Source of the DNA: Methanothermococcus sp. Ax23
GTDB lineage: Archaea; AGJL01; Methanococci; Methanococcales; Methanococcaceae
Reading direction: 5' to 3'
DNA length: 64,000 bases
NCBI RefSeq assembly: GCF_049075655.1
Contig: NZ_CP157522.1
Coordinates: 1,504,001-1,568,000, forward strand
In this document: positions 1 through 64,000 of the stretch, one piece after another
Layout of the letters: each line of letters starts with the position of its first letter
Numbering within the stretch: position 1 is the stretch's first letter
Notes under the pieces: generated by a model
Seen by the model: the letters and a program-made list of their open reading frames with translations, nothing else
Database searches by the model: none
What the model was told of the DNA's origin: nothing
Made by a program: the position numbers and the translations under genes

Positions 1-171
1 GATGTCTGTCTTGTGGGAGCTCTCGAAAATTCCGATAATGTATATGAGCTCGACACAACAAATAGAACTGTGGAATCCATAGTGGATGAGATAATTGATG
101 CCATAAATCATAAAAAAACCAAATATGGAATAGTTAATTGGTTAGATGATTATTTTTACATGCTGGATTAA
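1..171 (+). CDS. 3' end of adenylate kinase (AK6/Fap7-like), partial
   Basis: Frame 1 reads DVCLVGALENSDNVYELDTTNRTVESIVDEIIDAINHKKTKYGIVNWLDDYFYMLD*; the VYE(I/L)DTT...V(D/N)W tail is typical of archaeal AK6. Confidence 0.7.
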   Translation, partial: DVCLVGALENSDNVYELDTTNRTVESIVDEIIDAINHKKTKYGIVNWLDDYFYMLD

Positions 172-653
172 CAATATAAATATGAATAATCTTTAAATAC
201 ATACAATTTTTAATCTATTTTTTAATATTATTTTTTAATTATTTTATTTTTACGATAAACCGCCGAGAAGGTTCCAACGATTTTAATCGTTATACAAAAC
301 AAGGTTTTGTAAAATCTCTTACGAGATTGGATGAGAGGCGGACATCATTTTTTTATATGCTCCACTACATAATATATGAGTGTAATTAGAATAATAGCAT
401 ATATATAAATTTGGTGAATTCCATGCAAGTAACCAGAGTGCTGACAATAAACCTAACAAGAAAACTAACCAATGAACAATTAACAATCATAAACCATTTA
501 ACCTACTCAGCATCAAAACTCTGGAATACATCCAATTATGAAGTAATACTACAAAACATTGAACCAAATAAAATAGATGTTCAAATGAAGGATAACTTCT
601 GGTTTAAAAACCTACACTCACAATCAGCACAGGCAGTATGTCAAAAACTCTCA

Positions 654-700
654 ATTAGACGAAAACCTTCGGTTTTCGTTGCTCGCTTGCTACGCAAGCG
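654..700 (+). repeat. Two-hairpin micro-element (MJRE/REP-like) inserted in tnpB
   Basis: ATTAGA-CGAAAACC ttc GGTTTTCG-TTGCT-CGCTTGC tac GCAAGCG; its removal restores the tnpB frame. Confidence 0.9.
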
Positions 701-1093
701 ATAGCATGGCAAAACTACTTCAAACAGCACACTAAAAGACCACGATACCAACCAAAAGATGGACACTTTCCAGTAAAATGGAAGAAACAAGGTTTCAAAA
801 TCATAGGCAATAAGTTAAGGTTATCCCTATCAAAACAAACTAAAAACTATCTCAAAGAAAAGCATGTTATCAAGTCCAAGTACTTATGGGTAGATTTATC
901 GAAAACTCTACCGCTTGATACCACGCAGGTTAAAGAAGTTGAGATAGTTCCGCAGACCATCTATGGGATAACCTACCACATACTTCACTTAATCCATAAG
1001 AAACCAGTAATTCAAGAACCTATCAAAGAAGGTAATATACTAAGTATTGATTTAGGAATTAAGAATTTAGCAACCACAGTAACTAACACGGGC

Positions 1094-1141
1094 ATCAGGC
1101 GAAAACCTTCGGTTTTCGCTACTCACCAACATCAGTTGGTG
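1094..1141 (+). repeat. Two-hairpin micro-element, in-frame in tnpB
   Basis: ATCAG-GCGAAAACC ttc GGTTTTCGC-TACT-CACCAAC atca GTTGGTG; 48 bp; homologous to 654-700 and 18964-19010. Confidence 0.85.
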
Positions 1142-1654
1142 AAAGCAGTAATCTACGATGGAAGAAGGTTAATTTCTAAATTCCGATGGTTTGCTAAAAG
1201 TAAAGGAAAAATCCAATCTATCCTAACAAAGCAAGAGTTAAAATATAATAAACGATTATCCCGCTTAACAGTAAGAGAAAAGAATTATACTAAGGATTAT
1301 CTACATAAAATAAGTAAAATGATTATCGATTTTGCAGTAGATAATAAAGTTTCAAGGATTGTAATCGGCGAGTTAAACAAAGGCATTTCAAGTATTGACA
1401 TTGGAGATAGGGTTAATCAGCAATTGCATAGAATACCTTTTGGTAGGTTAGTAAGTATGATAATGTATAAAGCAGAAGAAAAGGGATTAACAGTAGAACA
1501 GGTTAATGAATCTTATACTTCTCAAACTTGTAGTAATTGTGGTGTAGTTAAAAAGAGTAATAGGAAGTACAGGGGTTTGTATGTGTGTAGTGAGTGTGGT
1601 ATGGTTTTGAATGCTGATGTGAATGCTGCTTTAAATATTTTGAAAAAAGTATTT

Positions 1655-1821
1655 TCATGTAGCGTAGCCCTAAATCTCCTAAACGGAGATAGGGGTAGTG
1701 GGCTTGGCAACCCATGTAGGGTTAGACCCTACTAAAATTAGACGAAATCACTTCGTGATTTCGTTGCTCGCTTACTACCGTAAGCGAGAACCCCACGACT
1801 TCAGTCGTGGGAGTATGTCAG
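1655..1821 (+). ncRNA. Predicted TnpB omegaRNA (reRNA) scaffold at the right end
   Basis: GC-rich multi-hairpin tract overlapping the tnpB 3' end, conserved with compensatory changes in the two derivative elements; the 5' boundary is approximate. Confidence 0.65.
1737..1786 (+). repeat. Two-hairpin micro-element inserted in the IS right end
   Basis: ATTAGA-CGAAATCAC ttc GTGATTTCG-TTGCT-CGCTTAC tacc GTAAGCG; absent from the sister copy at 16822-17139 and present in the copy at 38644-38693. Confidence 0.9.
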
Positions 1822-1841
1822 AAAAATTTAAAGTGGTTAGT

Positions 1842-2837
1842 ATGGATAAAACAAATCAAAACAGCAACAAATACATTCCAGAGGAAATTTACAATATTTT
1901 GAGAAAACAGCACTATCAAATAAAAGACCACAGTGCTGTTAAATTGTGCGGATGGGTGAGAAAATCACTTCTTGAAAACAAAAACTGCTATAAATCAAAG
2001 TTTTACGGAATAGCAACCCATAGATGCATCCAATGCACACCGTCAGCAATTTGGTGTCAGCAGAGCTGTATATTCTGTTGGAGGGTTCTCCCAGCTGATT
2101 TAAATAAATACGATAACACCAATAACCAAAATATTGGCTATAAACTGCCAGAATGGAAAGAACCTGAGGAGGTAATGAACGATATTTTTGAAATGCATAG
2201 AACCATTATAATGGGGTATAAAGGCATACTGGACAGGATAGGGGAAGAGAAATTTAGTGAAGCCATAAATCCAAAGCATGTGGCCATATCCCTATCAGGG
2301 GAGCCAACAGTTTATCCCTATTTAAAGGAATTAATTGAGTTATTCCATAAAAAAGGTTTATCAACATTTGTGGTGTCAAATGGAATATTAACCGATGTGA
2401 TAGCAGAAATAAACCCAACACAGTTATATGTTTCACTTGATGCCTATGATTTGGACAGCTATAAAAAAATATGCGGCGGAAAGGAAGCTCAGTGGGAAAA
2501 GATACTAAATACTCTCGATATACTCGAATCCAAAAAAAGAACCTGTTTAAGAACTACATTAATAAGAAACTACAACGATGACATAAAAAAATTCGTTCCA
2601 CTCTATGAAAGGGCAAATACAAACTTCATAGAATTAAAATCTTATATGAATGTTGGATATTCGAGAAAAAGATTGAATCTTGACGACATGCTCAAACATG
2701 ATGAAATAATCAATTTGAGTAAAACTCTTGAAGAAAACAGCTTCTACAAACTTGAAGATGATTCATTTGACAGTAGGGTATCCCTTCTTGTAAATGAAAA
2801 TAGGAGGATAAATCCAAAAATTAAATTTGATTATTAA
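1842..2837 (+). CDS. taw1: 4-demethylwyosine synthase Taw1/TYW1 (radical SAM)
   Basis: HSAVKLCGW, CYKSKFYGI, CQQSCIFCWR, HVAISLSGEPT motifs; start moved to ATG 1842 (after GTGGT RBS-like) because the upstream part of the listed ORF is IS sequence. Confidence 0.92.
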   Translation: MDKTNQNSNKYIPEEIYNILRKQHYQIKDHSAVKLCGWVRKSLLENKNCYKSKFYGIATHRCIQCTPSAIWCQQSCIFCWRVLPADLNKYDNTNNQNIGYKLPEWKEPEEVMNDIFEMHRTIIMGYKGILDRIGEEKFSEAINPKHVAISLSGEPTVYPYLKELIELFHKKGLSTFVVSNGILTDVIAEINPTQLYVSLDAYDLDSYKKICGGKEAQWEKILNTLDILESKKRTCLRTTLIRNYNDDIKKFVPLYERANTNFIELKSYMNVGYSRKRLNLDDMLKHDEIINLSKTLEENSFYKLEDDSFDSRVSLLVNENRRINPKIKFDY

Positions 2838-3626
<789 letters not shown>

Positions 3627-3641
3627 TTAATAATAATATAA

Positions 3642-3774
3642 GTTTCTTACGAAACCTTGTAATCTGCAATAATCACTTCGTGATTATCGACCTACAAAGT
3701 CTCTTACGAGACTTTGTAATCCGTAAAATTCCTTCGGAATTTTAACCTACAAGGTTTCTTACGAAACCTTGTAG
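3642..3774. repeat. Tandem array of alternating hairpins between convergent pstK and mcm
   Basis: CTTACGA(A/G)AC(C/T)TTGTA recurs at ~3646, 3703 and 3758 (period 55-57), alternating with the hairpins TAATCAC ttc GTGATTA and AAAATTCC ttc GGAATTTT. Confidence 0.85.
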
Positions 3775-5924
3775 TATCCAAACTTTGGGGAGTATATATC
3801 AGCACTCTTTTTTAATTTTTCAAGTATGTCTTCAACTTCTTTTTCTGATATGTTGTATTCTGATGCCTTTTCAACAATATCCTCTTCATAAGCTAATCCA
3901 TTATCTGATAATACAGATAATTCCCTTATTATATCCACTATTTTATCCATTTTATCGACTTTTGATTTAGGGAGCTGACCCATTGCCTTTCCTATGTCGT
4001 ATTTTCCAGTTTCTGGGTCGTAAGCAACCTGATTTAAACACTCTTCAATAATATCTATGGCAATTTTTGCATCCTTTTCTTCAACCTTTTTTGATAATCT
4101 TGCCTTTGCGTGCATCTCTGAAATTCTTATTGCCGCTTCCAGCTGTCTGGCAGTCACAGGTATTGGATTGTCCCCTTCCCCCAACCTCCTCATATTTACA
4201 TAATAATCTTTTATTAGTTTTTTTGCAGATTTTGTTAAATAAGGATTCTTTAACTTTGTTTCATCAACTTCCCCCATAAACAGCGAATGATTATCTTCAA
4301 AGTATGCACAGGTTCGAGAGTAGATTATATAATTCTTTATCAGGTTTTCATCTACCTTTATTCCATCTATATTAATAGAACCGAGTATTTTATAGTCTTT
4401 AACTGCTGTTTCTATGTGGGTGTTTAAAATATGTTCGGCTATTTCTTCATCCCTCTTTCTATCTGGAATGTCTTTTAGTGGAAATATTAAATCAAACCTA
4501 CTTAGAAGTGGAGATGGAACATTTATCTGTTCTATCACCCCTAAATTTGGGTCGAACCTTCCACGCTTTGGATTACATGCTGCAAGAACAGCACATTTTG
4601 CGGGAAGTTTTACATTTATGCCTCCCTTATTTACGTGAATTGTCTGGGACTCCATGGCTTCAAGGATAAACTTCATTACATTTTTATCCACAGTGAGCTC
4701 ATCTATACAGGCAGTCCCTTCATTAGCCCTAACAAAGACACCAGGCTTTACAACCCATCCATCCCCTATTTCTGTGCTTTCCCTTACAACATTTGCTGTA
4801 AGACCTCCACCTGTTGCAGTGGTAACGGATGCATAGGCATTCTGTGGAAACAATCTTGCTATCTTCCTTAACATTGTAGATTTACCAATCCCGGGGTCTG
4901 TGATTAAAAGTATGTGGCTGTCCTTTCTTAACTGTGAGCCGTCGGGAAGAAACTTTGTGCATCCCTTTATCTGCTGTAAAAATATTGCCTTCTTTACGAG
5001 CTCATATCCCTTAATTTGAGGTATAAGATACTGGGATAAAATATCCACTATATTTTTTTTCTTCCCTAATTCGTTCAATATTTCCATCAAATCGTAATTA
5101 TTTATAATGTCCCTTACTTCTATTTTTTGGAAGCTCTCATTTAATTTTATTCTGTTGCTTTTAACATATATTTCAAAAACAGGCATATTTGGTTTTGTGA
5201 ATTTTTTCATAACTGTTCCAACAACATCCACTCTTCCGGAGTATATTCCCTCAGAGTTCTCAAGAAACGCCCTAATACTCCTTGGTGGGTCGTCAGGGTT
5301 TTTCATAAGGTCTATGGGTTGTTGGATTTCCAACTCTTGTATATTTATATAGGTGGAACTATCTAAATCAAGAGACATTTCAGCTCCACAGTTTTTATTG
5401 TTGCAGAACATCTTTGGAAAGGTAAAATAATCGTGTATAGTTTTATACTGTATATTTCCGCAGTTTCTACATACAAAACATGCTTTTTTTAACAATGCAC
5501 AGACTTTTGCCGCTTTTATTATGTTTCCTTCAAATTTTACAAGTTTATTAATATCCGAGGAGTTTATCTCATCTATCTTTTTTTCGCATCCAAGGGGTCT
5601 TTTAAATGCTATTTGGATTTTTTCCAATTCCTTTCTTATTTTATTGTCATCTCCAAAGAGCTCCATGTATGCTTCTTTAAATATGTAAAAAATAGTTCCT
5701 TCAACCTTTGTAGGATTTTCTATGATTATATCGTTTATTTCGCAAATTTCAGGATAACTGCTTAAAAAATCTTCTATATCAAACTCAAAAATATTATTTT
5801 CAATAAAATTTGATGAAAGATTTGTTTTTATATGCTGTTTTATTTTATCGCCATATGTATTTAGAAAATGCTCTTCATCGAATTCTAAATAATCCAATTC
5901 TTTATTCATAATATCCCTTGGCAT
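3759..5924 (-). CDS. mcm: MCM replicative helicase (Methanococcales paralog, probably McmD-like)
   Basis: Zn finger CRNC..CNNKNC, Walker A DPGIGKS, ACIDEL, EAMESQTI, LLSRFDL, TARQLEA; ~20-aa C-terminal insert. Confidence 0.95.
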   Translation of the reverse strand: MPRDIMNKELDYLEFDEEHFLNTYGDKIKQHIKTNLSSNFIENNIFEFDIEDFLSSYPEICEINDIIIENPTKVEGTIFYIFKEAYMELFGDDNKIRKELEKIQIAFKRPLGCEKKIDEINSSDINKLVKFEGNIIKAAKVCALLKKACFVCRNCGNIQYKTIHDYFTFPKMFCNNKNCGAEMSLDLDSSTYINIQELEIQQPIDLMKNPDDPPRSIRAFLENSEGIYSGRVDVVGTVMKKFTKPNMPVFEIYVKSNRIKLNESFQKIEVRDIINNYDLMEILNELGKKKNIVDILSQYLIPQIKGYELVKKAIFLQQIKGCTKFLPDGSQLRKDSHILLITDPGIGKSTMLRKIARLFPQNAYASVTTATGGGLTANVVRESTEIGDGWVVKPGVFVRANEGTACIDELTVDKNVMKFILEAMESQTIHVNKGGINVKLPAKCAVLAACNPKRGRFDPNLGVIEQINVPSPLLSRFDLIFPLKDIPDRKRDEEIAEHILNTHIETAVKDYKILGSINIDGIKVDENLIKNYIIYSRTCAYFEDNHSLFMGEVDETKLKNPYLTKSAKKLIKDYYVNMRRLGEGDNPIPVTARQLEAAIRISEMHAKARLSKKVEEKDAKIAIDIIEECLNQVAYDPETGKYDIGKAMGQLPKSKVDKMDKIVDIIRELSVLSDNGLAYEEDIVEKASEYNISEKEVEDILEKLKKSADIYSPKFGYYKVS

Positions 5925-5938
5925 TCTATATATTCCAT

Positions 5939-6445
5939 TTATGGATTTTTAAATTCTAAATTTTTAAGTTTAAAAACGAGCTCCTTTAAATCTTCAATAT
6001 TTTTAACCTTTATGTCCTTTTTTTGAGGGAATTTTAATATAACCTCATCAAATAAATTCGTGTTCATGGGTTTTTTAATGAGGTAGTAATATCTCGATAT
6101 GCAATTTATTCTCGCAGTTATGAGCTCACTTAGATAATTTAAACAGGTATTTATATTATTCATATCGTCGGTAATTAAATAGCCTGATTTTTTTGATTTT
6201 AAAAATGCAATCCCAACAAGTATTTCTTCAAGTGGATACTTTATGAGCTCCTTTGATTTCTGCTGTTCCTTCTTTAATTCATAAAGAGATATTGCCAAAT
6301 CTTGAAGGCTGTCCCACTGTAAATCAAAATCAACATTTCCATTGTCTATATCTTCCTTTTTAAGTTTCCATAGTGGAACTTCCTTACCATCAACTATTAC
6401 TTCGTATTCCAGACATTTTTGGAATAATACTTCATAAACATCCAT
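5939..6445 (-). CDS. Hypothetical protein directly upstream of mcm
   Basis: 168-aa ORF with GTGA RBS-like site, 14 bp from the mcm start, typical codon usage. Confidence 0.75.
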   Translation of the reverse strand: MDVYEVLFQKCLEYEVIVDGKEVPLWKLKKEDIDNGNVDFDLQWDSLQDLAISLYELKKEQQKSKELIKYPLEEILVGIAFLKSKKSGYLITDDMNNINTCLNYLSELITARINCISRYYYLIKKPMNTNLFDEVILKFPQKKDIKVKNIEDLKELVFKLKNLEFKNP

Positions 6446-6597
6446 GTTTTCACTGTTAAATTGTTATTAATAAAATTCACTGTTTGTAAATAGTTATTAC
6501 TTAGTGCTATTATAGGATATTGCCTATATTTATTAATTATATGTCGTAATTATATATTCTGCCAAGGGGTCTTCCCAATGTGAGTATTGGTGAGTTT

Positions 6598-7905
6598 TTA
6601 TACTTGTAAAAGAGCTCTACCATTTAAATCTACAATATAACTCACATCGGGATTGGGTGGCATCAATCTCAACTCTCCTCTGGGTTCATCGGAGAGTAAA
6701 TCATCGACCTTCACCCCAGTCACGGGAACCCCAACTCCGCCTAATAATTTTTCAACTAATTTAATTCCTCTTTTAAATACATTAAAACAACCAACAAATT
6801 GCCTATTAAAATCCCCACAATTATTGCATTTAACAACCTCCCCCTCTTGGGACTCCATTCTACTCCCGCATACGGGACAGGTTTTTGAAGTGTAGTGGGG
6901 ATTAACATAAACAACAACACTCTTATACTCTAATTTCCCAGCTATTCTTCTCCAATTACTTCTATCTAAATCCCTATTGAATTTAGAGTTTTTACCATAC
7001 ATGTTAAACTTATCTAAATCTTCAAATACTAAAATTGCATTAGGAAAGAGTTTAGATAGTTGGGAAGTGAGTTTGTTAATAAAATCATTAACTCGATTTT
7101 TTCTCCTATTCCAGTATTTTCTAAGTAGTTTGCTAATCCTCTTAGGGGCTTTTTTATAGATTGATTTTAACCTATCGATTATTACATCATAAATCCCCTT
7201 AATCCTATGCAATTCAGACAAATCAACTCTAATCCAACCTTTTTCTGAGTGATATAAGTCCAATGACTTTAAATTACTATCAATTCCAATAATTACTTCC
7301 TTATCAGATAAATCCAACTGTCTTTTGAAGGTTATTAATGCCTCATTATCCTTTAAAATAACCTCTCCAACATTAAAGTTCTTAATTTTTTCGTAGAACC
7401 ACGCATCCTTAATATTTAAAACCAAATACTCCTTTCTCGGTTTTATGGTAATTCTTATATTTCCATTTTCTTTATCATGTCTTATTAGGGTGTTTTTAAC
7501 TCTAACAAAAGGTCTTTTGAATGTTGGTTTGTTTATTTCCCTGTTACCGTTTAAATAATTTGATTTCCAACTGTTTATTGTAGAGTAGGCGGTTTTAATA
7601 GCTCCATCGATATAATGAGATGCAAACTCCCAACCTTTTAATGAGTGATTTCTTAACTCTCTTTTGAAATCTTTATCCTTTGGAATTTCTGGGATTAGTC
7701 GAGTAGTTTTGTAGTATTTGTATTTCTTTCCTACTTTGTATCGATGTTTAATTGTCTTTTCTTTCCAATTTATATTTTTCCAAATAATATTAATGGCTTC
7801 ATTTAAGATTTTTAGAAATTCTTCTGGTAGGTTTTTTAAATCGTAATTGTGTTTAACTTTGTATGTTAGGATAATTTCGGTTGGGATTTTGTTTTTATTT
7901 GGCAT
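6598..7905 (-). CDS. tnpB: IS607-associated TnpB
   Basis: IGIDSN (RuvC-I), VFEDL (RuvC-II), PHYTSKTCPVC..CNNC; RuvC-III region reads NRQFVGCFNV. Confidence 0.9.
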   Translation of the reverse strand: MPNKNKIPTEIILTYKVKHNYDLKNLPEEFLKILNEAINIIWKNINWKEKTIKHRYKVGKKYKYYKTTRLIPEIPKDKDFKRELRNHSLKGWEFASHYIDGAIKTAYSTINSWKSNYLNGNREINKPTFKRPFVRVKNTLIRHDKENGNIRITIKPRKEYLVLNIKDAWFYEKIKNFNVGEVILKDNEALITFKRQLDLSDKEVIIGIDSNLKSLDLYHSEKGWIRVDLSELHRIKGIYDVIIDRLKSIYKKAPKRISKLLRKYWNRRKNRVNDFINKLTSQLSKLFPNAILVFEDLDKFNMYGKNSKFNRDLDRSNWRRIAGKLEYKSVVVYVNPHYTSKTCPVCGSRMESQEGEVVKCNNCGDFNRQFVGCFNVFKRGIKLVEKLLGGVGVPVTGVKVDDLLSDEPRGELRLMPPNPDVSYIVDLNGRALLQV

Positions 7906-8524
7906 TATCCACCCTTATGATTTCTTTAATTGTTTTGATAAGCTTTTTATACTTGTGAGAACGCATTCCCTAAAGCTTTCCTGCAAAGTGGGAAACAATT
8001 GTTATTAAATCTTCAACCAATTCTTCTTGTGGGGTCTTCTGTCGTTTGTTTATAATTACAATTTCAGTCCCATAAGATTTAAAAAACTCTTTTAACGTTT
8101 CAAAACCAAATCTCGTCAATCTATCTGAGTAAGTAATTATTACTTTCTCAACCTCTCGGTTTATAACCATTTTTAAAAGTTTTTTGTAGTTTTTCCTCTT
8201 TTCATTTAATCCACTACCAATATCTTTTAATATTTCCACATTCCAATTTAAATCTCTTGCGTATGATTTTATCATGTCTATTTGTCTTTCTAAATCATCC
8301 TTTTGTGTATTTGATGATACTCTTACATATCCGATAATTTTTCTTTGTTCTTTGTCTTTAATTCCTAAGATTCGTTTTATCTCACTCTCTGGAACTCTTC
8401 TCTTTCCTCCTATGGTTCTAACACATTTAATTTTTCCCTCCCTATCCCATTTTTGCAGTGTTTTTATATGAACTCCCAACAATTCACAAGCTTCCTTCAT
8501 CGTATATACTCTTTCTAAACTCAC
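7895..8524 (-). pseudogene. tnpA: IS607 serine-recombinase TnpA with a premature TAG at 7970-7972
   Basis: MerR-like HTH, GYVRVSS catalytic motif, DIGSG, DRLTRFG; reads HFAGKL*GMRSHKYKKL..., with the stop replacing the Tyr of the conserved LYGMRS. Confidence 0.8.
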
Positions 8525-8634
8525 ATTTACTCACCAATAATAACTAACACTCATCTAATATATAACAGTTTCGGAAGGTATATATGATTTTATTTTTATG
8601 TTATTCTGTGATATAACTTCAATCTGACTTATAA

Positions 8635-8967
8635 CTAATCTCGTATTATTTTAACTCCGTTCTTTTTAGCCAATTCCTGTGCAGGTTTTGTAAATTTAAC
8701 CCTTTTACTAACGTGGAACACAGGTTTTGCCCTAATTTTATTTGATTTTTTAATGTGTTTTTCTACATCCGCACTTGTTAATGTTTGTTTTCCGCTTTTA
8801 ACTTCAATAGAGTATTTTTTATTGCCCCTTTTTGTTATTATATCATATTCTGCTTTTTTATGTTGATTCAATCTTTTAACTGAATTTCGTTCTAATATTT
8901 TGTGCCCCGATTTTTTTAATTTGTTAGCTACAATACTTTCTTTTTTACTTCCTTTTCTTTTTGCCAT
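8635..8967 (-). CDS. Small basic PD-(D/E)XK restriction-endonuclease-like (Mrr_cat-like) protein
   Basis: E..VA..L, EYDII, IEVKSG and FTKPAQELAKKNGVKII motifs. Confidence 0.65.
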   Translation of the reverse strand: MAKRKGSKKESIVANKLKKSGHKILERNSVKRLNQHKKAEYDIITKRGNKKYSIEVKSGKQTLTSADVEKHIKKSNKIRAKPVFHVSKRVKFTKPAQELAKKNGVKIIRD

Positions 8968-9079
8968 ATTATCACTTAAAAAATAAAAATAAATAAAAAT
9001 ACATAATTTTCCTTGGCTAAAACTAAAATAAATATAAGCAGTAATATGTTTTATATTTATTGCATATTATATTTGCATT

Positions 9080-9481
9080 TTATCCAAAAAATAGGTTTAT
9101 TTCCCTTTCCGCACTTTCTTTTGAATCCGATGCATGCACTAAATTATCCGGCGTGGAATATGCAAAGTCTCCCCTTATGGTTCCAGCATCTGCTTCCAAA
9201 GGATTTGTTTTTCCAATCATTTTTCTAACAACAGAAATGGCATTTTCCCCTTCAATTACCATTGTCACAACTCTTCCTGATGTCATAAAATTTACAAGTC
9301 TTTCATAATAATCCCTGCCTTTGTGTTCTTCGTAGTGTCTCTCTGCGAGCTCCCGCGAAATTGTCAGCATCTTCATATCTAATATATCAAATCCCTTGTC
9401 TTCAAATCTCTGGATAATTCTACCCACAAGCTTTCTCCTAACTGCATCAGGTTTTAACATGACAAAAGTTTTTTCTTTCAT
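9080..9481 (-). CDS. ndk: Nucleoside diphosphate kinase
   Basis: EKTFVMLKPDAV, GTIRGDF, NLVHASDS; start set at ATG 9481. Confidence 0.97.
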   Translation of the reverse strand: MKEKTFVMLKPDAVRRKLVGRIIQRFEDKGFDILDMKMLTISRELAERHYEEHKGRDYYERLVNFMTSGRVVTMVIEGENAISVVRKMIGKTNPLEADAGTIRGDFAYSTPDNLVHASDSKESAEREINLFFG

Positions 9482-9612
9482 AACGCCCCTCCATATAAAA
9501 CTATAACTATAAAATAGCAAAATTAAAAATACCAAAATACCATAAAATAATATAAAGTATGTATGATATATAAGAGTTGTCAAAAATATACAACAACATA
9601 TATGGTGAAATC

Positions 9613-10083
9613 ATGATATGTATAATCATGGGAAGTGAAAGTGATTTAAAAATTGCTGAAAAAGGAGTAAATATTTTAAAAGAATTTGGCGTAGATTTCG
9701 AAGTAAGAGTAGCCTCTGCTCATAGAACACCTGAGCTCGTAGAAGATATTATTAAAAACAGTGATGCAAAGGTATTCATAGCAATTGCAGGACTTGCGGC
9801 ACACCTTCCTGGTGTTGTGGCGGCATTAACAACAAAACCAGTAATTGCAGTTCCTGTTGAAAGCAAACTTGATGGAATGGATGCTCTTTTAAGCTGTGTT
9901 CAGATGCCTCCAGGAATACCTACTGCAACAGTTGGAATCGATAGAGGAGATAATGCGGCAATTTTAGCTGTTGAGATGCTCGCTATATCGGATGAAGAAC
10001 TATCAAAAAAATTAAAGGAATTCAGAGAAAAACAGAAAGAAAAGGTTATGAAATCAGATGAAAAAGTTAGAAACTTATTCTAA
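9613..10083 (+). CDS. purE: N5-carboxyaminoimidazole ribonucleotide mutase
   Basis: [31 protein letters not shown]; GGTGA RBS before ATG 9613. Confidence 0.97.
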
Positions 10084-10229
10084 TTGGTTTTTTATAAGCT
10101 AATAATTTTTTAATTTTTAATATATTTGTTAATATAAATTTAATATTGCAATATAGCATATTTCCGATTATGGTAATTTCAATTATATTTCGAGTATATT
10201 ATGATTATATTACGATTATTACTGTTTAT

Positions 10230-10540
10230 GGGGTCTGTCCAATGTGAGCGTTGGTTAGTAAATGCTCACATTGGACTTGGGCGTCATCAACCTCATCTCC
10301 CTCTGGGTTCATTGGGAGCATGTCATCAGTCTCCTCCCCTGTCGTGGGGACCCCAGCTCCACCCATCAATTCGACAATTTGTTGGATGTTTTAACATGTT
10401 TAAAAGAGGTTTAGGAAAGTCTTGGGGTTGATTAGATTGACACTATAAACTATGCATGAAAACACTATATAAACATTTCGAAAACTAAATGCTCCCATAC
10501 ACTCACAAATACTCACAAAAAACTAAACAGTTTTAAACGG
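10230..10540 (-). mobile_element. Non-autonomous IS607 derivative retaining the right end/omegaRNA region
   Basis: 10230-10372 aligns with 6566-6740 (GGGGTCT..CCAATGTGAG..TTGG; CTCACAT; CTCTGGGTTCAT; CCCCA.CTCC); ACTCACAAA repeats and AACAGTTT near 10500-10540 resemble the left end; no transposase. Confidence 0.75.
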
Positions 10541-10586
10541 CTTAATTTTAATCTAATTTATTATCTATAAACTATATGGTGGAATT

Positions 10587-11867
10587 ATGACTCAAATGAC
10601 TGATGCCAAAAATAATATAATTACAAAAGAAATTGAATTTGTGGCAAAAGAAGAAAGGATGAATCCAGAAAAGTTAAGAAAACTAATAGCAAAAGGATAT
10701 GTTGTGATACCTAAAAACATTCATAGGAACACAAAACCAGTAGGAATTGGAGATAGCCTAAGAACAAAAGTAAATGTGAATATTGGAACATCCACTGACT
10801 GTGTAGATATAGATATGGAGATAAGAAAAACAAAAATAGCAAATAAATACGGTGCAGATGCCATTATGGATTTAAGCACAGGAGGGGATTTGCCAGAAAT
10901 AAGAAAAGCAATAATGGAAAATACTGATTTGCCCATAGGGACTGTTCCAATGTATGAAATAGGGGTGGAATCAAGGAAAAAATACGGTAGAGTAATCGAC
11001 ATGGATGAAGATATAATATTCAATGTTATAGAGAGGCAGGCAAAGGAAGGCGTAGATTTCATGACACTGCACTGCGGAATTACAAAAAACAGCGTAGAAT
11101 CCTTAAAAAACGATAAAAGAATTATGGGAGTTGTTAGTCGAGGAGGTGCCTTTTTAACAGCATACATTATGCACCATAACAAAGAAAACCCACTTTATGA
11201 ACAGTTTGATTATCTCCTTGAAATATTGAAGGAACATGATGTAACGCTAAGTTTAGGAGATGGAATGAGACCGGGGTGTTTATGCGACAATACAGATAGA
11301 CCCCAAATACATGAGCTCATAATATTGGGTGAGCTCGTAGATAGATGTAGGGAAGCGGGAGTTCAGGTAATGGTTGAAGGTCCCGGACATGTTCCATTAA
11401 ACAATGTGGAAACGAATATGAGAATCCAAAAATCACTATGCAAAAATGCTCCATTCTATGTATTGGGGCCTATTGTAACTGATTTAGCACCGGGATATGA
11501 CCATATTACATCTGCCATTGGAGGAGCTCTGGCGGCATACTGTGGTGCAAATTTCCTATGCTATGTTACGCCAGCTGAACACCTTAGATTAATGGATGAA
11601 AACGATGTAAAAGAAGGGCTCATAGCTTCAAAAATAGCAGCTCAGGCGGCTGATGTTGCAAGAGGAAATCCAATGGCATGGGAAAAGGAGAAGGAAATGG
11701 CTATTGCAAGGAAAAATCATGACTGGGAAAAACAGTTTGAATTATCCATTGACAAAGAAAAACCTAGAAAAATGAGAGAAGAATTACCATCTGCTGATGA
11801 GAAGGCATGTAGTGTTTGCGGTGAATTCTGTGCATTGTTAATGGTGGAAGAAGCCGGAAAACGATAA
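10587..11867 (+). CDS. thiC: Phosphomethylpyrimidine synthase
   Basis: TKVNVNIGTS, MDLSTGG, DFMTLHCG, SRGG, SLGDGMRPG, EGPGH, CSVCGEFCA. Confidence 0.96.
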   Translation: MTQMTDAKNNIITKEIEFVAKEERMNPEKLRKLIAKGYVVIPKNIHRNTKPVGIGDSLRTKVNVNIGTSTDCVDIDMEIRKTKIANKYGADAIMDLSTGGDLPEIRKAIMENTDLPIGTVPMYEIGVESRKKYGRVIDMDEDIIFNVIERQAKEGVDFMTLHCGITKNSVESLKNDKRIMGVVSRGGAFLTAYIMHHNKENPLYEQFDYLLEILKEHDVTLSLGDGMRPGCLCDNTDRPQIHELIILGELVDRCREAGVQVMVEGPGHVPLNNVETNMRIQKSLCKNAPFYVLGPIVTDLAPGYDHITSAIGGALAAYCGANFLCYVTPAEHLRLMDENDVKEGLIASKIAAQAADVARGNPMAWEKEKEMAIARKNHDWEKQFELSIDKEKPRKMREELPSADEKACSVCGEFCALLMVEEAGKR

Positions 11868-12061
11868 TTAATATCAATTTTGATTTTTAATAATATATTT
11901 TTGCTATTTTTTATTATTTTTATAATTATGCACTTTCATCCTTATTTTCAAATTTTTAATATTATTAATGTAAAACCTAAAATATAAATATTAAATATTA
12001 CTTAGTTTAAAAATTATAATAATAAATAATATATAATGATAAAATAAGGTTATTTTAAAAT

Positions 12062-12306
12062 ATATGCTATTCTTGGATTTAATCTAAGGGGACGGTCTGA
12101 GAGATATATTTGAACCTAAATCAGGGAGGTCTATTTATGAATAATCTTTTAACTGTTATTTGCATGTTGATTTTTTGCTTGGAGATATTAAAGTTAAAGC
12201 TGTTAATGGTGTAAATTTTGAAATAAAAGAAGGTGAAACACTCTGCCTTATCGGTGAAAGCGGAAGTGGAAAATCAGTTTTGGACTTATCGATATTGAAG
12301 GACTAA
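12062..12306 (+). pseudogene. Remnants of a Dpp/Opp/Nik ABC permease C-terminus and ATPase N-terminus
   Basis: Broken ILGFNL/GDGLRDIF tail, then MNNLLTV../[34 protein letters not shown] truncated by TAA. Confidence 0.75.
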
Positions 12307-12643
12307 AATTCTAAAAAATGGAGGTAAGTTAATATCAATTGAAAGTGAAAAGAAGGAAGGAAATGTTGCCAACCACCACTATAACGAAGAAATTGCAAAG
12401 GAGCTCCCTTTTTCAACGGCATTGATTTGGAAAAATTCAAAAAGATAGCGAATGAATGCAATTTAACATTTAAAATAGAAACTCTGGAATGCGAGAAGAT
12501 AAATCTGATGATTATTTGTGAAAAAGTTTGTTGATATTTTAATTTATATTAAATAATGAATAATAAATAATAAATAGTATGTAATAATTTATATTAAATT
12601 ACCTAAAAATATTAATAAATTAAAAATTCATTTTGGTGATTAA

Positions 12644-13850
12644 ATGGAACCTTTGCAGGGTTGTAGGATGATTGGTGCAATTAGGGCATTTAACGGAATA
12701 ATCGATGGATATTCAATTTTACACTCACCACCTGGATGTCATTCTGGTGTGATGATGTTGGAAGTTTTGCAGGATAACAGCGATTGGAGAATTGCAGTTT
12801 CTGGAATGCATCAAAGAGATTTGGTTTATGGTGCGGAGAATAAGTGTTTATTGGCAATAAAAAAGGTATATGACACATTTAAACCAAATTTTATTGTTGC
12901 AATGGATTGCTGTTCATCTGGTATTTTAGGAGAAGATTTAGAGAGTGTTGTTAATTTAGCAAAGGAAGAAATTGATAAAGATATAATCTATTTTAGCGGA
13001 GCAGGATACCACAGTTTGGCATATTCGGGTTATGATGAAGCATTAAAATCATTGATTCATTATGGAACAAAAAGAAACCATTCCGAACTCAATAAATTTG
13101 ATTGGTATAAAAATCGATGATTTTAAGGCTAGGGAAGATATTGAAGAGATAAGGAGGATTTGTAGTAATGCAGGAGTTAATATAAATTCTATTTTAACTT
13201 GCGATACATTTGATGCCATAAAGAATGCTCCAAATGCTGAATTAAATGTTGTTTTTGGAGATGGAATTAAATTGGCGGAAGTAATGAAAAAGAAATTTAA
13301 CATTCCTTATATCGTTGTTGATTATCCTTATGGCTTAAACGGGACATTGGAGTTTTTAAACTCGCTAAATGAGCATGTTAATGTTGATTTTGAATTTGTT
13401 GAAGAGGAGAAGAAGAGGATAATCAAAACTGTTGAAAAGGTTCAGTTTTATTTAAAGGGATTCTACGGCATGAGCTCAGCAGTAGTTGGGGACTATAAAG
13501 CATTTGGATTTGCCAAATTTTTGTCTGATGAGATTGGTTTTGATATTGATACCTTGGGCGTTTCAAAATTTTACAATATGGACAGCAAAATAAAGGAAAT
13601 TAATGATATTGTGGAAAATATTGTTATAGACGATAGAAAGGAATTAGAAGATAAAATTATGGAAAATAACATTGAAATACTATTTGGTTCCAGTTATGAA
13701 AAGAAAATAGCACAAAATAAAAACATATCATTAATAAGGTTTTCTTATCCTGTGGTTGATGAAATATCTTTAAGTAATACTCCGCTTGCTGGATTTAAGG
13801 GAGTTCCTACAATTATTGAAAGAATTATCAATGAAATCATAAAGGCGTAA
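12644..13850 (+). pseudogene. Nitrogenase component-I-like subunit (NifD/E/K-like, group IV), frameshift near 13055
   Basis: GC.MIGA, HSPPGC, LVYGAE, CCSSGILGEDL, then SINLIG..DIEEIRRI..G, PYG..GT, PLAGFKG in the second frame. Confidence 0.8.
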
Positions 13851-13861
13851 TAGGTGGCAAT

Positions 13862-15264
13862 ATGCAATACAAAGAACAAAAAATAAGAATTTGCTCAAAC
13901 CTTCCACTTCATAGGCAAAGCGGTGTTCCTGGGAAGGTTTGTGGAGCTTTAAGGATTGCAAATCAAATAAAAGGGTGTATCCCAATACTCCATTCACCAG
14001 TAGGCTGTGCATTTCAAAGGAAGATAAACACCTTTGCACCTTATGAGATAACCTACAATCTACCTTGCACAAATTTAACAGAGGTTGATACCGTTTATGG
14101 CGGTCATGAGAAATTGGTAGAAAAGGTTTTGGAGGTTAATAAAAAATACCATCCAGAGCTCATATTAATTATATCGACATGTGCTCCAGATTTAATTGGA
14201 GAGGATTACGATATTACATTGGATGAAGTCAGGGATATGATAGATGCAAAGATTATATACGACACAGGGAATGCAAAGAGAGCTCCCGTTGGTATGCAGA
14301 GTGCATTATATTCATTAGCTACTCAGGTAATGGAAGAACAGGAAAAATTGAAAAGAGTTTAAATATTTGCAAACTTTCATACCATAGAACAGACTCAGTT
14401 GATGAATTTGTAGATATTTTAGAAGAAATGGGAGCTCATGTTAATGGAGTTTATTTCAATGACAATACTGTTGAAGATATAAAAAACATCACAAGAGCTG
14501 AGCTCAATTTGGTAGATTTTCCAGCAGATTGGGTTTTGTATGCGGAGAAGAAATTTGGAATGAAATACCTTATGCCACCAAGATTAAAAATAGAGGATTC
14601 ATTAACGACTTTAAATGGATTTGCCAAGTATTTGTATGCTATTGCAGAAGTTTTGGACTTAGATACGGATATAATTGAAAAAAGAAAAAAGGAAGCTGAT
14701 GAAAAACTTGAAAAATATAGGAATGAATTAAAAGGTAAAAAAATAGCAAGTGGATTTTCAGTTCATGGAGGGGCAATGCAAACATTAATTGAAGATGTAG
14801 GGATGGAATGCCCTGTTTTAATATTAAAAACTAGAAGAATGAATTTAATGATGAAAGATGATGCTGTTAAGCATATATCCAATTCAATGACAAGATTTAT
14901 TGAAAATCATCAGGGATATGCCCCAGAAGTATTGATAAATCCAACTACTGAGGAAGAAATAAAGGCAATGAAGGAGCACGGTATTGAATTGTGTGTAGGT
15001 GGAATGGAAAATAACATGTTTGAATATTTAAGAAATGGGATAAAATTATTCGATATGAGACGGATGATACAAATATCAAAAATGGGATTCAGCAATTCTG
15101 TAAATATAGCAAGAGAGACCTATAAAATCGTCTCCAAAGAACCAAAATCACACTTGCTATTGGGAAATATGGATTATTCAATGAAAAATCCAAGTTTATC
15201 AAACTACTGGGCAGATATTGTCGATATATTCCAAACATGCTGGTATTGTGAATGCAAGGACTAA
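13862..15264 (+). pseudogene. Second nitrogenase component-I-like subunit, frameshift in an A-run near 14345
   Basis: HSPVGC, CTNLTEVDTVYGGHEKL, STCAPDLIGED; continues as EKSLNICK...EEMGAHVNG in a different frame. Confidence 0.8.
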
Positions 15265-15322
15265 TTACTACATCCAATGAACTATATTTATGATTATATA
15301 ATAGCAATAATACGGTGATACT

Positions 15323-16194
15323 ATGAAACAAATAGCATTTTATGGAAAGGGAGGAATTGGAAAATCTACAACTGTATGTAATATAGCGGCGGCACTTGCT
15401 GATGAAGGAAAAAAGGTAATGGTAATAGGATGTGACCCAAAACATGACTGCACTTCAAATTTAAGAGGTGGGGAAGAGATACCTACGATATTGGATACAC
15501 TTAGAGAAAAAGGAATGGAAAAACTCAGTTTAGAGGATGCAATAGAGGGAAAAAAGATTGAAATGGACGAAATTATTCATGAGGGATATAATGGCATATA
15601 CTGCATTGAAGCAGGAGGGCCAAAGCCAGGATATGGATGTGCTGGAAGAGGAGTAATTGTAGCAATAGATTTGTTAAAGAAAATGGATATATATGAGGAA
15701 TTAGGCGTGGATATAGTCCTTTATGATGTTCTTGGGGATGTTGTTTGTGGAGGATTTGCCATGCCTTTAAGAATGGGATTGGCTAAGCAAATTTATGTTG
15801 TAACTTCCTCTGACTACATGGCAATGTATGCGGCAAATAATATATGCAGAGGTATGAAAGAATTTGCCAAAAAAGGAGGGAGTAGATTAGGAGGATTAAT
15901 TTACAATGTTAGGGGCTCATTAGATGCCTATGATTTAGTTGAAGAGATGGCCAATAAAATCGGAACTGAGATTCAGGCAAAATTCCAAATTCCATGCTGA
16001 TTGCTGAGGGTGAGATTGAAGGAAAAACTGTAATTGAATATGCCCCTGATAGTGAAATTTCTACAATATATAGAGAGCTCGCTAAGAAGATATACAACAA
16101 TGACACTGGCGTAATTCCAAATCCACTGGAAAATGAGGAAATAATGCAGATTGGGCAGGCAGTCAAGGAAAGGATTAAAAAAATGAGAAATTAA
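15323..16194 (+). pseudogene. nifH: NifH-like Fe protein (NifH2-type paralog), frameshift near 15973
   Basis: [47 protein letters not shown]; the C-terminus [22 protein letters not shown] is in another frame. Confidence 0.88.
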
Positions 16195-16230
16195 TATTTA
16201 TATTTATTTTATTTATTTTTTTATTATATT

Positions 16231-17521
16231 ATGGTTTATTTATATTTATTAAAAGGCATAAGGGCGATACCATTGGATATATTATCTTATTTAACCCAAA
16301 TAATTGTCTTATCATCAATTGGGATTATTATTGCAGGAATCATTGAGGAAACAAATCTATTGTCCATAATTAAAAAAATAACAAAACCATTATGTTTAGT
16401 CTCAAATTTACCTGAGGAGTGTGTAGTGGCACTATTGGGGAATTTCATAAATCCAACAGTTGGAAAATCCATGCTTGCCAAATTCTACAAAGAGAGTAAA
16501 ATAAACAGTAAAGAAACCATAGCTGCAACAATAATAAGTCCATTACCAATAATTTTAGGGGAGAGCATATTTAGGGTGCAACTACCACTTGCCATTGTCC
16601 TTCTTGGGTATAAATTAGGGACAATATATGTGCTTTTTAATATGTTTTCTGGATTTTTAATGGCTTCAATTGGAATTATATATTCGAATATCGCTTTTGA
16701 AAGAAAACCTTTAAACATCGATACTAACAACAACAATGAAAAAATTATATTCAATAGGGCAGTTATTACAAAAGGTGTTGGAAAATCTGTAGAGCTCCTA
16801 AAAAAAGTAATTCCTATGATTCTGACCTACTCCCACGATTAAAATCGTGGGGTTCATTAGTAGGGTTTAACCCTACATGGGTGGCCAAACCCACTACCCC
16901 TACCCATTAATGGGTTCAGGGCTACGCTATGCACTTTCAACCACCACCAGCGGTAGAGTTTTCACTAACCCTACCCATTAGAACTTGGACTGGTAGCGTT
17001 ACTTACTATTAATCTTCTCATATTTATATTTTACTACTAACTAATTATAATGTCCGCCTCTCATCCAATCTCGTAAGAGATTTTACAAAACCTTGTTTTG
17101 TATAACGATTAAAATCGTTGGCTTTCTCGGCGGTTTATCGTAATTTTTACATTACTAATATACTGCCTGATGACATTTGGTTTAACGGATATTATAAAAG
17201 AGATATTTACACCAATATTTGGCATATTGAATTTACCGGGAAGAAGCGGTAATGGTTTTAGTTGCAAATTTTGCCCATTTCTCCGCAGGATATGCCACTG
17301 TGGATATTTTGATAAAAAATGGGGTGCTAAATGAAAAACAAGCATTATTAACGCTGTTAATTGGAAATATAATTGGAGTAACTATGATATATTTAAAACA
17401 CTCCATAGGGACTTATGTGGCATTATTTGGTAGATTTGGTCTAAAATTAGCCATGATTAATTATACTATATCTATTATTATAAAAATTTTATTAATAAGT
17501 CTCATAATGTTAATATTCTAA
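16231..17521 (+). pseudogene. Polytopic membrane protein (gate/nucleoside-recognition-like) split by a MITE and a +1 frameshift near 17241
   Basis: Excising 16822-17139 restores ...KKVIPMI-VIFTLLIYCL...; LPG-EAVMVLV needs removal of one A. Confidence 0.75.
16822..17139 (-). mobile_element. 318-bp non-autonomous IS605-type element (MITE) carrying a predicted omegaRNA
   Basis: Same left end after TTAC and same right end ...GTCAG as 254-1821; no TSD; precise removal restores the host ORF. Confidence 0.92.
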
Positions 17522-17632
17522 AAATTAAAAATTAAAAAAGAATATAGCATATATAACCATATTTTACAGGGTATATGCATTTAAAAACTAAGAATAGAAT
17601 AAGGATAAATTAAAGTTAGATATAAAATATTT

Positions 17633-17860
17633 TTACATGCTAACTATTTTCTGTAAAATAGGGTCTGTGATTTCATCCTCAGATATTTCTTTAATTTCTT
17701 CAATTTTTACCATGGTTCTTTTTACATGGTGTTTGCTTCCAATGTCAGAATATATAAATTCCAAAGCATCCTCTTCTTTTAAAGCTTTGCATTCTTTTGT
17801 GAATACCATTGGTTCTTCTTTTCCCAATACTCTTCCTGTTATTCTGAATATTTTTGCCAT
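17633..17860 (-). CDS. rpl18a: 50S ribosomal protein L18Ae/LX
   Basis: KIFRITG, FTKE..A.KEEDALE.IYSDIGSKH.VKR; follows eIF6. Confidence 0.92.
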   Translation of the reverse strand: MAKIFRITGRVLGKEEPMVFTKECKALKEEDALEFIYSDIGSKHHVKRTMVKIEEIKEISEDEITDPILQKIVSM

Positions 17861-17906
17861 TTTATCACCTTCTTGAATGTTATGTATATTATTTCTTCTC
17901 TCCTAT

Positions 17907-18590
17907 TTAATCTATTAAATCAAGACCTTCCTCTATTTTTAACATCTCAGGTCCCGTGGTATCTCCACCTATAACAGCACCTTTTGAGTTTGCTATAATG
18001 CAGGCACCTACTGATGTGATACCTTTGTTTGCAGTTCCTCTCTCTATGCAGTCTATTTTCAAGACATCTTTTATTAGTTCGATTTCATCATCTGTTGTAT
18101 TTGGATGAACTAAACAGCCTTTATTTGTGGCAACACCATTTGAACCTACTGTGGAAAGCCCTGCAATATCGCTAACTACGCTCTCAACATCGAGGATATC
18201 CTCAATAGTATTTCTAAATTTTTTTAGTTCTCTGGAAATTATACAGCCTTTATCGTTGGCCAATATTAAATTTCCAAATGCTGTGTTTTTGGCGCTTAAT
18301 TTTTTAACTATAATTTCTATGTCGTTTTCCTTTAAAAATTCGATGATTAATTCTCGTTCTTTATCCAACGTGAATGGTGGAAGAATAAGACCATTTGAGT
18401 TTGCTACACATAGCGAACCGATTAAAGAACTATTTCCAATGTTTAGATTTTTAACTGGAATATCCAATACATTACTACATCTGTCTAAGGATTTCTCCTC
18501 GATAAAATGAGGAAACAATCCAAACTTTTCTGTTGCAAGAGAAAGAACTCCAATCGTAGATATTCCAGAAAAGTATTCTTTTATTATCAT
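17907..18590 (-). CDS. eif6: Translation initiation factor 6
   Basis: [40 protein letters not shown]. Confidence 0.96.
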
Positions 18591-18663
18591 AAATATCACA
18601 AAATATATAATATAACCTAAAATTAAAATTTTTTATAATGAAATAATTAAGATTTAATTTTAA

Positions 18664-18915
18664 TTATTCCACTAATGTAGCTTTTGCCACGCCTTCTTCT
18701 TTAACAACTTTAACTCTGATTCTTGCAGGGATTTTGTTTAAACTTCTTTCCCATATTTTTTCGTTGATGGAGTTGTCTAATTTTACAACTTCTGACTTTG
18801 TATGTCTTTTTAAGAACTCTCTAACTTTTCTTATAGCTCTCGGAGCTCTCTTTGTTGCTTTTGATTTATTTGTAATGTCTCTCAATGGTATTGTATATAT
18901 TCTTTCGTCTTCCAT
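18664..18915 (-). CDS. rpl31e: 50S ribosomal protein L31e
   Basis: [24 protein letters not shown]. Confidence 0.97.
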
Positions 18916-18963
18916 AATTACACCTCAATAATATTAATCTCCAATATTAGTGTTTTAACCTTT

Positions 18964-19010
18964 CACCAACTTGTTGGTGAGTAATGAAACCATTTATGAT
19001 TTCATCTGAT
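18964..19010 (-). repeat. Two-hairpin micro-element (reverse orientation)
   Basis: Reverse complement ATCAG-ATGAAATC..GTTTCAT-TACT-CACCAAC aa GTTGGTG matches 1094-1141 with compensatory stem changes. Confidence 0.8.
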
Positions 19011-19194
19011 TTATAGTTTAACCTTATTTTAAATAAAATAACCATATAAAAAATAATATTTAAACATTATGGTTATAATATATTACAAATTATAGTTAAT
19101 TTAAAAGTATAGTTAATTTAAAAGAAATGTTATTATATTTTCTTATAGTTATGTATTCTTAATATATAAATTTAAGGAAAGTCATGGTGAAAAT

Positions 19195-20091
19195 ATGAAA
19201 ATGAACAGAACATTGAAAGCAGAAGTATTGATTGAAGCTCTACCCTATATATGTAAATTTCAAGACCAAAAAGTTGTAATTAAATATGGCGGTCATGCTA
19301 TGGTGAATGAAGATGCTAAAAATTGGATAGCAAAGGATGTAGTTCTTTTGAGATTTGTTGGTTTGAACCCTGTTGTAGTCCATGGCGGAGGTCCTGAAAT
19401 AAACAAAGCGATGGAAAAGATGGGAAAGGAACCAGAATTTATTCATGGTTTGAGAGTGACTGATGAGGAAACCCTCGATATTGTTAAGATGGTATTAGTC
19501 GGGAAAATAAACGGCGATATCGTATCAAAACTTGGAAAATATGGGGGAAAGGCGGTAGGTCTTTCTGGAAAATCTGGGCACTTAATTAAAGCGAGGAAAA
19601 AAATTCAGTATGTGGTAAAAGAGGATGAAAAAATAGAAGTTGATTTGGGTAGAGTTGGAGAAGTGGAAGAAATAAACACTGAATTAATTGATATATTACT
19701 TGAAAAAAGATATATTCCAGTAATATCTCCAATAGGTATCGACAATTACGGAAATGCATTTAATTTAAATGCAGATATTGCAGCAGGAGATATAGCTGGA
19801 GCAATTGATGCAAAAAAGTTAATAATGATTACCGATGTTGATGGTGTTATGGAGGATATAAACGACCCTTCCACACTGTATAAAAAACTTACAATTTCAG
19901 AAGTTGAGGAAATGATAGAAAAAGGAATAATTACAGGTGGTATGATACCAAAAATCGAAGCATGCATTAATGCACTAAATAAAGGAGTTGAAAGCGTTCA
20001 TATCATAAATGGAAAAATACCACATTCTGTGCTTTTAGAGGTATTTACCGAAGAAGGTATTGGAACTATGATTATTAAGGATGAAAAATAA
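19195..20091 (+). CDS. argB: Acetylglutamate kinase
   Basis: [32 protein letters not shown]. Confidence 0.97.
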
Positions 20092-20211
20092 AAGAAGAAA
20101 AAACTAAAATAATAAAAATAAAACAAATTAAAGCAAACCTTGGTTCTCATCAAACAGATAAATATATAATTGTGATTATAGATTATCATAAAAAATTAGA
20201 TGGACGTGATA

Positions 20212-20297
20212 ACTGACGAAATGTTTCACATTTCGTTGCTTGACAAAAATCAAATGTTTTTGTGAATTTCGACGAAAACCTTTGGTTTTCATCTAAT
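20212..20297. repeat. Head-to-head pair of micro-element hairpins
   Basis: ACTGACGAAATG..CATTTCGTTGCT, then an ACAAAAA..TTTTTGT hairpin, then the reverse of ATTAGATGAAAACC aaa GGTTTTCGTC. Confidence 0.7.
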
Positions 20298-20521
20298 ACT
20301 CTTCACAACTGCTTACGACATTAAAGTGTTTTAGATGAAGTCGATTAAATTAAGTAAATATTTAATTTATGATAGGAATTACGCTATATTATCTTTTTTC
20401 TTTTTTGATTCCCATGTCATAGTATATGTGAATTACAAATAATTAATATTTGGCAACCTCTCTATTATATATATTAAATAAATATGTAGCCAATTAAATA
20501 ATTCTAAGAATGTGACGTACT

Positions 20522-23500
20522 ATGTCTGAAAAAATAACACGCGCTGAACTTTCAAAGTTACTCAAATATGATGAATTAGATTGGAAAGAAAAAAATGAGA
20601 TAGCTTTAATATTGGGTAATGTCCATGATGCTCGTGAAATCAAAAAAATAGAGGGATATATCTTAAAACTTGCTCAGGAAAAAAACTTAGTTATACGAAC
20701 AAATTTAATAAAATCCATACGTGAGCTTTTGAACAATAACATTATTGACGAGAAAATATTTATTTTACTTTATTACATGGCCAATTCATCTTGCGACATA
20801 GTATCTAAATTTGCGAAGGAATACATACATTCCATAAACACAAAAATATTAAGCATGCATGTCGCACAGCTATCGAAAAAATTGTATTCGTCAAATCCTT
20901 ATGAAATGATGTATGCCTTAATCTCCATTGGATTAATTTCCACAATTACGCCTAAATATGTGGAAAATATCCTTCCAGAGATTGTATATATATCCACCCA
21001 TCATGAAAACAAGATGGTGCAAGGTATAGCCCTTGAAATCCTTAATGAATTTAACATGTTTGATAAAGAGTATATGCTGGAATTCTTTTCTTTAATATTA
21101 AATATATACATACATAATGCCAAAATAGATGGTTCCACCACTCCTTTACCAAGTGATAGAAAAAAAATTCAAGAATATGTAGTATATTTATATTTTAAAA
21201 AAGACTTGTGCAGAGAATCTATTTTGAATATATTGGCGTTATTATCGGACCATGAAGATTTACTTATAAAATCACTATGCAGTATTACATTATATGCCCA
21301 TAGTGAAGCATTATTTAATGTATTAGAAAATAACAGCGAGTTAAGTGAGTATTTATTGGATAAATTAATAGATTTTATTAAAAATAACAATTGGATGATT
21401 AGAGTTTCTACCATGTTCTTATTTACAAAATTAATGCTTTATGATAAAATAAATATTAAAAAGGAGTATTGTTCGATATTTTTTAGAGAAGTTTTGTTTA
21501 ATTTTAATAACGGAGAATATCTCACAAAAGGATTTACTCTTGAAATGCTATCCATGCTGTTAAGAAATAAAAAATATGTAGATGAGGTATCTAAAATCAT
21601 AGAAAAAGTTGGCTTAAATAATATAATGAAGGAATGTCATTTATGCTATTATAACGGATTATATGTTGCGTGTGAATTAAATAAACATGAATATTTTTCA
21701 GCAAAGTGTTCTCCACACTTTAGAGATGATTTCCTTGAGGAATTTAATTTATTAACCTATAATAAATATATTAGTCTAATCAATTCCATAATAGTTTCTG
21801 TAAAAAGAAAGGTATGGTTGGGAGGTTGGTTAGATAGATATTATGCTGGAAAATATTTGGGAAATCTCATATATGTAAAACCCCATCATGCCAATAAAAT
21901 GATTGATATAATATATCAACTATTGGACGATGACAATTACATTGTAAGAGGAACTGGAATATGGATTTTAAGGCTTATAACTGAGATGGGAATCCCCCTG
22001 CCAAAAGACATCATATCAAAATCTATTGATTCATGTTATGATTGGCATTGCGGCAATAGATTTGAATATGCCTTATTCTATTACACATTAATAAAAAAGT
22101 TTCCCGATATAATTGTCAAAGATAAATTACTCCTTCAAAAATTCATATCTGTAATAGTTACAAAATACATTACAGATGAAAACCCCTATGTTAGACACAT
22201 GTGTATTACATCACTAAAAATTATAAAATTGGATGAATCAAACGAATTATGGGACTTAATTAGGTTGTTTAAGAATTACCATAAATTATCCATCTATAAA
22301 AGAATTAACTTACTTGAAAACGCCTGGAAAATGCTTAATCAGAGAAAACCCATAGTCATGTTTATTAAATCTATATTAAAACATAATATCGAACATGAAG
22401 AATACGACACTATTGAATCGGTTTTACTTAGGTTTGTAAATATAACCGATGAAGAATTAATGTATATAATACCAGAACTTGTCTTATTAAGGGGGAAATC
22501 AGAAGCTGCTGAAAGAATACTACACAACCTTGAACAGAAATACCCGGAGCTCCCCCATGATTTAGAGAAGTCTGAATTTCAAAATATTAACGAGCATATA
22601 TCAACGATTAGAATGAAAAAATTAGAGGAATTGTTAATATATGTTAATGAAGGCTATCTAATAAGTCATGACTTGCTAGATAAACTTAAAGAAATAATAA
22701 TTTATGAAGATTGTAAAATTAATGTGGATGTTATAATAGAGATTTTGAAGAATATGGGAAACGAGCCTGAAAGTAATAAGATAATTGAAGAAACATCTGA
22801 ATTAATGGAGTATTTAAAGGAAAATCTTATACATTCTAATGTATTGAATATAAAAGATTTAAAATATAGAGATTGGAAAGAGATATATGCGAAGTTGTCA
22901 AATACGCTGATAGATGGACTTTCCAATGTATTTAAAAACGATAGTATTGAGGATATTATAGAATCATTTATGTATATGTTAAACAATAAAGATTGTGTAA
23001 TTTTAAAAATAAGAATTGTAGATATATTACTTGAAAGTATATATACTAATGATGAGCTCCTAAAAAAATTATCATGTCATAAAAATACATTCCCAACGTT
23101 ATTGAGTTTATATTTACGTAAGGGATACCATCTTTTGTCAAAAAAAGCTTTAATTCTTCTCGAAGAACTATCGCTAAGTAATAGTTATTGGATGAAAAAT
23201 AATCTAATAGAATACTTTAAAAATAACCCGTCAAATTTTGAAAAAATATTATTCATTATGTCTGAAAACATTTCTACAAATGTGATGATAGAGATATTGG
23301 GATTTATTGAATACGTATTTAAAAACGAAATGGCAGTATGTCGATTAGATGATGCTGTGTATATCGTGAAAATACTGGAAAAAATTAATAATAACTACCC
23401 GTGGTTTTTATTTAAAAAAACCGTCGATGTTATATTATCCTGCCAGAGTATAAAAACAAACAGGAAGCTGGTTAAAAAAGTCGCTAAAAAGCTAATAGAG

Positions 23501-23674
23501 TATGCAAAAAATTCAAAAGACGAAATAAATAAAGAGTATGTGTCAATATATATGAAAAAATTGTTAGGCGTCCAAAATATAAATATAGAGGAGCTCGACG
23601 AAGAAGCTATTGAGAATATTATTGACATTAGTATAAAGAATAAGACAGCCAACAACAACAATCAAACAACTTAG
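20522..23674 (+). CDS. Large HEAT/ARM-like alpha-helical hypothetical protein (1050 aa)
   Basis: Repeated HEAT-like motifs (LLDDDNYIVRGTG, DENPYVRHMC, NNNWMIRVST). Confidence 0.7.
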   Translation: MSEKITRAELSKLLKYDELDWKEKNEIALILGNVHDAREIKKIEGYILKLAQEKNLVIRTNLIKSIRELLNNNIIDEKIFILLYYMANSSCDIVSKFAKEYIHSINTKILSMHVAQLSKKLYSSNPYEMMYALISIGLISTITPKYVENILPEIVYISTHHENKMVQGIALEILNEFNMFDKEYMLEFFSLILNIYIHNAKIDGSTTPLPSDRKKIQEYVVYLYFKKDLCRESILNILALLSDHEDLLIKSLCSITLYAHSEALFNVLENNSELSEYLLDKLIDFIKNNNWMIRVSTMFLFTKLMLYDKINIKKEYCSIFFREVLFNFNNGEYLTKGFTLEMLSMLLRNKKYVDEVSKIIEKVGLNNIMKECHLCYYNGLYVACELNKHEYFSAKCSPHFRDDFLEEFNLLTYNKYISLINSIIVSVKRKVWLGGWLDRYYAGKYLGNLIYVKPHHANKMIDIIYQLLDDDNYIVRGTGIWILRLITEMGIPLPKDIISKSIDSCYDWHCGNRFEYALFYYTLIKKFPDIIVKDKLLLQKFISVIVTKYITDENPYVRHMCITSLKIIKLDESNELWDLIRLFKNYHKLSIYKRINLLENAWKMLNQRKPIVMFIKSILKHNIEHEEYDTIESVLLRFVNITDEELMYIIPELVLLRGKSEAAERILHNLEQKYPELPHDLEKSEFQNINEHISTIRMKKLEELLIYVNEGYLISHDLLDKLKEIIIYEDCKINVDVIIEILKNMGNEPESNKIIEETSELMEYLKENLIHSNVLNIKDLKYRDWKEIYAKLSNTLIDGLSNVFKNDSIEDIIESFMYMLNNKDCVILKIRIVDILLESIYTNDELLKKLSCHKNTFPTLLSLYLRKGYHLLSKKALILLEELSLSNSYWMKNNLIEYFKNNPSNFEKILFIMSENISTNVMIEILGFIEYVFKNEMAVCRLDDAVYIVKILEKINNNYPWFLFKKTVDVILSCQSIKTNRKLVKKVAKKLIEYAKNSKDEINKEYVSIYMKKLLGVQNINIEELDEEAIENIIDISIKNKTANNNNQTT

Positions 23675-23724
23675 TGATTCATGGATTTATTAAAAGACCT
23701 TTCTATATTATACTGCAATTAATA

Positions 23725-25008
23725 TCAGAGCCCCGTAAATATTTTCTTCAAGTCAATATTTACATTTTCAACATATTCCTTTTGATTTTGCCCGTTGTGT
23801 TTTAAATTTATGGTTCTTATAAATAAATGTTCTTCCTCATTAAAGGCGTATTCTTTATTAAATTCTTTTTCGTATTTTGGATATAGTAATACTCCCTTTT
23901 TACAGTCGTATTTTTTTAAATAGGCAAACATTTGGTAGGCGTCGCTTTGATTTATATTGTAATTTTTAGTTTTATCGTCAATGAGATTTTTATATTTTGT
24001 ATCAATTATTAAAAATGGCTTGTTGGTGTTATTGGAGCTATAAACTACAATATCGGGCTTTAATCTAAAAGTGTTATTATTGTTTTCATCGGTCAATAGG
24101 TAGAGCTCACTATGTTGTAAGTGTATTACACATTCATTATTAAAAATTTCATCATAATGTTTTTTTAAAATAGTTCCGACAAATTCTTCAAATAAATAAT
24201 CCATGTTAAAAATTAAGGAAAAGGTTTTCAAATCCTTTGAATTTAAATTTGTTGATTCATTTAAAATAAACATTTTTGCCATTTCTATGTATGGCTTAAA
24301 CCTCTCGTTCATTCTGTTGAATTTTACTTTTTTAAAATCGTTAATAGTAATGGTTTTATAATCAATATCACTTAAAACAAAGCTTAAATCACTTAAAAGC
24401 TTCTTATTTTTTGGATTGTTTGTTATGTTTTTTAGGAGCTCTACGGCGTATTTAAAAATTTTATTTATTAAATTATTTTCTGAAAATTCCGCATATTTGC
24501 AGTATAATTTATGTTTATTTATATAATTATGTTTTATTTGCTTTGTGGTGTGTAGTTTTCCTTTTAAATATGTTAAATTTTCCTCTTTTTTGTTGTAGTT
24601 TTTGTAAATTCCGTTTTCAATCTCCTTTAATAAATTTTTAGCAAAAAGGTATATATAAATTTCAAATAAATCATTGTTCTTTGATAAATTTGCAAAATTT
24701 TCCTTAATTTTCAATTTCTTTGTGTATGAAAGCATATATAAAAGGTTGGTAAGTGCTTCTTTTTGTTTTTGTTCTTCGTTTCTTTCGTTTTTGTAAATTT
24801 TAGGTAGAATTTGAATTGTTGTGTTGTTTATTTTCAGAGCTCCTACAAATTGTTTTGCTTTTATTGTTTTATGCCCATCTTTAAAAATTTTTAATTTTCT
24901 GTTTAGTTTTATAAGTTTTAGGATGTCTTTTTTAGACATTCCGCAGTGTTTCAACTCCCCAAATGTTTTCCTTTCATGCTCAAAAAAAGTAATAGTTTTA
25001 TTTTTCAT
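23725..25008 (-). CDS. McrC-family restriction nuclease subunit
   Basis: IQILPKI, LKGKL, MDYLFEEFV, LKPDIV...IIDTKYK, DAYQMFAY, LLYP; overlaps/follows an McrB-like gene (unrelated to methyl-CoM reductase McrC). Confidence 0.93.
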   Translation of the reverse strand: MKNKTITFFEHERKTFGELKHCGMSKKDILKLIKLNRKLKIFKDGHKTIKAKQFVGALKINNTTIQILPKIYKNERNEEQKQKEALTNLLYMLSYTKKLKIKENFANLSKNNDLFEIYIYLFAKNLLKEIENGIYKNYNKKEENLTYLKGKLHTTKQIKHNYINKHKLYCKYAEFSENNLINKIFKYAVELLKNITNNPKNKKLLSDLSFVLSDIDYKTITINDFKKVKFNRMNERFKPYIEMAKMFILNESTNLNSKDLKTFSLIFNMDYLFEEFVGTILKKHYDEIFNNECVIHLQHSELYLLTDENNNNTFRLKPDIVVYSSNNTNKPFLIIDTKYKNLIDDKTKNYNINQSDAYQMFAYLKKYDCKKGVLLYPKYEKEFNKEYAFNEEEHLFIRTINLKHNGQNQKEYVENVNIDLKKIFTGL

Positions 25009-25018
25009 TTTACTCCCC

Positions 25019-27046
25019 TTATGTAATTACTGAATTTAATGCTTTTATAAATTCCTTCCCTTCATATTCTTTAATTTCATATAATTTTAAATCATCATCA
25101 ATTAAATCGTAATTTATTTTTATATTTGGTTTTTTATCATCGATAAAGCCCTTTAAAATCTCCTTTAAGCATTCCCAATCGTTGTAAAAGTATTCCATTA
25201 ATAAAGGTATTATTTCGTTATACCAAACAAATCTTAAATCATCTATATCTTTAACATTTAAAAAGTATGAATGCCCTATTCTGTGGTCTCTATCTTTTAA
25301 AAGTGTTATTTTAGTGTTTATTGTCTCCAATAGTTTTTTAAGGAATTCATCATTTCCTAATCTTTTGAACATTTTTTCAATGTCTTTTTTAGTGTTATTA
25401 AATTCCTCATCGTCGCATTTATTTTTCCATATCTTAATTAAACTATCCTTTGTTATTAAATCATAGATTGGCTCTATTTCTAGAAATCCAAATCTTCGCC
25501 TTAATGCTGTATCTAATAAGGCAATGCTTTTATCCGCGGTGTTCATTGTTCCGATTATATATAAATTTGGTGGCACTGCAAAAGGTTCTTTTGAATAAGG
25601 TAATTCTACTATCATTCCACCATCTTCTCCCCCTAATCGTTTATCCTTTTCTAAAAGTGTTATCAATTCCCCTAAAATGTTTGATATGTTCCCTCTGTTT
25701 ATTTCGTCTATTATTAGGTAATATTTTGGTGCATCTTGGAAATCGTCTTTTGTTAGTTCTTTGTTTTTGATTGCGTTTATTACTTTTTGTTTTATTTGTT
25801 CATAGTCATTAATATTGTCAAATTTAATATTTCCTATTTTTATTGAATTTTGATGTTCTAATGAGTATTTATCTAAATATTCAATTTCAATTTTCTTTAA
25901 TTCTTCAAGTATGGGATAAATATAGGAACGGTTTGATGCTCTAATGTCTGATGGTCTATTGATGTTGTATCTATCTAGCCAAATGTCTCTTAGTGTGATA
26001 ATGTCGATAGTAATTATTTTGTTATGGTTTTTTTCTAAAATTATTTTTTCATTACTATACTCGTCTTCTTCTAAATAATCCTTAATTTTAAATGATATGC
26101 CTCTTACAGTATTAAATACGCTTTCAGGCGGATATTTTTCCTTAAAAATATTCATTAATGGAAAGAAGTGATTATTTTTTATAAAATATACAACAAATAA
26201 GTAATCCAATTTTTTATTAAATCTTTGTTCAAGTAAATATTTAAATTCTGCAAATTTATCCAACACTCGTTTATAATCCCCCCATTTCATGTCATCAGAA
26301 TATTCAAACTCAATATCTAAAAAGTTATAAGCGAAGTCTACAACATTTTCATCAATTAATATAAATTTGTCAGGATATATCTTACATAAAAATTCAGTTG
26401 CTGGCTCAATGTATTCAAAATATTTTAAAAATGAAGAAAATAATTTCTTATTGTTATTTTCAGTTAATGCTAACCTTAGTAACTCATTAATGCGGTCTTC
26501 TTCTGCAAACCACCAATGCCAATCTAAATGCCAAAAATTTAAACTATCTAAATATTCACCATCTATTTTTTCATCATTTTTAACTCTATTTAATATTTTA
26601 CTAAACTCTTTTTTAGTATTTTCATACTCCTTAATTAGTTCTTTACCTTTCTCCGTTTCTAAATAATCTTTAAATAAACAAATAAGAAAGTTTAACTCCT
26701 CACTTAATTTAGTATCATTTAAAAAGTATGTTAAAGTTGTCTGTATTTTATTGTATTTGTTCTTCAAAGCTTCCCAAATTGCCAAAATACACATTTTTTT
26801 AAATATTCCATCTTCAACTTCATAAATAATATTTTCCATTTCAGTTTTTGGTTTTAATCCTTCAATAAACTCTTCGTAGGCGAATGTCTGATGAAATGTA
26901 ATTATTTTACTATGATTTATTTGATTTTCAATAAATTTCTTCGCTAAATATGTCTTTCCAACCCCTGGAACTCCATATAAAATTATTTGCTTTTTTCTTT
27001 CTAAAATTTTATCCATTTTATCAAATATTTTATTTTCAAATTCCAT
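25019..27046 (-). CDS. McrB-family AAA+ GTPase (type IV restriction) with a large internal insert
   Basis: QIILYGVPGVGKT, TFHQTFAYEEFIEG, IIDEINRGN, GTMNTADKSIALLDTALRRRF, IGHSYF, IIPLLMEYFY. Confidence 0.93.
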   Translation of the reverse strand: MEFENKIFDKMDKILERKKQIILYGVPGVGKTYLAKKFIENQINHSKIITFHQTFAYEEFIEGLKPKTEMENIIYEVEDGIFKKMCILAIWEALKNKYNKIQTTLTYFLNDTKLSEELNFLICLFKDYLETEKGKELIKEYENTKKEFSKILNRVKNDEKIDGEYLDSLNFWHLDWHWWFAEEDRINELLRLALTENNNKKLFSSFLKYFEYIEPATEFLCKIYPDKFILIDENVVDFAYNFLDIEFEYSDDMKWGDYKRVLDKFAEFKYLLEQRFNKKLDYLFVVYFIKNNHFFPLMNIFKEKYPPESVFNTVRGISFKIKDYLEEDEYSNEKIILEKNHNKIITIDIITLRDIWLDRYNINRPSDIRASNRSYIYPILEELKKIEIEYLDKYSLEHQNSIKIGNIKFDNINDYEQIKQKVINAIKNKELTKDDFQDAPKYYLIIDEINRGNISNILGELITLLEKDKRLGGEDGGMIVELPYSKEPFAVPPNLYIIGTMNTADKSIALLDTALRRRFGFLEIEPIYDLITKDSLIKIWKNKCDDEEFNNTKKDIEKMFKRLGNDEFLKKLLETINTKITLLKDRDHRIGHSYFLNVKDIDDLRFVWYNEIIPLLMEYFYNDWECLKEILKGFIDDKKPNIKINYDLIDDDLKLYEIKEYEGKEFIKALNSVIT

Positions 27047-27114
27047 ATTTTAACCCCTCTACATTTATAAAATGTTTATTTTTCATGCCTATTTGTTAAT
27101 TTCTATTTTATAAA

Positions 27115-27621
27115 TTATTTAACCTTATCAGAAATATCAGAATATGCCTTAACTTCCAAAAACTGAGCTATAAAAACCATTATTATACCAATACCAACAA
27201 TAGATAACAGAGCTCCGCAAAAATACAACTTACCAATTTTATTAAATACATCCATATTTACATATTTCGATAAATTTGTGTATGCTTTCTTTATAAAGTG
27301 AGCTCCTACTACAATAGACAAATATATTATTACACCAAAGATTAACAAATAAACCGCAGTATCAATGGTTAATAATTGCGGATTTGATAAATATTTCATA
27401 GCGGATGACCCAAACACAAATAAACTAAGAACAATACCGCTTACAAACAAAATATAAGCATATAGATAATTTTTAAAAATAGATTCATCGTTGTATTCTT
27501 TTGATAACTTTTTTAAAGTGATTAAAATCATAGAACACCCGATAATCGATAAAATTCCGCCAAAAGCATAGGATAATATATTTATAAAAGCCCCAAGATT
27601 TCCAAAATTGATTTTTTTCAT
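27115..27621 (-). CDS. DUF996-like membrane protein
   Basis: LKKLS..YNDESIFKNYL, IKKAY..LS....MDVF..IGKLYF.GA pattern; several TM helices. Confidence 0.7.
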   Translation of the reverse strand: MKKINFGNLGAFINILSYAFGGILSIIGCSMILITLKKLSKEYNDESIFKNYLYAYILFVSGIVLSLFVFGSSAMKYLSNPQLLTIDTAVYLLIFGVIIYLSIVVGAHFIKKAYTNLSKYVNMDVFNKIGKLYFCGALLSIVGIGIIMVFIAQFLEVKAYSDISDKVK

Positions 27622-27694
27622 ATTCTCCCCCAATATTGTTAAAAAATAAAAAAATAAAATAAAAAAAATGATAGGTAGCATATAATAGAATTAA

Positions 27695-29077
27695 TTAATA
27701 TGTTCTTGCAACTGCAATATACTCTTTTCCGTCGTATTCAGTAGTTCCAAGAACAGAAGCGTCTATTAAATCTTCAAACTCTTCGTTGTATATGCTTTCA
27801 TCATAAGGTATTAGGACCACTCCTTTTTTATCTGCAAGTGTTTCTTTTACCTTGTCTATGAGAGCTCCGCCATCATCTTCAATTATGGTGATGAATGAAT
27901 TTACTCTTTCACATGCTTTTTCTTTAATTGTTTCCATTATGGAGTTCATTATGTTGTTTATTTCATTTAGTAAATCGTCTTCATCTATTTGGAACTTTTC
28001 CCCAGAGTCTCTTCTATATAAAGTAATCTTTTTATTTTCTATATCCCTTGGACCCAATTCAATTCTAAGTGGAACTCCCCTTAATTCCCAGTCATTGAAC
28101 TTCCTACCCGGTCTTATGTCCCTATCGTCAAGTTTTACCCTGAATCCTTTTTCTTTTAATATTTTATAAATTTCTTTTGCCTTGTTCATTGCAATTTCTT
28201 CTTTTCCTTTAAACAATAGTGGAACAATTACTATTTGAATCGGTGCAACATTTGGCGGAAGTATGAGCCCTTTTTCATCTCCATGAAGTGCTATAATGGA
28301 GGCTATGACTCTATCGGATATACCGTAGCATGTTTGATAGGCATAGTCCTTTCCACCGTCTGCTGTTTCAAATTCCAATTCAAAGGTTTTTGCAAAATTC
28401 TGCCATAAATTATGGACTGTTCCTATTTGCATAGTTTTTCCATCTGGGAATATGGTATCAAATGCCATAGTGTATTCTGCACCTGGGAATTTATCCCATT
28501 CTGGTCTTTTTGATATGATTGTTGGAATGCCGAGCTCATCAAAGAAATTTTTATATATGCTTATTGCTTCCTTTACCTGATTTTCAGCATCTTCCTTTGT
28601 AGCATGGGCAGTATGTGCTTCCTTAAATGTCATGATTTCTCTTAATCTGATAAGAGGTCTTGTGTGCTTTGTTTCGTATCTAAATGTATTCACTATCTGA
28701 TAAACCTTTATTGGAAGGTCTGTATGCACTTTCATCCACAACTTCATCATATAGTATATTGATGTTTCAGAAGTAGGTCTTAAAGCAAGTTTAACATCAA
28801 GGGGCGTTGTTCCACCATGTGTCACCCAATAAACTTCATCTTCAAATCCTTTTATATGCTCCCCTTCCTTTGCAAGAAGGTCTTCTGGAATAAGCATTGG
28901 AAATAGTGCTTCGTCGTGCTCTGTTTCATCGAGCATGTTTCTTATTATTTCAAATGCGTATCTTCTTATTTTAAATCCATAAGGTAGATAAACACCGCAT
29001 CCTTTTATTGGATATCTTAAATCGTATATTTCCGCTCTTTCAAGTATATTTCCATACCATTCTGAGAAATTTTCCAC
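27695..29077 (-). CDS. proS: Proline--tRNA ligase
   Basis: [44 protein letters not shown]. Confidence 0.98.
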
Positions 29078-29354
29078 TGTTTCACCTATGTTGATTAATA
29101 TAGATTAATAATGTATTTCTCCAAACTGTAAAAATACATAAAATACATAAAAATGAAATACTAAATGAAAATATAAATAAAATATTATTTAAATTATTTA
29201 TAAATATACCTTATAATATATTATGCATCATAACATAAACAACTATTTTACAATATGTATATTTATTATGGTATTTTATTATAACATTTATTATAATCAT
29301 TATTTTAATAAAAAGGAAGAAAAAAGGAAAGAAAAAAGAATGAGAGGTATAAAC

Positions 29355-32264
29355 ATGTCAGTTGATTTTGTTAAAATTGCGGAAAAATGGCAAAAAAGAT
29401 GGGAAGAAGATAAAATATTTGAAGCGGATGCTGGAAATCCAGAAGAACCAAATAAAAACGAAAATAAATTTTACATAACTGCGGCATTTCCATACTTAAA
29501 CGGAGTTCTACATGCTGGGCATTTAAGGACTTTTACAATACCTGAAACAATTGCAAGATACCATAGAATGAAAAATAAAAATGTTCTATGGACTTTTGGA
29601 TACCATGTAAGTGGAACACCTATATTGGGATTAGCGGAGCTCATAAAAAAACAGGATGAGCACACAATTTGGGCATACAATACATTACACAATATACCGA
29701 TGGATGACCTATTAACATTAAATACGCCAGAAAATATTGTAGAATATTTCTCAAAAAGAGCTACTGAAGCCTTTAAAAAAATGGGATTCTCATTAGATTG
29801 GAGAAGAAACTTTAAAACTGATGATGAAACATTTAAAAAGTTCATAGAATGGCAGTTTTTAAAGTTAAAGGAAAAAGGATACATTAAAAAAGGCTCTCAC
29901 CCTGTGAGATACTGCCCAAGATGTGATAACCCTGTGGAAGACCACGACTTACTAAGGGGGGAAGAAGCAACACTTATTGAGTATGTGCTCTTGAAATTCA
30001 AAACAAAATTAAAACTAAAATTAGATGATGAAAACGAAGAAAAAGAAATAGAATGCATCATGCCTATGGCTACGCTTAGACCTGAAACAATATTTGGTGT
30101 AGTAAATGCTTGGATTAACCCAAATGAAACATATTATATAATAAAAGTTTACGATGAGATTCAAAACAGCGACAGCGAGGATATAACGCTAAAATACAAT
30201 GGTATATGGATTGTCAGTAAAGAAGCTTCCGAGAAGCTTAAAAATCAAGATAAAAAAGTAGAATTAATAAAGGAAATAAAAGGAAGTGAATTAGTTGGAA
30301 AAACTGTAATAAATCCTATTACAAACAAGGAAGTGCCACTATATCCTGCAACCTTTGTTGAAACAGAGATTGGAACAGGGTGTGTAATGAGTGTTCCAGC
30401 ACATGCTCCTTATGATTATGTTGCTTTAAGGGATTACTACAACAGCATCGGCAAGGAATTAAATGACGATGAATTAATATCACTTATAAAAATAGATGGA
30501 TATGGAAAATTCCCTGCAAAGGAAATTGTAGAAAAAATGAGAATAAAAGACCAAAAGGATGAGGAGAATTTAGAAAAGGCTACAAATAAAATCTACAAGG
30601 ATGAATTCCACAAAGGTATATTAAATGAAAACTGCGGAGAGTATGAAGGCATCGCTGTAAGGGATATAAAAGATAAACTTACAAAGGATTTAATTAACAA
30701 AGGCATAGCGGAAATTCTTTATGAATTCTCAGAACCTGATGTAGTTTGTAGATGTGGAACAAAATGTGTTGTAAAAACAGTTAAAGGGCAATGGTTTATT
30801 ACATACTCAGATGAGGAATGGAAGAAAAAGGCACATGAATGCGTAGATAAAATGAACTTCATCCCTGAATCCGTAAGAGTGGATTTCCACAATAAAATTG
30901 ACTGGATGAAGGACAAGGCATGTGCAAGGAAAAAAGGATTAGGAACAAGGTTTCCATTTGATAAAAATTGGATGATTGAAAGTCTTTCAGACAGTACCAT
31001 ATATATGGCATACTACACAATAGCAAAGACAATAAACACAAACAATATAAAACCTGAACAGCTTCTTCCAGAATTATTTGACTATGTATTCTTTGGAAAA
31101 GGGGATATAACGGAAGTTTCAAAAAACACAAATATAGATGTCGAGCTCATAGAGGAAATGAGAAAAGAATTTTTATACTACTATCCGTTGGATTGGAGAT
31201 GTTCGGCAAAAGACCTTGTGCCTAACCACTTAACATTTATGATATTTAACCATGTGGCATTGTTTGATGAGGAATTTTGGCCAAGGGGTATCGTTGTAAA
31301 TGGATATGTGACAATAGAGGGCAAAAAACTTTCAAAATCAAAAGGTCCTGTTCTTCCAGTAATGGAAGTTGCTGAAAAATATGGTCCTGATGTTGGAAGA
31401 TTCTATATCACCACCTGTGCCGAGCTCCCACAGGATGCTGATGTTAAGTTTAAAGAGATGGAAAAAGCTAGGGATAATTTAATTAAATTCTATGAATTAG
31501 CAATGGATGTAAAGGATATTGACAATAATTTAAATGAATTGGATGAATTATCGACAATTGATAAATGGTTATTGCATAGAGCTCATAATGCCATAAAGAT
31601 AGCAGATGAATCTTATGATACATTCCACCTTAGAAAAGTGGGAATATTGTTCTATGGTCTTATGAATGATTTAAGATGGTATAAGAGAAGAGGCGGAGAT
31701 AACAAGAACATATTAAGGGAAGTAATCGAAATATGGACAAAGATACTTGCACCTATGACACCCCATTTATGTGAAGAGATATGGGAGCTCCTTGGTAAAG
31801 ATGGATATGTATCAAAGGAATCATTCCCAGTGGCTGATGAAAAATATATCGATGAATCCCTTGACTTAGGAGAGGAGTTCATAAAATCCACAATGGAAGA
31901 CATAAGGAACATTATGGAAGTTGCAAAAATAAAACCAGAAAAAATATACCTATACACATCGGACGATTGGAAGTATGAGATTTTAAAAATTATGAATGAA
32001 AACAGAGATAAAAATGTAAAACAGATGATGCCTATCATAATGAAAAATCCAGAGTTTAGAAAGTATGGAAAGGAGATTCCAAAACTCATAAACGAAATAA
32101 TGAAAATTGGAATAAAACCAATCATCGATGAAGTTGCAGTATTAAAGGATGCAAAGGAATTCCTTGAAAAAGAATTTGGATGCGAAATCATTATAAACGG
32201 CGAAGATAAAGCAAATAAAAAGAGATTCGCAATGCCACACAAGGTTGCCATCTATATGGAGTAG
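29355..32264 (+). CDS. leuS: Leucine--tRNA ligase
   Basis: FPYLNGVLHAGH (HIGH), ATLRPETI, SVPAHAPYD, KLSKS; start at ATG 29355 after GAGGT. Confidence 0.98.
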   Translation: MSVDFVKIAEKWQKRWEEDKIFEADAGNPEEPNKNENKFYITAAFPYLNGVLHAGHLRTFTIPETIARYHRMKNKNVLWTFGYHVSGTPILGLAELIKKQDEHTIWAYNTLHNIPMDDLLTLNTPENIVEYFSKRATEAFKKMGFSLDWRRNFKTDDETFKKFIEWQFLKLKEKGYIKKGSHPVRYCPRCDNPVEDHDLLRGEEATLIEYVLLKFKTKLKLKLDDENEEKEIECIMPMATLRPETIFGVVNAWINPNETYYIIKVYDEIQNSDSEDITLKYNGIWIVSKEASEKLKNQDKKVELIKEIKGSELVGKTVINPITNKEVPLYPATFVETEIGTGCVMSVPAHAPYDYVALRDYYNSIGKELNDDELISLIKIDGYGKFPAKEIVEKMRIKDQKDEENLEKATNKIYKDEFHKGILNENCGEYEGIAVRDIKDKLTKDLINKGIAEILYEFSEPDVVCRCGTKCVVKTVKGQWFITYSDEEWKKKAHECVDKMNFIPESVRVDFHNKIDWMKDKACARKKGLGTRFPFDKNWMIESLSDSTIYMAYYTIAKTINTNNIKPEQLLPELFDYVFFGKGDITEVSKNTNIDVELIEEMRKEFLYYYPLDWRCSAKDLVPNHLTFMIFNHVALFDEEFWPRGIVVNGYVTIEGKKLSKSKGPVLPVMEVAEKYGPDVGRFYITTCAELPQDADVKFKEMEKARDNLIKFYELAMDVKDIDNNLNELDELSTIDKWLLHRAHNAIKIADESYDTFHLRKVGILFYGLMNDLRWYKRRGGDNKNILREVIEIWTKILAPMTPHLCEEIWELLGKDGYVSKESFPVADEKYIDESLDLGEEFIKSTMEDIRNIMEVAKIKPEKIYLYTSDDWKYEILKIMNENRDKNVKQMMPIIMKNPEFRKYGKEIPKLINEIMKIGIKPIIDEVAVLKDAKEFLEKEFGCEIIINGEDKANKKRFAMPHKVAIYME

Positions 32265-32375
32265 TTTAATCTCTAAATATAATTATTTATTTTAATTATT
32301 TAATTTAGTTATTTTTAAGTATTCCAATTCATTTTTACTTCTTTTAAATATTTATACGCTAAAAAAGGTGGGATA

Positions 32376-32534
32376 ATGATAATAGAACATATAATAACGG
32401 CGATTTTAGTAATATTGATATTGATTGTAATGATAAAGATAGTAGTATCTGCCATAAAAACCGCCTTTAAATTGGCGATAATGGGATTTTTGTTCATAAT
32501 ACTGCTTTGGATTGTATTGAAGTTTATATTTTAA
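32376..32534 (+). CDS. Small two-helix membrane protein (52 aa), missing from the ORF track
   Basis: GGTGGG RBS, then MIIEHIITAILVILILIVMIKIVVSAIKTAFKLAIMGFLFIILLWIVLKFIF*. Confidence 0.7.
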   Translation: MIIEHIITAILVILILIVMIKIVVSAIKTAFKLAIMGFLFIILLWIVLKFIF

Positions 32535-32560
32535 TTTTAATTCAATTTTTTGGTGAATTT

Positions 32561-33301
32561 ATGGATAAAAATGGAGATAACTGCACCAACATTAACAATT
32601 TAAAATTAGACAAAACCCAAAGGGTTTTGTTGCTCGAACCTTCGGTTCGAATTATTAACGAATTTAAAAATCATCCTATAATACATAATTTAGTAGATTG
32701 GGAGATGCTAAACAAAATATTAAAAGAAAATAACATAAAATTAATAGATTTTGTAGGTAAAGGGCATCGGGGAGTAGTTTTTAAAGGTTTAATGGATGAT
32801 AAATTAGTTGCAGTTAAGGTGCCGAGAGTTGGGGCTAAAAATACAATCCACCATGAAGGAAGCATTTTAAAAGAAATTAACAAATTTGGAGTAGCCCCGA
32901 TAGTTTATAATTTTTCAGAGGATTTTCTTATTATGGAATTTGCAGAGGGCATTAGCTTAAAGGACTATATGAACCAAAATGATATTGATAAAAAAGAACT
33001 TTTATGGATTATTGAAGAAACTCTTAGACAGTGTTTAAGGCTCGATTTACATAAAATAGACCACACAGAGATTCAAGGGGGAAAGCATATTATCATCAAC
33101 AAAAATATTAATAAAATATACATCATAGATTTTGATAAGGCGAAAAAAAGGAGAGCTCACAACTTCACAAGTGCCATGGCATTGTTTTTTGGTAAGTGCT
33201 ATATAGCAAATAGGGTGAAAGATGTATTAAATATCTCTGAGGATGAAGAAAGCCATATTATGGAGCTCGTAAAACTGTATAAAAAAATAGTTTTAAAATA
33301 A
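32561..33301 (+). CDS. Atypical Ser/Thr protein kinase (RIO/Bud32-like)
   Basis: GKGHRGVV, VAVK, E..ILK, HTEIQG.KHII, IIDFDKA; GGTGA RBS. Confidence 0.85.
   Translation: MDKNGDNCTNINNLKLDKTQRVLLLEPSVRIINEFKNHPIIHNLVDWEMLNKILKENNIKLIDFVGKGHRGVVFKGLMDDKLVAVKVPRVGAKNTIHHEGSILKEINKFGVAPIVYNFSEDFLIMEFAEGISLKDYMNQNDIDKKELLWIIEETLRQCLRLDLHKIDHTEIQGGKHIIINKNINKIYIIDFDKAKKRRAHNFTSAMALFFGKCYIANRVKDVLNISEDEESHIMELVKLYKKIVLK
32605..32649 (+). repeat. Two-hairpin micro-element inside the kinase 5' coding region
   Basis: ATTAGA-CAAAACCC aaa GGGTTTTG-TTGC-TCGAACC ttc GGTTCG(A); ~45 bp, frame-preserving. Confidence 0.85.
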
Positions 33302-33328
33302 AAAAATAAAATAAATAAACGGGAGATT

Positions 33329-33781
33329 ATGGGAAAGAAGTATTTATTAATTTTATCATGTTCAAAAACTAAAAAGAACATTGACCGAGCTCCTGCAATA
33401 GAGCTCTACGATGGTATGTATTACAGAGTTTTAAGAAAAAATTTTAATTTAAAAGATAATAAAAATTTAGATATTTTAATATTATCTGCAAAATACGGTT
33501 TAATAGATTCCAATGAAATAATTGATTATTACGACCAATTAATGACTTCAAAAAGGGCGGAAGAATTAAAAGATAGTGTTAAATCAAAATTAAAAGAAGT
33601 TCTAAAAAATAACAACTACGATGAAATATTTATCACCATGGGGGCAACATACGAAAAGGCATTTGATAGTGAATGTAGGGAGCTCCTACAAAAATACAAC
33701 ACTCACTGGATTGAGGGCATGATTGGGGAGAGGCTTCAACAATTGAAAAAATGGTTAATATCCATTAATAATGATAAATAA
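33329..33781 (+). CDS. DUF6884/YaaA-like protein
   Basis: LILSCSKTK..PAIELYDG.YY, ILILSAKYGLI, YYDQ.M motifs. Confidence 0.8.
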   Translation: MGKKYLLILSCSKTKKNIDRAPAIELYDGMYYRVLRKNFNLKDNKNLDILILSAKYGLIDSNEIIDYYDQLMTSKRAEELKDSVKSKLKEVLKNNNYDEIFITMGATYEKAFDSECRELLQKYNTHWIEGMIGERLQQLKKWLISINNDK

Positions 33782-33787
33782 AATAAA

Positions 33788-36106
33788 ATGCAGAATAGTG
33801 ATAATATGACATTGGAACTAAATGAATTTATAAACTCTATTGAAAATATATTGGGGTATGAGCTCAACACCAAACAGAAAGATGCCATACTTCACAAGGA
33901 TAATCCACTATGGGTTGTAGCAGGTCCTGGCTCCGGTAAAACTGAGGTTTTAGTGGTAAGAACTTTAAAGCTTATTTATGTGGATGGTGTAAATCCAAAA
34001 TCCATAATATTAACCACATTTACGAAAAAGGCTTCCCAAAATCTATTTAATAGAATTTTAAATTATTCAAATAAACTATGTGATATACATCCAAAATTAA
34101 AGGAGCTCAACATTGATATTCATAGCTTGAGAGTTGGAACACTTCACAGTTTATGCTCTGATATTATGAAGGAATATAAGTATATTGATTATGAAAATTA
34201 CAAACTAATGAATGAGATGGAAAATTATCTTTTTATATATAATCACTGCGAGCTCGTAAAGAACGGGGAGTTCTATAAAGAAGAATTATGGAAAAAATTT
34301 CAATATTTGGTTAAAAAATGGAACGCAGATAATAAAGAATGGTACATTGATACCAAAGATAAGGCAAGATTGGCTAAGGCAACTATTACATTATTTAATA
34401 GAATTGTAGAGGATAGGTTGGATTTGAATAAAATGAAGGTGAGCTCTAAAAAACACCACAGAATATTGGCAGAAGAATATGAAAAATTCATTGATAAATT
34501 GGAAGAATTTAAACTATGCAATTTTGCCACTGTGCAGTTAAAATTTTTAGAATTTTTAGATTCTGAGGACGGGGATTTATTTTTAAATGGTGGTGGGCAC
34601 AATCCAGAATTAAAATATATTATGGTGGATGAATACCAAGATACAAATCCTATTCAAGAGGAAATATATTTTAAATTGGCAAAGCATACTGAAAATAAAA
34701 ATTTATGTGTTGTAGGGGATGATGACCAGGCGTTGTATAGATTTAGGGGCGGGACTGTTGATTGTATGGTAAGGTTTGGTGATTCCTGCGAGAAAAAGTT
34801 GGGAATTCCAAAGGAGAATGTGAATAAAATATTTTTAAACTTAAATTATAGGTCTCATAAGGATATTGTAAAGTATTGCAATGATTATATAACATCCTTT
34901 GAGAAGTTAAAAAATGTTGAAATGGAAAAAGCAAGAGTTAAAGGTAAGCCACCATTAAAACCAGAAAAATCAATTAATGAAACATATCCTGCTTTAAACT
35001 ATCTCAAAGAAGAAAAAGATGAAGAATTAGCAAAAAAGGTTGTAGATGCTGTAAAATATTTTAAAGAAAATAGCATTATTGAGGATTACTCCCAATGTGT
35101 GTTATTAATCAAAAGCACAAGGGAAATAGATTATAAAGGAGAAAAGACCTTTATAGGACATGCTGTAAGTGAATTAACCAATAAGGGCATTGAAACATAC
35201 AATCCAAGGTCAAAGAACTTTTTAAGTCAAGAAGAAATAAAATTGGCATTGGGGGCATTCATATCTATTGTAGATAACGATTTGTATGTTCTGGAAAATA
35301 AACTGAGCTCTGAAAATATAAGCTCCGTTGTTGTAAATTGGTTTAATGAATATGAAAAAAATAAAGATAAATATCTAGAATTAAAGGAATATGTTGATAA
35401 ATCTGTCGAGAAAATCAAAAGTATGAAAGCAGGGAACTGGACAAATGCAACTATACAAGACATTCTTTATAAAATATTTGCATGCAGTCCTTTTTCAGAG
35501 TGGATGGATGACACTGAAAAAAGTTGTAGATTGGCAAAACTCACTCAAATATTTGATAGTTATTCATCAATACCTATGGATAATCCAGAGGTAAGCAGGG
35601 GAGCTCTGAAAATTGATTCGGAAGAGGATGGAAAAATTGACACTTTGTGGTTAATAAACTTTTACGGTTCTCTTGTTGGGCACTTTGTAAATGGGATGGA
35701 CGATTTAGAGGATGAGGAAGTAATAATTCCAGATGGGAAATTTCCTATTATGACTGTGCATCAGGCAAAAGGTTTGGAATTTCCAATAGTTTTCGTATAT
35801 GTTGAGAATTGGAAGGCTGAAGCAGATGCAGGCGCAAGATTGGAAGGGGAATTTTCAGAATACACAGATTTTAAAAGAATTACAACTAACCAATTCATAA
35901 AAACTAATCAAGACATGGTAAGATTTCACTATGTGGCATACTCACGAGCTCAGTATGGACTCATACATTTGTGGAGCTCCGAAAATTTGGAAAAGAGAAA
36001 GAGGAATAAGAGCAAATTGTATGGATTTATAAAAGGAAAACCAAATAATCTTGTAAGATATATTAAGAACCTCTATAATGGGAATGGTGCTAATAATACT
36101 TTATAA
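33788..36106 (+). CDS. UvrD/PcrA-like SF1 helicase
   Basis: AGPGSGKT, TFTKKA, GTLHS, VDEYQDTN, VGDDDQALYRFRG, NYRS, MTVHQAKGLEFPIVF, YVAYSRA. Confidence 0.95.
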   Translation: MQNSDNMTLELNEFINSIENILGYELNTKQKDAILHKDNPLWVVAGPGSGKTEVLVVRTLKLIYVDGVNPKSIILTTFTKKASQNLFNRILNYSNKLCDIHPKLKELNIDIHSLRVGTLHSLCSDIMKEYKYIDYENYKLMNEMENYLFIYNHCELVKNGEFYKEELWKKFQYLVKKWNADNKEWYIDTKDKARLAKATITLFNRIVEDRLDLNKMKVSSKKHHRILAEEYEKFIDKLEEFKLCNFATVQLKFLEFLDSEDGDLFLNGGGHNPELKYIMVDEYQDTNPIQEEIYFKLAKHTENKNLCVVGDDDQALYRFRGGTVDCMVRFGDSCEKKLGIPKENVNKIFLNLNYRSHKDIVKYCNDYITSFEKLKNVEMEKARVKGKPPLKPEKSINETYPALNYLKEEKDEELAKKVVDAVKYFKENSIIEDYSQCVLLIKSTREIDYKGEKTFIGHAVSELTNKGIETYNPRSKNFLSQEEIKLALGAFISIVDNDLYVLENKLSSENISSVVVNWFNEYEKNKDKYLELKEYVDKSVEKIKSMKAGNWTNATIQDILYKIFACSPFSEWMDDTEKSCRLAKLTQIFDSYSSIPMDNPEVSRGALKIDSEEDGKIDTLWLINFYGSLVGHFVNGMDDLEDEEVIIPDGKFPIMTVHQAKGLEFPIVFVYVENWKAEADAGARLEGEFSEYTDFKRITTNQFIKTNQDMVRFHYVAYSRAQYGLIHLWSSENLEKRKRNKSKLYGFIKGKPNNLVRYIKNLYNGNGANNTL

Positions 36107-36125
36107 ATAAATATTTGGTGAAAAT

Positions 36126-37061
36126 GTGCTATTTGAGACGCTTAACAAATATAAATCTTTAAAAATAAAAAAAGAAGAAGATAATGATAAAATAAAACAA
36201 AAATACAGCATTACCGCAGATATACTATCCTTTCAAATATGTAAAAGGCAGTATGGATTTAACACAGTTAAGGGGTTTAGCAATACTCAGGAAACTCAGG
36301 AATGGCATGGAACCTTAATTCATCAGGTTTTAAGCAGATTGCATGGAAAATATCTACATAATGTAAAGCTTAAAAATAAAGGAATAATTGGAGAAAAAGA
36401 TTTAATACCAACAGATAAAGATGTAGAGGAGCTCTTTAAAAAAGCAAATGAAGTTTTAAAATCAAGAGGTATTAAACCAAAAAGTAGGGAAAATGAGGAA
36501 AAAATACTAAATCTTTTAAAAATATTTAATAAAAGGGAAGGGAAAACACTATATCCAAGGATTGTTGATTCTGAGTTAAGATTGCAGGCAGATATGGGGG
36601 ATTACATACTATACGGGGTAATAGATGTCGTTGTTGAAGGGAATGAAGGCATTGAAATATGGGATTACAAAGGAATGAAATTTCCAGATTTAAACCGAGA
36701 CTGGGGAAAGAAAAAACTCAGAAGATATGAATACCAAATGCTTGTTTATGCCGAGCTCTACAAACAGAGGTTCGGGAATTACCCTTCAAAATGTGTTTTG
36801 TATTTTATGAATGAGCTCACTAAGGGGAGCCCCCCTTATTTGAAATATGTGATTGATTTTAACGATAAGAATAATATTGATAAAATTAAAGATGCAATTG
36901 AAGATTTTTCAAATACTGTTAAAAAAATAGAATACTGCAAGGAAAACAACAATTGGACTATTGATGAAAAAGAAAAGCCAGACAAAGAAACCTGTGATGT
37001 TTGCGATTTAAGATGGAGTTGCCCCGCAGTTAAGGGAAAATATGAGATAAAACCCCTTTAA
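36126..37061 (+). CDS. RecB/Cas4-like PD-(D/E)XK nuclease with a predicted Fe-S staple
   Basis: N-terminal C (FQICKRQY), GTLIH, GVIDV..EIWDYKG, QMLVYA, C-terminal CDVCDLRWSC. Confidence 0.9.
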   Translation: MLFETLNKYKSLKIKKEEDNDKIKQKYSITADILSFQICKRQYGFNTVKGFSNTQETQEWHGTLIHQVLSRLHGKYLHNVKLKNKGIIGEKDLIPTDKDVEELFKKANEVLKSRGIKPKSRENEEKILNLLKIFNKREGKTLYPRIVDSELRLQADMGDYILYGVIDVVVEGNEGIEIWDYKGMKFPDLNRDWGKKKLRRYEYQMLVYAELYKQRFGNYPSKCVLYFMNELTKGSPPYLKYVIDFNDKNNIDKIKDAIEDFSNTVKKIEYCKENNNWTIDEKEKPDKETCDVCDLRWSCPAVKGKYEIKPL

Positions 37062-37074
37062 ATAAGGATAGAAT

Positions 37075-37169
37075 ATTAGACAAAATCACTTCGTGATTTT
37101 GTTGTTTGTCCAAGCGAAGCGAAGGACAACTTAAAACCGTAGGTTTTAGGTCGCTTGCTACCGCAAACG
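37075..37169 (+). repeat. Four-hairpin micro-element
   Basis: ATTAGACAAAATCAC ttc GTGATTTTGTTG / TTGTCC..GGACAA / TAAAACC gta GGTTTTA / CGCTTGC tacc GCAAACG; same layout as 46327-46418. Confidence 0.85.
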
Positions 37170-37258
37170 ATAACACAACTGGCAATGATAAATCTAATAT
37201 AACTTATTATTTAATTAATTAATAAAATTTATACTAACTATTACCTATCGGTGTAATA

Positions 37259-38521
37259 ATGATAAGATATTTTTTACCAGACTGGGAAGACAGATTAGAC
37301 CCAAATTTTGATTTTATAAATGATGAATACTCAGAAGAACATAAAACGAATCCCTATGAAAATGATGTGTATGCTCACCAAATTTTTAAAGAGCCCCCTT
37401 ATGATGGTATTTTATTTAGTTTAAGCGTTTTTAAGTCTAAAATCTCATTAAACAATAAAAAAGAAATTTACAAAATAAGAAATCATACGAGCATAAAGGA
37501 TTATTTAAAAATCCCTAAAAACTCAAATTTAGAAGTAATGGGAGACTGTGGAGCATTTGGATATGTAAATGAAAAAGAGCCACCGTTGCCCTTTTACAGC
37601 GTTGAAAATGTTGCCAAATTATACCATAAATTAGGTTTTGATTATGGAGTAGCTCCTGACCATTTAGTAGTGGATAAAATAACGATAAAAGACGAAAACG
37701 GAAAGAAAAAGAAAGTTCCTCTTACTCAAAAAGAGAAAGATTATAGGATAAACCTTACTTTGGAAAATGCTGAAAAGTTTTTAAAACTACACAATAAAAA
37801 AGGATACAACTACATACCCATTGGGACAGCACAGGGTTATGATGTGGAATCCTATAAGAGCTCCGTTAAATCACTTGTTGATATGGGTTATAATTACATT
37901 GCTCTTGGAAGTCTTGTAGGTTATAAGACCGAATTTATATTGAACATACTTCATGGAATACAGCCTGTGATAAGTGAAGACATAAAAATCCATTTATTTG
38001 GTGTTGTAAGAATAGGAGCTCTGAAAAAATTTGAAGAGTTGGGAGTTAAAAGTTTGGACAGCACCTCATTTTTAAGAAAGGCATGGTTAAGGTCAGGTCA
38101 AAATTATATGAAAGATGGTAAAGGGTATGCTGCTATAAGAGTTCCCTATACTTCAAATCCGAGAACTACGAAGAAAGTATTGGAAAAAGGATATTCAATG
38201 GAGTATTTAAAAGAGTTAGAACGCCGAGCTCTGAAAACACTGTTAGATTATGAAAAGGGACTGATTGATATAGATAAGACTCTTGATATTGTAATGGAAT
38301 ATGATAAATTATTTTTAAGAAACTCGAGAGATGGGAAAAATTTAAGGGAAAAATATTATAAAACTTTAAAAGATAAACCTTGGGAATCCTGCGAATGCCC
38401 CATATGTAAAGAACTGGGCATACATGTGGTGATATTTAGGGGAACCAATAGGAATAAGAGAAGGGGATTTCATAATGTATGGGAGCTCAGGCGGATGATG
38501 AAAGGCAATCAAAATGTCTAA
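37259..38521 (+). CDS. dpdA: DpdA-like tRNA-guanine transglycosylase paralog (candidate DNA 7-deazaguanine transglycosylase)
   Basis: YFLPDWEDRLDP.FDF..D N-terminus, MGDCGAF, DHL, IGTAQG, IALGSL, IHLFG, SLDST, CECPIC...G..RNKRRGFHN; no ArcTGT C-terminal PUA domain. Confidence 0.85.
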   Translation: MIRYFLPDWEDRLDPNFDFINDEYSEEHKTNPYENDVYAHQIFKEPPYDGILFSLSVFKSKISLNNKKEIYKIRNHTSIKDYLKIPKNSNLEVMGDCGAFGYVNEKEPPLPFYSVENVAKLYHKLGFDYGVAPDHLVVDKITIKDENGKKKKVPLTQKEKDYRINLTLENAEKFLKLHNKKGYNYIPIGTAQGYDVESYKSSVKSLVDMGYNYIALGSLVGYKTEFILNILHGIQPVISEDIKIHLFGVVRIGALKKFEELGVKSLDSTSFLRKAWLRSGQNYMKDGKGYAAIRVPYTSNPRTTKKVLEKGYSMEYLKELERRALKTLLDYEKGLIDIDKTLDIVMEYDKLFLRNSRDGKNLREKYYKTLKDKPWESCECPICKELGIHVVIFRGTNRNKRRGFHNVWELRRMMKGNQNV

Positions 38522-38881
38522 TTATTTATGCGAAAAAAGAGAGCAACTCCAAAATTGTTGTTTTATGCATTAGAGTATGTTTTATGAGAAAATACATACC
38601 AATAATGTCTGACCTACTCCAACGAGTGAACTCGTTGGGTTCTCGCTTACGGTAGTAAGCGAGCAACGAAATCACGAAGTGATTTCGTCTAATTTTAGTA
38701 GGGTTTAACCCTACACGGGTGGCCAAGCCCACTACCCCTACCCATTAATGGGTTCAGGGCTACGCTATGCACTTCCAACCACTACCAGCGGTAGAGTTTT
38801 CACTAACCCTACCCATAGATACTTGGACTGGTAGCGTTACTTACTACTAATCTTCATATATTTATATTTTACTACTTACTA

Positions 38882-39926
38882 GAGGTTGTCGAAAAATATT
38901 AAATTATCAATAACATATAATACATGTTATGAAGGGGAATATAAAAAAGAAAATAGAAAAGAAAAAGACCAATCCTAAGACAAAAGGATACTGGAGAATA
39001 TACGACCTTAGATATAAGAAATACGACCTAAGAACTACTTATACGTTGATTTTATCCATTACAAACATGCTGAATCGTCCTTCTACCGAAGGACGAAAGG
39101 TTGGTAGGGTATCTGCCCTACCCTATAATGAATATGTGGTAGTTCTAATATTAAAACATATCTACAAACTAAGTTTAAGGGATTTAGAGACACTCTCAAA
39201 TACATTACATAACAAACATATTGACCATTCCACATACGGTAAAGCATTCAAGCGAATAGATACCTGGTGGTTATCTACCTTACTTACTTTTACATATGTA
39301 ATTATAGATAATCTACTAACTCAGCCCTCCAACAAACTATATATGGCAGACTCAACAGGAGTTTCCATAAATAGGTTATACTATGAGTGCATTCACGGAG
39401 GGAAACGTACTAAACGATTGGTGCATGATAAATTGCATGTTCTAGCATCATACTATCCAGAACAAGGATATATTCCAATAATCTCCGCCCGTTGGGGCGG
39501 AGGTTATAGTTCCGATAGTGCCAACCTATTGGAAATGGTTAAACAGATTGATTTTTTAGATAATGAATATCTACTGGCTGATGGAGGATATGATTGCTGT
39601 GAATTGTTTGAATATTTACTACAACACAATATCACTCCAATAGTTAAAACAAAAGAATTCAAGTGGAAGTATCATATTAGCAAAGTTAGAAAAACCATTA
39701 AGAGCATGTTTAACAAGGATTGGTATCGCCTTCGGGGGATAGTAGAATCCATATTTGGAGGGCTGGAGACTAAAAACAGGTTAAAATTAGATGACAGGTT
39801 GGCGGATAGCAGATGTAAAAGCACTATCGCAGTAGCGATAGTGCATAACATATTAACACTAATGAGGATATTAGTATTAACATATGATACCAAATAAATT
39901 TACTAATTCAATTATTCGACAACCTC
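38882..39926 (+). mobile_element. IS5/IS4-superfamily DDE insertion sequence (1045 bp)
   Basis: Terminal inverted repeats GAGGTTGTCGAA...TTCGACAACCTC; 9-bp TSD TACTTACTA at 38873-38881 and 39927-39935. Confidence 0.92.
38929..39897 (+). CDS. DDE transposase (DDE_Tnp_1-like)
   Basis: ADSTG, KLH, LADGGYD, YRLRGIVESIFG motifs. Confidence 0.9.
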   Translation: MKGNIKKKIEKKKTNPKTKGYWRIYDLRYKKYDLRTTYTLILSITNMLNRPSTEGRKVGRVSALPYNEYVVVLILKHIYKLSLRDLETLSNTLHNKHIDHSTYGKAFKRIDTWWLSTLLTFTYVIIDNLLTQPSNKLYMADSTGVSINRLYYECIHGGKRTKRLVHDKLHVLASYYPEQGYIPIISARWGGGYSSDSANLLEMVKQIDFLDNEYLLADGGYDCCELFEYLLQHNITPIVKTKEFKWKYHISKVRKTIKSMFNKDWYRLRGIVESIFGGLETKNRLKLDDRLADSRCKSTIAVAIVHNILTLMRILVLTYDTK

Positions 39927-40041
39927 TACTTACTAGCCAATATAATGTCCGCCTCTCATCCAATCTCGTAAGAGATTTTACAAAACTATGTTTTGTATAA
40001 CGACTGAAGTCGTTGGCTTTCCCGGCGGTTTATCGTAAATA

Positions 40042-40533
40042 TTATTTATTATCACCATGGTCAGATAAGATAGTAACATCGAATTCACAACAGTCATCTC
40101 CATTTGCATAACATTTTGTCTCCACAACTTTAACTTTTTTATCCAATATGGACTCTAAACATCCAGCAATAATTCCTGCTTCAAAATAACATATTGGTTT
40201 ACCTAAATTAGGCAATCCTGCGCAATCGATACATTCCCTGATTCTAAATTTTAACGGATCCTCACTAACTACGCTTAAAATTCCGATACCCAATTCTTTA
40301 AAAAATTCTTTCATATCATCTATTGATTTAATACCAATGTTTTCTCCAAAATGCATTCCCGCAAAATACAACTTAGATGCTGCATTAAATCCCAAATACT
40401 CAATAATTGAAAGTTTGAGTGCTCTAATCAATGAAACATCAGCTTGCCTACCCAGTGTAGGTCTATCTACATTACATATTTCTTCAAAACTTAGTTCTAA
40501 AATGTCTGATTTTTTCACAATATCCCTCCCCAA
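40042..40533 (-). CDS. V4R domain protein
   Basis: RPTLG, ELGIG, ECIDCAGLP..GKPICYFEAG, ETKCYANGDDCCEF. Confidence 0.9.
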   Translation of the reverse strand: MGRDIVKKSDILELSFEEICNVDRPTLGRQADVSLIRALKLSIIEYLGFNAASKLYFAGMHFGENIGIKSIDDMKEFFKELGIGILSVVSEDPLKFRIRECIDCAGLPNLGKPICYFEAGIIAGCLESILDKKVKVVETKCYANGDDCCEFDVTILSDHGDNK

Positions 40534-40723
40534 TCACGCGAATTTCAAACATTTTAATTTATGTGTGTCGTATATATAAATATTATGGGATTATGACATA
40601 TAGCTATCCAATTTATTACCATAATGGATTGTTAAGTTCAAACTATTCATATCTAAATTTATTAAATAAAATTATATATAGTATCAAATGGATAACTATA
40701 AAATAAAATATAGAGGGGATATT

Positions 40724-41488
40724 ATGGTAAAAATTATAGAAAAAATAATAAAAGATGCAGAGCCATTAAAAGATGCTATATTAATAGAGGGCCTTCCAGG
40801 AATAGGTCATGTAGGTAGAATAGCCGCAGAACATTTAATTCATGAATTTAATGGAGAAAAAGTTTTAGAACTTTATTGTGATGATTTTCCACCGCAAGTT
40901 TTGGTTAATAATGATGGAACAGTTGAATTTATGAATAATGAATTTTATTTAATAAAAGAACCAGTTCCCATGGTCGTAGTTCTTGGAAATACTCAAGCAC
41001 TTTCACCTGCGGGCCAATATCAACTTTCTCAAAAAATCGTAGAAATTGGTATAAGATACGGTGCAAAAATCACCTATACATTAGGGGGATTCGGCATAGG
41101 GCAGATAAAAGATACACCAACAGTTTATGTAGCTTCAACATCAAAAGAATTAGCCGATAAAATAAGCGAGCTCGGTGCTGAATTTAGACAGGATGGTGGA
41201 AGTATTATAGGAGCTGCTGGTTTGATGCTCACATTTTCAAAATTAAATGGCATTGAGGGGGTATGTCTTATGGGAGAAACTCCTGGATACTTGGTAGACC
41301 CAAAATCTGCAAGAAGAGTATTGGAAATACTTTCAAAGTTTGTTGGATTTGAGATTAGCATGAAAGAACTTGAAGAAAGGGCAAAAGAGATGGAAAAGTT
41401 CCTTGAAAAAATTAGAAAGTTCGAAGAAGAGGCATTGCAACAGCAGCAGATTCCTGCAAGTGAAGATGATTTAAGATATATAGGATAA
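40724..41488 (+). CDS. Proteasome assembly chaperone PAC2-family protein
   Basis: IEGLPGIGHVG, FPPQV, TLGGF, IIGAAGL, CLMGETPGYLVDPK, DLRYIG. Confidence 0.9.
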   Translation: MVKIIEKIIKDAEPLKDAILIEGLPGIGHVGRIAAEHLIHEFNGEKVLELYCDDFPPQVLVNNDGTVEFMNNEFYLIKEPVPMVVVLGNTQALSPAGQYQLSQKIVEIGIRYGAKITYTLGGFGIGQIKDTPTVYVASTSKELADKISELGAEFRQDGGSIIGAAGLMLTFSKLNGIEGVCLMGETPGYLVDPKSARRVLEILSKFVGFEISMKELEERAKEMEKFLEKIRKFEEEALQQQQIPASEDDLRYIG

Positions 41489-41568
41489 ATGAAATAATTA
41501 TTATTTTTTAAAATATAATATATATAGTATATATTATTTCAAAAAACTCAATAGATTTTATATATAAT

Positions 41569-42270
41569 TCAATATTGGTTTTTGTTTTTAATGTCCTTAA
41601 AATAAAGACCATGTTCTTTAAGGAATACTGAGACCTGCTCTTTTAAATAATCATCACTTGAAACAATGCCATGAGGGTAAATATAAACCTTATTTTCAAT
41701 ATTTATTCTTGGATGATTGAGTTCAAGTTGCACATCATCTAAAAGGCATTTTTTCAGATGATTTGTAGTTTTTGTTAGATTCAAGAGCATGGGAGGATTG
41801 TATGGTGGGTTATTTTTTGGCAGGTTCCATCTTGTGCCGTAATATATAACATAACTGGGGTTTATTAGAATAACAACTTCACCATGTATTTCCAAAACAA
41901 GAGTCCATGAAAACACACCTCTTGTGAACCCCAAAAGCCTCCCGAGGTAGGTTGTTTTTGGGTTGTTGTAGCAAACCTTCAAAGTTCGTCCAACAATCCT
42001 TGAAAGTGCTTCTTTTGTATGTATGTTTTTTGGATTTGTGGGCAGGGAAGTTTTTGGGAGTATATTTATGGGGATGCATTTTTCTGGTTTAATCATATGA
42101 AGTGCTTTTAAAGGATAAAAATAACAATGATTCTTTTTATTTAGCATCACAATGCCTTCCATTAATCCATTGAAATCAGATTTTATAATCTTGCCCCTGT
42201 ATGTATTAAAGGACTTATTAAGTGTAAATTCTGCAAATATGTCATTTTTTAATACATATTTTGGTTTCAA
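41569..42270 (-). CDS. Hypothetical protein
   Basis: Long ORF; start uncertain (TTG 42270 vs ATG 42348). Confidence 0.65.
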   Translation of the reverse strand: MKPKYVLKNDIFAEFTLNKSFNTYRGKIIKSDFNGLMEGIVMLNKKNHCYFYPLKALHMIKPEKCIPINILPKTSLPTNPKNIHTKEALSRIVGRTLKVCYNNPKTTYLGRLLGFTRGVFSWTLVLEIHGEVVILINPSYVIYYGTRWNLPKNNPPYNPPMLLNLTKTTNHLKKCLLDDVQLELNHPRINIENKVYIYPHGIVSSDDYLKEQVSVFLKEHGLYFKDIKNKNQY

Positions 42271-42408
42271 AGTAAAAACCCCCAATATTATTAAAATTAT
42301 TTTAAATCGCTCATTTTTTAAATTTTGATAACGTGTATTTAACACCATATTAAATTAAAAAATTAAAATATTGTATATAATATAAATAATATATGTAATA
42401 TATAATAT

Positions 42409-43314
42409 TTATTCAAATAATTCTCTTAATTTTATCTGGAATTTACCTAATTTTCCACCGTAGTTTCCTGCTGTGATTTTCTTAACTCCTTTAACAGTTG
42501 TAGCTGCTAAAATTCCTGCCTTTGTAGCTTCTTTAACTGCTTCTTCATCAACACCATCGATTACAATTTCATAAACTCCATTTACATCTTCTGGAACTTC
42601 TGAATCTTCAACAGCATCCTTTAATGTTGGGCACATTTTGTGGTTTGTTGTAGCAACCATGAAGTTGTATTTTGGATTTGAAGCTCCTACTTTACTTCCT
42701 GATGCAACAATTCCACCTGGGAATGGTGTAATGGTTTTTTCTACTGCGTTTATAGCATCTATTGCAGCTTCTGCTGCTGTTAAAGCTGTCATGTTGCTGT
42801 CAGCCATTATAAAGAAGTTTCCTCCTGCAACTCCTTTCTTAATACCCAATTTGCTTTCAACTACGAATTCTCCACCCATTACTGGTATTTTATAAACTGT
42901 TCTTTCTCCAACTTTGTCTTTTTTCTCGTATCCATCTCCGAAGAATTTTAATTTAAACCCTACTTTTAACTGCTCATCAGCATCTTCTCCCATAGCATCA
43001 AATACTGCTGTTGTAGGTGCTGTTAAAACACACTGTCCCAATCTTTCCAACAACTGATGTTCGAGCTCGGATTTTTTAGGGTGGCATATTTCTATAATGT
43101 ATCCTGGTCTTCCATCTGGTGTTTCTGTTGGTGGAACATATTTTTCAATACCTGCTTCTGCTGGACACATGATAACTGAACATCCAAATCCTGTTGCTTC
43201 TGTTGCTGCTATTTTTGCAAGTCTTTCTGTTGCTGCTGTAATTAAAACTCTTGAAACCCATATTGGGAATGCTTCTGCAAATGTATCTTCTATAAATACA
43301 CCATTTATTTCCAT
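42409..43314 (-). CDS. ftr: Formylmethanofuran--tetrahydromethanopterin formyltransferase
   Basis: [43 protein letters not shown]. Confidence 0.98.
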
Positions 43315-43568
43315 GATTTCACCTTTTTTATCTTTTATTTATTTTTTATATTTTTATATTTTTATTTTATTTTTCTTCTTTTTTATCTTTTTTCTAATGT
43401 ATATTTATATAATGTATATCGCTATATTGATAAACCATAATGAAGCAAACATTCATTTATGGTTTTACTTCTTATTTTTTAAATACTAAATATTAACAGT
43501 ATAAAATTAATTAAACTAATATTAATAATTTATTATTTAATTTTTTAATTATTATTTATTTTAATTTT

Positions 43569-44360
43569 TTATTCATCATCAGTATTTTTTGCAGTATCCA
43601 ATACAGTATAACTTATCTTATTTTTATCCAGTACCTTCACAATCTTTTCAGTCATCTTCCCAGTAATGAGACATAAGACATCACAACCTCTATTGCAGGC
43701 ACTCACAACCCCTTCCGGAACTGCAAATCTTATATCTGGATTGATACCCAATTTTTTAGATACTACATAGGATATAGTTCCCATACTTGCTGTTACTGCA
43801 TCTTTATTTTCATCAAATATGTTTTTGATTAAATTGTAATCCACGTTCTGAGAACCTCCTTTAACCTTTGGAGGTATCTTTAATATAATAACCTTTCCTT
43901 TTTTTATTTCTATCATGCCTGTTATGTCAGTTATGGCGATATCTTCCCCTTTTTTACCGCCTTCAACAACTTTTGCGGTGGATTCTGATTTAATAGATTT
44001 TGAGGCGTATAAATGTCCTTTTTTCATGAATAAATATGCTTCATCCCCTTCTTTCAAATCTTCATAGGCGATGGCAGGCCATATTTCTTTATATCTATAT
44101 ATATCCTGATTTACATCGTTTAAATAATTTTTAAACTCAGAAATCCATGTTTTTAACGCCCTCATTCCTTTATCTGTAAGGACATATTCCCCTCGACCTC
44201 TTGATTTGATATAATCCTTCTTTAAAAGATTTCTTATATGTTCAGAAACTCCCTGAACTGTTATGCCTAAAACTTCTGCTATTTCTTTCTGTTTTATATG
44301 TGGCTGTTTTCTTACAATTTCAGAAAGTATTTGAAACTCAGTAATATTCCTCTTCTTCAT
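43569..44360 (-). CDS. MarR-like winged-helix transcriptional regulator (archaeal)
   Basis: EFQIL.EI..KQP..KQKEIAE.LGITVQGVSEHIR.L HTH; GGTGA RBS at ATG 44360. Confidence 0.85.
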   Translation of the reverse strand: MKKRNITEFQILSEIVRKQPHIKQKEIAEVLGITVQGVSEHIRNLLKKDYIKSRGRGEYVLTDKGMRALKTWISEFKNYLNDVNQDIYRYKEIWPAIAYEDLKEGDEAYLFMKKGHLYASKSIKSESTAKVVEGGKKGEDIAITDITGMIEIKKGKVIILKIPPKVKGGSQNVDYNLIKNIFDENKDAVTASMGTISYVVSKKLGINPDIRFAVPEGVVSACNRGCDVLCLITGKMTEKIVKVLDKNKISYTVLDTAKNTDDE

Positions 44361-44679
44361 GTTATCACCAAATGAAACGAAAGTGAGCTCTGAAAGAACA
44401 ATAGGTTCGCAAAAATATGAAATAATTTTTAATTGCTTCCAATTATATGAAAACCTTTTCGATTTTATGCTCAAATTGGAGATTTATTCAACAGCAAGTG
44501 TAATGAGCACACGAGACTATAAAATCCCATGGATTTCATTTAATCACCAATATTATTTATATTATACATGACAATAAACTATTATTATTATATTATTGTA
44601 TTTTAGTTAATAAAGATATGTTTATTATAATTTATATATTTATTCAAATTATGTTTATTTACAACACATTGGTGATGAT

Positions 44680-45477
44680 ATGGTGGATATTCTTTTGGTA
44701 AATGATGATGGGATATACTCGAATGGATTGCTGGCGTTAAAATCTGTTTTAAAGGAGGAGTTAGATGCTAATGTTGTAATTGTAGCTCCAACAAACCAGC
44801 AAAGCGGAGTTGGTAGGGCCATTAGTCTATTTGAACCTTTAAGGATAACCAAGACAAGACTTTCTAATGGAGATTACGGTTATGCAGTTTCAGGGACTCC
44901 CACAGACTGCGTAATATTGGGAATTTATAAAATCTTAAAAAAGATTCCTGATATAGTTATTTCGGGCATAAATGTGGGTGAGAATTTAGGGACTGAAATA
45001 ACGACTTCTGGAACACTTGGGGCAGCATTTGAAGGGGCTCACCATGGGGCAAAATCCCTCGCATGTTCATTACAAATTACTGCTGACCATTTGAAATTTA
45101 GGGAAGGGGAAACACCAGTGGATTTCATCACACCTTCAAAAATTACATCTAAGATTGTTAAAAAATATCTCGATGGTAATTTTCCATGTGATGTGATTAA
45201 TTTAAATATCCCTGAGGATGCGGACGAAAATACGCCAATAGAAATTACAAAATTGGCAAAAAAGATGTACACCACCCATGTGGAAGAAAGAACCGACCCT
45301 AGAGGGAGGGATTACTACTGGATAGATGGTTATCCAATAATGGAAGAAGAGGAGGGGACAGATGTATATGTTCTGAGAAAAAAAGGTCATATATCATTAA
45401 CACCCCTCACCCTGGATACTACCATAAAAAACCTAAATGAATTTAAAGATAAATATGAAAAAGTATTAAATTATTAA
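44680..45477 (+). CDS. surE: 5'/3'-nucleotidase SurE
   Basis: ILLVNDDGI, GTPTDCV, SGINVGENLG, SGTLGAA.E, DPRGRDYYW. Confidence 0.97.
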   Translation: MVDILLVNDDGIYSNGLLALKSVLKEELDANVVIVAPTNQQSGVGRAISLFEPLRITKTRLSNGDYGYAVSGTPTDCVILGIYKILKKIPDIVISGINVGENLGTEITTSGTLGAAFEGAHHGAKSLACSLQITADHLKFREGETPVDFITPSKITSKIVKKYLDGNFPCDVINLNIPEDADENTPIEITKLAKKMYTTHVEERTDPRGRDYYWIDGYPIMEEEEGTDVYVLRKKGHISLTPLTLDTTIKNLNEFKDKYEKVLNY

Positions 45478-45546
45478 TCTAATTTGCACAATGTGATGAT
45501 ATATTTAAGTTTATATATTTAATTTATTATTGAATAATTTAAATGC

Positions 45547-46236
45547 GTGATATACATGTGGGAAAAATTAAGTAATTTAAAAAAATTTTATGTGAAAAAG
45601 AGCAGTAGAAAGGGAACCGATAGAATGGCACTTTTGATAGATGGTCCAAATATGTTGAGAAAGGAATTTAATATAGATTTGGATAAAATAAGAGAGGTTT
45701 TAGATGAATTTGGAAGCATTATAATTGGGAGGGTTTATTTAAATCAGTATGCATCGGATAAATTAATCGAGGCTATTGCAAATCAAGGTTTTGAGCCAAG
45801 AATCTCAGCAGGAGATGTTGATGTGGAGATGGCTGTGGAGGGAACAGAGCTCATATTCAACAATAACATTGATACCATTGTTTATATGACTAGGGATGCA
45901 GATTTCCTCCCTGCAATTAGAAAGGCTAAGGAACACGGTAAAAAGATTATAGTAATAGGGGCAGAACCTGGTTTCAGCACGGCAATTCAAAATATAGCAG
46001 ACCATGTAATTAAAATAGAAGAAGATTTTGAGTTGGATAGGGAAAAATTAGAACAAAAAAAGAAGGATAAAAAGAACCATGATGATAAAAAAGAGAGAGA
46101 AAAAGAATATAATAAAAGAAACGATGAAAAAGAAGAATATGATAATAATGAGGAACGGGATTTCTACAATGAAGAAGAGGGATATAATAAGGATAAATCG
46201 TCAATTATGAATAAAATAAACTGGTTTAAAAAATAG
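45547..46236 (+). CDS. NYN domain protein (TIGR00288-like) with a charged low-complexity tail
   Basis: LLIDGPNMLRKEF, DVDVEMA, TRDADFLP, GFSTAIQN.AD. Confidence 0.9.
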   Translation: MIYMWEKLSNLKKFYVKKSSRKGTDRMALLIDGPNMLRKEFNIDLDKIREVLDEFGSIIIGRVYLNQYASDKLIEAIANQGFEPRISAGDVDVEMAVEGTELIFNNNIDTIVYMTRDADFLPAIRKAKEHGKKIIVIGAEPGFSTAIQNIADHVIKIEEDFELDREKLEQKKKDKKNHDDKKEREKEYNKRNDEKEEYDNNEERDFYNEEEGYNKDKSSIMNKINWFKK

Positions 46237-46326
46237 ATGGCATATAATTAATGAATAATCCAAAAAATAAATAAAAAAATAGTAATAATAAGCAAATAAG
46301 AAATAAAATAAATCAATTTTACTATT

Positions 46327-46418
46327 TGCTTGCGGTAGCAAGCGACCTAAAACCTTTGGTTTTAAGTTTTACTCATTTCATTCGTAAATGCAATAAAATG
46401 CGAAGCATTTTATCTATT
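46327..46418 (-). repeat. Four-hairpin micro-element immediately 3' of mrtA
   Basis: Reverse complement AATAGATAAAATGC ttc GCATTTTATTG / TTTAC..GTAAA / TAAAACC aaa GGTTTTA / CGCTTGC tacc GCAAGC; parallels 37075-37169. Confidence 0.85.
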
Positions 46419-46420
46419 TT

Positions 46421-48079
46421 TTAATGATTTCCGGGAATAATTAAATCCCTTTCACCCGCAGGTTCAAACTCCCTCAGAGCTCCTTTTGCAATGCACTTTC
46501 TTGGCCACTTAAAGTCAAATACCAGGTGCTTATCTGCAAATGCTACTTTAACAAGTGGGTTAAAGCAGAAGGCGTCTCCTCTTGCAGCGTGTGGTGCCTG
46601 GGCTATACCTGTATATTCTGGCTGATGTCCTACATTCATGGCATAGTTTGGATAGTTTGGACCTCTTGCCTCATGCAATGCACCTTCGTCAGCTCTAATG
46701 GATACGGAGTTTGCTGCTCCACACTGGTCTTGTAAGTCATATCCATAGAACCCCAATCTACTGTGGTATTCTTTGTGTAATATCTGGCTTAGATACCATC
46801 CATTAATTCCAGCATTTGAATTTCCTGTGGCAAATGCAACGGAACAGCCTGCTGCTGCTGCAACAACTCCTGTCCTCTGAGAACCTCCAAAGTGGTCTTC
46901 CAATAATGTAGGGTATTCATCATACTGTTCCATACCATACAATGTTACTTCTGTCGCAATATCCCTCACAACATCCATCGAAGCCTCTACACCACACATC
47001 CCATATTTGTCTTCCACATAATCCTTTCCATAATACACAAAATCATCCAAAATATCATCTGTATAGGTCGCACTTGCATACTGTGTAAATCCTACCCCTC
47101 CTGACATGTAGGAGCCAAGCCATACTTGGTCGTAGAATGTTGCCGCAGCTCCGATTACCTCCAAGGTCACTTCCGCAGGGTCATCACATACCCTTGATGT
47201 TTGAATTATGTCGGCAAATACACCGAATGGAACTCCCCCTGGTTCATTTGCCCCTCTTGCCCTTCTTGCAGGAAGTATTGTTCCCATCTGGATAACATCT
47301 GCGTGTTTTGCCGCATATGAGAAATCAGCAATTGCAGCTTCCCCAGCACAGAGTTTGTATGCCGTAATAAATGACATTCCAATCTGCATAGCAGACCATC
47401 TTGAAACTGTTCCACCATCACAGCACCTTACAACTACTGTTGGAACCCTTGAAACCTGATATGTTTTATTTCCAATGTATTTTTTTAACATCTCTGCCTG
47501 TTCTTCTGGGAACTCTTTGTTTATGTCGATTAAAAATCTTTTGTCGAGCTCATCTGCTAATTCATCATTTCCTGTAAATATTTTTGCATAGCAATCCCAA
47601 ACTAAACCTGGATGAACCTCAACCATGTGCTCCTGAACAACGGCACCTCCTGGCAGTGCGTGATTAACTGTTTCCATATATTCGTTTATTGTTTCAGGCG
47701 TAACCTCTACACCGAGCCTTTTTTCAAGAACAGCATGTCCTGTGTCCATACCTACAATGACCGTCCTTTTAATATCATCTACAAGCTGCTGAATTGCCGC
47801 GTTATTACAAAAGTGCAAATCATCTCCTTCCACATACTCGTCTGTTCCAGATATTTTATAGGTCATTAATGTTCTTTGTCCCAATGGAACTCCAATATCT
47901 GGGTTGTATCCGGGAATTCCCCTTTTTGATGTTATTTCCTGAGCTGCTTCATAGAACTCTCTTTTTCTTGCAGACTGTTTCCATCCTCCGAAGCAGTAAA
48001 AGCTCGTGTATTTTTCTTTTGGGTCTTCTTCGAATTTTTCCTTCAACGCCTTTAAGAACAATTTCTTTTCAGCATCCAT
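46421..48079 (-). CDS. mrtA: Methyl-coenzyme M reductase II alpha subunit
   Basis: [54 protein letters not shown]; operon BDGA lacks C. Confidence 0.95.
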
Positions 48080-48882
48080 TATTCCTCACCTAATCTCTTT
48101 TTCAAATCGTGTTTAAATGCGTTCATTCCAAATCCGCCTTCACTCCTTGCCACATGTATTGTTTCAACAACCTCTAATGCCTCTTTGTCTTCCCTCATTC
48201 CAATATTGTCCTTTCTATAAATGGTCGTAATTTTTGCAAGATATTCTTGTGGAAGCGGTTCTCCAACATCTACTGGTTCATCCAAAGGTATTCCAACTTG
48301 TTCCTTTACATACAGAACATGCCCTGTTTTTTCATCGTAGATGTATCTCTGCAATCCATCAAACATGAGCCCATTTTCATCTAACCTCAATGAGTGCCCA
48401 TGCACAGTAGCTCCTCTCATACCACATGTTGCAGGGTCAAAGATTTCTGTTTCAACTAACCACTTTGAAATCTTTTCCAAGTCGAGCTCCCTTATTTCAA
48501 TAACCTGCCTTCCTGAGAGTGTCCCAGTATCTACTCCCCTAAATCTCCACATGTATGTTCTAGCTCTATCATAAGGTTGAGCTGGTGCGTTATACATAGA
48601 ATCTGCAAACTGAATATATCTAACCCTTATACCTTCTTTTGCTCCTTCAATTGGTTCTACAAGGTCTTTAATTGCATCCTCTTCAAAGTCCATTTCTTCC
48701 AATGGTGGGTGAACTGTTCTATAACTTTCTCCGGGGTTTCTATGTCCCAGAACTCTGACCAAATCATCATCTGAAATTTCCCTTAGTTTTTTTAATTCAC
48801 AGTTCGGGTCCATGTGCTTTCTTCTATTTTCACCTATTATCGTTTCCCCAGGGTAAAACTGCGGTTTATAATTCCCTTTCAT
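48079..48882 (-). CDS. mrtG: Methyl-coenzyme M reductase II gamma subunit
   Basis: [40 protein letters not shown]. Confidence 0.95.
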
Positions 48883-49377
48883 TTAATCACCTTTAATCAT
48901 CTTAACTTTATCAGAAGTTCTTGCAGTAGGGTCAGCCATTCCTATTAATCTAGGGTCTATTTTATCCTCAAACCCTTCTCCATACTTTAAATAGTCGGAA
49001 ACTGTTGGTTTTACTTTTGTAAATGCTCCCAAGTTCAAATTATAACCGAATGGGAATGCTTTTTTACATATTTCATCTAATTTTTCTGAGAGCTCTACAC
49101 TTTTTTCGTATGGAACTGTGATGATGAATTTCCCAACCTTAACGGTTAGTTCAACATCTTTCCCATTAACATTGATGACTTTCCTATCTGGATGATTTAC
49201 AGGGGTGCCTCTTGCAGGTCCGTAATAAACATATTTTGGTAAAGATTGACCATGAATAATTACCCTTATTATGTCCTTTCCAAGACTATAAATTGAATTT
49301 AACACTCTTTCAGTGGTTTCGGGCTTTAAATATCTGTAAGGGAATATTTGAATATCTACGGCTTTTATTTCTTCCAT
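48883..49377 (-). CDS. mrtD: Methyl-coenzyme M reductase operon protein D
   Basis: IFP.RYLKPETTE, HGQSLP..V.YGPARG.PVNHPDRK, F.K..PTVSDY.KYG. Confidence 0.93.
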   Translation of the reverse strand: MEEIKAVDIQIFPYRYLKPETTERVLNSIYSLGKDIIRVIIHGQSLPKYVYYGPARGTPVNHPDRKVINVNGKDVELTVKVGKFIITVPYEKSVELSEKLDEICKKAFPFGYNLNLGAFTKVKPTVSDYLKYGEGFEDKIDPRLIGMADPTARTSDKVKMIKGD

Positions 49378-49440
49378 AATTTCACCCATGAGCTTTAATA
49401 ATAAATATGTAGCAAGATAATGCACTAAGAAGGTTAAATT

Positions 49441-50775
49441 TTAAAGTTTATCTCTAATCTCTGAGACCCCCAAGGCAACATGCTTCAACGGCTCCCTCAG
49501 ATAGTCAATGGCACTATAAACCATACCTACCAATGAAGATGTTTTTTCAACGGAAAACATCTGAGTTCCTGCATCAAGGCACATGGCAGCGGCGGCACAT
49601 GGAATGGCAAATCCTTTACTATGTCTTGTAACTACGTGGTTTCCATGGAATGTTCCTGGACCTCCACCGCCGTAGATAGAATGACTGAAAAAGCTGAAAC
49701 CTACCCCAGTTCCCTCTGTTCTACCGAAATCAACACCCGGCAATCCAGTTTCATATTCAAGAATATCGTTGTAATAAAGCACCGTTGAAGCTACACCCTG
49801 TGCAGCCCTTGCTGCCCCAACATTCACCATAATGGATGCAACCAATCCCGCCGCTGCATAAGCATTCCACAATGCCCAGTCAGCAGGTTCATAAACTACA
49901 AATCCCGATGGCATGGTTTTTGATGGTTTAATTACTTTGTCCTCCAGAGCTCTTTCAACAACTGATGCTACAACAGTTCCCACTGTTCCGCTTTTACCGT
50001 TTTCTTTAACAATCTCATAAACAAGGTTGTTAGCGTTCAATCCTTGGAATGCTAAACCAAGTAAGTGGTATCTTTCAAATGCACCTACTGCATCCCCTGT
50101 TTCAAACATTGCCGTTTGTTCTAAAATGGATGACAACGCCACGGCATTTAATGTCTTTTTTCTTGTGATTGCCACGACGTGGTTTGCCATGATATTTCTC
50201 AACCCATATCCGAGACCTTCAAGCATTACAGGCGGACCAAGCAATGCCGCAATATTTGCACCGTGGAAATCTATTGATTGAGGATATCTTCCCAAAACCG
50301 CAGTTTTAATATTTGGTGCATTAAACATATTCACGTCAAAAGTATCAACTATTGACTGAGTTACCGCAGCTCCTGTGGCTAAGGTGGATATCGTATAATC
50401 GGCAGCTACTTTTAACCTCTTTGAAGGCAGCTGAACAAGCATTTGATTTCCATTGTTAATCAATTTAACAACTGTATCGTCCCCATCATGCACTTGAATC
50501 AGTTTTTTTACCTTTTCTGCAATAATTTCGGCATTTTCTACTATTGGCAAATCGAGCTCTCTCCCAGGGCAAACGCATGCCTTACCTCCAATTGCCCCAC
50601 TTTTTAGTGCATTCTGAATTCCAGACAGATTTACTGCAACAGACCTCTTAACATCGCCAATTATTTTCTCCACCGTTGGATTGATAATTGGGCTTATGGC
50701 GTCCAGTGGCACATTTTCTTCAAGAAGTTTTCCCTTCTCATCATACAAATCTATTTTATCTTCATATATAGTCAT
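49441..50775 (-). CDS. mrtB: Methyl-coenzyme M reductase II beta subunit
   Basis: [51 protein letters not shown]. Confidence 0.95.
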
Positions 50776-51173
50776 TCTAACACCTTAGTTTATACTATTT
50801 AAATAATAACTTTTTGTATAATTATAATATTTAGTATATAATATTTTCTATTAAATATTAAATAAATAAGATTATATACTGAAAAAATATTAAAACTATC
50901 ACACTGCAAAATAAATTACAATATTGACCCATAATAAATACATTAAAACATCGGCTAAATTGCTTTAAAAATGGCATTTTTTTGTGATATAGACATTAGA
51001 CATCATGCTGACCGACAACATTACTTCTAAATTTTGCAGATGCACAATAAAAACTAAAAAACTAAAATTTAGTATTTCCACATGTTTAGATTCACTCTTA
51101 GTTGTATGTGATAAATTGGAATATATTAAAACAATAATCAAAACTGCCCATTTTTACCTCCACTGTTTGTAGA

Positions 51174-51203
51174 ATTAGATGAAATTCCAAGGAATTTCAT
51201 ACT
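51174..51203 (+). repeat. Single head hairpin of the micro-element family
   Basis: ATTAG-ATGAAATTCC aa GGAATTTCAT. Confidence 0.65.
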
Positions 51204-51678
51204 ATTTGATAGATAAATTCGTGGGTTTTTGCATTATGCAAAGCGAGAAGTTTTACAGTAATAGTGAAGTTATATTATAAAATCCCGGGGCTTTATTCAA
51301 TCACTAATTTATCAATTCTTCGCTTAGCTTAGGAACTTCGTGGAAATACCATAGTAAGTTTTATGGATTGTTATTAATTTAGAGTGGCAAAGTTTAGAGT
51401 GGTTTATATTTGTTAGATTTGTGGTTCCTATGGTTTTTGACCCCCCAAATTATTATTTACAATAACTTATATATAATACTTTCTATCTATTTTGTAATAT
51501 TATTAATGAATTGGTTATACAATAATAATATGAAATAATTAAAATAATAAAATAAATATGAACATTTGAATAAATATTAACTATAATAGTATGATAGACA
51601 TTGAAGTTATGGAACTAAAAGTTAGAATATAGATTCCAATATATTATCAAATTAAATAAAATAAAAAAACGGTAAAAA

Positions 51679-52830
51679 ATGGATATCATGAACGCCATAG
51701 AAAAAATACAAAAAATAAGGAATGAATTGAACAGTTATTTTTTAGAAAGGAAGGAAGAGATAGACATCGCTCTAACTTCAATTTTGGCAAATGAGCACTG
51801 TATATTTTTAGGAAATCCGGGTGTTGCAAAATCCCAGTTAATCAGAGCGATTTCTTCCCATATATCTGATGCAGATTACTTTGAAAAACTCATTACACGA
51901 TTTTCAACAGAGGACGAGTTATTTGGTCCTTTAAGCATTAAAGAACTTAAAGATAATGATAGATTCACTAGAAAGACGGAAAATTATATGCCTGATGCAG
52001 AAATTGTATTTTTAGATGAGATTTTTAAGGCAAACAGTAGCATATTAAATGCACTGTTGTCCATAATAAACGAAAGAATATATCACAATGGTGATGAAGT
52101 CCAGGGAGCTCCCTTGATAAGTTTGTTTGGAGCATCCAATGAACTGCCCGAAGAAAATGGATTGTTTGCCTTTTATGACAGATTCTTGTTTAGGAAAATC
52201 GTTAAAAATATAAACAGCCGTGAAAATTTAAAAAAACTAGTTTATTTAGATGAGGATTATATACCAAAAACAAAGATTACCGTAGAGGATATTAAAAGAT
52301 TACAAAAAGAGGTTGAAAAAGTTAATATCGACGGTATTGTCGATTATCTGCTGGATATAAAAATGAAATTGAACCACCACAACATATTTATATCCGACAG
52401 ACGGCTTAAAAAATCCATTAAAGCCGTAAAAAGCTATGCATTGTTAAATGGAAAAAAAGAAGCTGATGAAAATGATTTAGAAATATTAAGACATATATTT
52501 TGGGACGAAGTGGAGGACTACCTTACAGTATCAAAGGTTATTTTTGAATGTTCAAACTCATATTCTCAGAAGGCATTGGAAAAGAAAGAGATTTTGGACA
52601 ATCTAAAAAAGGAATTAAAATACATCAACACTAAAAAAATCAAAAATTGCGGGAAGGATTATAACAAACTTATTGAAATGCTCTGCAAGGTTGGATATAT
52701 AAAATTAGAATTGAAAAAAATGAGAAGTGAGGCATCATCAAACGGCAAATCCTCGGAGGTTATAGATAACATATTAAATGACTGCAAAGAGTTTGATAAA
52801 ATCATTGAGGGGTTGCTGAATGAATTATAA
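51679..52830 (+). CDS. RavA/MoxR-family AAA+ ATPase
   Basis: LGNPGVAKS, TRFST.DELFGP, FLDEIFKA.SSILN.LL, ASNELP, DRFL, ISDRR. Confidence 0.92.
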   Translation: MDIMNAIEKIQKIRNELNSYFLERKEEIDIALTSILANEHCIFLGNPGVAKSQLIRAISSHISDADYFEKLITRFSTEDELFGPLSIKELKDNDRFTRKTENYMPDAEIVFLDEIFKANSSILNALLSIINERIYHNGDEVQGAPLISLFGASNELPEENGLFAFYDRFLFRKIVKNINSRENLKKLVYLDEDYIPKTKITVEDIKRLQKEVEKVNIDGIVDYLLDIKMKLNHHNIFISDRRLKKSIKAVKSYALLNGKKEADENDLEILRHIFWDEVEDYLTVSKVIFECSNSYSQKALEKKEILDNLKKELKYINTKKIKNCGKDYNKLIEMLCKVGYIKLELKKMRSEASSNGKSSEVIDNILNDCKEFDKIIEGLLNEL

Positions 52831-53455
52831 AAATAGAGATTACAAAAAAATGTTTAGATTGGATGACATATCAAAATTAAAGGCATTAAGTGAGATATAC
52901 AATAAAGATGTAGATGACATAATAGAATTAAATATCTTGGATGACATATTTACACTGATTAGGGAAACGCGGGAAAGGGATTTTGCTGACATTGTTTATG
53001 AATTTCAGACATTGGATACTAAAAATAGGGAAATAATATCCCTTGGAATAAAAATTATTGGAAAGGTTGGGGAAAAGTATGTGGAAGAGGTTTATAACTA
53101 CATACCATATCTTATAAAATCACTTGATAGTGAATTCGATATAATAAGACATGCCAGTGCCGGAGCTCTTGCAAAAATTCCCTCGAAATTAACAATATAT
53201 GCCTACCCAAAACTTATAAAAAATTTAAATGATGAAATTTATGCAGATGCCATAGTTTCTTTGATTTTTAAGACAGAGAATAAGGAGGCATTATTATTGA
53301 ATTTATATAAGAAATTTTGTGATGAATACTCGCCCCATGTTCTGCATATATTGAATAAAATCAAAGAACGAGATAAAAATTTAATAGAGGATTTTATGCC
53401 GTTGATTTTAAAGTATAGGGATAATCTTGGAGAAATAAGAAGACTGACGGATTAA
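52820..53455 (+). CDS. HEAT-repeat-like hypothetical protein
   Basis: LIKSLDSEFDIIRHASAGALAKI; overlaps the ATPase stop. Confidence 0.7.
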   Translation: MNYKNRDYKKMFRLDDISKLKALSEIYNKDVDDIIELNILDDIFTLIRETRERDFADIVYEFQTLDTKNREIISLGIKIIGKVGEKYVEEVYNYIPYLIKSLDSEFDIIRHASAGALAKIPSKLTIYAYPKLIKNLNDEIYADAIVSLIFKTENKEALLLNLYKKFCDEYSPHVLHILNKIKERDKNLIEDFMPLILKYRDNLGEIRRLTD

Positions 53456-53569
53456 TTAAATAGGATATTCCCTACGAATTAATTCTTTTAATAATATGCC
53501 ACCCTTACCGTCTTTTTATTTTAATCTTTTTTCGTTGTTATGTTGCTAATTATTCGAAAATTGTACTAA

Positions 53570-53600
53570 TATTCGAGTTTTGAACCAGAAAAGATATATT
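53570..53600 (+). promoter_or_regulatory. Candidate operator next to a TATA box (copy 1)
   Basis: TATTCGAGTTTTGAACCAGAAAAGATATAT, 17/18 identical to 54334-54351. Confidence 0.55.
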
Positions 53601-53663
53601 ACAGTCCCAATACACATAATAACGGGATTACGAAATGTAATCCTAAATACTGAGGTGAATTGA

Positions 53664-54218
53664 ATGAAGTCCAAAGGAATATTTGCACTACTGGCATCCC
53701 TTGCCTTGATGTGTGTTGGTGCGGTGTTTGCTATCAACACTTCAACATCCCCATCATTAGGCAACAGCACGGTATCAGCAGAAGAAGATGTGCAGTATCC
53801 AAACTACGTGGGAACTGTTAAAGCTCCCCAAACATCTGGAGATGAAACATCTGAAACGCAGGCATTGGCAAAATATGCTAAAATTACAGCTGAACAGGCA
53901 AAAAGTATAGCACTTTCAAAAGTATCTGGAAAAGTAGTTAATGTAGGGCTTGAAAATGAAAACGGGTATGTTGTATATTCGGTAGAAATCTCAACAATCA
54001 ATGGGATAAAAGATATTAAGGTAGATGCAGGGAATGGAAAAATATTAAATATTGACAGTTCAGACTCGCAGGAAACAGATAATGATAAAGAAGTAAATGA
54101 TGATGGAAAAGATGGAGATAAGGAAACAAACGACGATGCAGAATATAATGATAAAGAATTAAATGACGATAATACCCAAGATAAAGAAACAAACGATGAT
54201 GCTAATAATACTAACTAA
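53664..54218 (+). CDS. Secreted PepSY-domain protein with an acidic repeat tail
   Basis: Signal peptide; AKITAEQAKSIAL..VSGKV..V.LENENG.VVYSVEI...VDAGNGKIL; DKE.NDD repeats. Confidence 0.9.
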   Translation: MKSKGIFALLASLALMCVGAVFAINTSTSPSLGNSTVSAEEDVQYPNYVGTVKAPQTSGDETSETQALAKYAKITAEQAKSIALSKVSGKVVNVGLENENGYVVYSVEISTINGIKDIKVDAGNGKILNIDSSDSQETDNDKEVNDDGKDGDKETNDDAEYNDKELNDDNTQDKETNDDANNTN

Positions 54219-54333
54219 AAACATTGCTACTATTTTTAACATAATTTTATTTTTTTATCATAATTTTAACTGCATGTCATACCAAATTTAATTTTTTAAA
54301 ACACATATGGGGATAACCCCCAATATATAATTC

Positions 54334-54362
54334 TATTCGATTTTTGAACCAAAAAATATACT
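54334..54362 (+). promoter_or_regulatory. Candidate operator next to a TATA box (copy 2)
   Basis: TATTCGATTTTTGAACCAAAAAATATACT, at about the same distance (~93 bp) upstream of its start codon as copy 1. Confidence 0.55.
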
Positions 54363-54426
54363 AAGTGTATTAAATAGACAATATTTTAAAATTAGAAAAA
54401 TTTAATTTATTCTGCACGGGGAAATT

Positions 54427-55323
54427 ATGAAAGCGGATTTACACATACACACAAAATATTCTGGAATTGGAGGATATTGGAAATTAAAATTTCCAGATTC
54501 CATAGAAGAGCCTAGAAATATTATGAAATATGCTAAAAAGAAGGATTTAAGTGTAATTGCAATTACAGACCACAATACTATAAGGGGCGGTTTGGAAACT
54601 AAAAAGTTCGAAAAAGAATTTGGAATCGATGTCGTCGTTGGAAGTGAGATAATAACAAAGGATGGAGAAATAATAGGATTGTATTTAAATGAGGAAATAC
54701 CGAAACACTTATCCGCTGAGGAAACCATTGAGAAAATTCACGAACAGGGCGGTTTGGCAATAGCTCCTCATCCATACAGTCCAATATGTAGTGCGTTGGG
54801 GGATAAAATCTTTAAACTAGACCTGGATGGTGTAGAGGCATTCAACGCATATCATAGAGATGGGATTATAAATAACTTTACCTTAAAAAAAATTAAACAA
54901 AATTTTTCTTCTACAAATAGTCATTCCAAATCTTTTGCATACATTGGAGGAAGTGATGCCCATATAGCTAGAATGGTGGGAAATGCATATACAATATTTA
55001 AAGGAGATTCCTCAGAAGAATTATATCATGCAATAATCAAAGGAGAAACATTTTTTTGGGGGAGCTCCACACCTTTATTGGATATCATACTTTGGAGTTA
55101 TAATATTGTTTATGCCTCTGAAAAAGAGTTAATAAAATCAATAATATTAAAAAATCCAACATTAAACATGAAATTAAACACAAAAATACTTGCAATAATT
55201 GGGGGGCTTACCTATCTATCCACACCTTTACCAATATTGGCAGGCTTATTTGGTAATTATTATTTAAAATATAAAGCGAAACATGAGGTTAAGGAACATC
55301 AAATATTGTATCATGAGGTGTAG
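54427..55323 (+). CDS. PHP-domain metal-dependent phosphoesterase
   Basis: DLHIHT, AITDHN, GSEI, APHP, GGSDAH. Confidence 0.92.
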   Translation: MKADLHIHTKYSGIGGYWKLKFPDSIEEPRNIMKYAKKKDLSVIAITDHNTIRGGLETKKFEKEFGIDVVVGSEIITKDGEIIGLYLNEEIPKHLSAEETIEKIHEQGGLAIAPHPYSPICSALGDKIFKLDLDGVEAFNAYHRDGIINNFTLKKIKQNFSSTNSHSKSFAYIGGSDAHIARMVGNAYTIFKGDSSEELYHAIIKGETFFWGSSTPLLDIILWSYNIVYASEKELIKSIILKNPTLNMKLNTKILAIIGGLTYLSTPLPILAGLFGNYYLKYKAKHEVKEHQILYHEV

Positions 55324-55325
55324 AA

Positions 55326-55592
55326 ATGGACCTTGATGAAATTATAAGGCTTCTATCAAGTATTCTTGCATTAGGTATTTTTATCATCTCTACAATTGCC
55401 TACCATAGAGAACATAATAAAAAACTTCTTTTAGTTTCCGTGGCGTTCTTTTTTTATGCCGTAAAAGGATTTTTAAAAATTTCTGACTTAATTTTTCCTC
55501 AAAAAGGTGAATTTATAGATATCGTGGCAAATTTACTGGATTTTGTGATATTGCTATTGTTTTTTACTGCACTGGTTATAAAAAGTAGGTGA
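55326..55592 (+). CDS. Small three-helix membrane protein
   Basis: Hydrophobic 88 aa, AY.RE..KKLL.VS.AF pattern; translationally close to the HTH gene. Confidence 0.75.
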   Translation: MDLDEIIRLLSSILALGIFIISTIAYHREHNKKLLLVSVAFFFYAVKGFLKISDLIFPQKGEFIDIVANLLDFVILLLFFTALVIKSR

Positions 55593-55595
55593 AGT

Positions 55596-56117
55596 ATGGA
55601 TGAGCTCTGTCTTGAAAGTAGAAAGAAAATATATAACTTGATAAAAAAATCTCCGGGAATACATTTTAGAGAAATTGAAAAAAGGTTAAATATGGCAGTT
55701 GGAAGCCTGCAATACCATCTTCACTATTTAGAAAAGAGAAATATTATAAGAAGCGAGCATTATGGGGATTATGTAAGATATTTCCCAAAAGACTGCCAGT
55801 TGGATGATACTGATAAAAAGATATTATCTTTTCTAAGGCGTAAAACTTCACGGCATATATTGCTGTATCTTTTAGAAAAACCTGCGAATCACAAGGAAAT
55901 ATCTGAAAATATAGGGCTATCCCCATCCACAATTTCATGGCATTTAAATAAACTGGTAGAAGCAGGAATTGTTGAAAAAACAAAAAAAGGACGAACTAGT
56001 CTATTTAAAGTTAATAATTCTGAACGAATAATTAATCTCTTGATAATATATAAAGAAAGTTTTTTTGATAAACTTGTTGATGGATTTGTGGAAATATGGG
56101 AGAATGCCGAATTATGA
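55596..56117 (+). CDS. Double winged-helix (ArsR/MarR-like) transcriptional regulator
   Basis: R..IY..I...PGIHFREI...L....GSLQYHL..LE and EISE.IGLSPSTISWHL.KLVEAGIV. Confidence 0.88.
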   Translation: MDELCLESRKKIYNLIKKSPGIHFREIEKRLNMAVGSLQYHLHYLEKRNIIRSEHYGDYVRYFPKDCQLDDTDKKILSFLRRKTSRHILLYLLEKPANHKEISENIGLSPSTISWHLNKLVEAGIVEKTKKGRTSLFKVNNSERIINLLIIYKESFFDKLVDGFVEIWENAEL

Positions 56118-56186
56118 CATAATAACATTGCAATTAATCATAATCTGTATTCATTAAATAAAAATAAAAAAGAAATAAAATAAGCG

Positions 56187-57194
56187 GTGAGTTGTATGGA
56201 TTTATATCCGATAATGCAAAATATAGTAAATAATTATGGATATTTGGGAATTTTTTTGGTTTCATTTACAGAGGCATTTATCCAACCCATCCCACCAGAT
56301 ATTTTCATTATGGGAGCTCCCATGTTTGGATTGAGTCCAATATATTCTGCCATTGTGGCGTCAATTGGAACATTGTCTGGCGGATTATTTGGATATTTCC
56401 TTGGAGATAGGTTAGGACATCCTGCATTTTCAAGATTATTTGGAAAAAAATATTTAATAAAAGGAGAGCATTTTTTCGATAAATATGGATTTTGGGGAGT
56501 TTTTTTAGCTGGAATAACGCCCATTCCCTATAAAATCATAGCATGGTTGGCAGGAATTTTTGAAATGAATAAATCATTATTTGGTGCTGGAACATTTATT
56601 GGTAGGTTCCCAAGATTTTTGCTTGTGGCATATTTTGGATATGAGCTCAGAAATATTAATTTCTCATCATTGTGGGACATGAATATTCAATTATTTTACT
56701 TAATAAATTCGCATAACAATTGGATACTAGATAAATTCAACATATTGCTATCCCAAACCACATATATTGTAATTGGAATATTGACTCTTGCAATGTTTGT
56801 AAAATATAGAGATTTGGGCAAAAGAATTATAGTAGGTCTTGGAATTACCTTTTTAATAGTATTTCTATTAAAATTTGGAATCAACGAACCACGACCTTAT
56901 TTAAGCTTAGACGGAGTTCATTTACTATTAAATGAAGGAACCGAACCATCATTTCCAAGTAATCACACCACAATGAGCTTTGCATTATCTACAATGTTAT
57001 TTAAGTACCCAAACACAAAAAAGATTGGAATAATATTATTTATCTGGGCATTATTGGTTGGATACAGTAGGATATATACTGGTGTGCATTATCCATTTGA
57101 TGTGGCATTTGGTGCAATATTGGGGATTGCATGCGGTTGGTTTGTTATGAACTTTGAAAATATGAAGGATTATTTATTTAAGATTTTTAAGTGA
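56187..57194 (+). CDS. DedA/VTT (YqaA-like)-PAP2 phosphatase fusion
   Basis: [26 protein letters not shown]; [26 protein letters not shown]. Confidence 0.9.
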
Positions 57195-57542
57195 TTATGA
57201 CGCAACCATTTGAGCTCCTGCTCTTTTAATCTTCAATGGCATTTTTATTTTTATTTCTTTTTCTTTTGATAAATTAAGGAGATTTGGTATTACTTCTATA
57301 ATATTATTCAATATTTTAAGAGATACCTCTTCTGGGACTTCATTAAACTTACTGTTTAATATCTTTCCCTTCACCGATATTTTAAATGGAAATTCCCCAT
57401 CAGTTTTCAAGCTGCATTTGTACTCAAATCCATCCTCTTTTTTACTATATTCTATATTCCAGTCCGTATCTAATTCCAATTCTGCCCCTTTTGGATTTTT
57501 TTCAGGTCGTTTTATACAGAGCTCCGATATTGTTAATATCAT
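57195..57542 (-). CDS. Hypothetical protein (possibly SecB-like fold)
   Basis: 115-aa ORF with GGTGA RBS. Confidence 0.65.
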   Translation of the reverse strand: MILTISELCIKRPEKNPKGAELELDTDWNIEYSKKEDGFEYKCSLKTDGEFPFKISVKGKILNSKFNEVPEEVSLKILNNIIEVIPNLLNLSKEKEIKIKMPLKIKRAGAQMVAS

Positions 57543-57661
57543 AATATCACCAAAAAATTTATAAATTTTAAGTAATATTATTATGCAATTAAGTATATAT
57601 AATTTATGATTTAATGTAATAATAGTATTACTAAATAATGATTAATATTGGTTGTGATAAT

Positions 57662-58855
57662 ATGAATAATATGAATTGTAATGCAATAAAACATGATAAA
57701 TACGATAAACTCGTTTGGAATGAAAATAAGCACAAACTACCCTATCGTGCCCAATACTTGGATGAAAGTAGAATAGAAGATATATTTTATCTGTTTTTTA
57801 AATATCATGTGGAGGTTGTAAAACATGACTCCATTATAGACTCCATTATGAATAACAGGCATTACAAAAATATTAAGGTCATTACCAGTTTAGATGAGTC
57901 CTATTCAGTTATTGCCACATCTTACTTTTCTGAAAAATTCGATAAAAAAAAGAAAGAAGAAAAAGAAGATTATAGCGAAAACATGGTAAATGATATAAGC
58001 GATATTATGGAGGAGCTCGGTAGTTATATGGAGAATATCTCGTCATCAATAAATACCATCTGCGGCAAAGGTAATGGGGTAAAAAGCTATACAAATCCGA
58101 AGAAAAAAATGGAATTAGCAGAGGAGCTTTTAAAAAATAGGCAGTTAAATGAATTTATAGAAAAATTGGGGAAATTTAAAAGGATGGCATTGAGAAAGCA
58201 AAAAACAAAAATAAAACACTTCAATGGAGAGAAACACGATATAAAATATGGCAGTGATTTATCAAAATTGCTTATAACTGAGGTAAAAAACCTATCTGAT
58301 GAAGGTTTATATGTCGATTTTTTAAAAAGATTTTCAGAGCATAAATTGTTAAATTACGAGATTTTAAATCATGAAGATACCAAAGGAGATTTTATCGTAT
58401 GTTTGGATTTAAGCGGTTCTATGAGGGGAGCAAAAGAAATCTGGGCTAAGGCAATTGCATTATCCCTGTTGGAAATTCAGCTAAGGGATAAAAAAAGATT
58501 TATCTGTATATTATTTGATGATGATGTCCGAGAAATAAGAATATTTGATAAAAAACCATGTTCAGAGGATATTATTGAATTTGCTTCTATATTTTTTGGA
58601 GGAGGAACAAATTTCGAGAAGCCCCTTAAAAAGGCATTGGATTTCAATGGAGACATTGTATTTATAACTGATGGAGAGTGCGACATGCACTGGCAATTCC
58701 TTGAATATGTGGAAGAAGTTAAAAAAGGAAAAATCTTCACATTCTGTATAAACATAAGGCCTACTGTAAGTTTAAAAAAGATATCTGATAAAGTAATTAC
58801 AATTCATCAACTAACTTCAAGAGGAGCAGAAGAGTTATTTGATACTGTCATTTAG
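57662..58855 (+). CDS. ViaA/CoxE-like VWA domain protein
   Basis: G.DLSKLL..E, VCLDLSGSM.G.KEIWAKA.AL, GGTNFEKPL, FITDGE; start uncertain (57638-57671). Confidence 0.9.
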   Translation: MNNMNCNAIKHDKYDKLVWNENKHKLPYRAQYLDESRIEDIFYLFFKYHVEVVKHDSIIDSIMNNRHYKNIKVITSLDESYSVIATSYFSEKFDKKKKEEKEDYSENMVNDISDIMEELGSYMENISSSINTICGKGNGVKSYTNPKKKMELAEELLKNRQLNEFIEKLGKFKRMALRKQKTKIKHFNGEKHDIKYGSDLSKLLITEVKNLSDEGLYVDFLKRFSEHKLLNYEILNHEDTKGDFIVCLDLSGSMRGAKEIWAKAIALSLLEIQLRDKKRFICILFDDDVREIRIFDKKPCSEDIIEFASIFFGGGTNFEKPLKKALDFNGDIVFITDGECDMHWQFLEYVEEVKKGKIFTFCINIRPTVSLKKISDKVITIHQLTSRGAEELFDTVI

Positions 58856-58870
58856 ATGCGGTAGCATGCA

Positions 58871-59635
58871 CTAAATTTTAATATGATTTACAATATAATT
58901 TACCAAATCATCTATTTTATCAAACTTTAATGGATAGTTCATTTTAGGCCTTTCCACGATTATTGGAGTTGCATTTGCTTCAATAGCTCCCATTACCTTC
59001 TCATTTAGTCCGCCGCTGTTTCCGCTGTCCTTTGTAATTATTACATCGCAGTTATAATCCATTATTAAATATTTATTCAACTCTTTTGAAAATATTCCCT
59101 GCATGCTTATTATATTTTTTGAGGGCAATATATTCAAGGCATCATTTATAGATACTGGAAGCACCCTTGCTATTAATCTATCTTTACCAATTATTTCAGC
59201 AACATTTTTTAAGTTTTTTATGCCTGCCAAATACATTATATTTTTTTTACTCAGTTCAAGAGCTCTCACTGATGCCTCTTCAAAATCTTTAACATATATG
59301 GCATTTTCATAAATCTTTTGAGGTCGTTCATATCTAATGTATGGAATATTTAAATCTTTTGAAACTTGTAGAGCTCTCTTGGTGGCATTTACTGCAAATG
59401 GATGTGTGGCATCTATTAGGATAGATATATTATTGTTTTTAATTATATCTTCAAGAGTTTCATTGTTATCTTGCCTTGAAATTACTTTATTTGAATGTTC
59501 TTTTGCCAATTCACTGCCGTAATTTGTGGTTGTTGTGGTTATTGTATAGATACCATCTATTTTTTTTAATCCTTCTGCTATTTTGTTTGCGTCGCTTGTT
59601 CCTCCCATTATAAGAATATTTACAATATCTTGCAT
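58871..59635 (-). CDS. cbiJ: Cobalt-precorrin-6A reductase
   Basis: GGTSDA, IDATHPFA, YIRYERP, ARVLP, TKDSG..GG..EK. Confidence 0.94.
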   Translation of the reverse strand: MQDIVNILIMGGTSDANKIAEGLKKIDGIYTITTTTTNYGSELAKEHSNKVISRQDNNETLEDIIKNNNISILIDATHPFAVNATKRALQVSKDLNIPYIRYERPQKIYENAIYVKDFEEASVRALELSKKNIMYLAGIKNLKNVAEIIGKDRLIARVLPVSINDALNILPSKNIISMQGIFSKELNKYLIMDYNCDVIITKDSGNSGGLNEKVMGAIEANATPIIVERPKMNYPLKFDKIDDLVNYIVNHIKI

Positions 59636-59798
59636 GAGCTCACCAAATTAATTTTTCTAAAAAAGATACTAATGTTAAATTATAAATAATGTTGATAAAA
59701 TAGAGCTCGTTGGAATATATTGGTGTCATGGGATACAATTAAAAATGTAAAATTAATATTAGATAAAATTATATAAAAAAGAAAAATTTATATTTTAA

Positions 59799-61949
59799 TT
59801 AATTATAGTATTTTCCGTTTACCCATGAATTGCTTATAACTATGTGCCCACTGTTTATTAATTCATCCAAATTATTTCCTGATAGTGTTTTAATATTTGA
59901 GTTTTTGATTGATATTTTACCGTTTTTAAGTTCCGTATATTTGAGTGTAGATACATTACAATTTTCAATATCTATTGTTGAGCCCCAATCTGGTAATGAA
60001 CCAATATCTAAACTGTCAATGTTTGAATTTTTTATCGTTGCATGACCTGAGTTTGAGACTCCTTTTATATTAACTGTTGATAGTGTGGAATCTTCAATCT
60101 CAACTCCATTCCAATTACATACAATTCCTGTTTTCACTGAACTTCCTAATGCCTCATCAATGTACAATTTTCCACCGCTTGTTATATCCCCTACATCAAC
60201 GGAAATTAGACCGAGGACACCTTCGATAGTTATATCTGCATTAACATTTCCATTAACAGTTAATTTTTCAAGTTTGCATCCATCTTCAACATATATTTTT
60301 CCATTATATCCTGTTGAACCTAGTATATTTATTTCCTTTAGGGAACTTCCATCTTTGACTTCAATATCACTACCACTTAATTCATTAGCTTCTAAGTAGT
60401 TTAAACTTGAAGAGTGTTCCAATAGTATTTTTGGATTTCCAGTTAATTTGTTAATTTTTATGCTGTTTATTGCCGTATTTTCAAAGTTAATTTCTGGACC
60501 TCCATCCATATTATTTATTACAATATCTCCAATTACTACATTTTTGAATTTCGGTTTTCCACCACCTACGATATTTCCAAGGTTCATGCTGGTTATTCTT
60601 CCACTTTCAAAGATTGTTTCTGCACCTCCTCCAAAATCACCACTATCGGTTTCAAATGTCCCTATGGAGAAGTTTTCAAACTTTAAATTTGCCCTTCCTG
60701 TTATTTTATTTACATAAAATGTTCCAATATCTGAATTATATATATTAAGATGAACTCCACCTCCAATTTCGGAAGCTCCTCCTTTTTTTCTTATAGTAAA
60801 TGTATCAATTTCAGGAACATCTATATCTAATTCACTACTGCCGTCAAGATAAGCCTGCAAGGATTCTATTTTTTGGAGATTTCCTAATTTATATTTTGCA
60901 CTTCCTGTTACATATATATCCCCATACACTGTGCCATTTGCATTATACTCATAATCCGAATACCCATTTGTTTTTAGTGAAATATCGCCTGATACAAACT
61001 CTGCGTCATCTGCATCTATCATGTCTTTTGTCAATACGCCTTCTGTATCTCCGGATAATTCTATATATAAATTACCAGCTCCGTTTGCATTGTTATTGCC
61101 CTGAACAGATATATTTACACCAATATCTACTGAAATATCATTATTGCTCTCATTTGATTCATTTACTACATTATAATAATCTACAACAGCTTTGAGTGTA
61201 TGATTTTCAATGGTGCGGTCCTTACCCTGATATTTATTTTGTTGTTGATTTTTGTTATTATTGCCATTATTTTGATATTGTTGCTGGTTTCCTCCTCTTG
61301 AAGTTTTAAGTTCATATTCAAAAGTAGCATACCACTGATTATCACCATCTTTTTGAGCAGTAACCTCATCAACCCATTTACCATTATCATATAGTGCTAC
61401 TTTAAAGTTCTTTGATACATTTCCAGCACCAATATTTTCAATATCCACACGTATTATTATATTGGCGTTGTTGTTCAAATGACCTCCTTTGTGTCTAAAC
61501 TGATTTGTTGATTGCTGATTATTTCCATTATTTTGAACATTTTCCCTATAACAGTGTCCTATTTCAGTTCCGTTTGAATATTTGACAACCATACTATTTG
61601 GAACCAAGTCAGGGAGAACATTTGTATTGTTGTTAGAATCTGACGTCTCACTATTGTTATTGGTATCGCCAGTATTATTATCATTAGTAGTAGTTGGTGA
61701 GCTCACATTCTCATTTTTAATTTTGGTATCGCCAGTATTATTATCATTAGTAGTAGTTGGTGAGCTCACATTCTCATTTTTAATAAATCCACTGAATGAT
61801 ATTTCTTTTATTCCTTCAACTTGAGTATTTTTAAAGCTTGGATTCTTAACCATTTCCAAACTTACAACAGTTCCTCCAAGAACCACGGCAAAAATTAATA
61901 ACATTAATTCAAGGGATAGCTGCCCTTTTTTGTGAAATATATTTGACAT
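59799..61949 (-). CDS. Class III signal peptide (pilin-like) large surface protein with CARDB-like and beta-helix regions
   Basis: KKGQLSLE + hydrophobic stretch; LPDLVP..IENIG..VVDYYN.V.ESNESNN (CARDB-like); G/S/N-rich beta-solenoid-like repeats. Confidence 0.85.
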   Translation of the reverse strand: MSNIFHKKGQLSLELMLLIFAVVLGGTVVSLEMVKNPSFKNTQVEGIKEISFSGFIKNENVSSPTTTNDNNTGDTKIKNENVSSPTTTNDNNTGDTNNNSETSDSNNNTNVLPDLVPNSMVVKYSNGTEIGHCYRENVQNNGNNQQSTNQFRHKGGHLNNNANIIIRVDIENIGAGNVSKNFKVALYDNGKWVDEVTAQKDGDNQWYATFEYELKTSRGGNQQQYQNNGNNNKNQQQNKYQGKDRTIENHTLKAVVDYYNVVNESNESNNDISVDIGVNISVQGNNNANGAGNLYIELSGDTEGVLTKDMIDADDAEFVSGDISLKTNGYSDYEYNANGTVYGDIYVTGSAKYKLGNLQKIESLQAYLDGSSELDIDVPEIDTFTIRKKGGASEIGGGVHLNIYNSDIGTFYVNKITGRANLKFENFSIGTFETDSGDFGGGAETIFESGRITSMNLGNIVGGGKPKFKNVVIGDIVINNMDGGPEINFENTAINSIKINKLTGNPKILLEHSSSLNYLEANELSGSDIEVKDGSSLKEINILGSTGYNGKIYVEDGCKLEKLTVNGNVNADITIEGVLGLISVDVGDITSGGKLYIDEALGSSVKTGIVCNWNGVEIEDSTLSTVNIKGVSNSGHATIKNSNIDSLDIGSLPDWGSTIDIENCNVSTLKYTELKNGKISIKNSNIKTLSGNNLDELINSGHIVISNSWVNGKYYN
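61660..61784. repeat. 63-bp tandem duplication in the surface protein gene
   Basis: TTGGTATCGCCAGTATTATTATCATTAGTAGTAGTTGGTGAGCTCACATTCTCATTTTTAAT occurs twice (IKNENVSSPTTTNDNNTGDT x2). Confidence 0.95.
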
Positions 61950-62049
61950 AATACCACCATATATAAAAAGTATAACCATTATAATTTATGTGTTGCATGA
62001 TATTTATATCTTGTCATAACGATGAATATAACTTATAGCAGGTGATATT

Positions 62050-63675
62050 TTGACTAATAACTTAGATGAAAAACTTGTTGAGATTTTGAGCATACTTTCA
62101 GAATATGATGAACCAGTTGGTGCCAAAACCATAGCAAACGAACTTAAAAGACGAGGTTATGAGATAGGGGAACGAGCAGTGAGATATCATCTTCAATTAT
62201 TAGATGAAAAAAACCTCACTGAAAAATTTGGATATTCTGGAAGAACCATTACTGAAAAAGGATTGGAAGAACTCAGTAAAGCAAATATATCATATAGAAT
62301 TGGCTCAGTATTTTCTCAAATAATGGAGAAACTTTATTTATCAAATTTCCCAACGAAGGTGATTATAAATAAAACTGTCTTTGAAGGAGATTATGAAATG
62401 ATAAGAGATTTGGTATTAAAAGTAATAGATAATGGATTCTCCATTGGCGATTATGTAAATATTAAAAAAGACAGTGAAAATCCGAACTTAATAAACATTG
62501 AAACATTATGTTCAATTACATTTGACAATTTTTTGTTAAAAAATGGCATACTTTCAATGCCAAAATATGGAGGTATTGTTAAATTTGAAGACTACGAACC
62601 GGTTTATTTTGAAGGAGTAATAGATTTTAGGAAATCATCCATAGACCCCTTAGAGGCATTTATTACTAGGGGAAAAACTGATGTATTGGGGATAATTGAA
62701 AATGGAGAAGGATATTTACCTGCCAATTTTAGAATAATTCCGAGCTCCATAATGGAAAAATTTGAGAACCTTTTAAAAAGAGATTTATTAAACGGTGTTT
62801 TAAGTTATGGTGAGGACAATGTATTGGGGCTCAGTTTAAACGAAGGAGAGATTGGTGTTGCCCTTGTTGGTGGTTTATCCCCAATATGTCCTGCTGTTGA
62901 AGATGGTTATCCTGTAAGAATTAATGCAGCCACAACCTTAAAGGATTTGTCCCTTATGGAAAAAAGAAATAAAAAATACCTGCATCCAATAAATAAGAGA
63001 GGGAAAGTTAAAATAATGCCTGTTTTATCAAAGATGCTGTCCATGCTGCATAATGTAAATTACGACATGGAAAGTGAAAAGGGAAATGTGCTTGTGAATA
63101 CCGGCTATGTTAATAAAAAATATGAAGATGAGGTTTTAGATGCGTTAAAAGAATGCTATGAAGCTAAAACAATAATATCCGATAGAATTGGAATAGAAAG
63201 AGCAGGCAATCAGATAGTAATAAACACATTATGTTCATCAACCATAGATGGTATTTTCGTAAAATACGGTGTTCCAATTATACCATATTACGGTGGTGTT
63301 TTGGAGCTCGGCAAAAATAGATTCATTGATATAATTTCCTATGAAGGAACATCATTGGACCCTCATGAAGTATTTTTTAACAGAGTCGATGGCGAAAAAA
63401 CAATTTTGTCGGGAGTAAGAAAAGTCCCAATGGCAGCAAGAGAAAGTTTAATTAACATCGCTGAAAAACTTAATTGGACGGGGATACTTGAAGTAGGAAA
63501 ACCAAACAATGATATTTGTGGAATAAAAGTTGAAAAAGGCATGTTTGGATTTGTAAGTATTGGTGGGATAAACCCATTTGTTATAATAAAAAATAAAGGC
63601 ATTCCTATTGAAATTGCAGCACTTCATGATATGAAAGAATATTCAGAATTAGTTCCATTGGAAGAATTATATTAA
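62050..63675 (+). CDS. nrpR: Nitrogen regulatory repressor NrpR
   Basis: wHTH (PVGAK.IA.EL..RGY.IGERAVRYHL) plus two NRD domains (TLCSIT.D, SIDPLE.F; TLCSSTIDG, SLDPHEVF). Confidence 0.95.
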   Translation: MTNNLDEKLVEILSILSEYDEPVGAKTIANELKRRGYEIGERAVRYHLQLLDEKNLTEKFGYSGRTITEKGLEELSKANISYRIGSVFSQIMEKLYLSNFPTKVIINKTVFEGDYEMIRDLVLKVIDNGFSIGDYVNIKKDSENPNLINIETLCSITFDNFLLKNGILSMPKYGGIVKFEDYEPVYFEGVIDFRKSSIDPLEAFITRGKTDVLGIIENGEGYLPANFRIIPSSIMEKFENLLKRDLLNGVLSYGEDNVLGLSLNEGEIGVALVGGLSPICPAVEDGYPVRINAATTLKDLSLMEKRNKKYLHPINKRGKVKIMPVLSKMLSMLHNVNYDMESEKGNVLVNTGYVNKKYEDEVLDALKECYEAKTIISDRIGIERAGNQIVINTLCSSTIDGIFVKYGVPIIPYYGGVLELGKNRFIDIISYEGTSLDPHEVFFNRVDGEKTILSGVRKVPMAARESLINIAEKLNWTGILEVGKPNNDICGIKVEKGMFGFVSIGGINPFVIIKNKGIPIEIAALHDMKEYSELVPLEELY

Positions 63676-63707
63676 ATAAATTTTTTTATTAAAATTTTAA
63701 AGATTTT

Positions 63708-64000
63708 TTATTGATATTTCATCTCTTTAATGATTTCTATAAATCTATTTAATACCTTTTCTCTTAATCCTTCAACAAACTTTAAACTTCCAGCACACTC
63801 GTGACCTCCGCCGTCTAAGGAAGCTTCTGGAATCTCTTTTATAAGCTGTTCTATTATAATATTTAGATTGAAGTTAAATCTTTCGCTAACTGCATCAGTT
63901 GCCCTAACAACACCAAAATCCGGACCATAAGATATTGTTATTATTGGTGTTTCTTCCCCGTATTTTTGAACTATGGAATCATGGGCAAAGCCACATGTTT
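63708..64000 (-). CDS. 3' end of a RecJ-like DHH/DHHA1 protein, partial
   Basis: KTCGFAHD...YGPDFGVVRA...DGGGHECAGSLKFVEGLR. Confidence 0.85.
   Translation of the reverse strand, partial: TCGFAHDSIVQKYGEETPIITISYGPDFGVVRATDAVSERFNFNLNIIIEQLIKEIPEASLDGGGHECAGSLKFVEGLREKVLNRFIEIIKEMKYQ

Follow-up and report, generated by a model that had tools for sequence, protein, structure and literature searches.

The highly iterated palindrome (HIP) of cyanobacteria, HIP1 (GCGATCGC), is still unexplained. It is reported to exceed its expected frequency 15- to 300-fold, to be conserved from one genome to another, and to show a significant 10-90-kb periodicity in site density; Xu et al. proposed a chromosome-organising function and, among competing readings, favoured selection over replenishment by repair (PMC5861425). 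Cyanobacterial HIPs have been described as varying in sequence between lineages and as absent from some relatives (PMC4390886), while HIP1 in donor DNA has been reported to raise transformation and has been proposed as an uptake tag (PMC13756078). The word considered here is GAGCTC, as found in the window (the whole 64,000-base stretch that was analysed) and in the archaeal genome to which it belongs (G000; 1,662,948 + 7,732 bases, GC 31.9%). Like HIP1 and the alternate HIPs, GAGCTC is a short GC-rich perfect palindrome occurring about once per kb; it is independent of reading frame, present in coding and noncoding DNA, and conserved beyond background, and its form varies between lineages and is missing in some relatives. 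Against the 15- to 300-fold enrichment of HIP1 stand 17-fold for GAGCTC and 571-fold for the octamer of a related genome (G010). Enrichment of at least 15-fold, uniqueness at its length, frame independence, and conservation are thus shared with HIP1, but a cognate methyltransferase wherever the word is abundant and a 10-90-kb periodicity were not found. GAGCTC further differs in its domain, its sequence, its AT-rich hosts (30-32% GC), and its occurrence in five of 41 genomes searched rather than in most of a phylum. A literature search found no earlier description of a GAGCTC iterated palindrome in archaea.

The known uptake sequences, like Chi, are asymmetric 5-12-mers. The USS of Pasteurellaceae and the DUS of Neisseriaceae are asymmetric words of 9-12 bases that competent bacteria recognise through their pilus or uptake proteins; they occur about once per kb in lineage dialects, lie in genes at a cost to the protein, are scarce in recently acquired DNA, and show some preference for gene ends. 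GAGCTC resembles them in density (0.8-1.25 sites/kb), dialects, protein cost, and fewer sites in acquired DNA, and in gene-end preference in G010 only; it is unlike them in being a 6-8-bp perfect palindrome with weak flank preferences, and neither ComEC nor DprA was found in carriers. Chi is read by RecBCD or AddAB and is asymmetric and skewed with replication direction. GAGCTC is likewise a short self word, over-represented in core DNA, by which a helicase-nuclease could be tamed, and the AddAB-like helicase and PD-(D/E)XK nuclease pair in the window parallels the Chi reader; however, a palindrome can be neither asymmetric nor skewed, and the helicase-nuclease is missing from two carriers (G003 and G012). 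In very-short-patch repair, Vsr with Dcm is held to increase the number of CCWGG-type words in E. coli; this is a bias of sequence-specific repair through which a short palindrome becomes commoner across the genome. Such repair acts on a single transition, whereas GAGCTC sites differ from non-sites at all positions in genome comparisons and the enrichment is far larger; in addition, no Vsr was found in G000, the genome searched for it, and no C5 methyltransferase (PF00145) exceeded the cut-off in G000, G003, G010, or G012. Restriction-site avoidance concerns the same class of short palindromes, with sister genomes avoiding AGCT, but its sign is opposite to that of the 17-fold GAGCTC excess.

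Abundance and sequence controls

The window contains exactly 87 GAGCTC, one per 736 bases, while 4.07±2.01 are expected (largest 9) and none of 100 dinucleotide-preserving shuffles reached 87. The first-pass annotation had counted about 87 by hand, and its count and coordinates agree with the exact search. The sites start at 17, 46, 3486, 3519, 4695, 4998, 5658, 5978, 6122, 6245, 6612, 9347, 9733, 11313, 11331, 11524, 12401, 13472, 14156, 14280, 14432, 14500, 16075, 16792, 18843, 22547, 23054, 23591, 24103, 24436, 24837, 27210, 27300, 27862, 28532, 29637, 31143, 31422, 31579, 31785, 33153, 33263, 33387, 33401, 33680, 33860, 34103, 34250, 34441, 35305, 35601, 35946, 35974, 36429, 36753, 36813, 37858, 38016, 38226, 38483, 41168, 43063, 44385, 45847, 46477, 47546, 48484, 49090, 49947, 50554, 52106, 53163, 55062, 55602, 56314, 56643, 57212, 57519, 58013, 59260, 59371, 59636, 59703, 61699, 61762, 62742, and 63304. 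Genome-wide there are 2,089 GAGCTC in G000, about one per 800 bases and roughly 17 times chance. The observed/expected ratios (O/E) of 16.8, 19.7, and 13.1 under Markov order 0, 1, and 2 make it the top hexamer each time, so that this count, proposed with the annotation as a check, leaves no comparable hexamer; those next below are overlapping words, e.g., GGAGCT (7.8), and the next-best order-2 ratio among the 64 palindromic hexamers is 1.36. G000 avoids GATC, GTAC, CTAG, CTGCAG, and others.

A crude frame map of G000 (1,513 ORFs, each 100 aa or longer) places 1,092 sites as GAG-CTC, 615 as xGA-GCT-Cxx, and 220 as xxG-AGC-TCx, with 158 noncoding or at gene edges. GAG-CTC encodes 1,092 of 3,903 Glu-Leu dipeptides (28%), where 65.7 (1.7%) would be expected. 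Thirty synonymous shuffles yielded 187.5±12.3 sites (largest 218) and codon-order shuffles 112, compared with 1,928 observed in ORFs, so the enrichment survives the codon-shuffled control that had been suggested. Given peptides and codon usage, O/E is 16.6, 9.0, and 10.2 in the three frames; noncoding DNA is enriched 16.9-fold in G000, and in G010 it holds 262 copies of the octamer GGAGCTCC against 0.1 expected. The claim of a DNA-level signal in all codon phases is borne out by this 9- to 17-fold excess in every frame and in noncoding DNA.

That no special mechanism is at work, and that the excess stems from the usage of codons, dicodons, or peptides, from a longer repeat scattered over the genome, or from chance, might be argued from the commonness of the Glu-Leu dipeptide and from a maximal-order Markov ratio of only 1.6 for GAGCTC. 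That ratio is low because the model conditions on GAGCT and AGCTC, which is circular; 81% of GAGCT pentamers in G000 are themselves within the motif. Both kinds of shuffle fall far below the observed count, noncoding DNA is enriched in both genomes, and no other hexamer or palindromic octamer behaves like GAGCTC or GGAGCTCC. Nor does any longer shared word surround the sites, which argues against a dispersed repeat; the flanks weakly favour T at -5 and A at +5 in both G000 and G010, whatever the frame and also in noncoding DNA. Usage by-products and chance are refuted by the hexamer and octamer statistics, the shuffles, and the noncoding enrichment, and the explanation as a whole has next to no probability left. 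GAGCTC is almost certainly a real, lineage-specific highly iterated palindrome and an archaeal analogue of the HIPs; the HIP1-like palindrome that the annotation had attributed to this lineage withstands the Markov, codon-shuffle, and noncoding controls.

Distribution among relatives

Enrichment of GAGCTC is restricted to G000, G003, G010, G012, and G013 among the 41 related genomes, a result of the comparison across Methanococcales that the annotation had called for. The carriers are Methanococcales of two genera, G013 being the carrier from the other genus. The trait is patchy within the genus, and close relatives are wholly without the word. Genus g3, which we take to include the competent model species of the family, has no enrichment (66-103 GAGCTC sites per genome). 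G012, whose genome is 99% complete, has 2,070 sites. The word of G010 is the octamer GGAGCTCC, with 1,259 copies where about 2 are expected; it is enriched 571-fold in G010 and 105-fold in G000, and no other palindromic octamer stands out. Densities per kb are 1.25 in G000, 1.24 in G012, 0.89 in G013, and 0.80 for the G010 octamer, and 405 sites of G000 have a counterpart at the orthologous position in G010. The relatives that appear depleted avoid AGCT and not specifically GAGCTC, with an AGCT O/E of 0.11 in G005 and of 0.0-0.17 in G002, G007, and G008, for each of which the sample was small. G010 is nearly without ACGT (41 sites), GATC, and GTAC.

Conservation, placement, and protein cost

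G000 and G012 were compared over 54 kb only, at 84% identity; 53 sites are common to both and 12 are private to each. Third-position C is conserved at 0.90 within sites (n=48) versus 0.41 in the background (n=1,923), and third-position G at 0.88 (n=48) versus 0.55 (n=2,303). Third-position divergence is 0.095 in sites, 0.278 at 1-3 nt off, and flat further out, so the protected footprint is exactly 6 bp and the flanks are not conserved between these genomes. The sites are actively kept, at about one copy per kb, by a directional force at the DNA level; from the roughly 17-fold enrichment, the scaled advantage of each site would be about ln 17 = 2.8. The class-I (Leu-type) tRNA synthetase gene (29223..32264, + strand; Pfam), with five GAGCTC, served as orthologue test case in 15 genomes and as tree marker. 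Three of the five sites are kept in G003, four in G012, and two in G010, which has three further sites of its own in this gene; AGCT-avoiding genomes have GAACTT at the site positions.

The motif has altered some protein sequence, the most G010-biased dipeptide between orthologues being Ala-Pro (from GGA-GCT-CCn; 379 versus 160). Sites number 1.52 per kb in core genes versus 0.84 in non-core genes, which agrees with the annotated lack of sites in newly acquired DNA, not yet reached by the force; among genes 1.5 kb or longer, 6 of 125 core and 11 of 45 non-core ones have no site. In G010, sites are denser between convergent gene ends (2.03/kb versus 0.83-1.07). Spacing is near Poisson in G000 (CV 1.09, variance/mean 1.04-1.21) and also in G010 (variance/mean 0.83-0.96). 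In both genomes the top spectral power was below the 95% null, by a test simpler than that of Xu et al.

Candidate mechanisms

No cognate enzyme common to all five carriers was found among six methyltransferase families, a census that would miss enzymes outside them. N4/N6, gamma-class, Eco57I-type, Dam, and D12 methyltransferases include none common to all carriers; G012 has no strong PF01555 match, and G010 no strong PF02384, Eco57I-type, Dam, or D12 match. Searches of the carriers G000, G010, G012, and G013, and of G005, found no MutS, MutH, or NucS. ComEC was found in none of the 41 genomes and DprA in no carrier, its only match being in G019, plus one below threshold in G040; archaea are reported to lack ComEC, and natural transformation is reported for the family (PMC10133366). 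Synteny was used to screen for genes that G000 and G010 have and G005 lacks; this yielded 9, then 82 genes, and those inspected included no plausible nuclease.

Elhai reportedly modelled HIP1 through methyltransferase-marked, methyl-dependent repair. By analogy, a cognate orphan methyltransferase would mark GAGCTC, and methyl-dependent repair or strand discrimination would ratchet towards the word. McrBC of E. coli cuts G-mC DNA, and the McrBC pair of G000 is weak, indirect evidence against cytosine methylation of GAG-C-TC. Cyanobacterial HIPs are each reported to be paired with a matching methyltransferase, at about one HIP per kb (PMC4390886), the same density as here. Every carrier has at least one methyltransferase with no assigned specificity, and the census may be incomplete, given that G010 avoids ACGT, GATC, and GTAC yet only one restriction-modification methyltransferase was detected there. 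That enzyme, its single strong PF01555 match, adjoins an MjaI-family endonuclease and belongs to a CTAG-type pair, and none of the five clear DNA methyltransferases of G000 has an orthologue in G010. With C5 enzymes below cut-off, no family common to carriers, and no Vsr (G000), MutS, or MutH found, this route is improbable; the modification-directed repair offered by the first-pass annotation has no gene support, NucS being likewise not found, and we think methylation-directed repair less likely than a self tag. Biased mismatch repair without methylation, by a putative restriction-fold endonuclease that would repair heteroduplex towards the strand with the perfect word, is unlikely as well, though less so; it would work much as very-short-patch repair does. 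It suits the 6-bp footprint, the equal enrichment of coding and noncoding DNA, and the near-Poisson, aperiodic spacing, and both the 17-fold excess, as (1+e)/(1-e), and the roughly 5-fold lower divergence in sites would follow from a single efficiency, e, near 0.9. Palindromic 6-8-bp words are targets of dimeric restriction-type enzymes, which often escape family models, and since none of the five genomes searched yielded MutS, MutH, or NucS, another repair route must exist. The missing Vsr and the lack of a candidate among the inspected synteny-screen genes speak against it, a constant per-site bias leaves the like 6-mer and 8-mer densities unexplained, and the conservation of HIP1 between genomes has been read as selection, not repair replenishment (Xu et al., PMC5861425).

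Conservation above the matched synonymous background, the enrichment of core genes with so few long ones siteless, and the weak flank preference common to G000 and G010 would also be expected if an abundant protein of the nucleoid or of chromosome organisation bound the sites and selection acted weakly on each. This reading is doubtful, since G000 and G010 show none of the large-scale periodicity of HIP1, conservation between G000 and G012 does not extend to the flanks, and no candidate protein was found; close relatives without the word imply that such a chromosome function would be dispensable or replaceable. A candidate reader lies in the window, in a four-gene Dpd-type module (33329..38521, + strand), putatively for 7-deazaguanine modification of DNA, that is its densest stretch, with 18 GAGCTC in 5.2 kb (3.5/kb). 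All on the + strand, the genes encode a DUF6884/DpdC-like protein (33329-33781; only 150 aa, weak DpdC similarity, E 7.9e-7), a UvrD-like, AddAB-like helicase (33788-36106), a PD-(D/E)XK nuclease (36126-37061), and the DNA-guanine transglycosylase DpdA (37259-38521; NF041059, 426.6 bits, cut-off 200; PADLOC DpdA, E 1.2e-123). GAGCTC could be the target or read-out of this module, with DpdA modifying a G within the word and the helicase-nuclease sparing or stopping at self DNA so modified, a pair that would provide a reader for a Chi-like signal. DpdA exceeds the curated cut-off in four of the 41 genomes, three of which are carriers (G000, G010, and G013), and the helicase has the same distribution. 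However, DpdA, helicase, and nuclease were not found in the carriers G003 and G012, the latter nearly complete and rich in sites, while G032 has the complete module, yet only 130 GAGCTC, none within the module, while the 11 kb examined contain no further iterated palindrome. The module tracks the iterated-palindrome trait only imperfectly. Related genomes are not independent samples and the module seems to move horizontally, so that its presence in 3/5 carriers versus 1/36 other genomes may reflect shared exchange partners; that GAGCTC is its target or read-out is very unlikely.

The reading favoured here, if tentatively, is a self tag comparable to bacterial uptake sequences or Chi. During DNA exchange or recombination, the word would be recognised segment by segment, in stretches of about 1 kb, by a putative sequence-specific protein that may be gained or lost and may differ between lineages; the dyad symmetry of the word, which is perfect, and the dialect shift from 6 to 8 bases suggest that the protein would be dimeric. 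Tagged alleles would preferentially be taken up, recombined, or spared, by which sites would be created and conserved. Any reversible bias of equal strength, biased repair included, predicts the same enrichment and conservation. Like densities for words whose chance expectations are about 50-fold apart suggest a per-segment force, but these densities could be inherited, 405 sites being common to G000 and G010, and near-Poisson spacing shows little of the evenness that such a force should produce. Dialects and patchiness resemble those of uptake-sequence families, and the site scarcity in non-core genes, the G010 excess at convergent gene ends, and the G013-like segments described below also argue for a tag, as do the protein cost, the reported effect of HIP1 on transformation, and the natural transformation reported for the family. 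Against it, no protein that would bind the word or act on it in uptake or recombination was found, nor were ComEC and DprA in carriers, the perfect palindrome is typical of restriction-modification-type enzymes and unlike uptake sequences or Chi, and the presumed genus of the competent model species has no enrichment. More generally, it is close to evenly balanced, leaning slightly to doubt, whether a methylation-independent, horizontally spreadable system, limited to a few Methanococcales lineages, writes and guards a palindromic self word about once per kb, with a specificity that evolved from 6 to 8 bases. If true, this would be the first known archaeal DNA uptake or recombination signal, or a new sequence-directed repair in genomes where MutS, MutH, and NucS were not found, and a second, independent, genetically tractable model for HIP biology.

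Other genes and mobile elements of the window

The IS605 element, the IS5-like element, and the McrB-like gene had been annotated as free of sites. This holds for the DDE transposase (ORF 38929-39897, + strand; PF01609), around which no GAGCTC occurs between 38483 and 41168, and for the McrB-like AAA ATPase (25019-27046, - strand; PF07728), but not for the IS605/IS607-type element (6598..8524, - strand; Pfam), where tnpB (6598-7905, - strand) has one site at 6612, close to the 3' end of the gene, and the serine-recombinase tnpA (7970-8524, - strand) has none. The DDE transposase element is multi-copy, with more copies in G000 at 86-100% identity. McrC (23725-25008, - strand; PF10117) has three GAGCTC, at 24103, 24436, and 24837.

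The methyl-coenzyme M reductase operon (46421..50775, - strand; Pfam), consisting of McrA, McrG, McrB, and one more ORF, has sites at 46477, 47546, 48484, 49090, 49947, and 50554. Its 46420-49396 stretch is 94% identical in DNA to G013, where the usual identity to that genome is 72-85%, and all four sites in the stretch aligned by blastn are common to G000 and G013. Two segments of the window are unusually G013-like, the mcr operon and the Dpd helicase (84% aa identity versus 73% for the Leu-type synthetase).

Abundance of GAGCTC in the window and the genome

The first-pass annotation had counted about 87 GAGCTC sites in the window by hand; the number is exactly 87 and each site lies where it had been placed, against an expectation of 4.07±2.01 and a maximum of 9 in 100 dinucleotide-preserving shuffles. 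The complete source genome (G000; 1,662,948 + 7,732 bases, 31.9% G+C) has 2,089 sites, of which the chromosome carries 2,085 and the small replicon 4. The observed to expected ratio (O/E) is 16.8 under base composition, 19.7 under a first-order model and 13.1 under a second-order model, and GAGCTC is the top-ranked hexamer under all three. The runners-up are words overlapping GAGCTC, such as GGAGCT (7.8), and the second-best palindromic hexamer reaches only 1.36 under the second-order model. The maximal-order Markov ratio is just 1.6, but this test is circular: GAGCT and AGCTC are the words from which the model derives its expectation, and GAGCT is followed by C in 2,085 of 2,578 cases. If its sites are unmodified, such DNA should be cut by SacI at intervals of about 800 bases. 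The idea that GAGCTC is a sink draining its neighbors was dropped, since words with one mismatch have O/E values of 0.5-1.2, except for those containing GCGC or GATC.

Reading frame, codon usage, and spacing

Sites were assigned to reading frames with a crude map of genes, made up of 1,513 ORFs that do not overlap, are 100 amino acids or longer, and cover 85% of the source genome. By this map, 1,092 sites are read as GAG-CTC, 615 as xGA-GCT-Cxx, and 220 as xxG-AGC-TCx; a further 158 lie in noncoding DNA or at the edges of genes. GAGCTC encodes 1,092 of the 3,903 Glu-Leu dipeptides (28%) where codon usage predicts 65.7. The two codons are otherwise minor, with GAG making up 25% of its family and CTC 6.6%. 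The codon-shuffled control that had been proposed from the sequence gave 187.5±12.3 sites (30 within-gene synonymous shuffles) and shuffling of codon order gave 111.9±10.4, compared with 1,928 observed. With the actual peptides and the codon usage taken into account, GAGCTC is enriched 16.6-, 9.0-, and 10.2-fold in the three reading frames, and in noncoding DNA the figure is 16.9-fold. The ratio therefore does not approach one after codon control, nor are many other hexamers enriched alike, the two outcomes that the first-pass annotation had named as contrary to its proposal.

No longer repeat surrounds the sites, and the flanks show only G at -1 (38%) with a weak T at -5 and A at +5. Spacing between sites in the source genome is near exponential (CV 1.09), with spacings below 20 bp scarce (24 versus 52 expected) and those of 20-50 bp modestly in excess (117 versus 75). 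Across all genes of G000 and of its relative G010, sites are scarcer by about a third in the first tenth of the gene than in later tenths (130 versus about 195 in G000), which may reflect misplaced start codons in the crude map of ORFs or constraint around the start of translation.

Conservation, turnover, and cost to proteins

Alignment of 54 kb between G000 and G012, another enriched genome of the same genus, at 84% identity gave 53 common sites and 12 private to each genome. When matched for position and base, third-codon C and G were conserved at 0.90 and 0.88 within sites (n=48 each) compared with 0.41 (n=1,923) and 0.55 (n=2,303) outside. Third-position divergence was 0.095 in sites, 0.278 at 1-3 nucleotides from them, and 0.25-0.30 throughout at greater distances, so protection extends over the six bases and no further.

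Over longer divergence there is much turnover. Among 1,135 orthologue pairs of G000 and G010 (74% amino acid identity), 405 sites coincide, 1,209 are found only in G000, and 739 only in G010. At conserved Glu-Leu dipeptides, G010 has the word in 209 of 619 cases (34%) where G000 has it and in 112 of 1,214 (9.2%) where G000 does not; the overlap is due to shared ancestry or shared permissiveness. The G010 protein differs at 43%, 71%, and 82% of G000-only sites in frames 0, 1, and 2, respectively, where 74% identity gives a rough background of about 45%, 59%, and 59%. Ala-Pro, from GGA-GCT-CCn, is the dipeptide most biased toward G010 between orthologues (379 versus 160). In comparison with G005, a genome without the enrichment, G000 has gained Glu-Leu (671 versus 429) and Ala-Pro (134 versus 57), figures to be read with the difference in base composition between these genomes. 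The force acting on the word is strong enough to alter protein sequences, as seen in the share of Glu-Leu dipeptides encoded by one rare codon pair and in the inflation of Gly-Ala-Pro in G010. Such a force matters for models of codon usage, detection of horizontal transfer, construct design, and the choice of restriction enzymes in these organisms.

Distribution among relatives

Hyper-enrichment was found in five of 41 genomes (G000 and 40 relatives): G000 (2,089 sites), G012 (2,070), G010 (1,645), and G003 (1,321), all in the genus of the source genome, and G013 (1,515) in a second genus. Counts in non-carriers are 4-115 elsewhere in the first genus, 26-128 in the rest of the family, and 49-229 in the sister family. 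Widening the survey to the phylum yielded the same 38 genomes and no additional ones. A tree was built from one gene, the Leu-type tRNA synthetase (window 29223-32264), and is consistent with the genus labels. In it, the four carriers of the first genus form one clade (support 90/94) that is sister to the non-carriers of that genus, and G013 lies outside the genus beside a non-carrier. The trait is therefore phylogenetically discontinuous.

The closest relative of the source genome, G003 (about 90% identity), has a site density of about 0.94/kb, and in 14 kb of alignment eight sites are found only in G000 and none only in G003. G003 may thus be losing sites, and it may no longer have whatever maintains the word. 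Of 11 sites compared among G000, G003, and G012, a sample too small to polarize gains and losses, five are present in all three, three are absent only from G003, two only from G000, and one only from G012.

Restriction of the SacI type was considered as the cause of apparent depletion in relatives and rejected for G005, since in the first 800 kb of that genome AGCT itself has an O/E of 0.11 and every NAGCTC word is rare. The Pfam family RE_SacI matched none of the 41 genomes, a result that carries no weight because none of 14 control genomes was matched either. AGCT is also rare in small samples (about 20 kb) of G002, G007, and G008, with six copies versus 58.5 expected, which, with the result from G005, suggests that this branch has a restriction system of the AluI type. 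G004, a close relative of the AGCT-avoiding branch, is near neutral for GAGCTC (94 sites). Many other palindromes are nearly purged from G000, including GATC (O/E 0.03), GTAC (0.07), ACGT (0.10), and CTAG (0.14), as well as the hexamers CTGCAG, CTCGAG, CTTAAG, CTATAG, and those of the GTNNAC type. In G010, ACGT (41 copies over 1.57 Mb), GATC, and GTAC are almost totally avoided, with no matching enzymes detected. The nearly purged palindromes in both genomes are the mark of a history of heavy restriction pressure.

An eight-base form of the word in G010

In G010, 1,259 of the 1,645 GAGCTC sites lie within the octamer GGAGCTCC, compared with 2.2 expected (571-fold). G occupies position -1 at 0.82-0.85 of sites in each coding frame and at 0.92 in noncoding DNA, where 262 octamers were found versus 0.1 expected. 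Forms of the octamer that deviate at the outer positions are just 7-14-fold enriched; therefore, the lineage of G010 reads eight bases. The octamer occurs 333 times in G000, 335 in G012, 184 in G003, and 191 in G013, and 1-35 times in the remaining 36 genomes. Intergenic sites in G010 are denser between convergent genes (2.03/kb) than between other genes (0.83-1.07/kb), a preference that was not found in G000. Abutting or nearly abutting octamer pairs in G010 form longer palindromes, with six cases of each of two arrangements, mostly intergenic, and these could serve as hairpin terminators.

The Dpd module and signs of exchange between genera

The densest sites in the window (18 in 5.2 kb) are in a row of four genes at 33329-38521 (+), encoding a DUF6884 protein with weak similarity to DpdC, a UvrD-like helicase, a PD-(D/E)XK nuclease, and DpdA. 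The match to DpdA is clear (NF041059, 426.6 bits; cut-off 200), and we take this enzyme to be a DNA-guanine transglycosylase that inserts 7-deazaguanine into DNA. From its gene content, the module is a predicted archaeal Dpd-type DNA modification or defense island. DpdA and the helicase are present, in conserved gene order, in exactly four of the 41 genomes: G000, G010, G013, and the non-carrier G032. Neither was found in the carriers G003 and G012, and the module is missing at the syntenic place. The word load of the module tracks the host genome, with 3.5/kb in G000, 2.8/kb in G013, 12 sites (10 of them octamers) in G010, and none in G032, where no other iterated palindrome was found within 11 kb. 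A small ORF with a Bud32/MAD6-like protein-kinase fold is directly upstream of the module (window 32507-33301 (+)); the two are also neighbors in G013 and in G010, though not in G032.

The helicase of G000 is 84% identical to that of G013 and 66% to that of G010, while the corresponding values for LeuRS are 73% and 76%. The methyl-coenzyme M reductase (mcr) operon (window 46420-49396, probably to 50775) has 94% DNA identity to G013 versus 72-85% elsewhere; for the mcrA part the best match in G012 is just 77% and is located elsewhere. By these identities, the operon looks like a recent horizontal transfer between lineages. The high identities of helicase and mcr between G000 and G013 are signs that DNA has passed between carriers belonging to different genera.

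Candidate machinery

No C5 methyltransferase (PF00145) exceeded the cut-off in G000, G003, G010, or G012. For the N4/N6 methyltransferase family PF01555, G000 has two strong matches and G010 has one, G003 is also strongly matched, and G012 has no strong match. None of PF02384 (gamma-class), PF07669 (Eco57I-type), PF05869 (Dam), and PF02086 (D12) is present in all five carriers, and none of these has a strong match in G010. The sole strong methyltransferase of G010 adjoins an MjaI-family endonuclease (G010:C1:206895-208851 (-)) and the two therefore form a CTAG-type restriction-modification pair; the methyltransferase has an unusual fusion to a C-terminal staphylococcal-nuclease-like domain. 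The five clear DNA methyltransferases of G000 have no orthologues in G010, and conserved methyltransferase-like genes are also present in the non-carrier G005. Since G010 avoids several palindromes without detected enzymes, either those systems are gone or the census misses enzymes, and the absence of a methyltransferase is therefore not proven.

ComEC was found in none of the 41 genomes, and DprA only in non-carriers (G019, with a sub-threshold match in G040). A strict synteny screen, for genes that pair with G010 genes as reciprocal best hits and are missing between conserved neighbors in G005, returned nine G000 genes, none convincing (glycosyltransferase-like, ribosomal and other small proteins, ferritin, P-type ATPase, and spurious ORFs). 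A loose screen returned 82, of which the 10 most divergent were inspected by eye and are housekeeping-like. Both screens are weak because they covered 800 kb of the 1,504 kb of G005.

Possible mechanisms

These facts call for a reader that is specific in sequence, varies between lineages, and recognizes a word of 6-8 bp with dyad symmetry, and for a directional force that favors the word about 17-fold at each site, both generating sites and protecting them. A reversible bias of this strength would predict the excess and a roughly five-fold lower divergence in sites whether it acts through selection, through preferential uptake or recombination, or through biased repair; since every such bias predicts both figures, they do not discriminate among mechanisms. 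We lean, tentatively and well short of even confidence, to a per-segment tag, in which the word would mark each DNA segment as “self” during exchange or recombination, as uptake sequences or Chi do. The reasons are that words with 50-fold different chance expectations sit at 0.8-1.25/kb, that dialects exist and the distribution is patchy, that there are signs of exchange among carriers, and that G010 shows a preference for gene ends. In addition, the family holds naturally transformable species, according to PMC10133366, and HIP1, the highly iterated palindrome of cyanobacteria, is now proposed as an uptake tag in PMC13756078. The nearly Poisson spacing counts against a tag, as does the palindromic symmetry of the word, and the similar densities are possibly inherited. 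Such symmetry is a hallmark of restriction-type enzymes.

Biased repair independent of methylation is among the biases that would give both figures and is possible, if doubtful. Vsr was not found in G000, and a Vsr/Dcm pair is lacking for GAGCTC. MutS, NucS, and MutH had no family match in G000, G010, G012, G013, or G005, while NucS was matched in the Methanocaldococcus jannaschii control. A nucleoid-binding function is unlikely. Site density along the G000 chromosome is even, its widest gaps being low-GC islands, and no periodicity over 8-200 kb is significant (variance/mean 1.04-1.21). Rather improbable is an Elhai-type methylation ratchet, and finding no methyltransferase common to the carriers separates iteration from methylation. 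It is more improbable again that the word is linked to Dpd: the module may share exchange partners with the palindrome trait, but its absence from the carriers G003 and G012 and presence in the non-carrier G032 make it neither necessary nor sufficient. That the excess is an artefact is scarcely credible. A small share of the probability is assigned to none of these explanations.

Comparison with known iterated words

GAGCTC resembles HIP1 in hyper-abundance, frame independence, and conservation, and differs in that no cognate methyltransferase and no large-scale periodicity were found. The asymmetry that defines uptake sequences and Chi is absent. No published report of over-representation of GAGCTC or the octamer in archaea was found, although supplementary per-genome word tables might list it; the main text of Elhai 2015 contains neither “GAGCTC” nor “archaea,” and the available portions of PMC4060949 and PMC4687349 do not mention it. 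GAGCTC is the HIP phenomenon, now in archaea. The archaeal system is made more tractable by close relatives that differ, the lack of a detected shared methyltransferase, and cultivable hosts. For about thirty years the question of what highly iterated palindromes do has stood unanswered, and to our knowledge work on them has been confined to cyanobacteria, in which the word is entangled with two methyltransferases. The present group includes cultivable, partly transformable methanogens. Because its very close relatives include enriched, neutral, and AGCT-avoiding genomes and one with an eight-base dialect, it should be possible to find the gene responsible through phylogenetic profiling of whole genomes.

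Acquired genes and mobile elements

Site density is 1.52/kb in core genes and 0.84/kb in non-core genes, and among genes of at least 1.5 kb, six of 125 core and 11 of 45 non-core genes have no site. The first-pass expectation that recently acquired DNA is free of sites holds for the DDE transposase and the McrB-like ATPase, but tnpB has one site at its end (and McrC has three). The insertion sequence with the DDE transposase (window 38600-39926) recurs at no fewer than five further places in G000 (for example, C1:1389724-1390768) at 86-100% identity, and the copies are apparently all young. A separate 275-bp segment just upstream of it (window about 38600-38882) also recurs elsewhere in G000.

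What the first reader, a model, noticed from the sequence alone, without database searches (positions are those of the whole stretch)
16822..17139. omegaRNA-only MITEs with their own promoter: stand-alone TnpB guide cassettes
Seen: this 318-bp element and its sister (38609-40034) keep both IS ends after a TTAC target and the whole structured right end with compensatory changes (CCCACGA-CTTCAG/TTTTAA-TCGTGGG vs CCCAACGAG..CTCGTTGG), but lack tnpB. On the minus strand, a BRE/TATA-like AGTAAAATATAAATA lies upstream of the structured tract. Established: TnpB uses a right-end RNA whose guide is the flanking DNA. Inference: each MITE expresses a guide in trans (predicted guides AATCATAGGAATTAC.. and ACATTATTGGTATG..), predicting TAM = TTAC and protecting its own insertion with a TnpB encoded elsewhere.
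Basis: partly seen in the sequence, partly recalled or inferred. Interest (0 to 1): 0.7.

Follow-up and report, generated by a model that had tools for sequence, protein, structure and literature searches.

The report
Guide-RNA-only miniature transposon in a methanogen
This 318-base mobile element has lost its nuclease gene but kept the part that encodes the nuclease's guide RNA; it is one of 28 such copies in this archaeal genome, and elements of this kind have been described before.

Summary
Window 16822-17139 (minus strand) is a tnpB-less derivative of an IS200/IS605 (IS1341-type) element. It lies 3' of TTAC with no target duplication, inside a membrane-protein gene that is uninterrupted in relatives. 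The genome holds 27 such MITEs, the sister (38609-40034, itself split by a DDE insertion sequence) and 9 tnpB-bearing elements with the same ends. Only 2 of those 9 have an unbroken tnpB, and there is no Y1 tnpA. The MITE keeps the left end, a conserved TATA-like box, a stem-loop, and the right-end scaffold (a weak HgcC match) that ends GGTCAG next to a different flank in every copy. The guide-in-trans reading fits all of this, but no transcript or activity was shown. The idea is not new: PATEs carrying omegaRNAs for use in trans are in print, and the Rfam HgcC loci in relatives proved to be tnpB-less elements with a TATA box. The new detail is that the MITE's 5' stem-loop derives from a covarying stem-loop inside tnpB, whose role is unknown. 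Verdict: a real element, a new member of a known kind, of moderate interest.

The parts
17140..17143 (-). TTAC target tetranucleotide, the predicted TAM, directly 5' of the left end
   Evidence: All 38 left ends in the genome follow TTAC. The empty site in relatives keeps gtaa here.
17047..17139 (-). Left end (MITE positions 1-93) with the subterminal hairpin AACGATTTTAATCGTT (about 17104-17119) preceded by AAAG. It is shared with the tnpB-bearing elements.
   Evidence: alignment. 89 of 90 bases identical to the unbroken element C1:1300979.
17021..17035 (-). BRE/TATA-like AGTAAAATATAAATA. It is specific to the MITEs and absent at this place in the full-length elements.
   Evidence: 14 of 16 columns (MITE 105-120) are invariant in 27 MITEs, against 6 of 11 and 10 of 21 in the two neighbouring stretches. 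By analogy with the HgcC loci (TTTATATA starting 31 nt before the RNA), the start would fall near 16997. No transcript data exist.
16942..16998 (-). 5' stem-loop (MITE 142-198): an outer stem, a 13-nt bulge containing CCAAG, and a 9-bp inner hairpin. It is a relic of a conserved stem-loop that lies inside tnpB.
   Evidence: Covariation on 13 sequences: 96% of cells paired, 12 of 23 pairs changed on both sides, 0 of 500 shuffles as high.
16822..16917 (-). Right-end scaffold, omegaRNA-like and HgcC-like: three hairpins, ending GGGAGTAGGTCAG.
   Evidence: The Rfam HgcC match 16809-16917 scores 22.3 bits, E 0.0097, below the gathering score of 50. Fold z-score -4.0. Five pairs carry changes on both sides across 32 distinct copies. 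The scaffold is shared with the tnpB elements.
16806..16821 (-). Predicted 16-nt guide (the flank AATCATAGGAATTACT), followed by a T7 run at 16800-16806.
   Evidence: The same 16 nt follow TTAC in the empty sites of relatives L032-L034. There is no TTAC-adjacent match elsewhere in the own genome; the best has 4 mismatches, as for shuffled guides.
38609..40034 (-). Sister MITE, 1426 bp. The RNA module and TATA-like box lie at 38609-38874, the left end at 39934-40034, and TTAC at 40035-40038.
38880..39928 (+). 1049-bp insertion sequence inside the sister MITE. It has 14-bp inverted repeats (TAGAGGTTGTCGAA), a 5-bp target duplication (cttac at 38875-38879 and 39929-39933) and a 322-aa DDE transposase ORF at 38929-39897.
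   Evidence: Pfam PF01609 DDE_Tnp_1, E 1.1e-9.
254..1821 (+). Full-length sibling element in the window, with the same left and right ends, after TTAC. Its tnpB is broken into 104-aa and 358-aa frames by a 47-nt double-hairpin module (651-697). It also carries an in-frame 48-nt module (1094-1141) and a 51-nt module in the right end (1736-1786).

Best explanation
The element is a non-autonomous deletion derivative (MITE, or PATE-like element) of an IS200/IS605 insertion sequence of the tnpB-only IS1341 type. It inserted as such elements do, 3' of TTAC and without a target duplication. It has lost tnpB but keeps a small RNA gene. A TATA-like box would start transcription near 16997 on the minus strand. 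The transcript would run through a 5' stem-loop and the right-end scaffold, then out of the element into about 16 nt of flank, which serves as the guide. TnpB made by one of the two unbroken copies elsewhere in the genome would bind this RNA and cut any DNA that carries TTAC followed by the flank sequence. That target is the unoccupied site, so the insertion would be restored or favoured by recombination (homing or retention). Shown here: the anatomy, the mode of insertion, the family structure, the covariation and the presence of unbroken TnpB. Inferred: transcription from the box, binding by TnpB, TTAC acting as TAM, and the homing benefit.
For: - Insertion mode: all 38 left ends follow TTAC. 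Empty sites without duplication were found in 8 of 8 relatives' loci where the site was located. A contig joint skips exactly the 318 bases.
- Shared ends: the same left end (1-93) and right end (211-318) occur on 9 tnpB elements.
- TnpB partner: the two unbroken TnpBs are 404-405 aa and match PF01385 and PF07282. Motifs IDLG, GELN, NADINGA and CxxC..CxxC aligned to solved TnpB and Cas12f chains.
- RNA structure: right-end hairpins carry changes on both sides at 5 pairs, with 0-1 unpaired rows. In the full-length copies these hairpins lie in the last tnpB codons, where the protein sequence varies (NLLNGDRGS against NPLMGRGS) but the pairing does not.
- Promoter: the TATA-like box is among the most conserved parts of the MITE. 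Its spacing puts +1 at the foot of the 5' stem.
- Independent parallel: all 6 HgcC loci over the Rfam cut-off in relatives G025 and G022 have TTTATATA about 31 nt upstream of the RNA, and all but one end in GGTCAG followed by a variable flank. In 5 of 6 no same-strand open frame of 120 aa or more lies upstream.
- Guides: no guide has a TTAC-adjacent target in its own genome beyond what shuffled guides give, as homing predicts.
- Spread without own TnpB: 7 of 9 full-length copies share one frame-breaking 47-nt insertion yet sit at 7 different loci. Two MITEs at different loci are 100% identical.
Against: - No transcript is shown. The runs laid are contigs, and their depth cannot rank parts of the stretch.
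- The TATA-like box is nearly symmetric. The opposite strand reads TTTATATT, so transcription towards the left end is not excluded.
- The copies are young (84-100% identical), so conservation of the box is weak evidence.
- The terminal hairpin is also what a Y1 transposase would recognise in single-stranded DNA, so part of the covariation need not concern RNA.
- The genome has no Y1 tnpA, only a 23-residue remnant. Without excision there is no empty site to cut within this cell line, which weakens the 'protects its own insertion' benefit.
- The Rfam HgcC score is below the family threshold.
Confidence: 0.6

Rival explanations
1. The element is a passive MITE. It is only a hitch-hiking transposon substrate. 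The hairpins are kept because single-stranded-DNA transposition by a Y1 transposase needs them and because the copies are young. Any RNA made has no function.
For: The left-end and right-end hairpins resemble each other, as expected for transposase sites. The tetranucleotide 5' of the right-end hairpin varies together with the last base of the element: GAAC with TCAG here and in HgcC loci, and GAAA or TAAA with TCAT in relatives. This fits DNA-level cleavage-site recognition as recalled for IS608. Copies are 84-100% identical. No transcript is shown.
Against: Only the terminal hairpin is needed for such recognition. Two further right-end hairpins and the 5' stem-loop also keep their pairing through changes on both sides. 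A MITE-specific TATA-like box is conserved. An independent tnpB-less family (HgcC loci) also places a TATA box before the same kind of RNA.
Confidence: 0.25
2. The element is a host-recruited small RNA. The copies act as HgcC-like non-coding RNAs with a cellular role such as antisense regulation of the flanking gene, independent of TnpB.
For: Overexpressing a PATE-derived RNA changed growth in Halobacterium (PMC4615843, abstract and passages read). The 3' extension of this copy would be antisense to the gene it sits in.
Against: Copies sit at unrelated places, this one inside a gene it destroys. The flanks share nothing. No guide matches another locus better than shuffled guides do. The family looks like a spreading selfish element.
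Confidence: 0.08
3. The element is a mobile outward promoter. The TATA-like box fires on the + strand (TTTATATT), through the left end and into the neighbouring DNA, so the element matters as a portable promoter and not as a guide gene.
For: The box matches the TTTATATA seen before HgcC RNAs better on the + strand.
Against: The purine-rich stretch expected upstream of an archaeal TATA box (a motif recalled, not tested) lies on the minus-strand side (GTAGTAAA), while the + strand side is pyrimidine-rich. The structured, covarying RNA lies downstream on the minus strand.
Confidence: 0.05

Closest known systems
PATEs (palindrome-associated transposable elements): protein-less IS200/IS605 derivatives of haloarchaea and Geobacillus
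   Same: Left and right ends are fused without genes. The right-end RNA is retained. It has been proposed that this RNA is used in trans by TnpB encoded in other elements (PMC10055086 discussion). A transcribed example, VNG_R0052, is known (PMC4615843).
   Different: This family carries about 115 nt of extra internal sequence: its own TATA-like box and a stem-loop that comes from the middle of tnpB. The host is a member of the Methanococcales. 28 copies stand against 2 unbroken tnpB genes.
HgcC RNA family (Rfam RF00062), first found in Methanocaldococcus jannaschii
   Same: The scaffold type is the same and ends ..GGAG(G/U)AGGUCAG followed by a variable flank. In relatives the HgcC loci are themselves about 270-bp elements with a left-end-like hairpin and a TATA box before the RNA, and in 5 of 6 no long open frame lies upstream. 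The MITE matches the whole model, positions 1-130.
   Different: The score is 22.3 bits here and at most 29.6 bits anywhere in this genome, against a gathering score of 50. The HgcC loci lack the 5' stem-loop, and their left ends and flanking motif differ.
IS608 / ISDra2-type IS200/IS605 elements with TnpB and omegaRNA
   Same: Insertion 3' of a tetranucleotide (TTAC, as recalled for IS608) without duplication. Subterminal hairpins. tnpB overlaps the right-end RNA, with the stop codon 35 nt before the element's end. The guide is the flank. Relatives in the order carry tnpA directly before a TnpB 67-69% identical to this one.
   Different: There is no tnpB in the element and no tnpA in the genome. 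The RNA would need its own promoter.
Palindromic repeat elements that insert into coding sequence (Rickettsia RPEs; similar repeats reported for M. jannaschii, recalled and not read)
   Same: The 45-53-nt double-hairpin modules found inside tnpB, inside the right-end RNA and at about 20 other places behave this way.
   Different: These modules are a side observation. They are not the MITE itself.

Membership tests
IS200/IS605 non-autonomous derivative (MITE/PATE) | Insertion 3' of a fixed tetranucleotide, with no target-site duplication | tested here: met
   All 38 left ends follow TTAC. Empty sites in relatives join the flanks exactly. A contig joint skips 318 bases.
IS200/IS605 non-autonomous derivative (MITE/PATE) | Subterminal hairpins at both ends instead of terminal inverted repeats, with ends shared by a gene-bearing element | tested here: met
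   nine tnpB elements carry the same left end (1-93) and right end (211-318).
IS200/IS605 non-autonomous derivative (MITE/PATE) | No protein-coding capacity | tested here: met
   No stop-to-stop frame longer than 36 aa lies wholly inside 16822-17139 on either strand.
IS200/IS605 non-autonomous derivative (MITE/PATE) | Mobilised by a Y1 (HUH) TnpA supplied in trans | not testable with these tools
   No PF01797 match in the own genome, which is 98.9% complete. Only a 23-residue remnant at C1:947365-947430. 6 of 40 genomes of the order have a match, 3 of them unbroken.
TnpB guide RNA (omegaRNA) | Structured scaffold at the right end, conserved through compensatory change | tested here: met
TnpB guide RNA (omegaRNA) | Transcript whose 3' end extends about 16 nt into the flank | not testable with these tools
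   Only contig-level RNA libraries were available, and they cannot show RNA ends.
TnpB guide RNA (omegaRNA) | A cognate TnpB with an intact nuclease in the same cell | tested here: met
   2 of 9 cognate copies are unbroken and carry the Pfam domains and the RuvC and zinc motifs. Activity was not tested.
HgcC RNA (Rfam RF00062) | Score at or above the curated gathering score of 50 bits | tested here: not met
   22.3 bits for this copy. The best of 5 matches in the genome scores 29.6 bits. Relatives G025 and G022 score 82-123 bits.
Archaeal promoter | TATA box centred about 26-27 nt before the start, with a purine-rich BRE upstream | tested here: inconclusive
   The motif is present and conserved, and its spacing to the stem foot matches that at HgcC loci. 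No start site was mapped, and the box reads about as well on the other strand.

The most novel reading that the evidence does not exclude
The stem-loop that the MITE keeps from the middle of tnpB is a second functional RNA module of this TnpB clade. Its invariant bulge CCAAG could dock on the invariant loop CUUGG of the right-end scaffold, or it could serve as a 5' stabilising or processing signal. In the full-length element the two parts lie about 750 nt apart on the tnpB mRNA. The MITE has brought them together behind a promoter, and so would reveal the minimal guide-RNA gene. If so, the guide RNA of this clade is effectively two-part, which bears on how tracrRNA-like split guides arose.
Probability: 0.15. 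Interest if true: 0.7.

Novelty: new member of a known kind. Interest (0 to 1): 0.42.

Why it matters
The locus gives a clean natural example of the modular use of TnpB guides. One genome holds 28 guide-only cassettes and 7 broken tnpB copies, served by at most 2 cognate unbroken tnpB genes and no transposase, and two MITEs at different loci are identical. It also ties the long-unexplained HgcC RNA family of Methanocaldococcus to the same architecture: a tnpB-less element with a TATA box, a scaffold and a flank. Only one paper in the searched library holds both words 'HgcC' and 'TnpB', and it predates the discovery of guide function. The covarying stem-loop inside tnpB, retained by the MITE, is a concrete and testable lead on an unrecognised part of this system.

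Tried and rejected
- Rfam at gathering thresholds gave no match in the whole window. There was also no match at E up to 1 on the unbroken element L057, including the stem-loop inside tnpB.
- RNA evidence: 8 of the 19 runs listed are on record as RNA, but none of those listed as RNA or probable RNA held more than 0.17 of the words. The four runs laid are contigs. Relative-organism runs X9 and X10 cover only the flanks. Vent runs X3 (RNA) and X1 (probably DNA) cover only the MITE, with higher word depth over 16816-16977 than over 17005-17139 in both, so nothing can be said about expression.
- T-run after the guide: 9 of 37 elements have a run of five or more T starting 10-30 nt past the right end, against 11.4% of 13,482 control TTAC sites. 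The excess is marginal and was not used.
- Kissing interaction between bulge CCAAG and loop CUUGG: both are invariant in all relatives, so no covariation test is possible. Two broken own copies have GCAGG with an unchanged loop. This is left as speculation.
- More distant TnpBs of the same genome lack the protein segment that holds the stem-loop, so the stem-loop is specific to this clade.
- The search for related loci in genome contigs returned only 4 loci.
- Klein et al. 2002 (HgcC discovery) is not held. That HgcC RNAs were seen on Northern blots is recalled, not read.
- PMC12558985 (circular omegaRNAs) holds none of the terms PATE, HgcC, jannaschii or promoter. Only its outline and abstract were read.
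- A search for 'HgcC' alone returned unrelated papers.
- Supplementary files were not seen. Extended data of Meers et al. and File S4 and Fig. S8 of Gomes-Filho et al. may already show PATE omegaRNAs and HgcC structures in more detail.

Full report
**The observation**

The window is C1:1504001-1568000 of a 1.67-Mb genome in two contigs, with about 31% G+C, belonging to the Methanococcales. The element reads on the minus strand. TTAC (17143-17140) is followed by GATAAACCGCC.. at 17139, and the element ends ..CCCCACGATTTTAATCGTGGGAGTAGGTCAG at 16822. The flank then reads AATCATAGGAATTAC. The sister at 38609-40034 has the same ends and a different flank.

A blastn search and a motif scan of the whole genome found 38 left ends, and all 38 are preceded by TTAC. 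They belong to:
- 27 MITEs of 283-405 bp;
- the sister, 1426 bp;
- 9 elements of 1381-1568 bp that carry tnpB;
- 1 solo left end.

One orphan right end was also found. Every copy has a different 3' flank.

**It is an insertion, with IS200/IS605 geometry**

Nine loci from relatives were scanned. In the 8 where the site was found (L032-L034 at 5-9 mismatches of 84; L036-L040 at 19-26), the two flanks abut exactly..CCTATGATT|GTAAT.., with no duplicated bases; L035 printed no row. RNA-library contigs of a related organism (X9, X10) show a joint from 16821 to 17140 that skips 318 bases (table 5).

The gene hit is a 308-aa 'Gate' (PF07670) membrane protein, intact in relative L032. In the window it is cut at ..KKVIPMI|VIFTLL.. 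and also carries a frameshift further on.

**Relation to tnpB elements**

- MITE positions 1-93 (left end) and 211-318 (right end) are shared with the nine tnpB elements.
- The tnpB stop codon lies 35 nt before the right end, so the right-end RNA overlaps the last codons.
- Seven of the nine tnpB genes are split into frames of 103-144 aa and 341-358 aa by one shared 47-nt double-hairpin insertion. The copy in the window (254-1821) is one of them.
- Two elements, C1:431440-432820 and C1:1300979-1302447, are unbroken. Their proteins are 404-405 aa and 92% identical to each other. They match PF01385 and PF07282, and they align to solved TnpB and Cas12f chains through IDLG, NADINGA and the CxxC..CxxC zinc ribbon; GELN was read from the sequence.
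- The finding's MITE is closest to C1:1300979: 89 of 90 left-end bases and 33 of 34 terminal bases are identical.

**Transposase**

No Y1 transposase (PF01797) was found in the genome, which is 98.9% complete. A tblastn search with a relative's TnpA found only a 23-residue remnant, next to another tnpB.

In the order, 6 of 40 genomes searched have a Y1 match, 3 of them unbroken at 144 aa. In four of these loci the Y1 match sits directly before a TnpB that, in the three compared, is 67-69% identical to ours. The autonomous form therefore exists in relatives.

Despite this, two MITEs at different loci are 100% identical over 369 bp.

**The RNA module**

Fourteen of 16 columns are invariant in 27 copies, against 6 of 11 and 10 of 21 in the adjoining stretches.

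The 195 nt from 17000 to 16806 fold with a z-score of -3.75, and the last 109 nt with -4.0. Across 32 distinct copies, the right-end hairpins show changes on both sides at 5 pairs. Examples are ACCCAUUAAUGGGU against AUCUCCUAAACGGAGAU, and CCCACGAU..AUCGUGGG against CCAACGAG..CUCGUUGG. At most one row is unpaired at any of these pairs. Four further pairs flagged lie in columns where the full-length rows are not homologous, and I discount them.

Rfam gives a weak HgcC match over the whole model: 22.3 bits, E 0.0097, against a gathering score of 50.

**A parallel in relatives**

True HgcC matches (82-123 bits) occur in relatives G025 (5 loci) and G022 (1 locus). In all six, the RNA is preceded by TTTATATA starting about 31 nt upstream. 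The five G025 loci also carry a left-end-like hairpin. In five of six no same-strand frame of 120 aa or more lies upstream; in the sixth a 348-aa frame ends well before the RNA and does not look like TnpB by eye. All but one end ..GGAGGTCAG plus a variable flank; L045 reads GGTCAA.

The Rfam HgcC family is therefore itself a set of tnpB-less cassettes with a TATA box. The same spacing in our MITE puts +1 near 16997, at the foot of the first stem.

**The guides**

No guide has a TTAC-adjacent match elsewhere in its own genome beyond what shuffled guides give. The best matches have 2-5 mismatches of 16, and 740 shuffles gave 1-6. The guide of this copy matches the empty site of relatives L032-L034 perfectly. 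This fits homing on unoccupied sites rather than regulation of other loci.

**What is new: the 5' stem-loop**

MITE positions 149-191 are 86-88% identical to a stretch in the middle of tnpB. There it forms a 14-bp stem, a 13-nt bulge (GUCCAAGUnnnUAUG) and a 9-bp hairpin, all within the codons for KHGIKSKYLWVELSKTLPLDTMQ.

The same structure is present in every close homologue fetched, at 61-100% protein identity. On 13 sequences:
- 96% of cells pair;
- 12 of 23 pairs change on both sides;
- 0 of 500 shuffles reach this;
- slid controls pair at 33-43%.

The MITE's outer stem has different letters but still pairs. Two relatives carry a 45-nt hairpin module in the inner loop and keep the stem. 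More distant TnpBs lack this protein segment.

The bulge CCAAG is complementary to the invariant loop CUUGG of a right-end hairpin. Both are invariant, so this could not be tested, and two broken copies speak against it. I leave its role open.

**Comparison with what is known**

- Meers et al. (PMC10055086; passages read) report PATE-like elements without genes. They state that such elements often encode omegaRNAs that TnpB from other elements would have to use in trans.
- Gomes-Filho et al. (PMC4615843; abstract and passages read) showed a transcribed PATE RNA in Halobacterium and noted the shared tetraloop with HgcC.
- Only that paper holds both 'HgcC' and 'TnpB' in the library searched.
- Searches for MITEs of this family in Methanocaldococcus, and for TnpB, MITEs and archaea together, listed nothing specific.

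The finding is thus a well-documented new member of a known kind. Its own features are the promoter box and the stem-loop derived from tnpB.

**Limits**

No transcript, binding or cleavage was shown. The RNA libraries available are contigs. The direction of the promoter is inferred. Motifs for archaeal promoters and for IS608 cleavage-site recognition are recalled, not tested.

Noticed in passing
window 651-697, 1094-1141, 1736-1786; also about window 37075-37104; C1 genome-wide: Small double-hairpin modules of 45-53 nt (core ..GACGAAAnnnnTTCGnnnnTTTCGT + GCTCGCTTnCTACnnAAGCGAG) sit inside tnpB. A 47-nt version breaks the frame in 7 of 9 copies, and a 48-nt version is in frame in 3 of 9. A 51-53-nt version sits inside the right-end RNA of 3 of 9 full-length elements and of most MITEs. 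The modules also occur at about 20 places outside these elements.
   Followed up: partly
window 16942-16998 (-); full-length copy about window 860-940 (+); L057 635-715: A covarying stem-loop lies inside the tnpB coding sequence and is retained by the MITEs: 96% of cells paired and 12 of 23 pairs changed on both sides across 13 sequences. There is no Rfam match, and its function is unknown.
   Followed up: yes
window 38880-39928: A 1049-bp insertion sequence with a DDE_Tnp_1 transposase (322 aa), 14-bp inverted repeats and a 5-bp target duplication has landed in the sister MITE. It sits five bases upstream of the TATA-like box and separates the left end from the RNA module.
   Followed up: partly
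window 16231-17521: The 'Gate' (PF07670) membrane-protein gene interrupted by the MITE also has a one-base frameshift near 17235-17241 relative to relatives, so it is a decaying pseudogene here.
   Followed up: partly
C1:947365-947430 (outside the window), next to tnpB C1:946125-947357: The only trace of a Y1 transposase in the genome is a 23-residue remnant, 70% identical to a relative's TnpA. Even so, two MITEs at different loci (C1:362861 and C1:993048) are 100% identical, so there was recent spread without a resident transposase.
   Followed up: partly
L041, L042, L045, L048, L050, L052 (relatives G022, G025): Rfam HgcC loci are about 270-bp elements with a TATA box (TTTATATA about 31 nt upstream), and the five G025 loci also have a left-end-like hairpin. 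In 5 of 6 no same-strand open frame of 120 aa or more lies upstream. They have the same architecture as the finding.
   Followed up: partly
right ends of own elements, HgcC loci and relatives (L063-L071): The four bases 5' of the right-end hairpin vary together with the last base of the element: GAAC with ..TCAG, and GAAA or TAAA with ..TCAT. This is the pattern expected for transposase cleavage-site recognition by base pairing (recalled for IS608).
   Followed up: no
window 6598-7905 (-): A second, distant TnpB type (435 aa, PF07282 E 4.7e-11) lies in the window, with a twin at C1:48282. It is not related to the MITE ends.
   Followed up: no

Follow-up and report, generated by a model that had tools for sequence, protein, structure and literature searches.

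To our knowledge, 7-deazaguanine in cellular DNA has so far been documented only for bacteria with large dpdA-K islands. The classical Dpd system of Salmonella Montevideo and other bacteria (dpdA-K; PMC5699537 and the available part of PMC10164549) spans ~20 kb, and its DpdA requires the ATPase DpdB, according to the same part of the latter report (Gedara 2023). DpdB-less DpdA modules are described from phages and archaeal viruses in the accessible text of PMC10516641 and PMC6884629; these are anti-restriction devices with no helicase-nuclease, in which DpdA is accompanied by a mini-ArcS, the viral ArcS proteins comprising the DUF5591 catalytic core only (Hutinet 2023, PMC10516641, available part). 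A TGT protein without DpdB and DpdC is also joined to defence centred on a HerA/FtsK motor in BREX-related capture (BRC), for which the available portion of PMC12839542 gives seven components (PglZ, DUF6079, STAND, DUF4007, HerA, GNAT and TGT), none of them DUF6884.

The locus described here, part of a 64,000-nucleotide stretch of archaeal DNA (the window), resembles each of these systems in part. It is a chromosomal cassette of 5.2 kb (33329-38521) whose four ORFs all lie on the + strand, as the sequence-only reading had claimed and the ORF list bears out. In order, these encode a 150-aa DUF6884 protein (33329-33781; PF21818), a 772-aa UvrD/PcrA-type SF1 helicase (33788-36106; UvrD-helicase and UvrD_C domains), a 311-aa nuclease of the RecB/Cas4-like PD-(D/E)XK type that carries four cysteines in an Fe-S-type motif (36126-37061; PDDEXK_1), and a 420-aa DpdA, the DNA-guanine transglycosylase (37259-38521; NF041059), separated by gaps of 6, 19, and 197 bp. 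The cassette shares with classical Dpd the DpdA Asp triad and Zn site, a DUF6884/DpdC-family partner with the same core motifs, and island behaviour with linked helicase and nuclease genes. However, it possesses neither DpdB nor DpdD-K, its DpdC counterpart is ~150 aa long or fused to DpdA, its effector is a UvrD and Fe-S PD-(D/E)XK pair, and its range takes in both archaea and bacteria. With BRC it has TGT alone in common. No published description of a four-gene DpdB-less cassette was found in a literature search, and the architecture can still be called apparently uncharacterised.

The transglycosylase gene product scored 426.6 bits against the NF041059 equivalog model (cut-off 200; model positions 1-403 of 406), matched the PADLOC DpdA model at 1.2e-123, and aligned with the solved S. 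Montevideo DpdA 7UI4 at 274.6 bits (E 1e-80). In this alignment, D96, D134, and D267 correspond to Asp95, Asp130, and Asp256 of 7UI4, which act in acid/base catalysis, base recognition, and as nucleophile, respectively, as stated in the available part of PMC10164549. All three residues, together with the retained Cys3His Zn site (C378, C380, C383, and H405), are invariant in 25/25 and 45/45 DpdA sequences. The TGT catalytic motifs that had been quoted earlier could all be located in the translation (GDCGAF, G95-F100; SLDST, S265-T269; CECPIC; and H405), and the stated lack of ArcTGT C-terminal domains was upheld, in that Pfam finds the TGT domain alone, with no PUA or other C-terminal domain. 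As judged by these comparisons, the protein is a true DpdA. In a phylogenetic tree, the DpdAs of DpdB-less loci form a clade separate from those of classical Dpd, with support of 100/100.

The small first protein provides a link to DpdC. It scored 65.2 bits against PF21818 (DUF6884; cut-off 30), which is also the Pfam domain of DpdC, and hhalign matched it to three PADLOC-confirmed DpdC proteins with 95% probability (E 3.5e-8). A 62-sequence DUF6884 alignment shares the C-[ST]-x2-K, LYxG, and SAxYGL motifs with these three DpdCs, and residues C11, S12, K15, Y27, S53, G57, Y68, and Y108 are invariant in the 62 homologues. The PADLOC DpdC models match it weakly (7.9e-7) and over positions 50-131 of 319 alone, compared with 1e-66 to 3.5e-79 for the true DpdCs of three other loci (L045, L046, and L049). 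Thus, the sequence-only claim that dpdC is missing stands for a full-length DpdC (about 310-325 aa), but not for its domain and core motifs, and because these are kept we refer to the protein as mini-DpdC. Since only the DpdC core is matched and ~170 C-terminal residues of DpdC are absent, its product may differ from dADG. The protein also matched component A of the PADLOC candidate system PDC-M57 (2.8e-13); the likeness is limited to this protein, as no other cassette protein matched any PDC-M57 component in PADLOC, and no text defining PDC-M57 was found in the literature search.

The AF2 model of mini-DpdC (pLDDT 94.2) is closest in fold to YaaA (5caj, Z 9.7) and AF0587 (2q07, Z 9.5), with the next match at 6.8. 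Membership of the ArcS catalytic domain family (DUF5591, PF17884) was rejected at 18.5 bits (cut-off 26). Compared by hhalign with the host's own ArcS domain, the protein nonetheless gave 54% probability (E 1.3e-4), with LSCSKTK aligned to LPCSSKK, indicating a distant resemblance to the ArcS catalytic domain. A Cys-x3-Lys motif is common to the DUF6884 protein, DpdC, and the archaeosine synthase catalytic domain, and we predict that mini-DpdC targets the nitrile group of DNA-borne preQ0. A similar arrangement is seen in the viral modules, in which DpdA has beside it a small free-standing domain with the YaaA/DUF5591/DUF6884 fold, believed to process the nitrile of preQ0 (PMC10516641 and PMC6884629, available parts), although the domain is DUF5591 there and DUF6884 here.

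The helicase matched UvrD-helicase at 178.7 bits (2.4e-52) and UvrD_C at 2e-17, but fell far under every NCBIfam equivalog cut-off (PcrA, 162 versus 911 bits); at least 90% of 19 orthologues retain its Walker A motif (A45-K51) and DEYQD (281-285). The nuclease scored 75.2 bits against PDDEXK_1 (1e-20) and gave weak NCBIfam matches to Cas4 and to the AddA C-terminal nuclease. Its D167, D180-Y-K182, and Q204...Y208 are conserved in nine aligned orthologues, and its cysteines, C39 and a C-terminal CDVCDLRWSC, correspond to an N-terminal Cys plus CxxCx5C in 17/17 nuclease orthologues from other loci. The pairing of a UvrD-family motor and a nuclease of the RecB family is reminiscent of AddAB and AdnAB, and the C...CxxCx5C cluster of AddB and Cas4. 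The earlier label 'AdnAB-like' is better replaced by AddAB-like, the pair resembling AddA split in two, with an Fe-S nuclease of the AddB/Cas4 type. In contrast to AddAB and AdnAB, two small proteins here supply the helicase and the nuclease separately, with no second subunit, and assignment to AddA/AddAB itself was rejected (helicase, 128.6 bits on addA_Gpos versus 707.65; nuclease in a separate gene). Cas4 was likewise rejected (21.4 bits on TIGR00372, cut-off 65); the cassette lacks a CRISPR context, no cas genes being seen among the ORFs of 28-44 kb of the window. Gabija was also discarded: the helicase matches GajB-type models (1.7e-33), yet none of the four proteins gave a GajA match.

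The four genes recur together far beyond chance. A profile search found DpdA above cut-off in 4/61 related genomes; the set is complete in all four, and the cassette nuclease is present in precisely the same four. Among 24 distant loci, retrieved by peptide patterns from the N-terminus of the DpdB-less clade's own DpdA, so that architecture frequencies are biased, the full set was found in 11, and fused or truncated forms in four more: a DpdA::DUF6884 fusion with UvrD in three (two of these also with the nuclease), and a truncated UvrD-nuclease-DpdA locus in one. Two of the 24 (L035 and L036) are identical. PF21818 is fused to DpdA in 13 of the best 120 DpdA homologues. The check on co-occurrence elsewhere that accompanied the sequence-only reading was thus passed, whereas the description of the system as archaeal held only in part; archaea do carry the cassette, but so do Chloroflexota and Bacteroidota. 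The helicase-nuclease pair undergoes non-orthologous replacement across loci: HerA and NurA take its place in three (L037, L039, and L042; the ORF adjoining the L037 HerA has no Pfam match), a DpdJ-like helicase, recalling classical Dpd, does so in one (L041), and a parallel DUF6884-NurA-HerA-TGT-like cassette occurs in two relatives (G020 and G045). The absence of dpdB noted from the sequence was borne out genome-wide, with no match to NF041060, the model for this ParB/DndB-like ATPase, in the host's own 98.9%-complete genome; the same search was positive in 3/3 classical genomes and in 0/2 genomes of the DpdB-less clade. None of the four proteins matched a DpdD-K model among the PADLOC matches listed, which for the helicase were those of the best 25 of 36 families.

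The surroundings of the cassette identify it as a portable accessory island. Its flanks are housekeeping genes, and it occupies one shared chromosomal site in two genera, bracketed by a small kinase-like protein gene upstream (32507-33301, + strand) and a PAC2 gene (40688-41488); these two genes adjoin in 3/4 cassette-free relatives examined, and in the fourth, PAC2 alone was found within the stretch examined. No integrase, capsid, or replication genes surround this clean four-gene insertion in the ORF list and Pfam matches. A GmrSD gene is inserted inside the cassette of one relative (G010), and McrBC lies 6 kb upstream of the cassette. The long nuclease-DpdA gap, 197 bp here versus ~20 bp in orthologous cassettes, is filled by a hairpin-rich short repeat (37066-37175) with 32 matches in the host's own genome. 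At the downstream edge, an IS element (38872-39936, + strand; ORF 38929-39897, DDE_Tnp_1 1.1e-9) is bounded by 26-nt inverted repeats (38872-38897 and 39911-39936); contigs without it, joining 38871 to 39926, were present in 4/4 sequencing runs, and it lies outside the system. RNA-library contigs span parts of the cassette, which is not proof of transcription.

Taken together, these findings suggest that the cassette is probably a self-contained, horizontally mobile, DpdB-less short Dpd system for 7-deazaguanine restriction-modification. In the proposed mechanism, DpdA would take preQ0 out of the host archaeosine pathway and exchange it for guanine in double-stranded DNA; as had been assumed, the host should provide this precursor, its genome encoding QueC, QueD, ArcTGT, and ArcS. 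Mini-DpdC would then convert the DNA-borne nitrile, most likely into the amide dADG, and the UvrD-type helicase and Fe-S PD-(D/E)XK nuclease may form an AddAB-like unit that degrades unmarked DNA. The core of the sequence-only reading (a compact DpdA system, host preQ0, a DUF6884 helper, and a helicase-nuclease effector) is consistent with all computed comparisons. A more ambitious version, doubtful when taken as a whole, would have a DpdB-less 7-deazaguanine mark drawn from the tRNA-archaeosine pool in archaeal chromosomes, DUF6884 making dADG or an amidine, and a single motor that both opens self DNA for DpdA and drives the nuclease on foreign DNA, with the mark as a Chi-like stop. An archaeosine-like amidine in DNA is the alternative DUF6884 product within that joint version.

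The need of classical DpdA for the DpdB ATPase (PMC10164549, available part) counts against a DpdB-less restriction-modification system. DpdB being missing here, the helicase, alone or along with the nuclease, could instead be modification machinery, an ATP-driven DNA opener replacing DpdB, such that the cassette only marks and protects DNA, or the motor is shared. Consistent with this, an ATPase motor (UvrD, HerA, or DpdJ-like) lies beside DpdA in every DpdB-less locus with readable context, and the available text of the BREX paper proposes another NTPase for DpdB in BRC (PMC12839542). We consider this explanation unlikely, given that the nuclease motifs (D...D-x-K and QxxxY) and Fe-S cysteines, unneeded for pure modification, are kept in all orthologues, and that the replacement partners NurA and DpdJ are nucleases or restriction-associated proteins. 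Moreover, phage DpdAs reportedly function without DpdB or a motor. The established anti-restriction role of phage DpdA (PMC6884629, available part), the patchy, mobile distribution, and the IS and repeats at the cassette edge might also point to a cassette carried by a virus, plasmid, or integrated element, shielding the element's DNA from host restriction and employing the helicase-nuclease in the element's recombination or replication. Such an origin appears improbable for a clean insertion between housekeeping genes, without element genes and at one site in two genera; a relative occurs in only 1 of 50,697 phage records, at 31.8% identity, and the plasmid relatives have other architectures.

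Both UvrD and RecB-type nucleases are classic enzymes of DNA repair, and YaaA, whose fold DUF6884 resembles, carries a peroxide-stress annotation, which could suggest a DNA repair or damage-tolerance module in which a TGT-like base exchanger replaces damaged guanine in concert with end processing by the helicase-nuclease. The accessory, patchy distribution (4/61, rather than core), the strong DpdA equivalog score, the identity of DUF6884 as DpdC's own domain, and the defence genes inside or beside the cassette (GmrSD and McrBC) render this very improbable. That the TGT paralogue acts on tRNA or another RNA instead of DNA is hardly credible: although it belongs to the TGT superfamily, and some sources label relatives queuine/archaeosine tRNA-ribosyltransferase, it scored 33.6 bits on tgt_general versus 426.6 on the DpdA model, lacks the PUA and C-terminal domains, and matches a solved DNA-guanine transglycosylase at 1e-80, while the genome has ArcS and a separate, full-length ArcTGT gene (658 bits, cut-off 350).

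As a restriction-modification system, the cassette would reduce Dpd to a frame that recurs with interchangeable motors: one transglycosylase, one mini-DpdC, and one helicase-nuclease pair. This four-gene version offers a simpler system than the large islands for questions of mark reading and restriction (PMC5699537; PMC10164549, available part), including the minimal needs of DpdA, the role of the DpdC-type domain, and how a helicase-nuclease discriminates marked from unmarked DNA; the host's order of methanogens includes relatives with genetic tools. If the proposed reading is true, this would be the first 7-deazaguanine DNA chemistry in archaeal chromosomes, and a defence system tied to the archaeosine tRNA pathway.

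The cassette is a real feature of the window, comprising four co-oriented forward-strand genes that encode, in order, a 150-aa DUF6884 protein (33329–33781; Pfam DUF6884, 65.2 bits), a 772-aa helicase (33788–36106; Pfam UvrD-helicase plus UvrD_C), a 311-aa nuclease (36126–37061; Pfam PDDEXK_1) and a 420-aa DpdA (37259–38521; Pfam TGT, NCBIfam NF041059), separated by gaps of 6, 19 and 197 bp. A sequence-only reading had placed four genes over this same stretch (33329–38521) and proposed a minimal archaeal DpdA system, an interpretation that is supported overall as a prediction of function from sequence, subject to three corrections: to the taxonomic label, to the absence of dpdC, and to the type of helicase–nuclease pair. 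The window contains no tRNA genes and no Rfam matches, and a promoter/terminator scan returned 36 elements versus 29.5 expected, using a sigma-70 model that is ill-suited to archaea.

The cassette DpdA scores 426.6 bits on the NCBIfam equivalog NF041059 (cut-off 200), compared to about 32–34 bits on the tRNA TGT models, and matches the PADLOC DpdA model at 1.2e-123; NCBI labels its relatives ‘tRNA-guanine transglycosylase DpdA’. Residues 2–411 align with the solved DNA-guanine transglycosylase of S. Montevideo (7UI4; 274.6 bits, E 1e-80), pairing D96, D134, and D267 with Asp95, Asp130, and Asp256, which are assigned in a passage of Gedara et al. (PMC10164549) as the general acid/base, base recognition residue, and nucleophile, respectively. 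These three residues and a Cys3His site (C378, C380, C383, H405) are invariant in 25/25 DpdAs from the retrieved loci and in 45/45 database homologues. Because the genome additionally encodes a full ArcTGT (658 bits, cut-off 350) and ArcS (DUF5591, 162.8 bits), the cassette DpdA is a third TGT-superfamily paralogue, distinct from the tRNA enzyme. In addition, Q192 (window 37832–37834) aligns to His181 of the S. Montevideo enzyme, which is a base-contacting residue according to the same passage (PMC10164549). This substitution was rejected as a marker of the DpdB-less clade, as Gln occurs in 25/25 DpdAs, including two classical, DpdB-linked ones.

The first gene of the cassette bears on the claimed lack of dpdC. 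No DpdB was found in the organism’s genome, and the cassette has no full-length DpdC, but the DUF6884 protein is DpdC-like and is predicted to be a mini-DpdC; DUF6884 is the Pfam domain of DpdC itself, as stated in part of the GATOR-GC preprint. Among the 82 homologues found (82–263 aa), a 62-sequence alignment reveals invariant C11, S12, K15, Y27, I51, S53, G57, Y68, and Y108. The motifs C-[ST]-x2-K, LYxG, and SAxYGL, with the next Tyr, are common to three PADLOC-confirmed DpdCs from classical loci, which are longer by ~170 C-terminal residues and which hhalign pairs with the DUF6884 protein over the core region (95% probability, E 3.5e-8). No NCBIfam model matches DpdC or DUF6884 proteins. 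Fold searches with an AF2 model (pLDDT 94.2) retrieved E. coli YaaA (5caj; Z 9.7, rmsd 3.2, 143 aligned) and AF0587 (2q07; Z 9.5, rmsd 3.4, 123 aligned), followed by a third-best match at Z 6.8, and Foldseek also placed YaaA and AF0587 as the top two; querying PDB sequences with a profile built from the DUF6884 alignment yielded 0 matches, and the YaaA/AF0587 link derives from fold searches only. AF0587 is an ArcS-type protein, and a motif has been published for ArcS. The organism’s own ArcS contains LPCSSKKPY and TSPYGIV, which hhalign pairs with LSCSKTK and SAKYGLI of the DUF6884 protein (54%, E 1.3e-4, single-sequence template). Viral ArcS proteins consist of the DUF5591 catalytic core alone, as described in a section of Hutinet et al. 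2023 (PMC10516641). We infer that the DUF6884 protein would be a small enzyme whose conserved Cys attacks the nitrile group of preQ0 carried in DNA. DpdA::PF21818 fusions account for 13 of the best 120 DpdA homologues, and the predicted DpdA–DUF6884 complex scored 0.00, which bears neither way on binding. Other than the DUF6884 protein, no cassette protein matched any component of the PADLOC candidate system PDC-M57, on which a literature search found nothing.

Across 19 helicase orthologues, Walker A (A45–K51) and DEYQD (281–285) are retained in ≥90%, and the helicase scores far under every housekeeping NCBIfam equivalog cut-off. In the nuclease, D167, D180-Y-K182, and Q204...Y208 are conserved across nine aligned orthologues, and an N-terminal Cys with a C-terminal CxxCx5C occurs in 17/17, an arrangement that we take to be the AddB/Cas4 Fe-S pattern; weak NCBIfam matches are to Cas4 and the AddA C-terminal nuclease. 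The pair was proposed to be AdnAB-like, although an AddAB-like assignment fits better: it looks like AddA divided over two genes, with an AddB/Cas4-type cluster.

DpdA exceeds the cut-off in 4/61 related genomes, equivalent to 4/40 within the phylum, and the nuclease is present in precisely those four. All four carry the cassette genes in the same order, consistent with the expected co-occurrence elsewhere, which extends to 11/24 distant loci. The insertion site is identical in two genera, with a small kinase gene on one side and a PAC2 gene on the other; these flanking genes adjoin in three of four cassette-free relatives examined, the fourth stretch having PAC2 only. In the fourth cassette carrier, which belongs to another family, the surrounding housekeeping genes are unrelated to those at this site. 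In one cassette-positive relative (G010), an insertion separates the nuclease from DpdA; it comprises a 77-aa ORF and a 552-aa GmrSD_N protein (DUF262-type, type IV restriction-like; L023:10806–12464, reverse strand). DUF6884 is more widespread (10/61 genomes), and two relatives possess a parallel DUF6884-NurA-HerA-TGT-like cassette with DUF6884 first (L057:3952–8963 in G020; L058:4740–10102 in G045), the TGT-like protein of which (329–342 aa) lacks a Pfam match and matches DpdA weakly (7.3e-10).

A related-locus search with a single DpdA protein as query returned no relative, and a scan seeded with an alignment, covering a single genome for each species, yielded 24 loci, two of which (L035 and L036) are identical; they were classified using purpose-built HMMs and Pfam. 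The following architecture proportions are biased, given that the scan patterns were drawn from the N-terminus of the DpdB-less clade itself: 11 loci with four separate genes (10 in the same order, one rearranged), two with UvrD, nuclease, and a DpdA::DUF6884 fusion, one with this fusion followed by UvrD at a contig end, one truncated UvrD-nuclease-DpdA, three with HerA and a NurA-like or unassigned ORF in place of UvrD-nuclease, one with a DpdJ-like helicase, one DpdA-DUF6884 on a short contig with unreadable neighbours, one broken DpdA, and three classical loci with DpdB and DpdC. Archaeal carriers include Methanoperedens, Methanotrichaceae, Methanoregula, Methanobacterium, Thermoplasmatales, Altiarchaeota, and Hydrothermarchaeota; the ‘archaeal’ label is nevertheless too narrow, as Dehalococcoidia, Anaerolineales, and Bacteroidota are also carriers. 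In the DpdA tree, 23 DpdB-less proteins form one clade (100/100) with archaea and bacteria intermixed, and two classical DpdAs form a long-branched outgroup. Plasmid DpdA relatives (~690–700 aa) from a cyanobacterium (L055, NC_019762.1) and Paenibacillus (L056, NZ_CP043762.1) possess a long N-terminal extension, with QueD, QueC, and QueE alongside; the former plasmid adds a DndB-like gene, a DEAD/DEAH-box helicase, and a PLD-like gene, and the latter adds DpdJ. Both were rejected as examples of the same cassette, being other architectures with DndB-like, DpdJ, and PLD genes.

A second defence locus of the neighbourhood lies ~6 kb upstream, where a McrBC type IV restriction pair (23725–27046, reverse strand; McrC PF10117, 275.7 bits; AAA_5 McrB-like ATPase) falls where GC content is lowest in the window (about 0.26), beside a forward-strand gene for a 1050-aa protein with faint HEAT-repeat matches only (20522–23674). 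The 197-bp nuclease–DpdA gap, which measures ~20 bp in orthologous cassettes, holds a hairpin-rich short repeat (37066–37175) with 32 matches in the organism’s genome, including a 33-bp module at ~20 sites. Directly 3′ of DpdA is a multi-hairpin repeat of ~270 bp (38608–38875) that has 48 genome matches, 19 near full length at 84–100% identity, and matched no Rfam family. It may be abundantly transcribed: summed contig depth reached ~1,400–2,000 and 170–210 in two vent RNA libraries (X1 and X2, respectively), compared to at most 40 for DpdA, values to be read with caution given the number of repeat copies and the limits of contig depth. The end of this repeat is the insertion point of an IS element (38872–39936) that has a DDE transposase gene and is bounded by 26-nt inverted repeats; contigs linking 38871 to 39926 without it, with an 11-nt shared overlap, occurred in 4/4 runs. 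Vent metatranscriptome contigs (two runs, one study), short and near-identical, also cover UvrD, the UvrD/nuclease junction, and the DpdA 3′ end; such libraries can contain DNA, and the contigs are thus no proof of expression.

Across every DpdB-less locus with readable context, DpdA and a DUF6884 domain, separate or fused, form the constant part, and what varies is the accompanying DNA motor, in every case one driven by ATP and mostly paired with a nuclease: UvrD with a Cas4-like nuclease, HerA with NurA, or a DpdJ-like helicase. This combination of a constant pair and swappable motors would represent a modification module with interchangeable effectors, and on that basis we read the cassette as a putative compact Dpd-type restriction–modification system. 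The preQ0 for DpdA would be supplied by the host, as had been suggested, and the host genome possesses QueD and QueC (219 bits), the latter lying 13 kb ahead of the window. The main rival is that the motor may also serve modification, since classical DpdA needs the ATPase of DpdB (PMC10164549) and DpdB is absent here; the two roles are not exclusive.

Regarding precedents for a restriction–modification cassette of this kind, the literature search found dpdA and DUF6884 combined only in GATOR-GC; papers and supplements outside its scope may include dpdA contexts that are archaeal or lack DpdB. Likewise, dpdA with UvrD returned only unrelated phage work, and YaaA with transglycosylase, DNA modification, and helicase returned nothing. 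In the portion seen of a 2016 review (PMC5699537), 92% of the genomes with dpdA have DpdB and 88% have dpdC, and the contexts drawn there are bacterial and phage only. Dpd-like systems based on YprA helicases appear in part of the YprA preprint, and the BRC system, as outlined in an extract of the BREX paper (PMC12839542), has seven genes and is distinct from the cassette. Overall, the cassette is a predicted variant of known Dpd-type systems, with a function likewise predicted.
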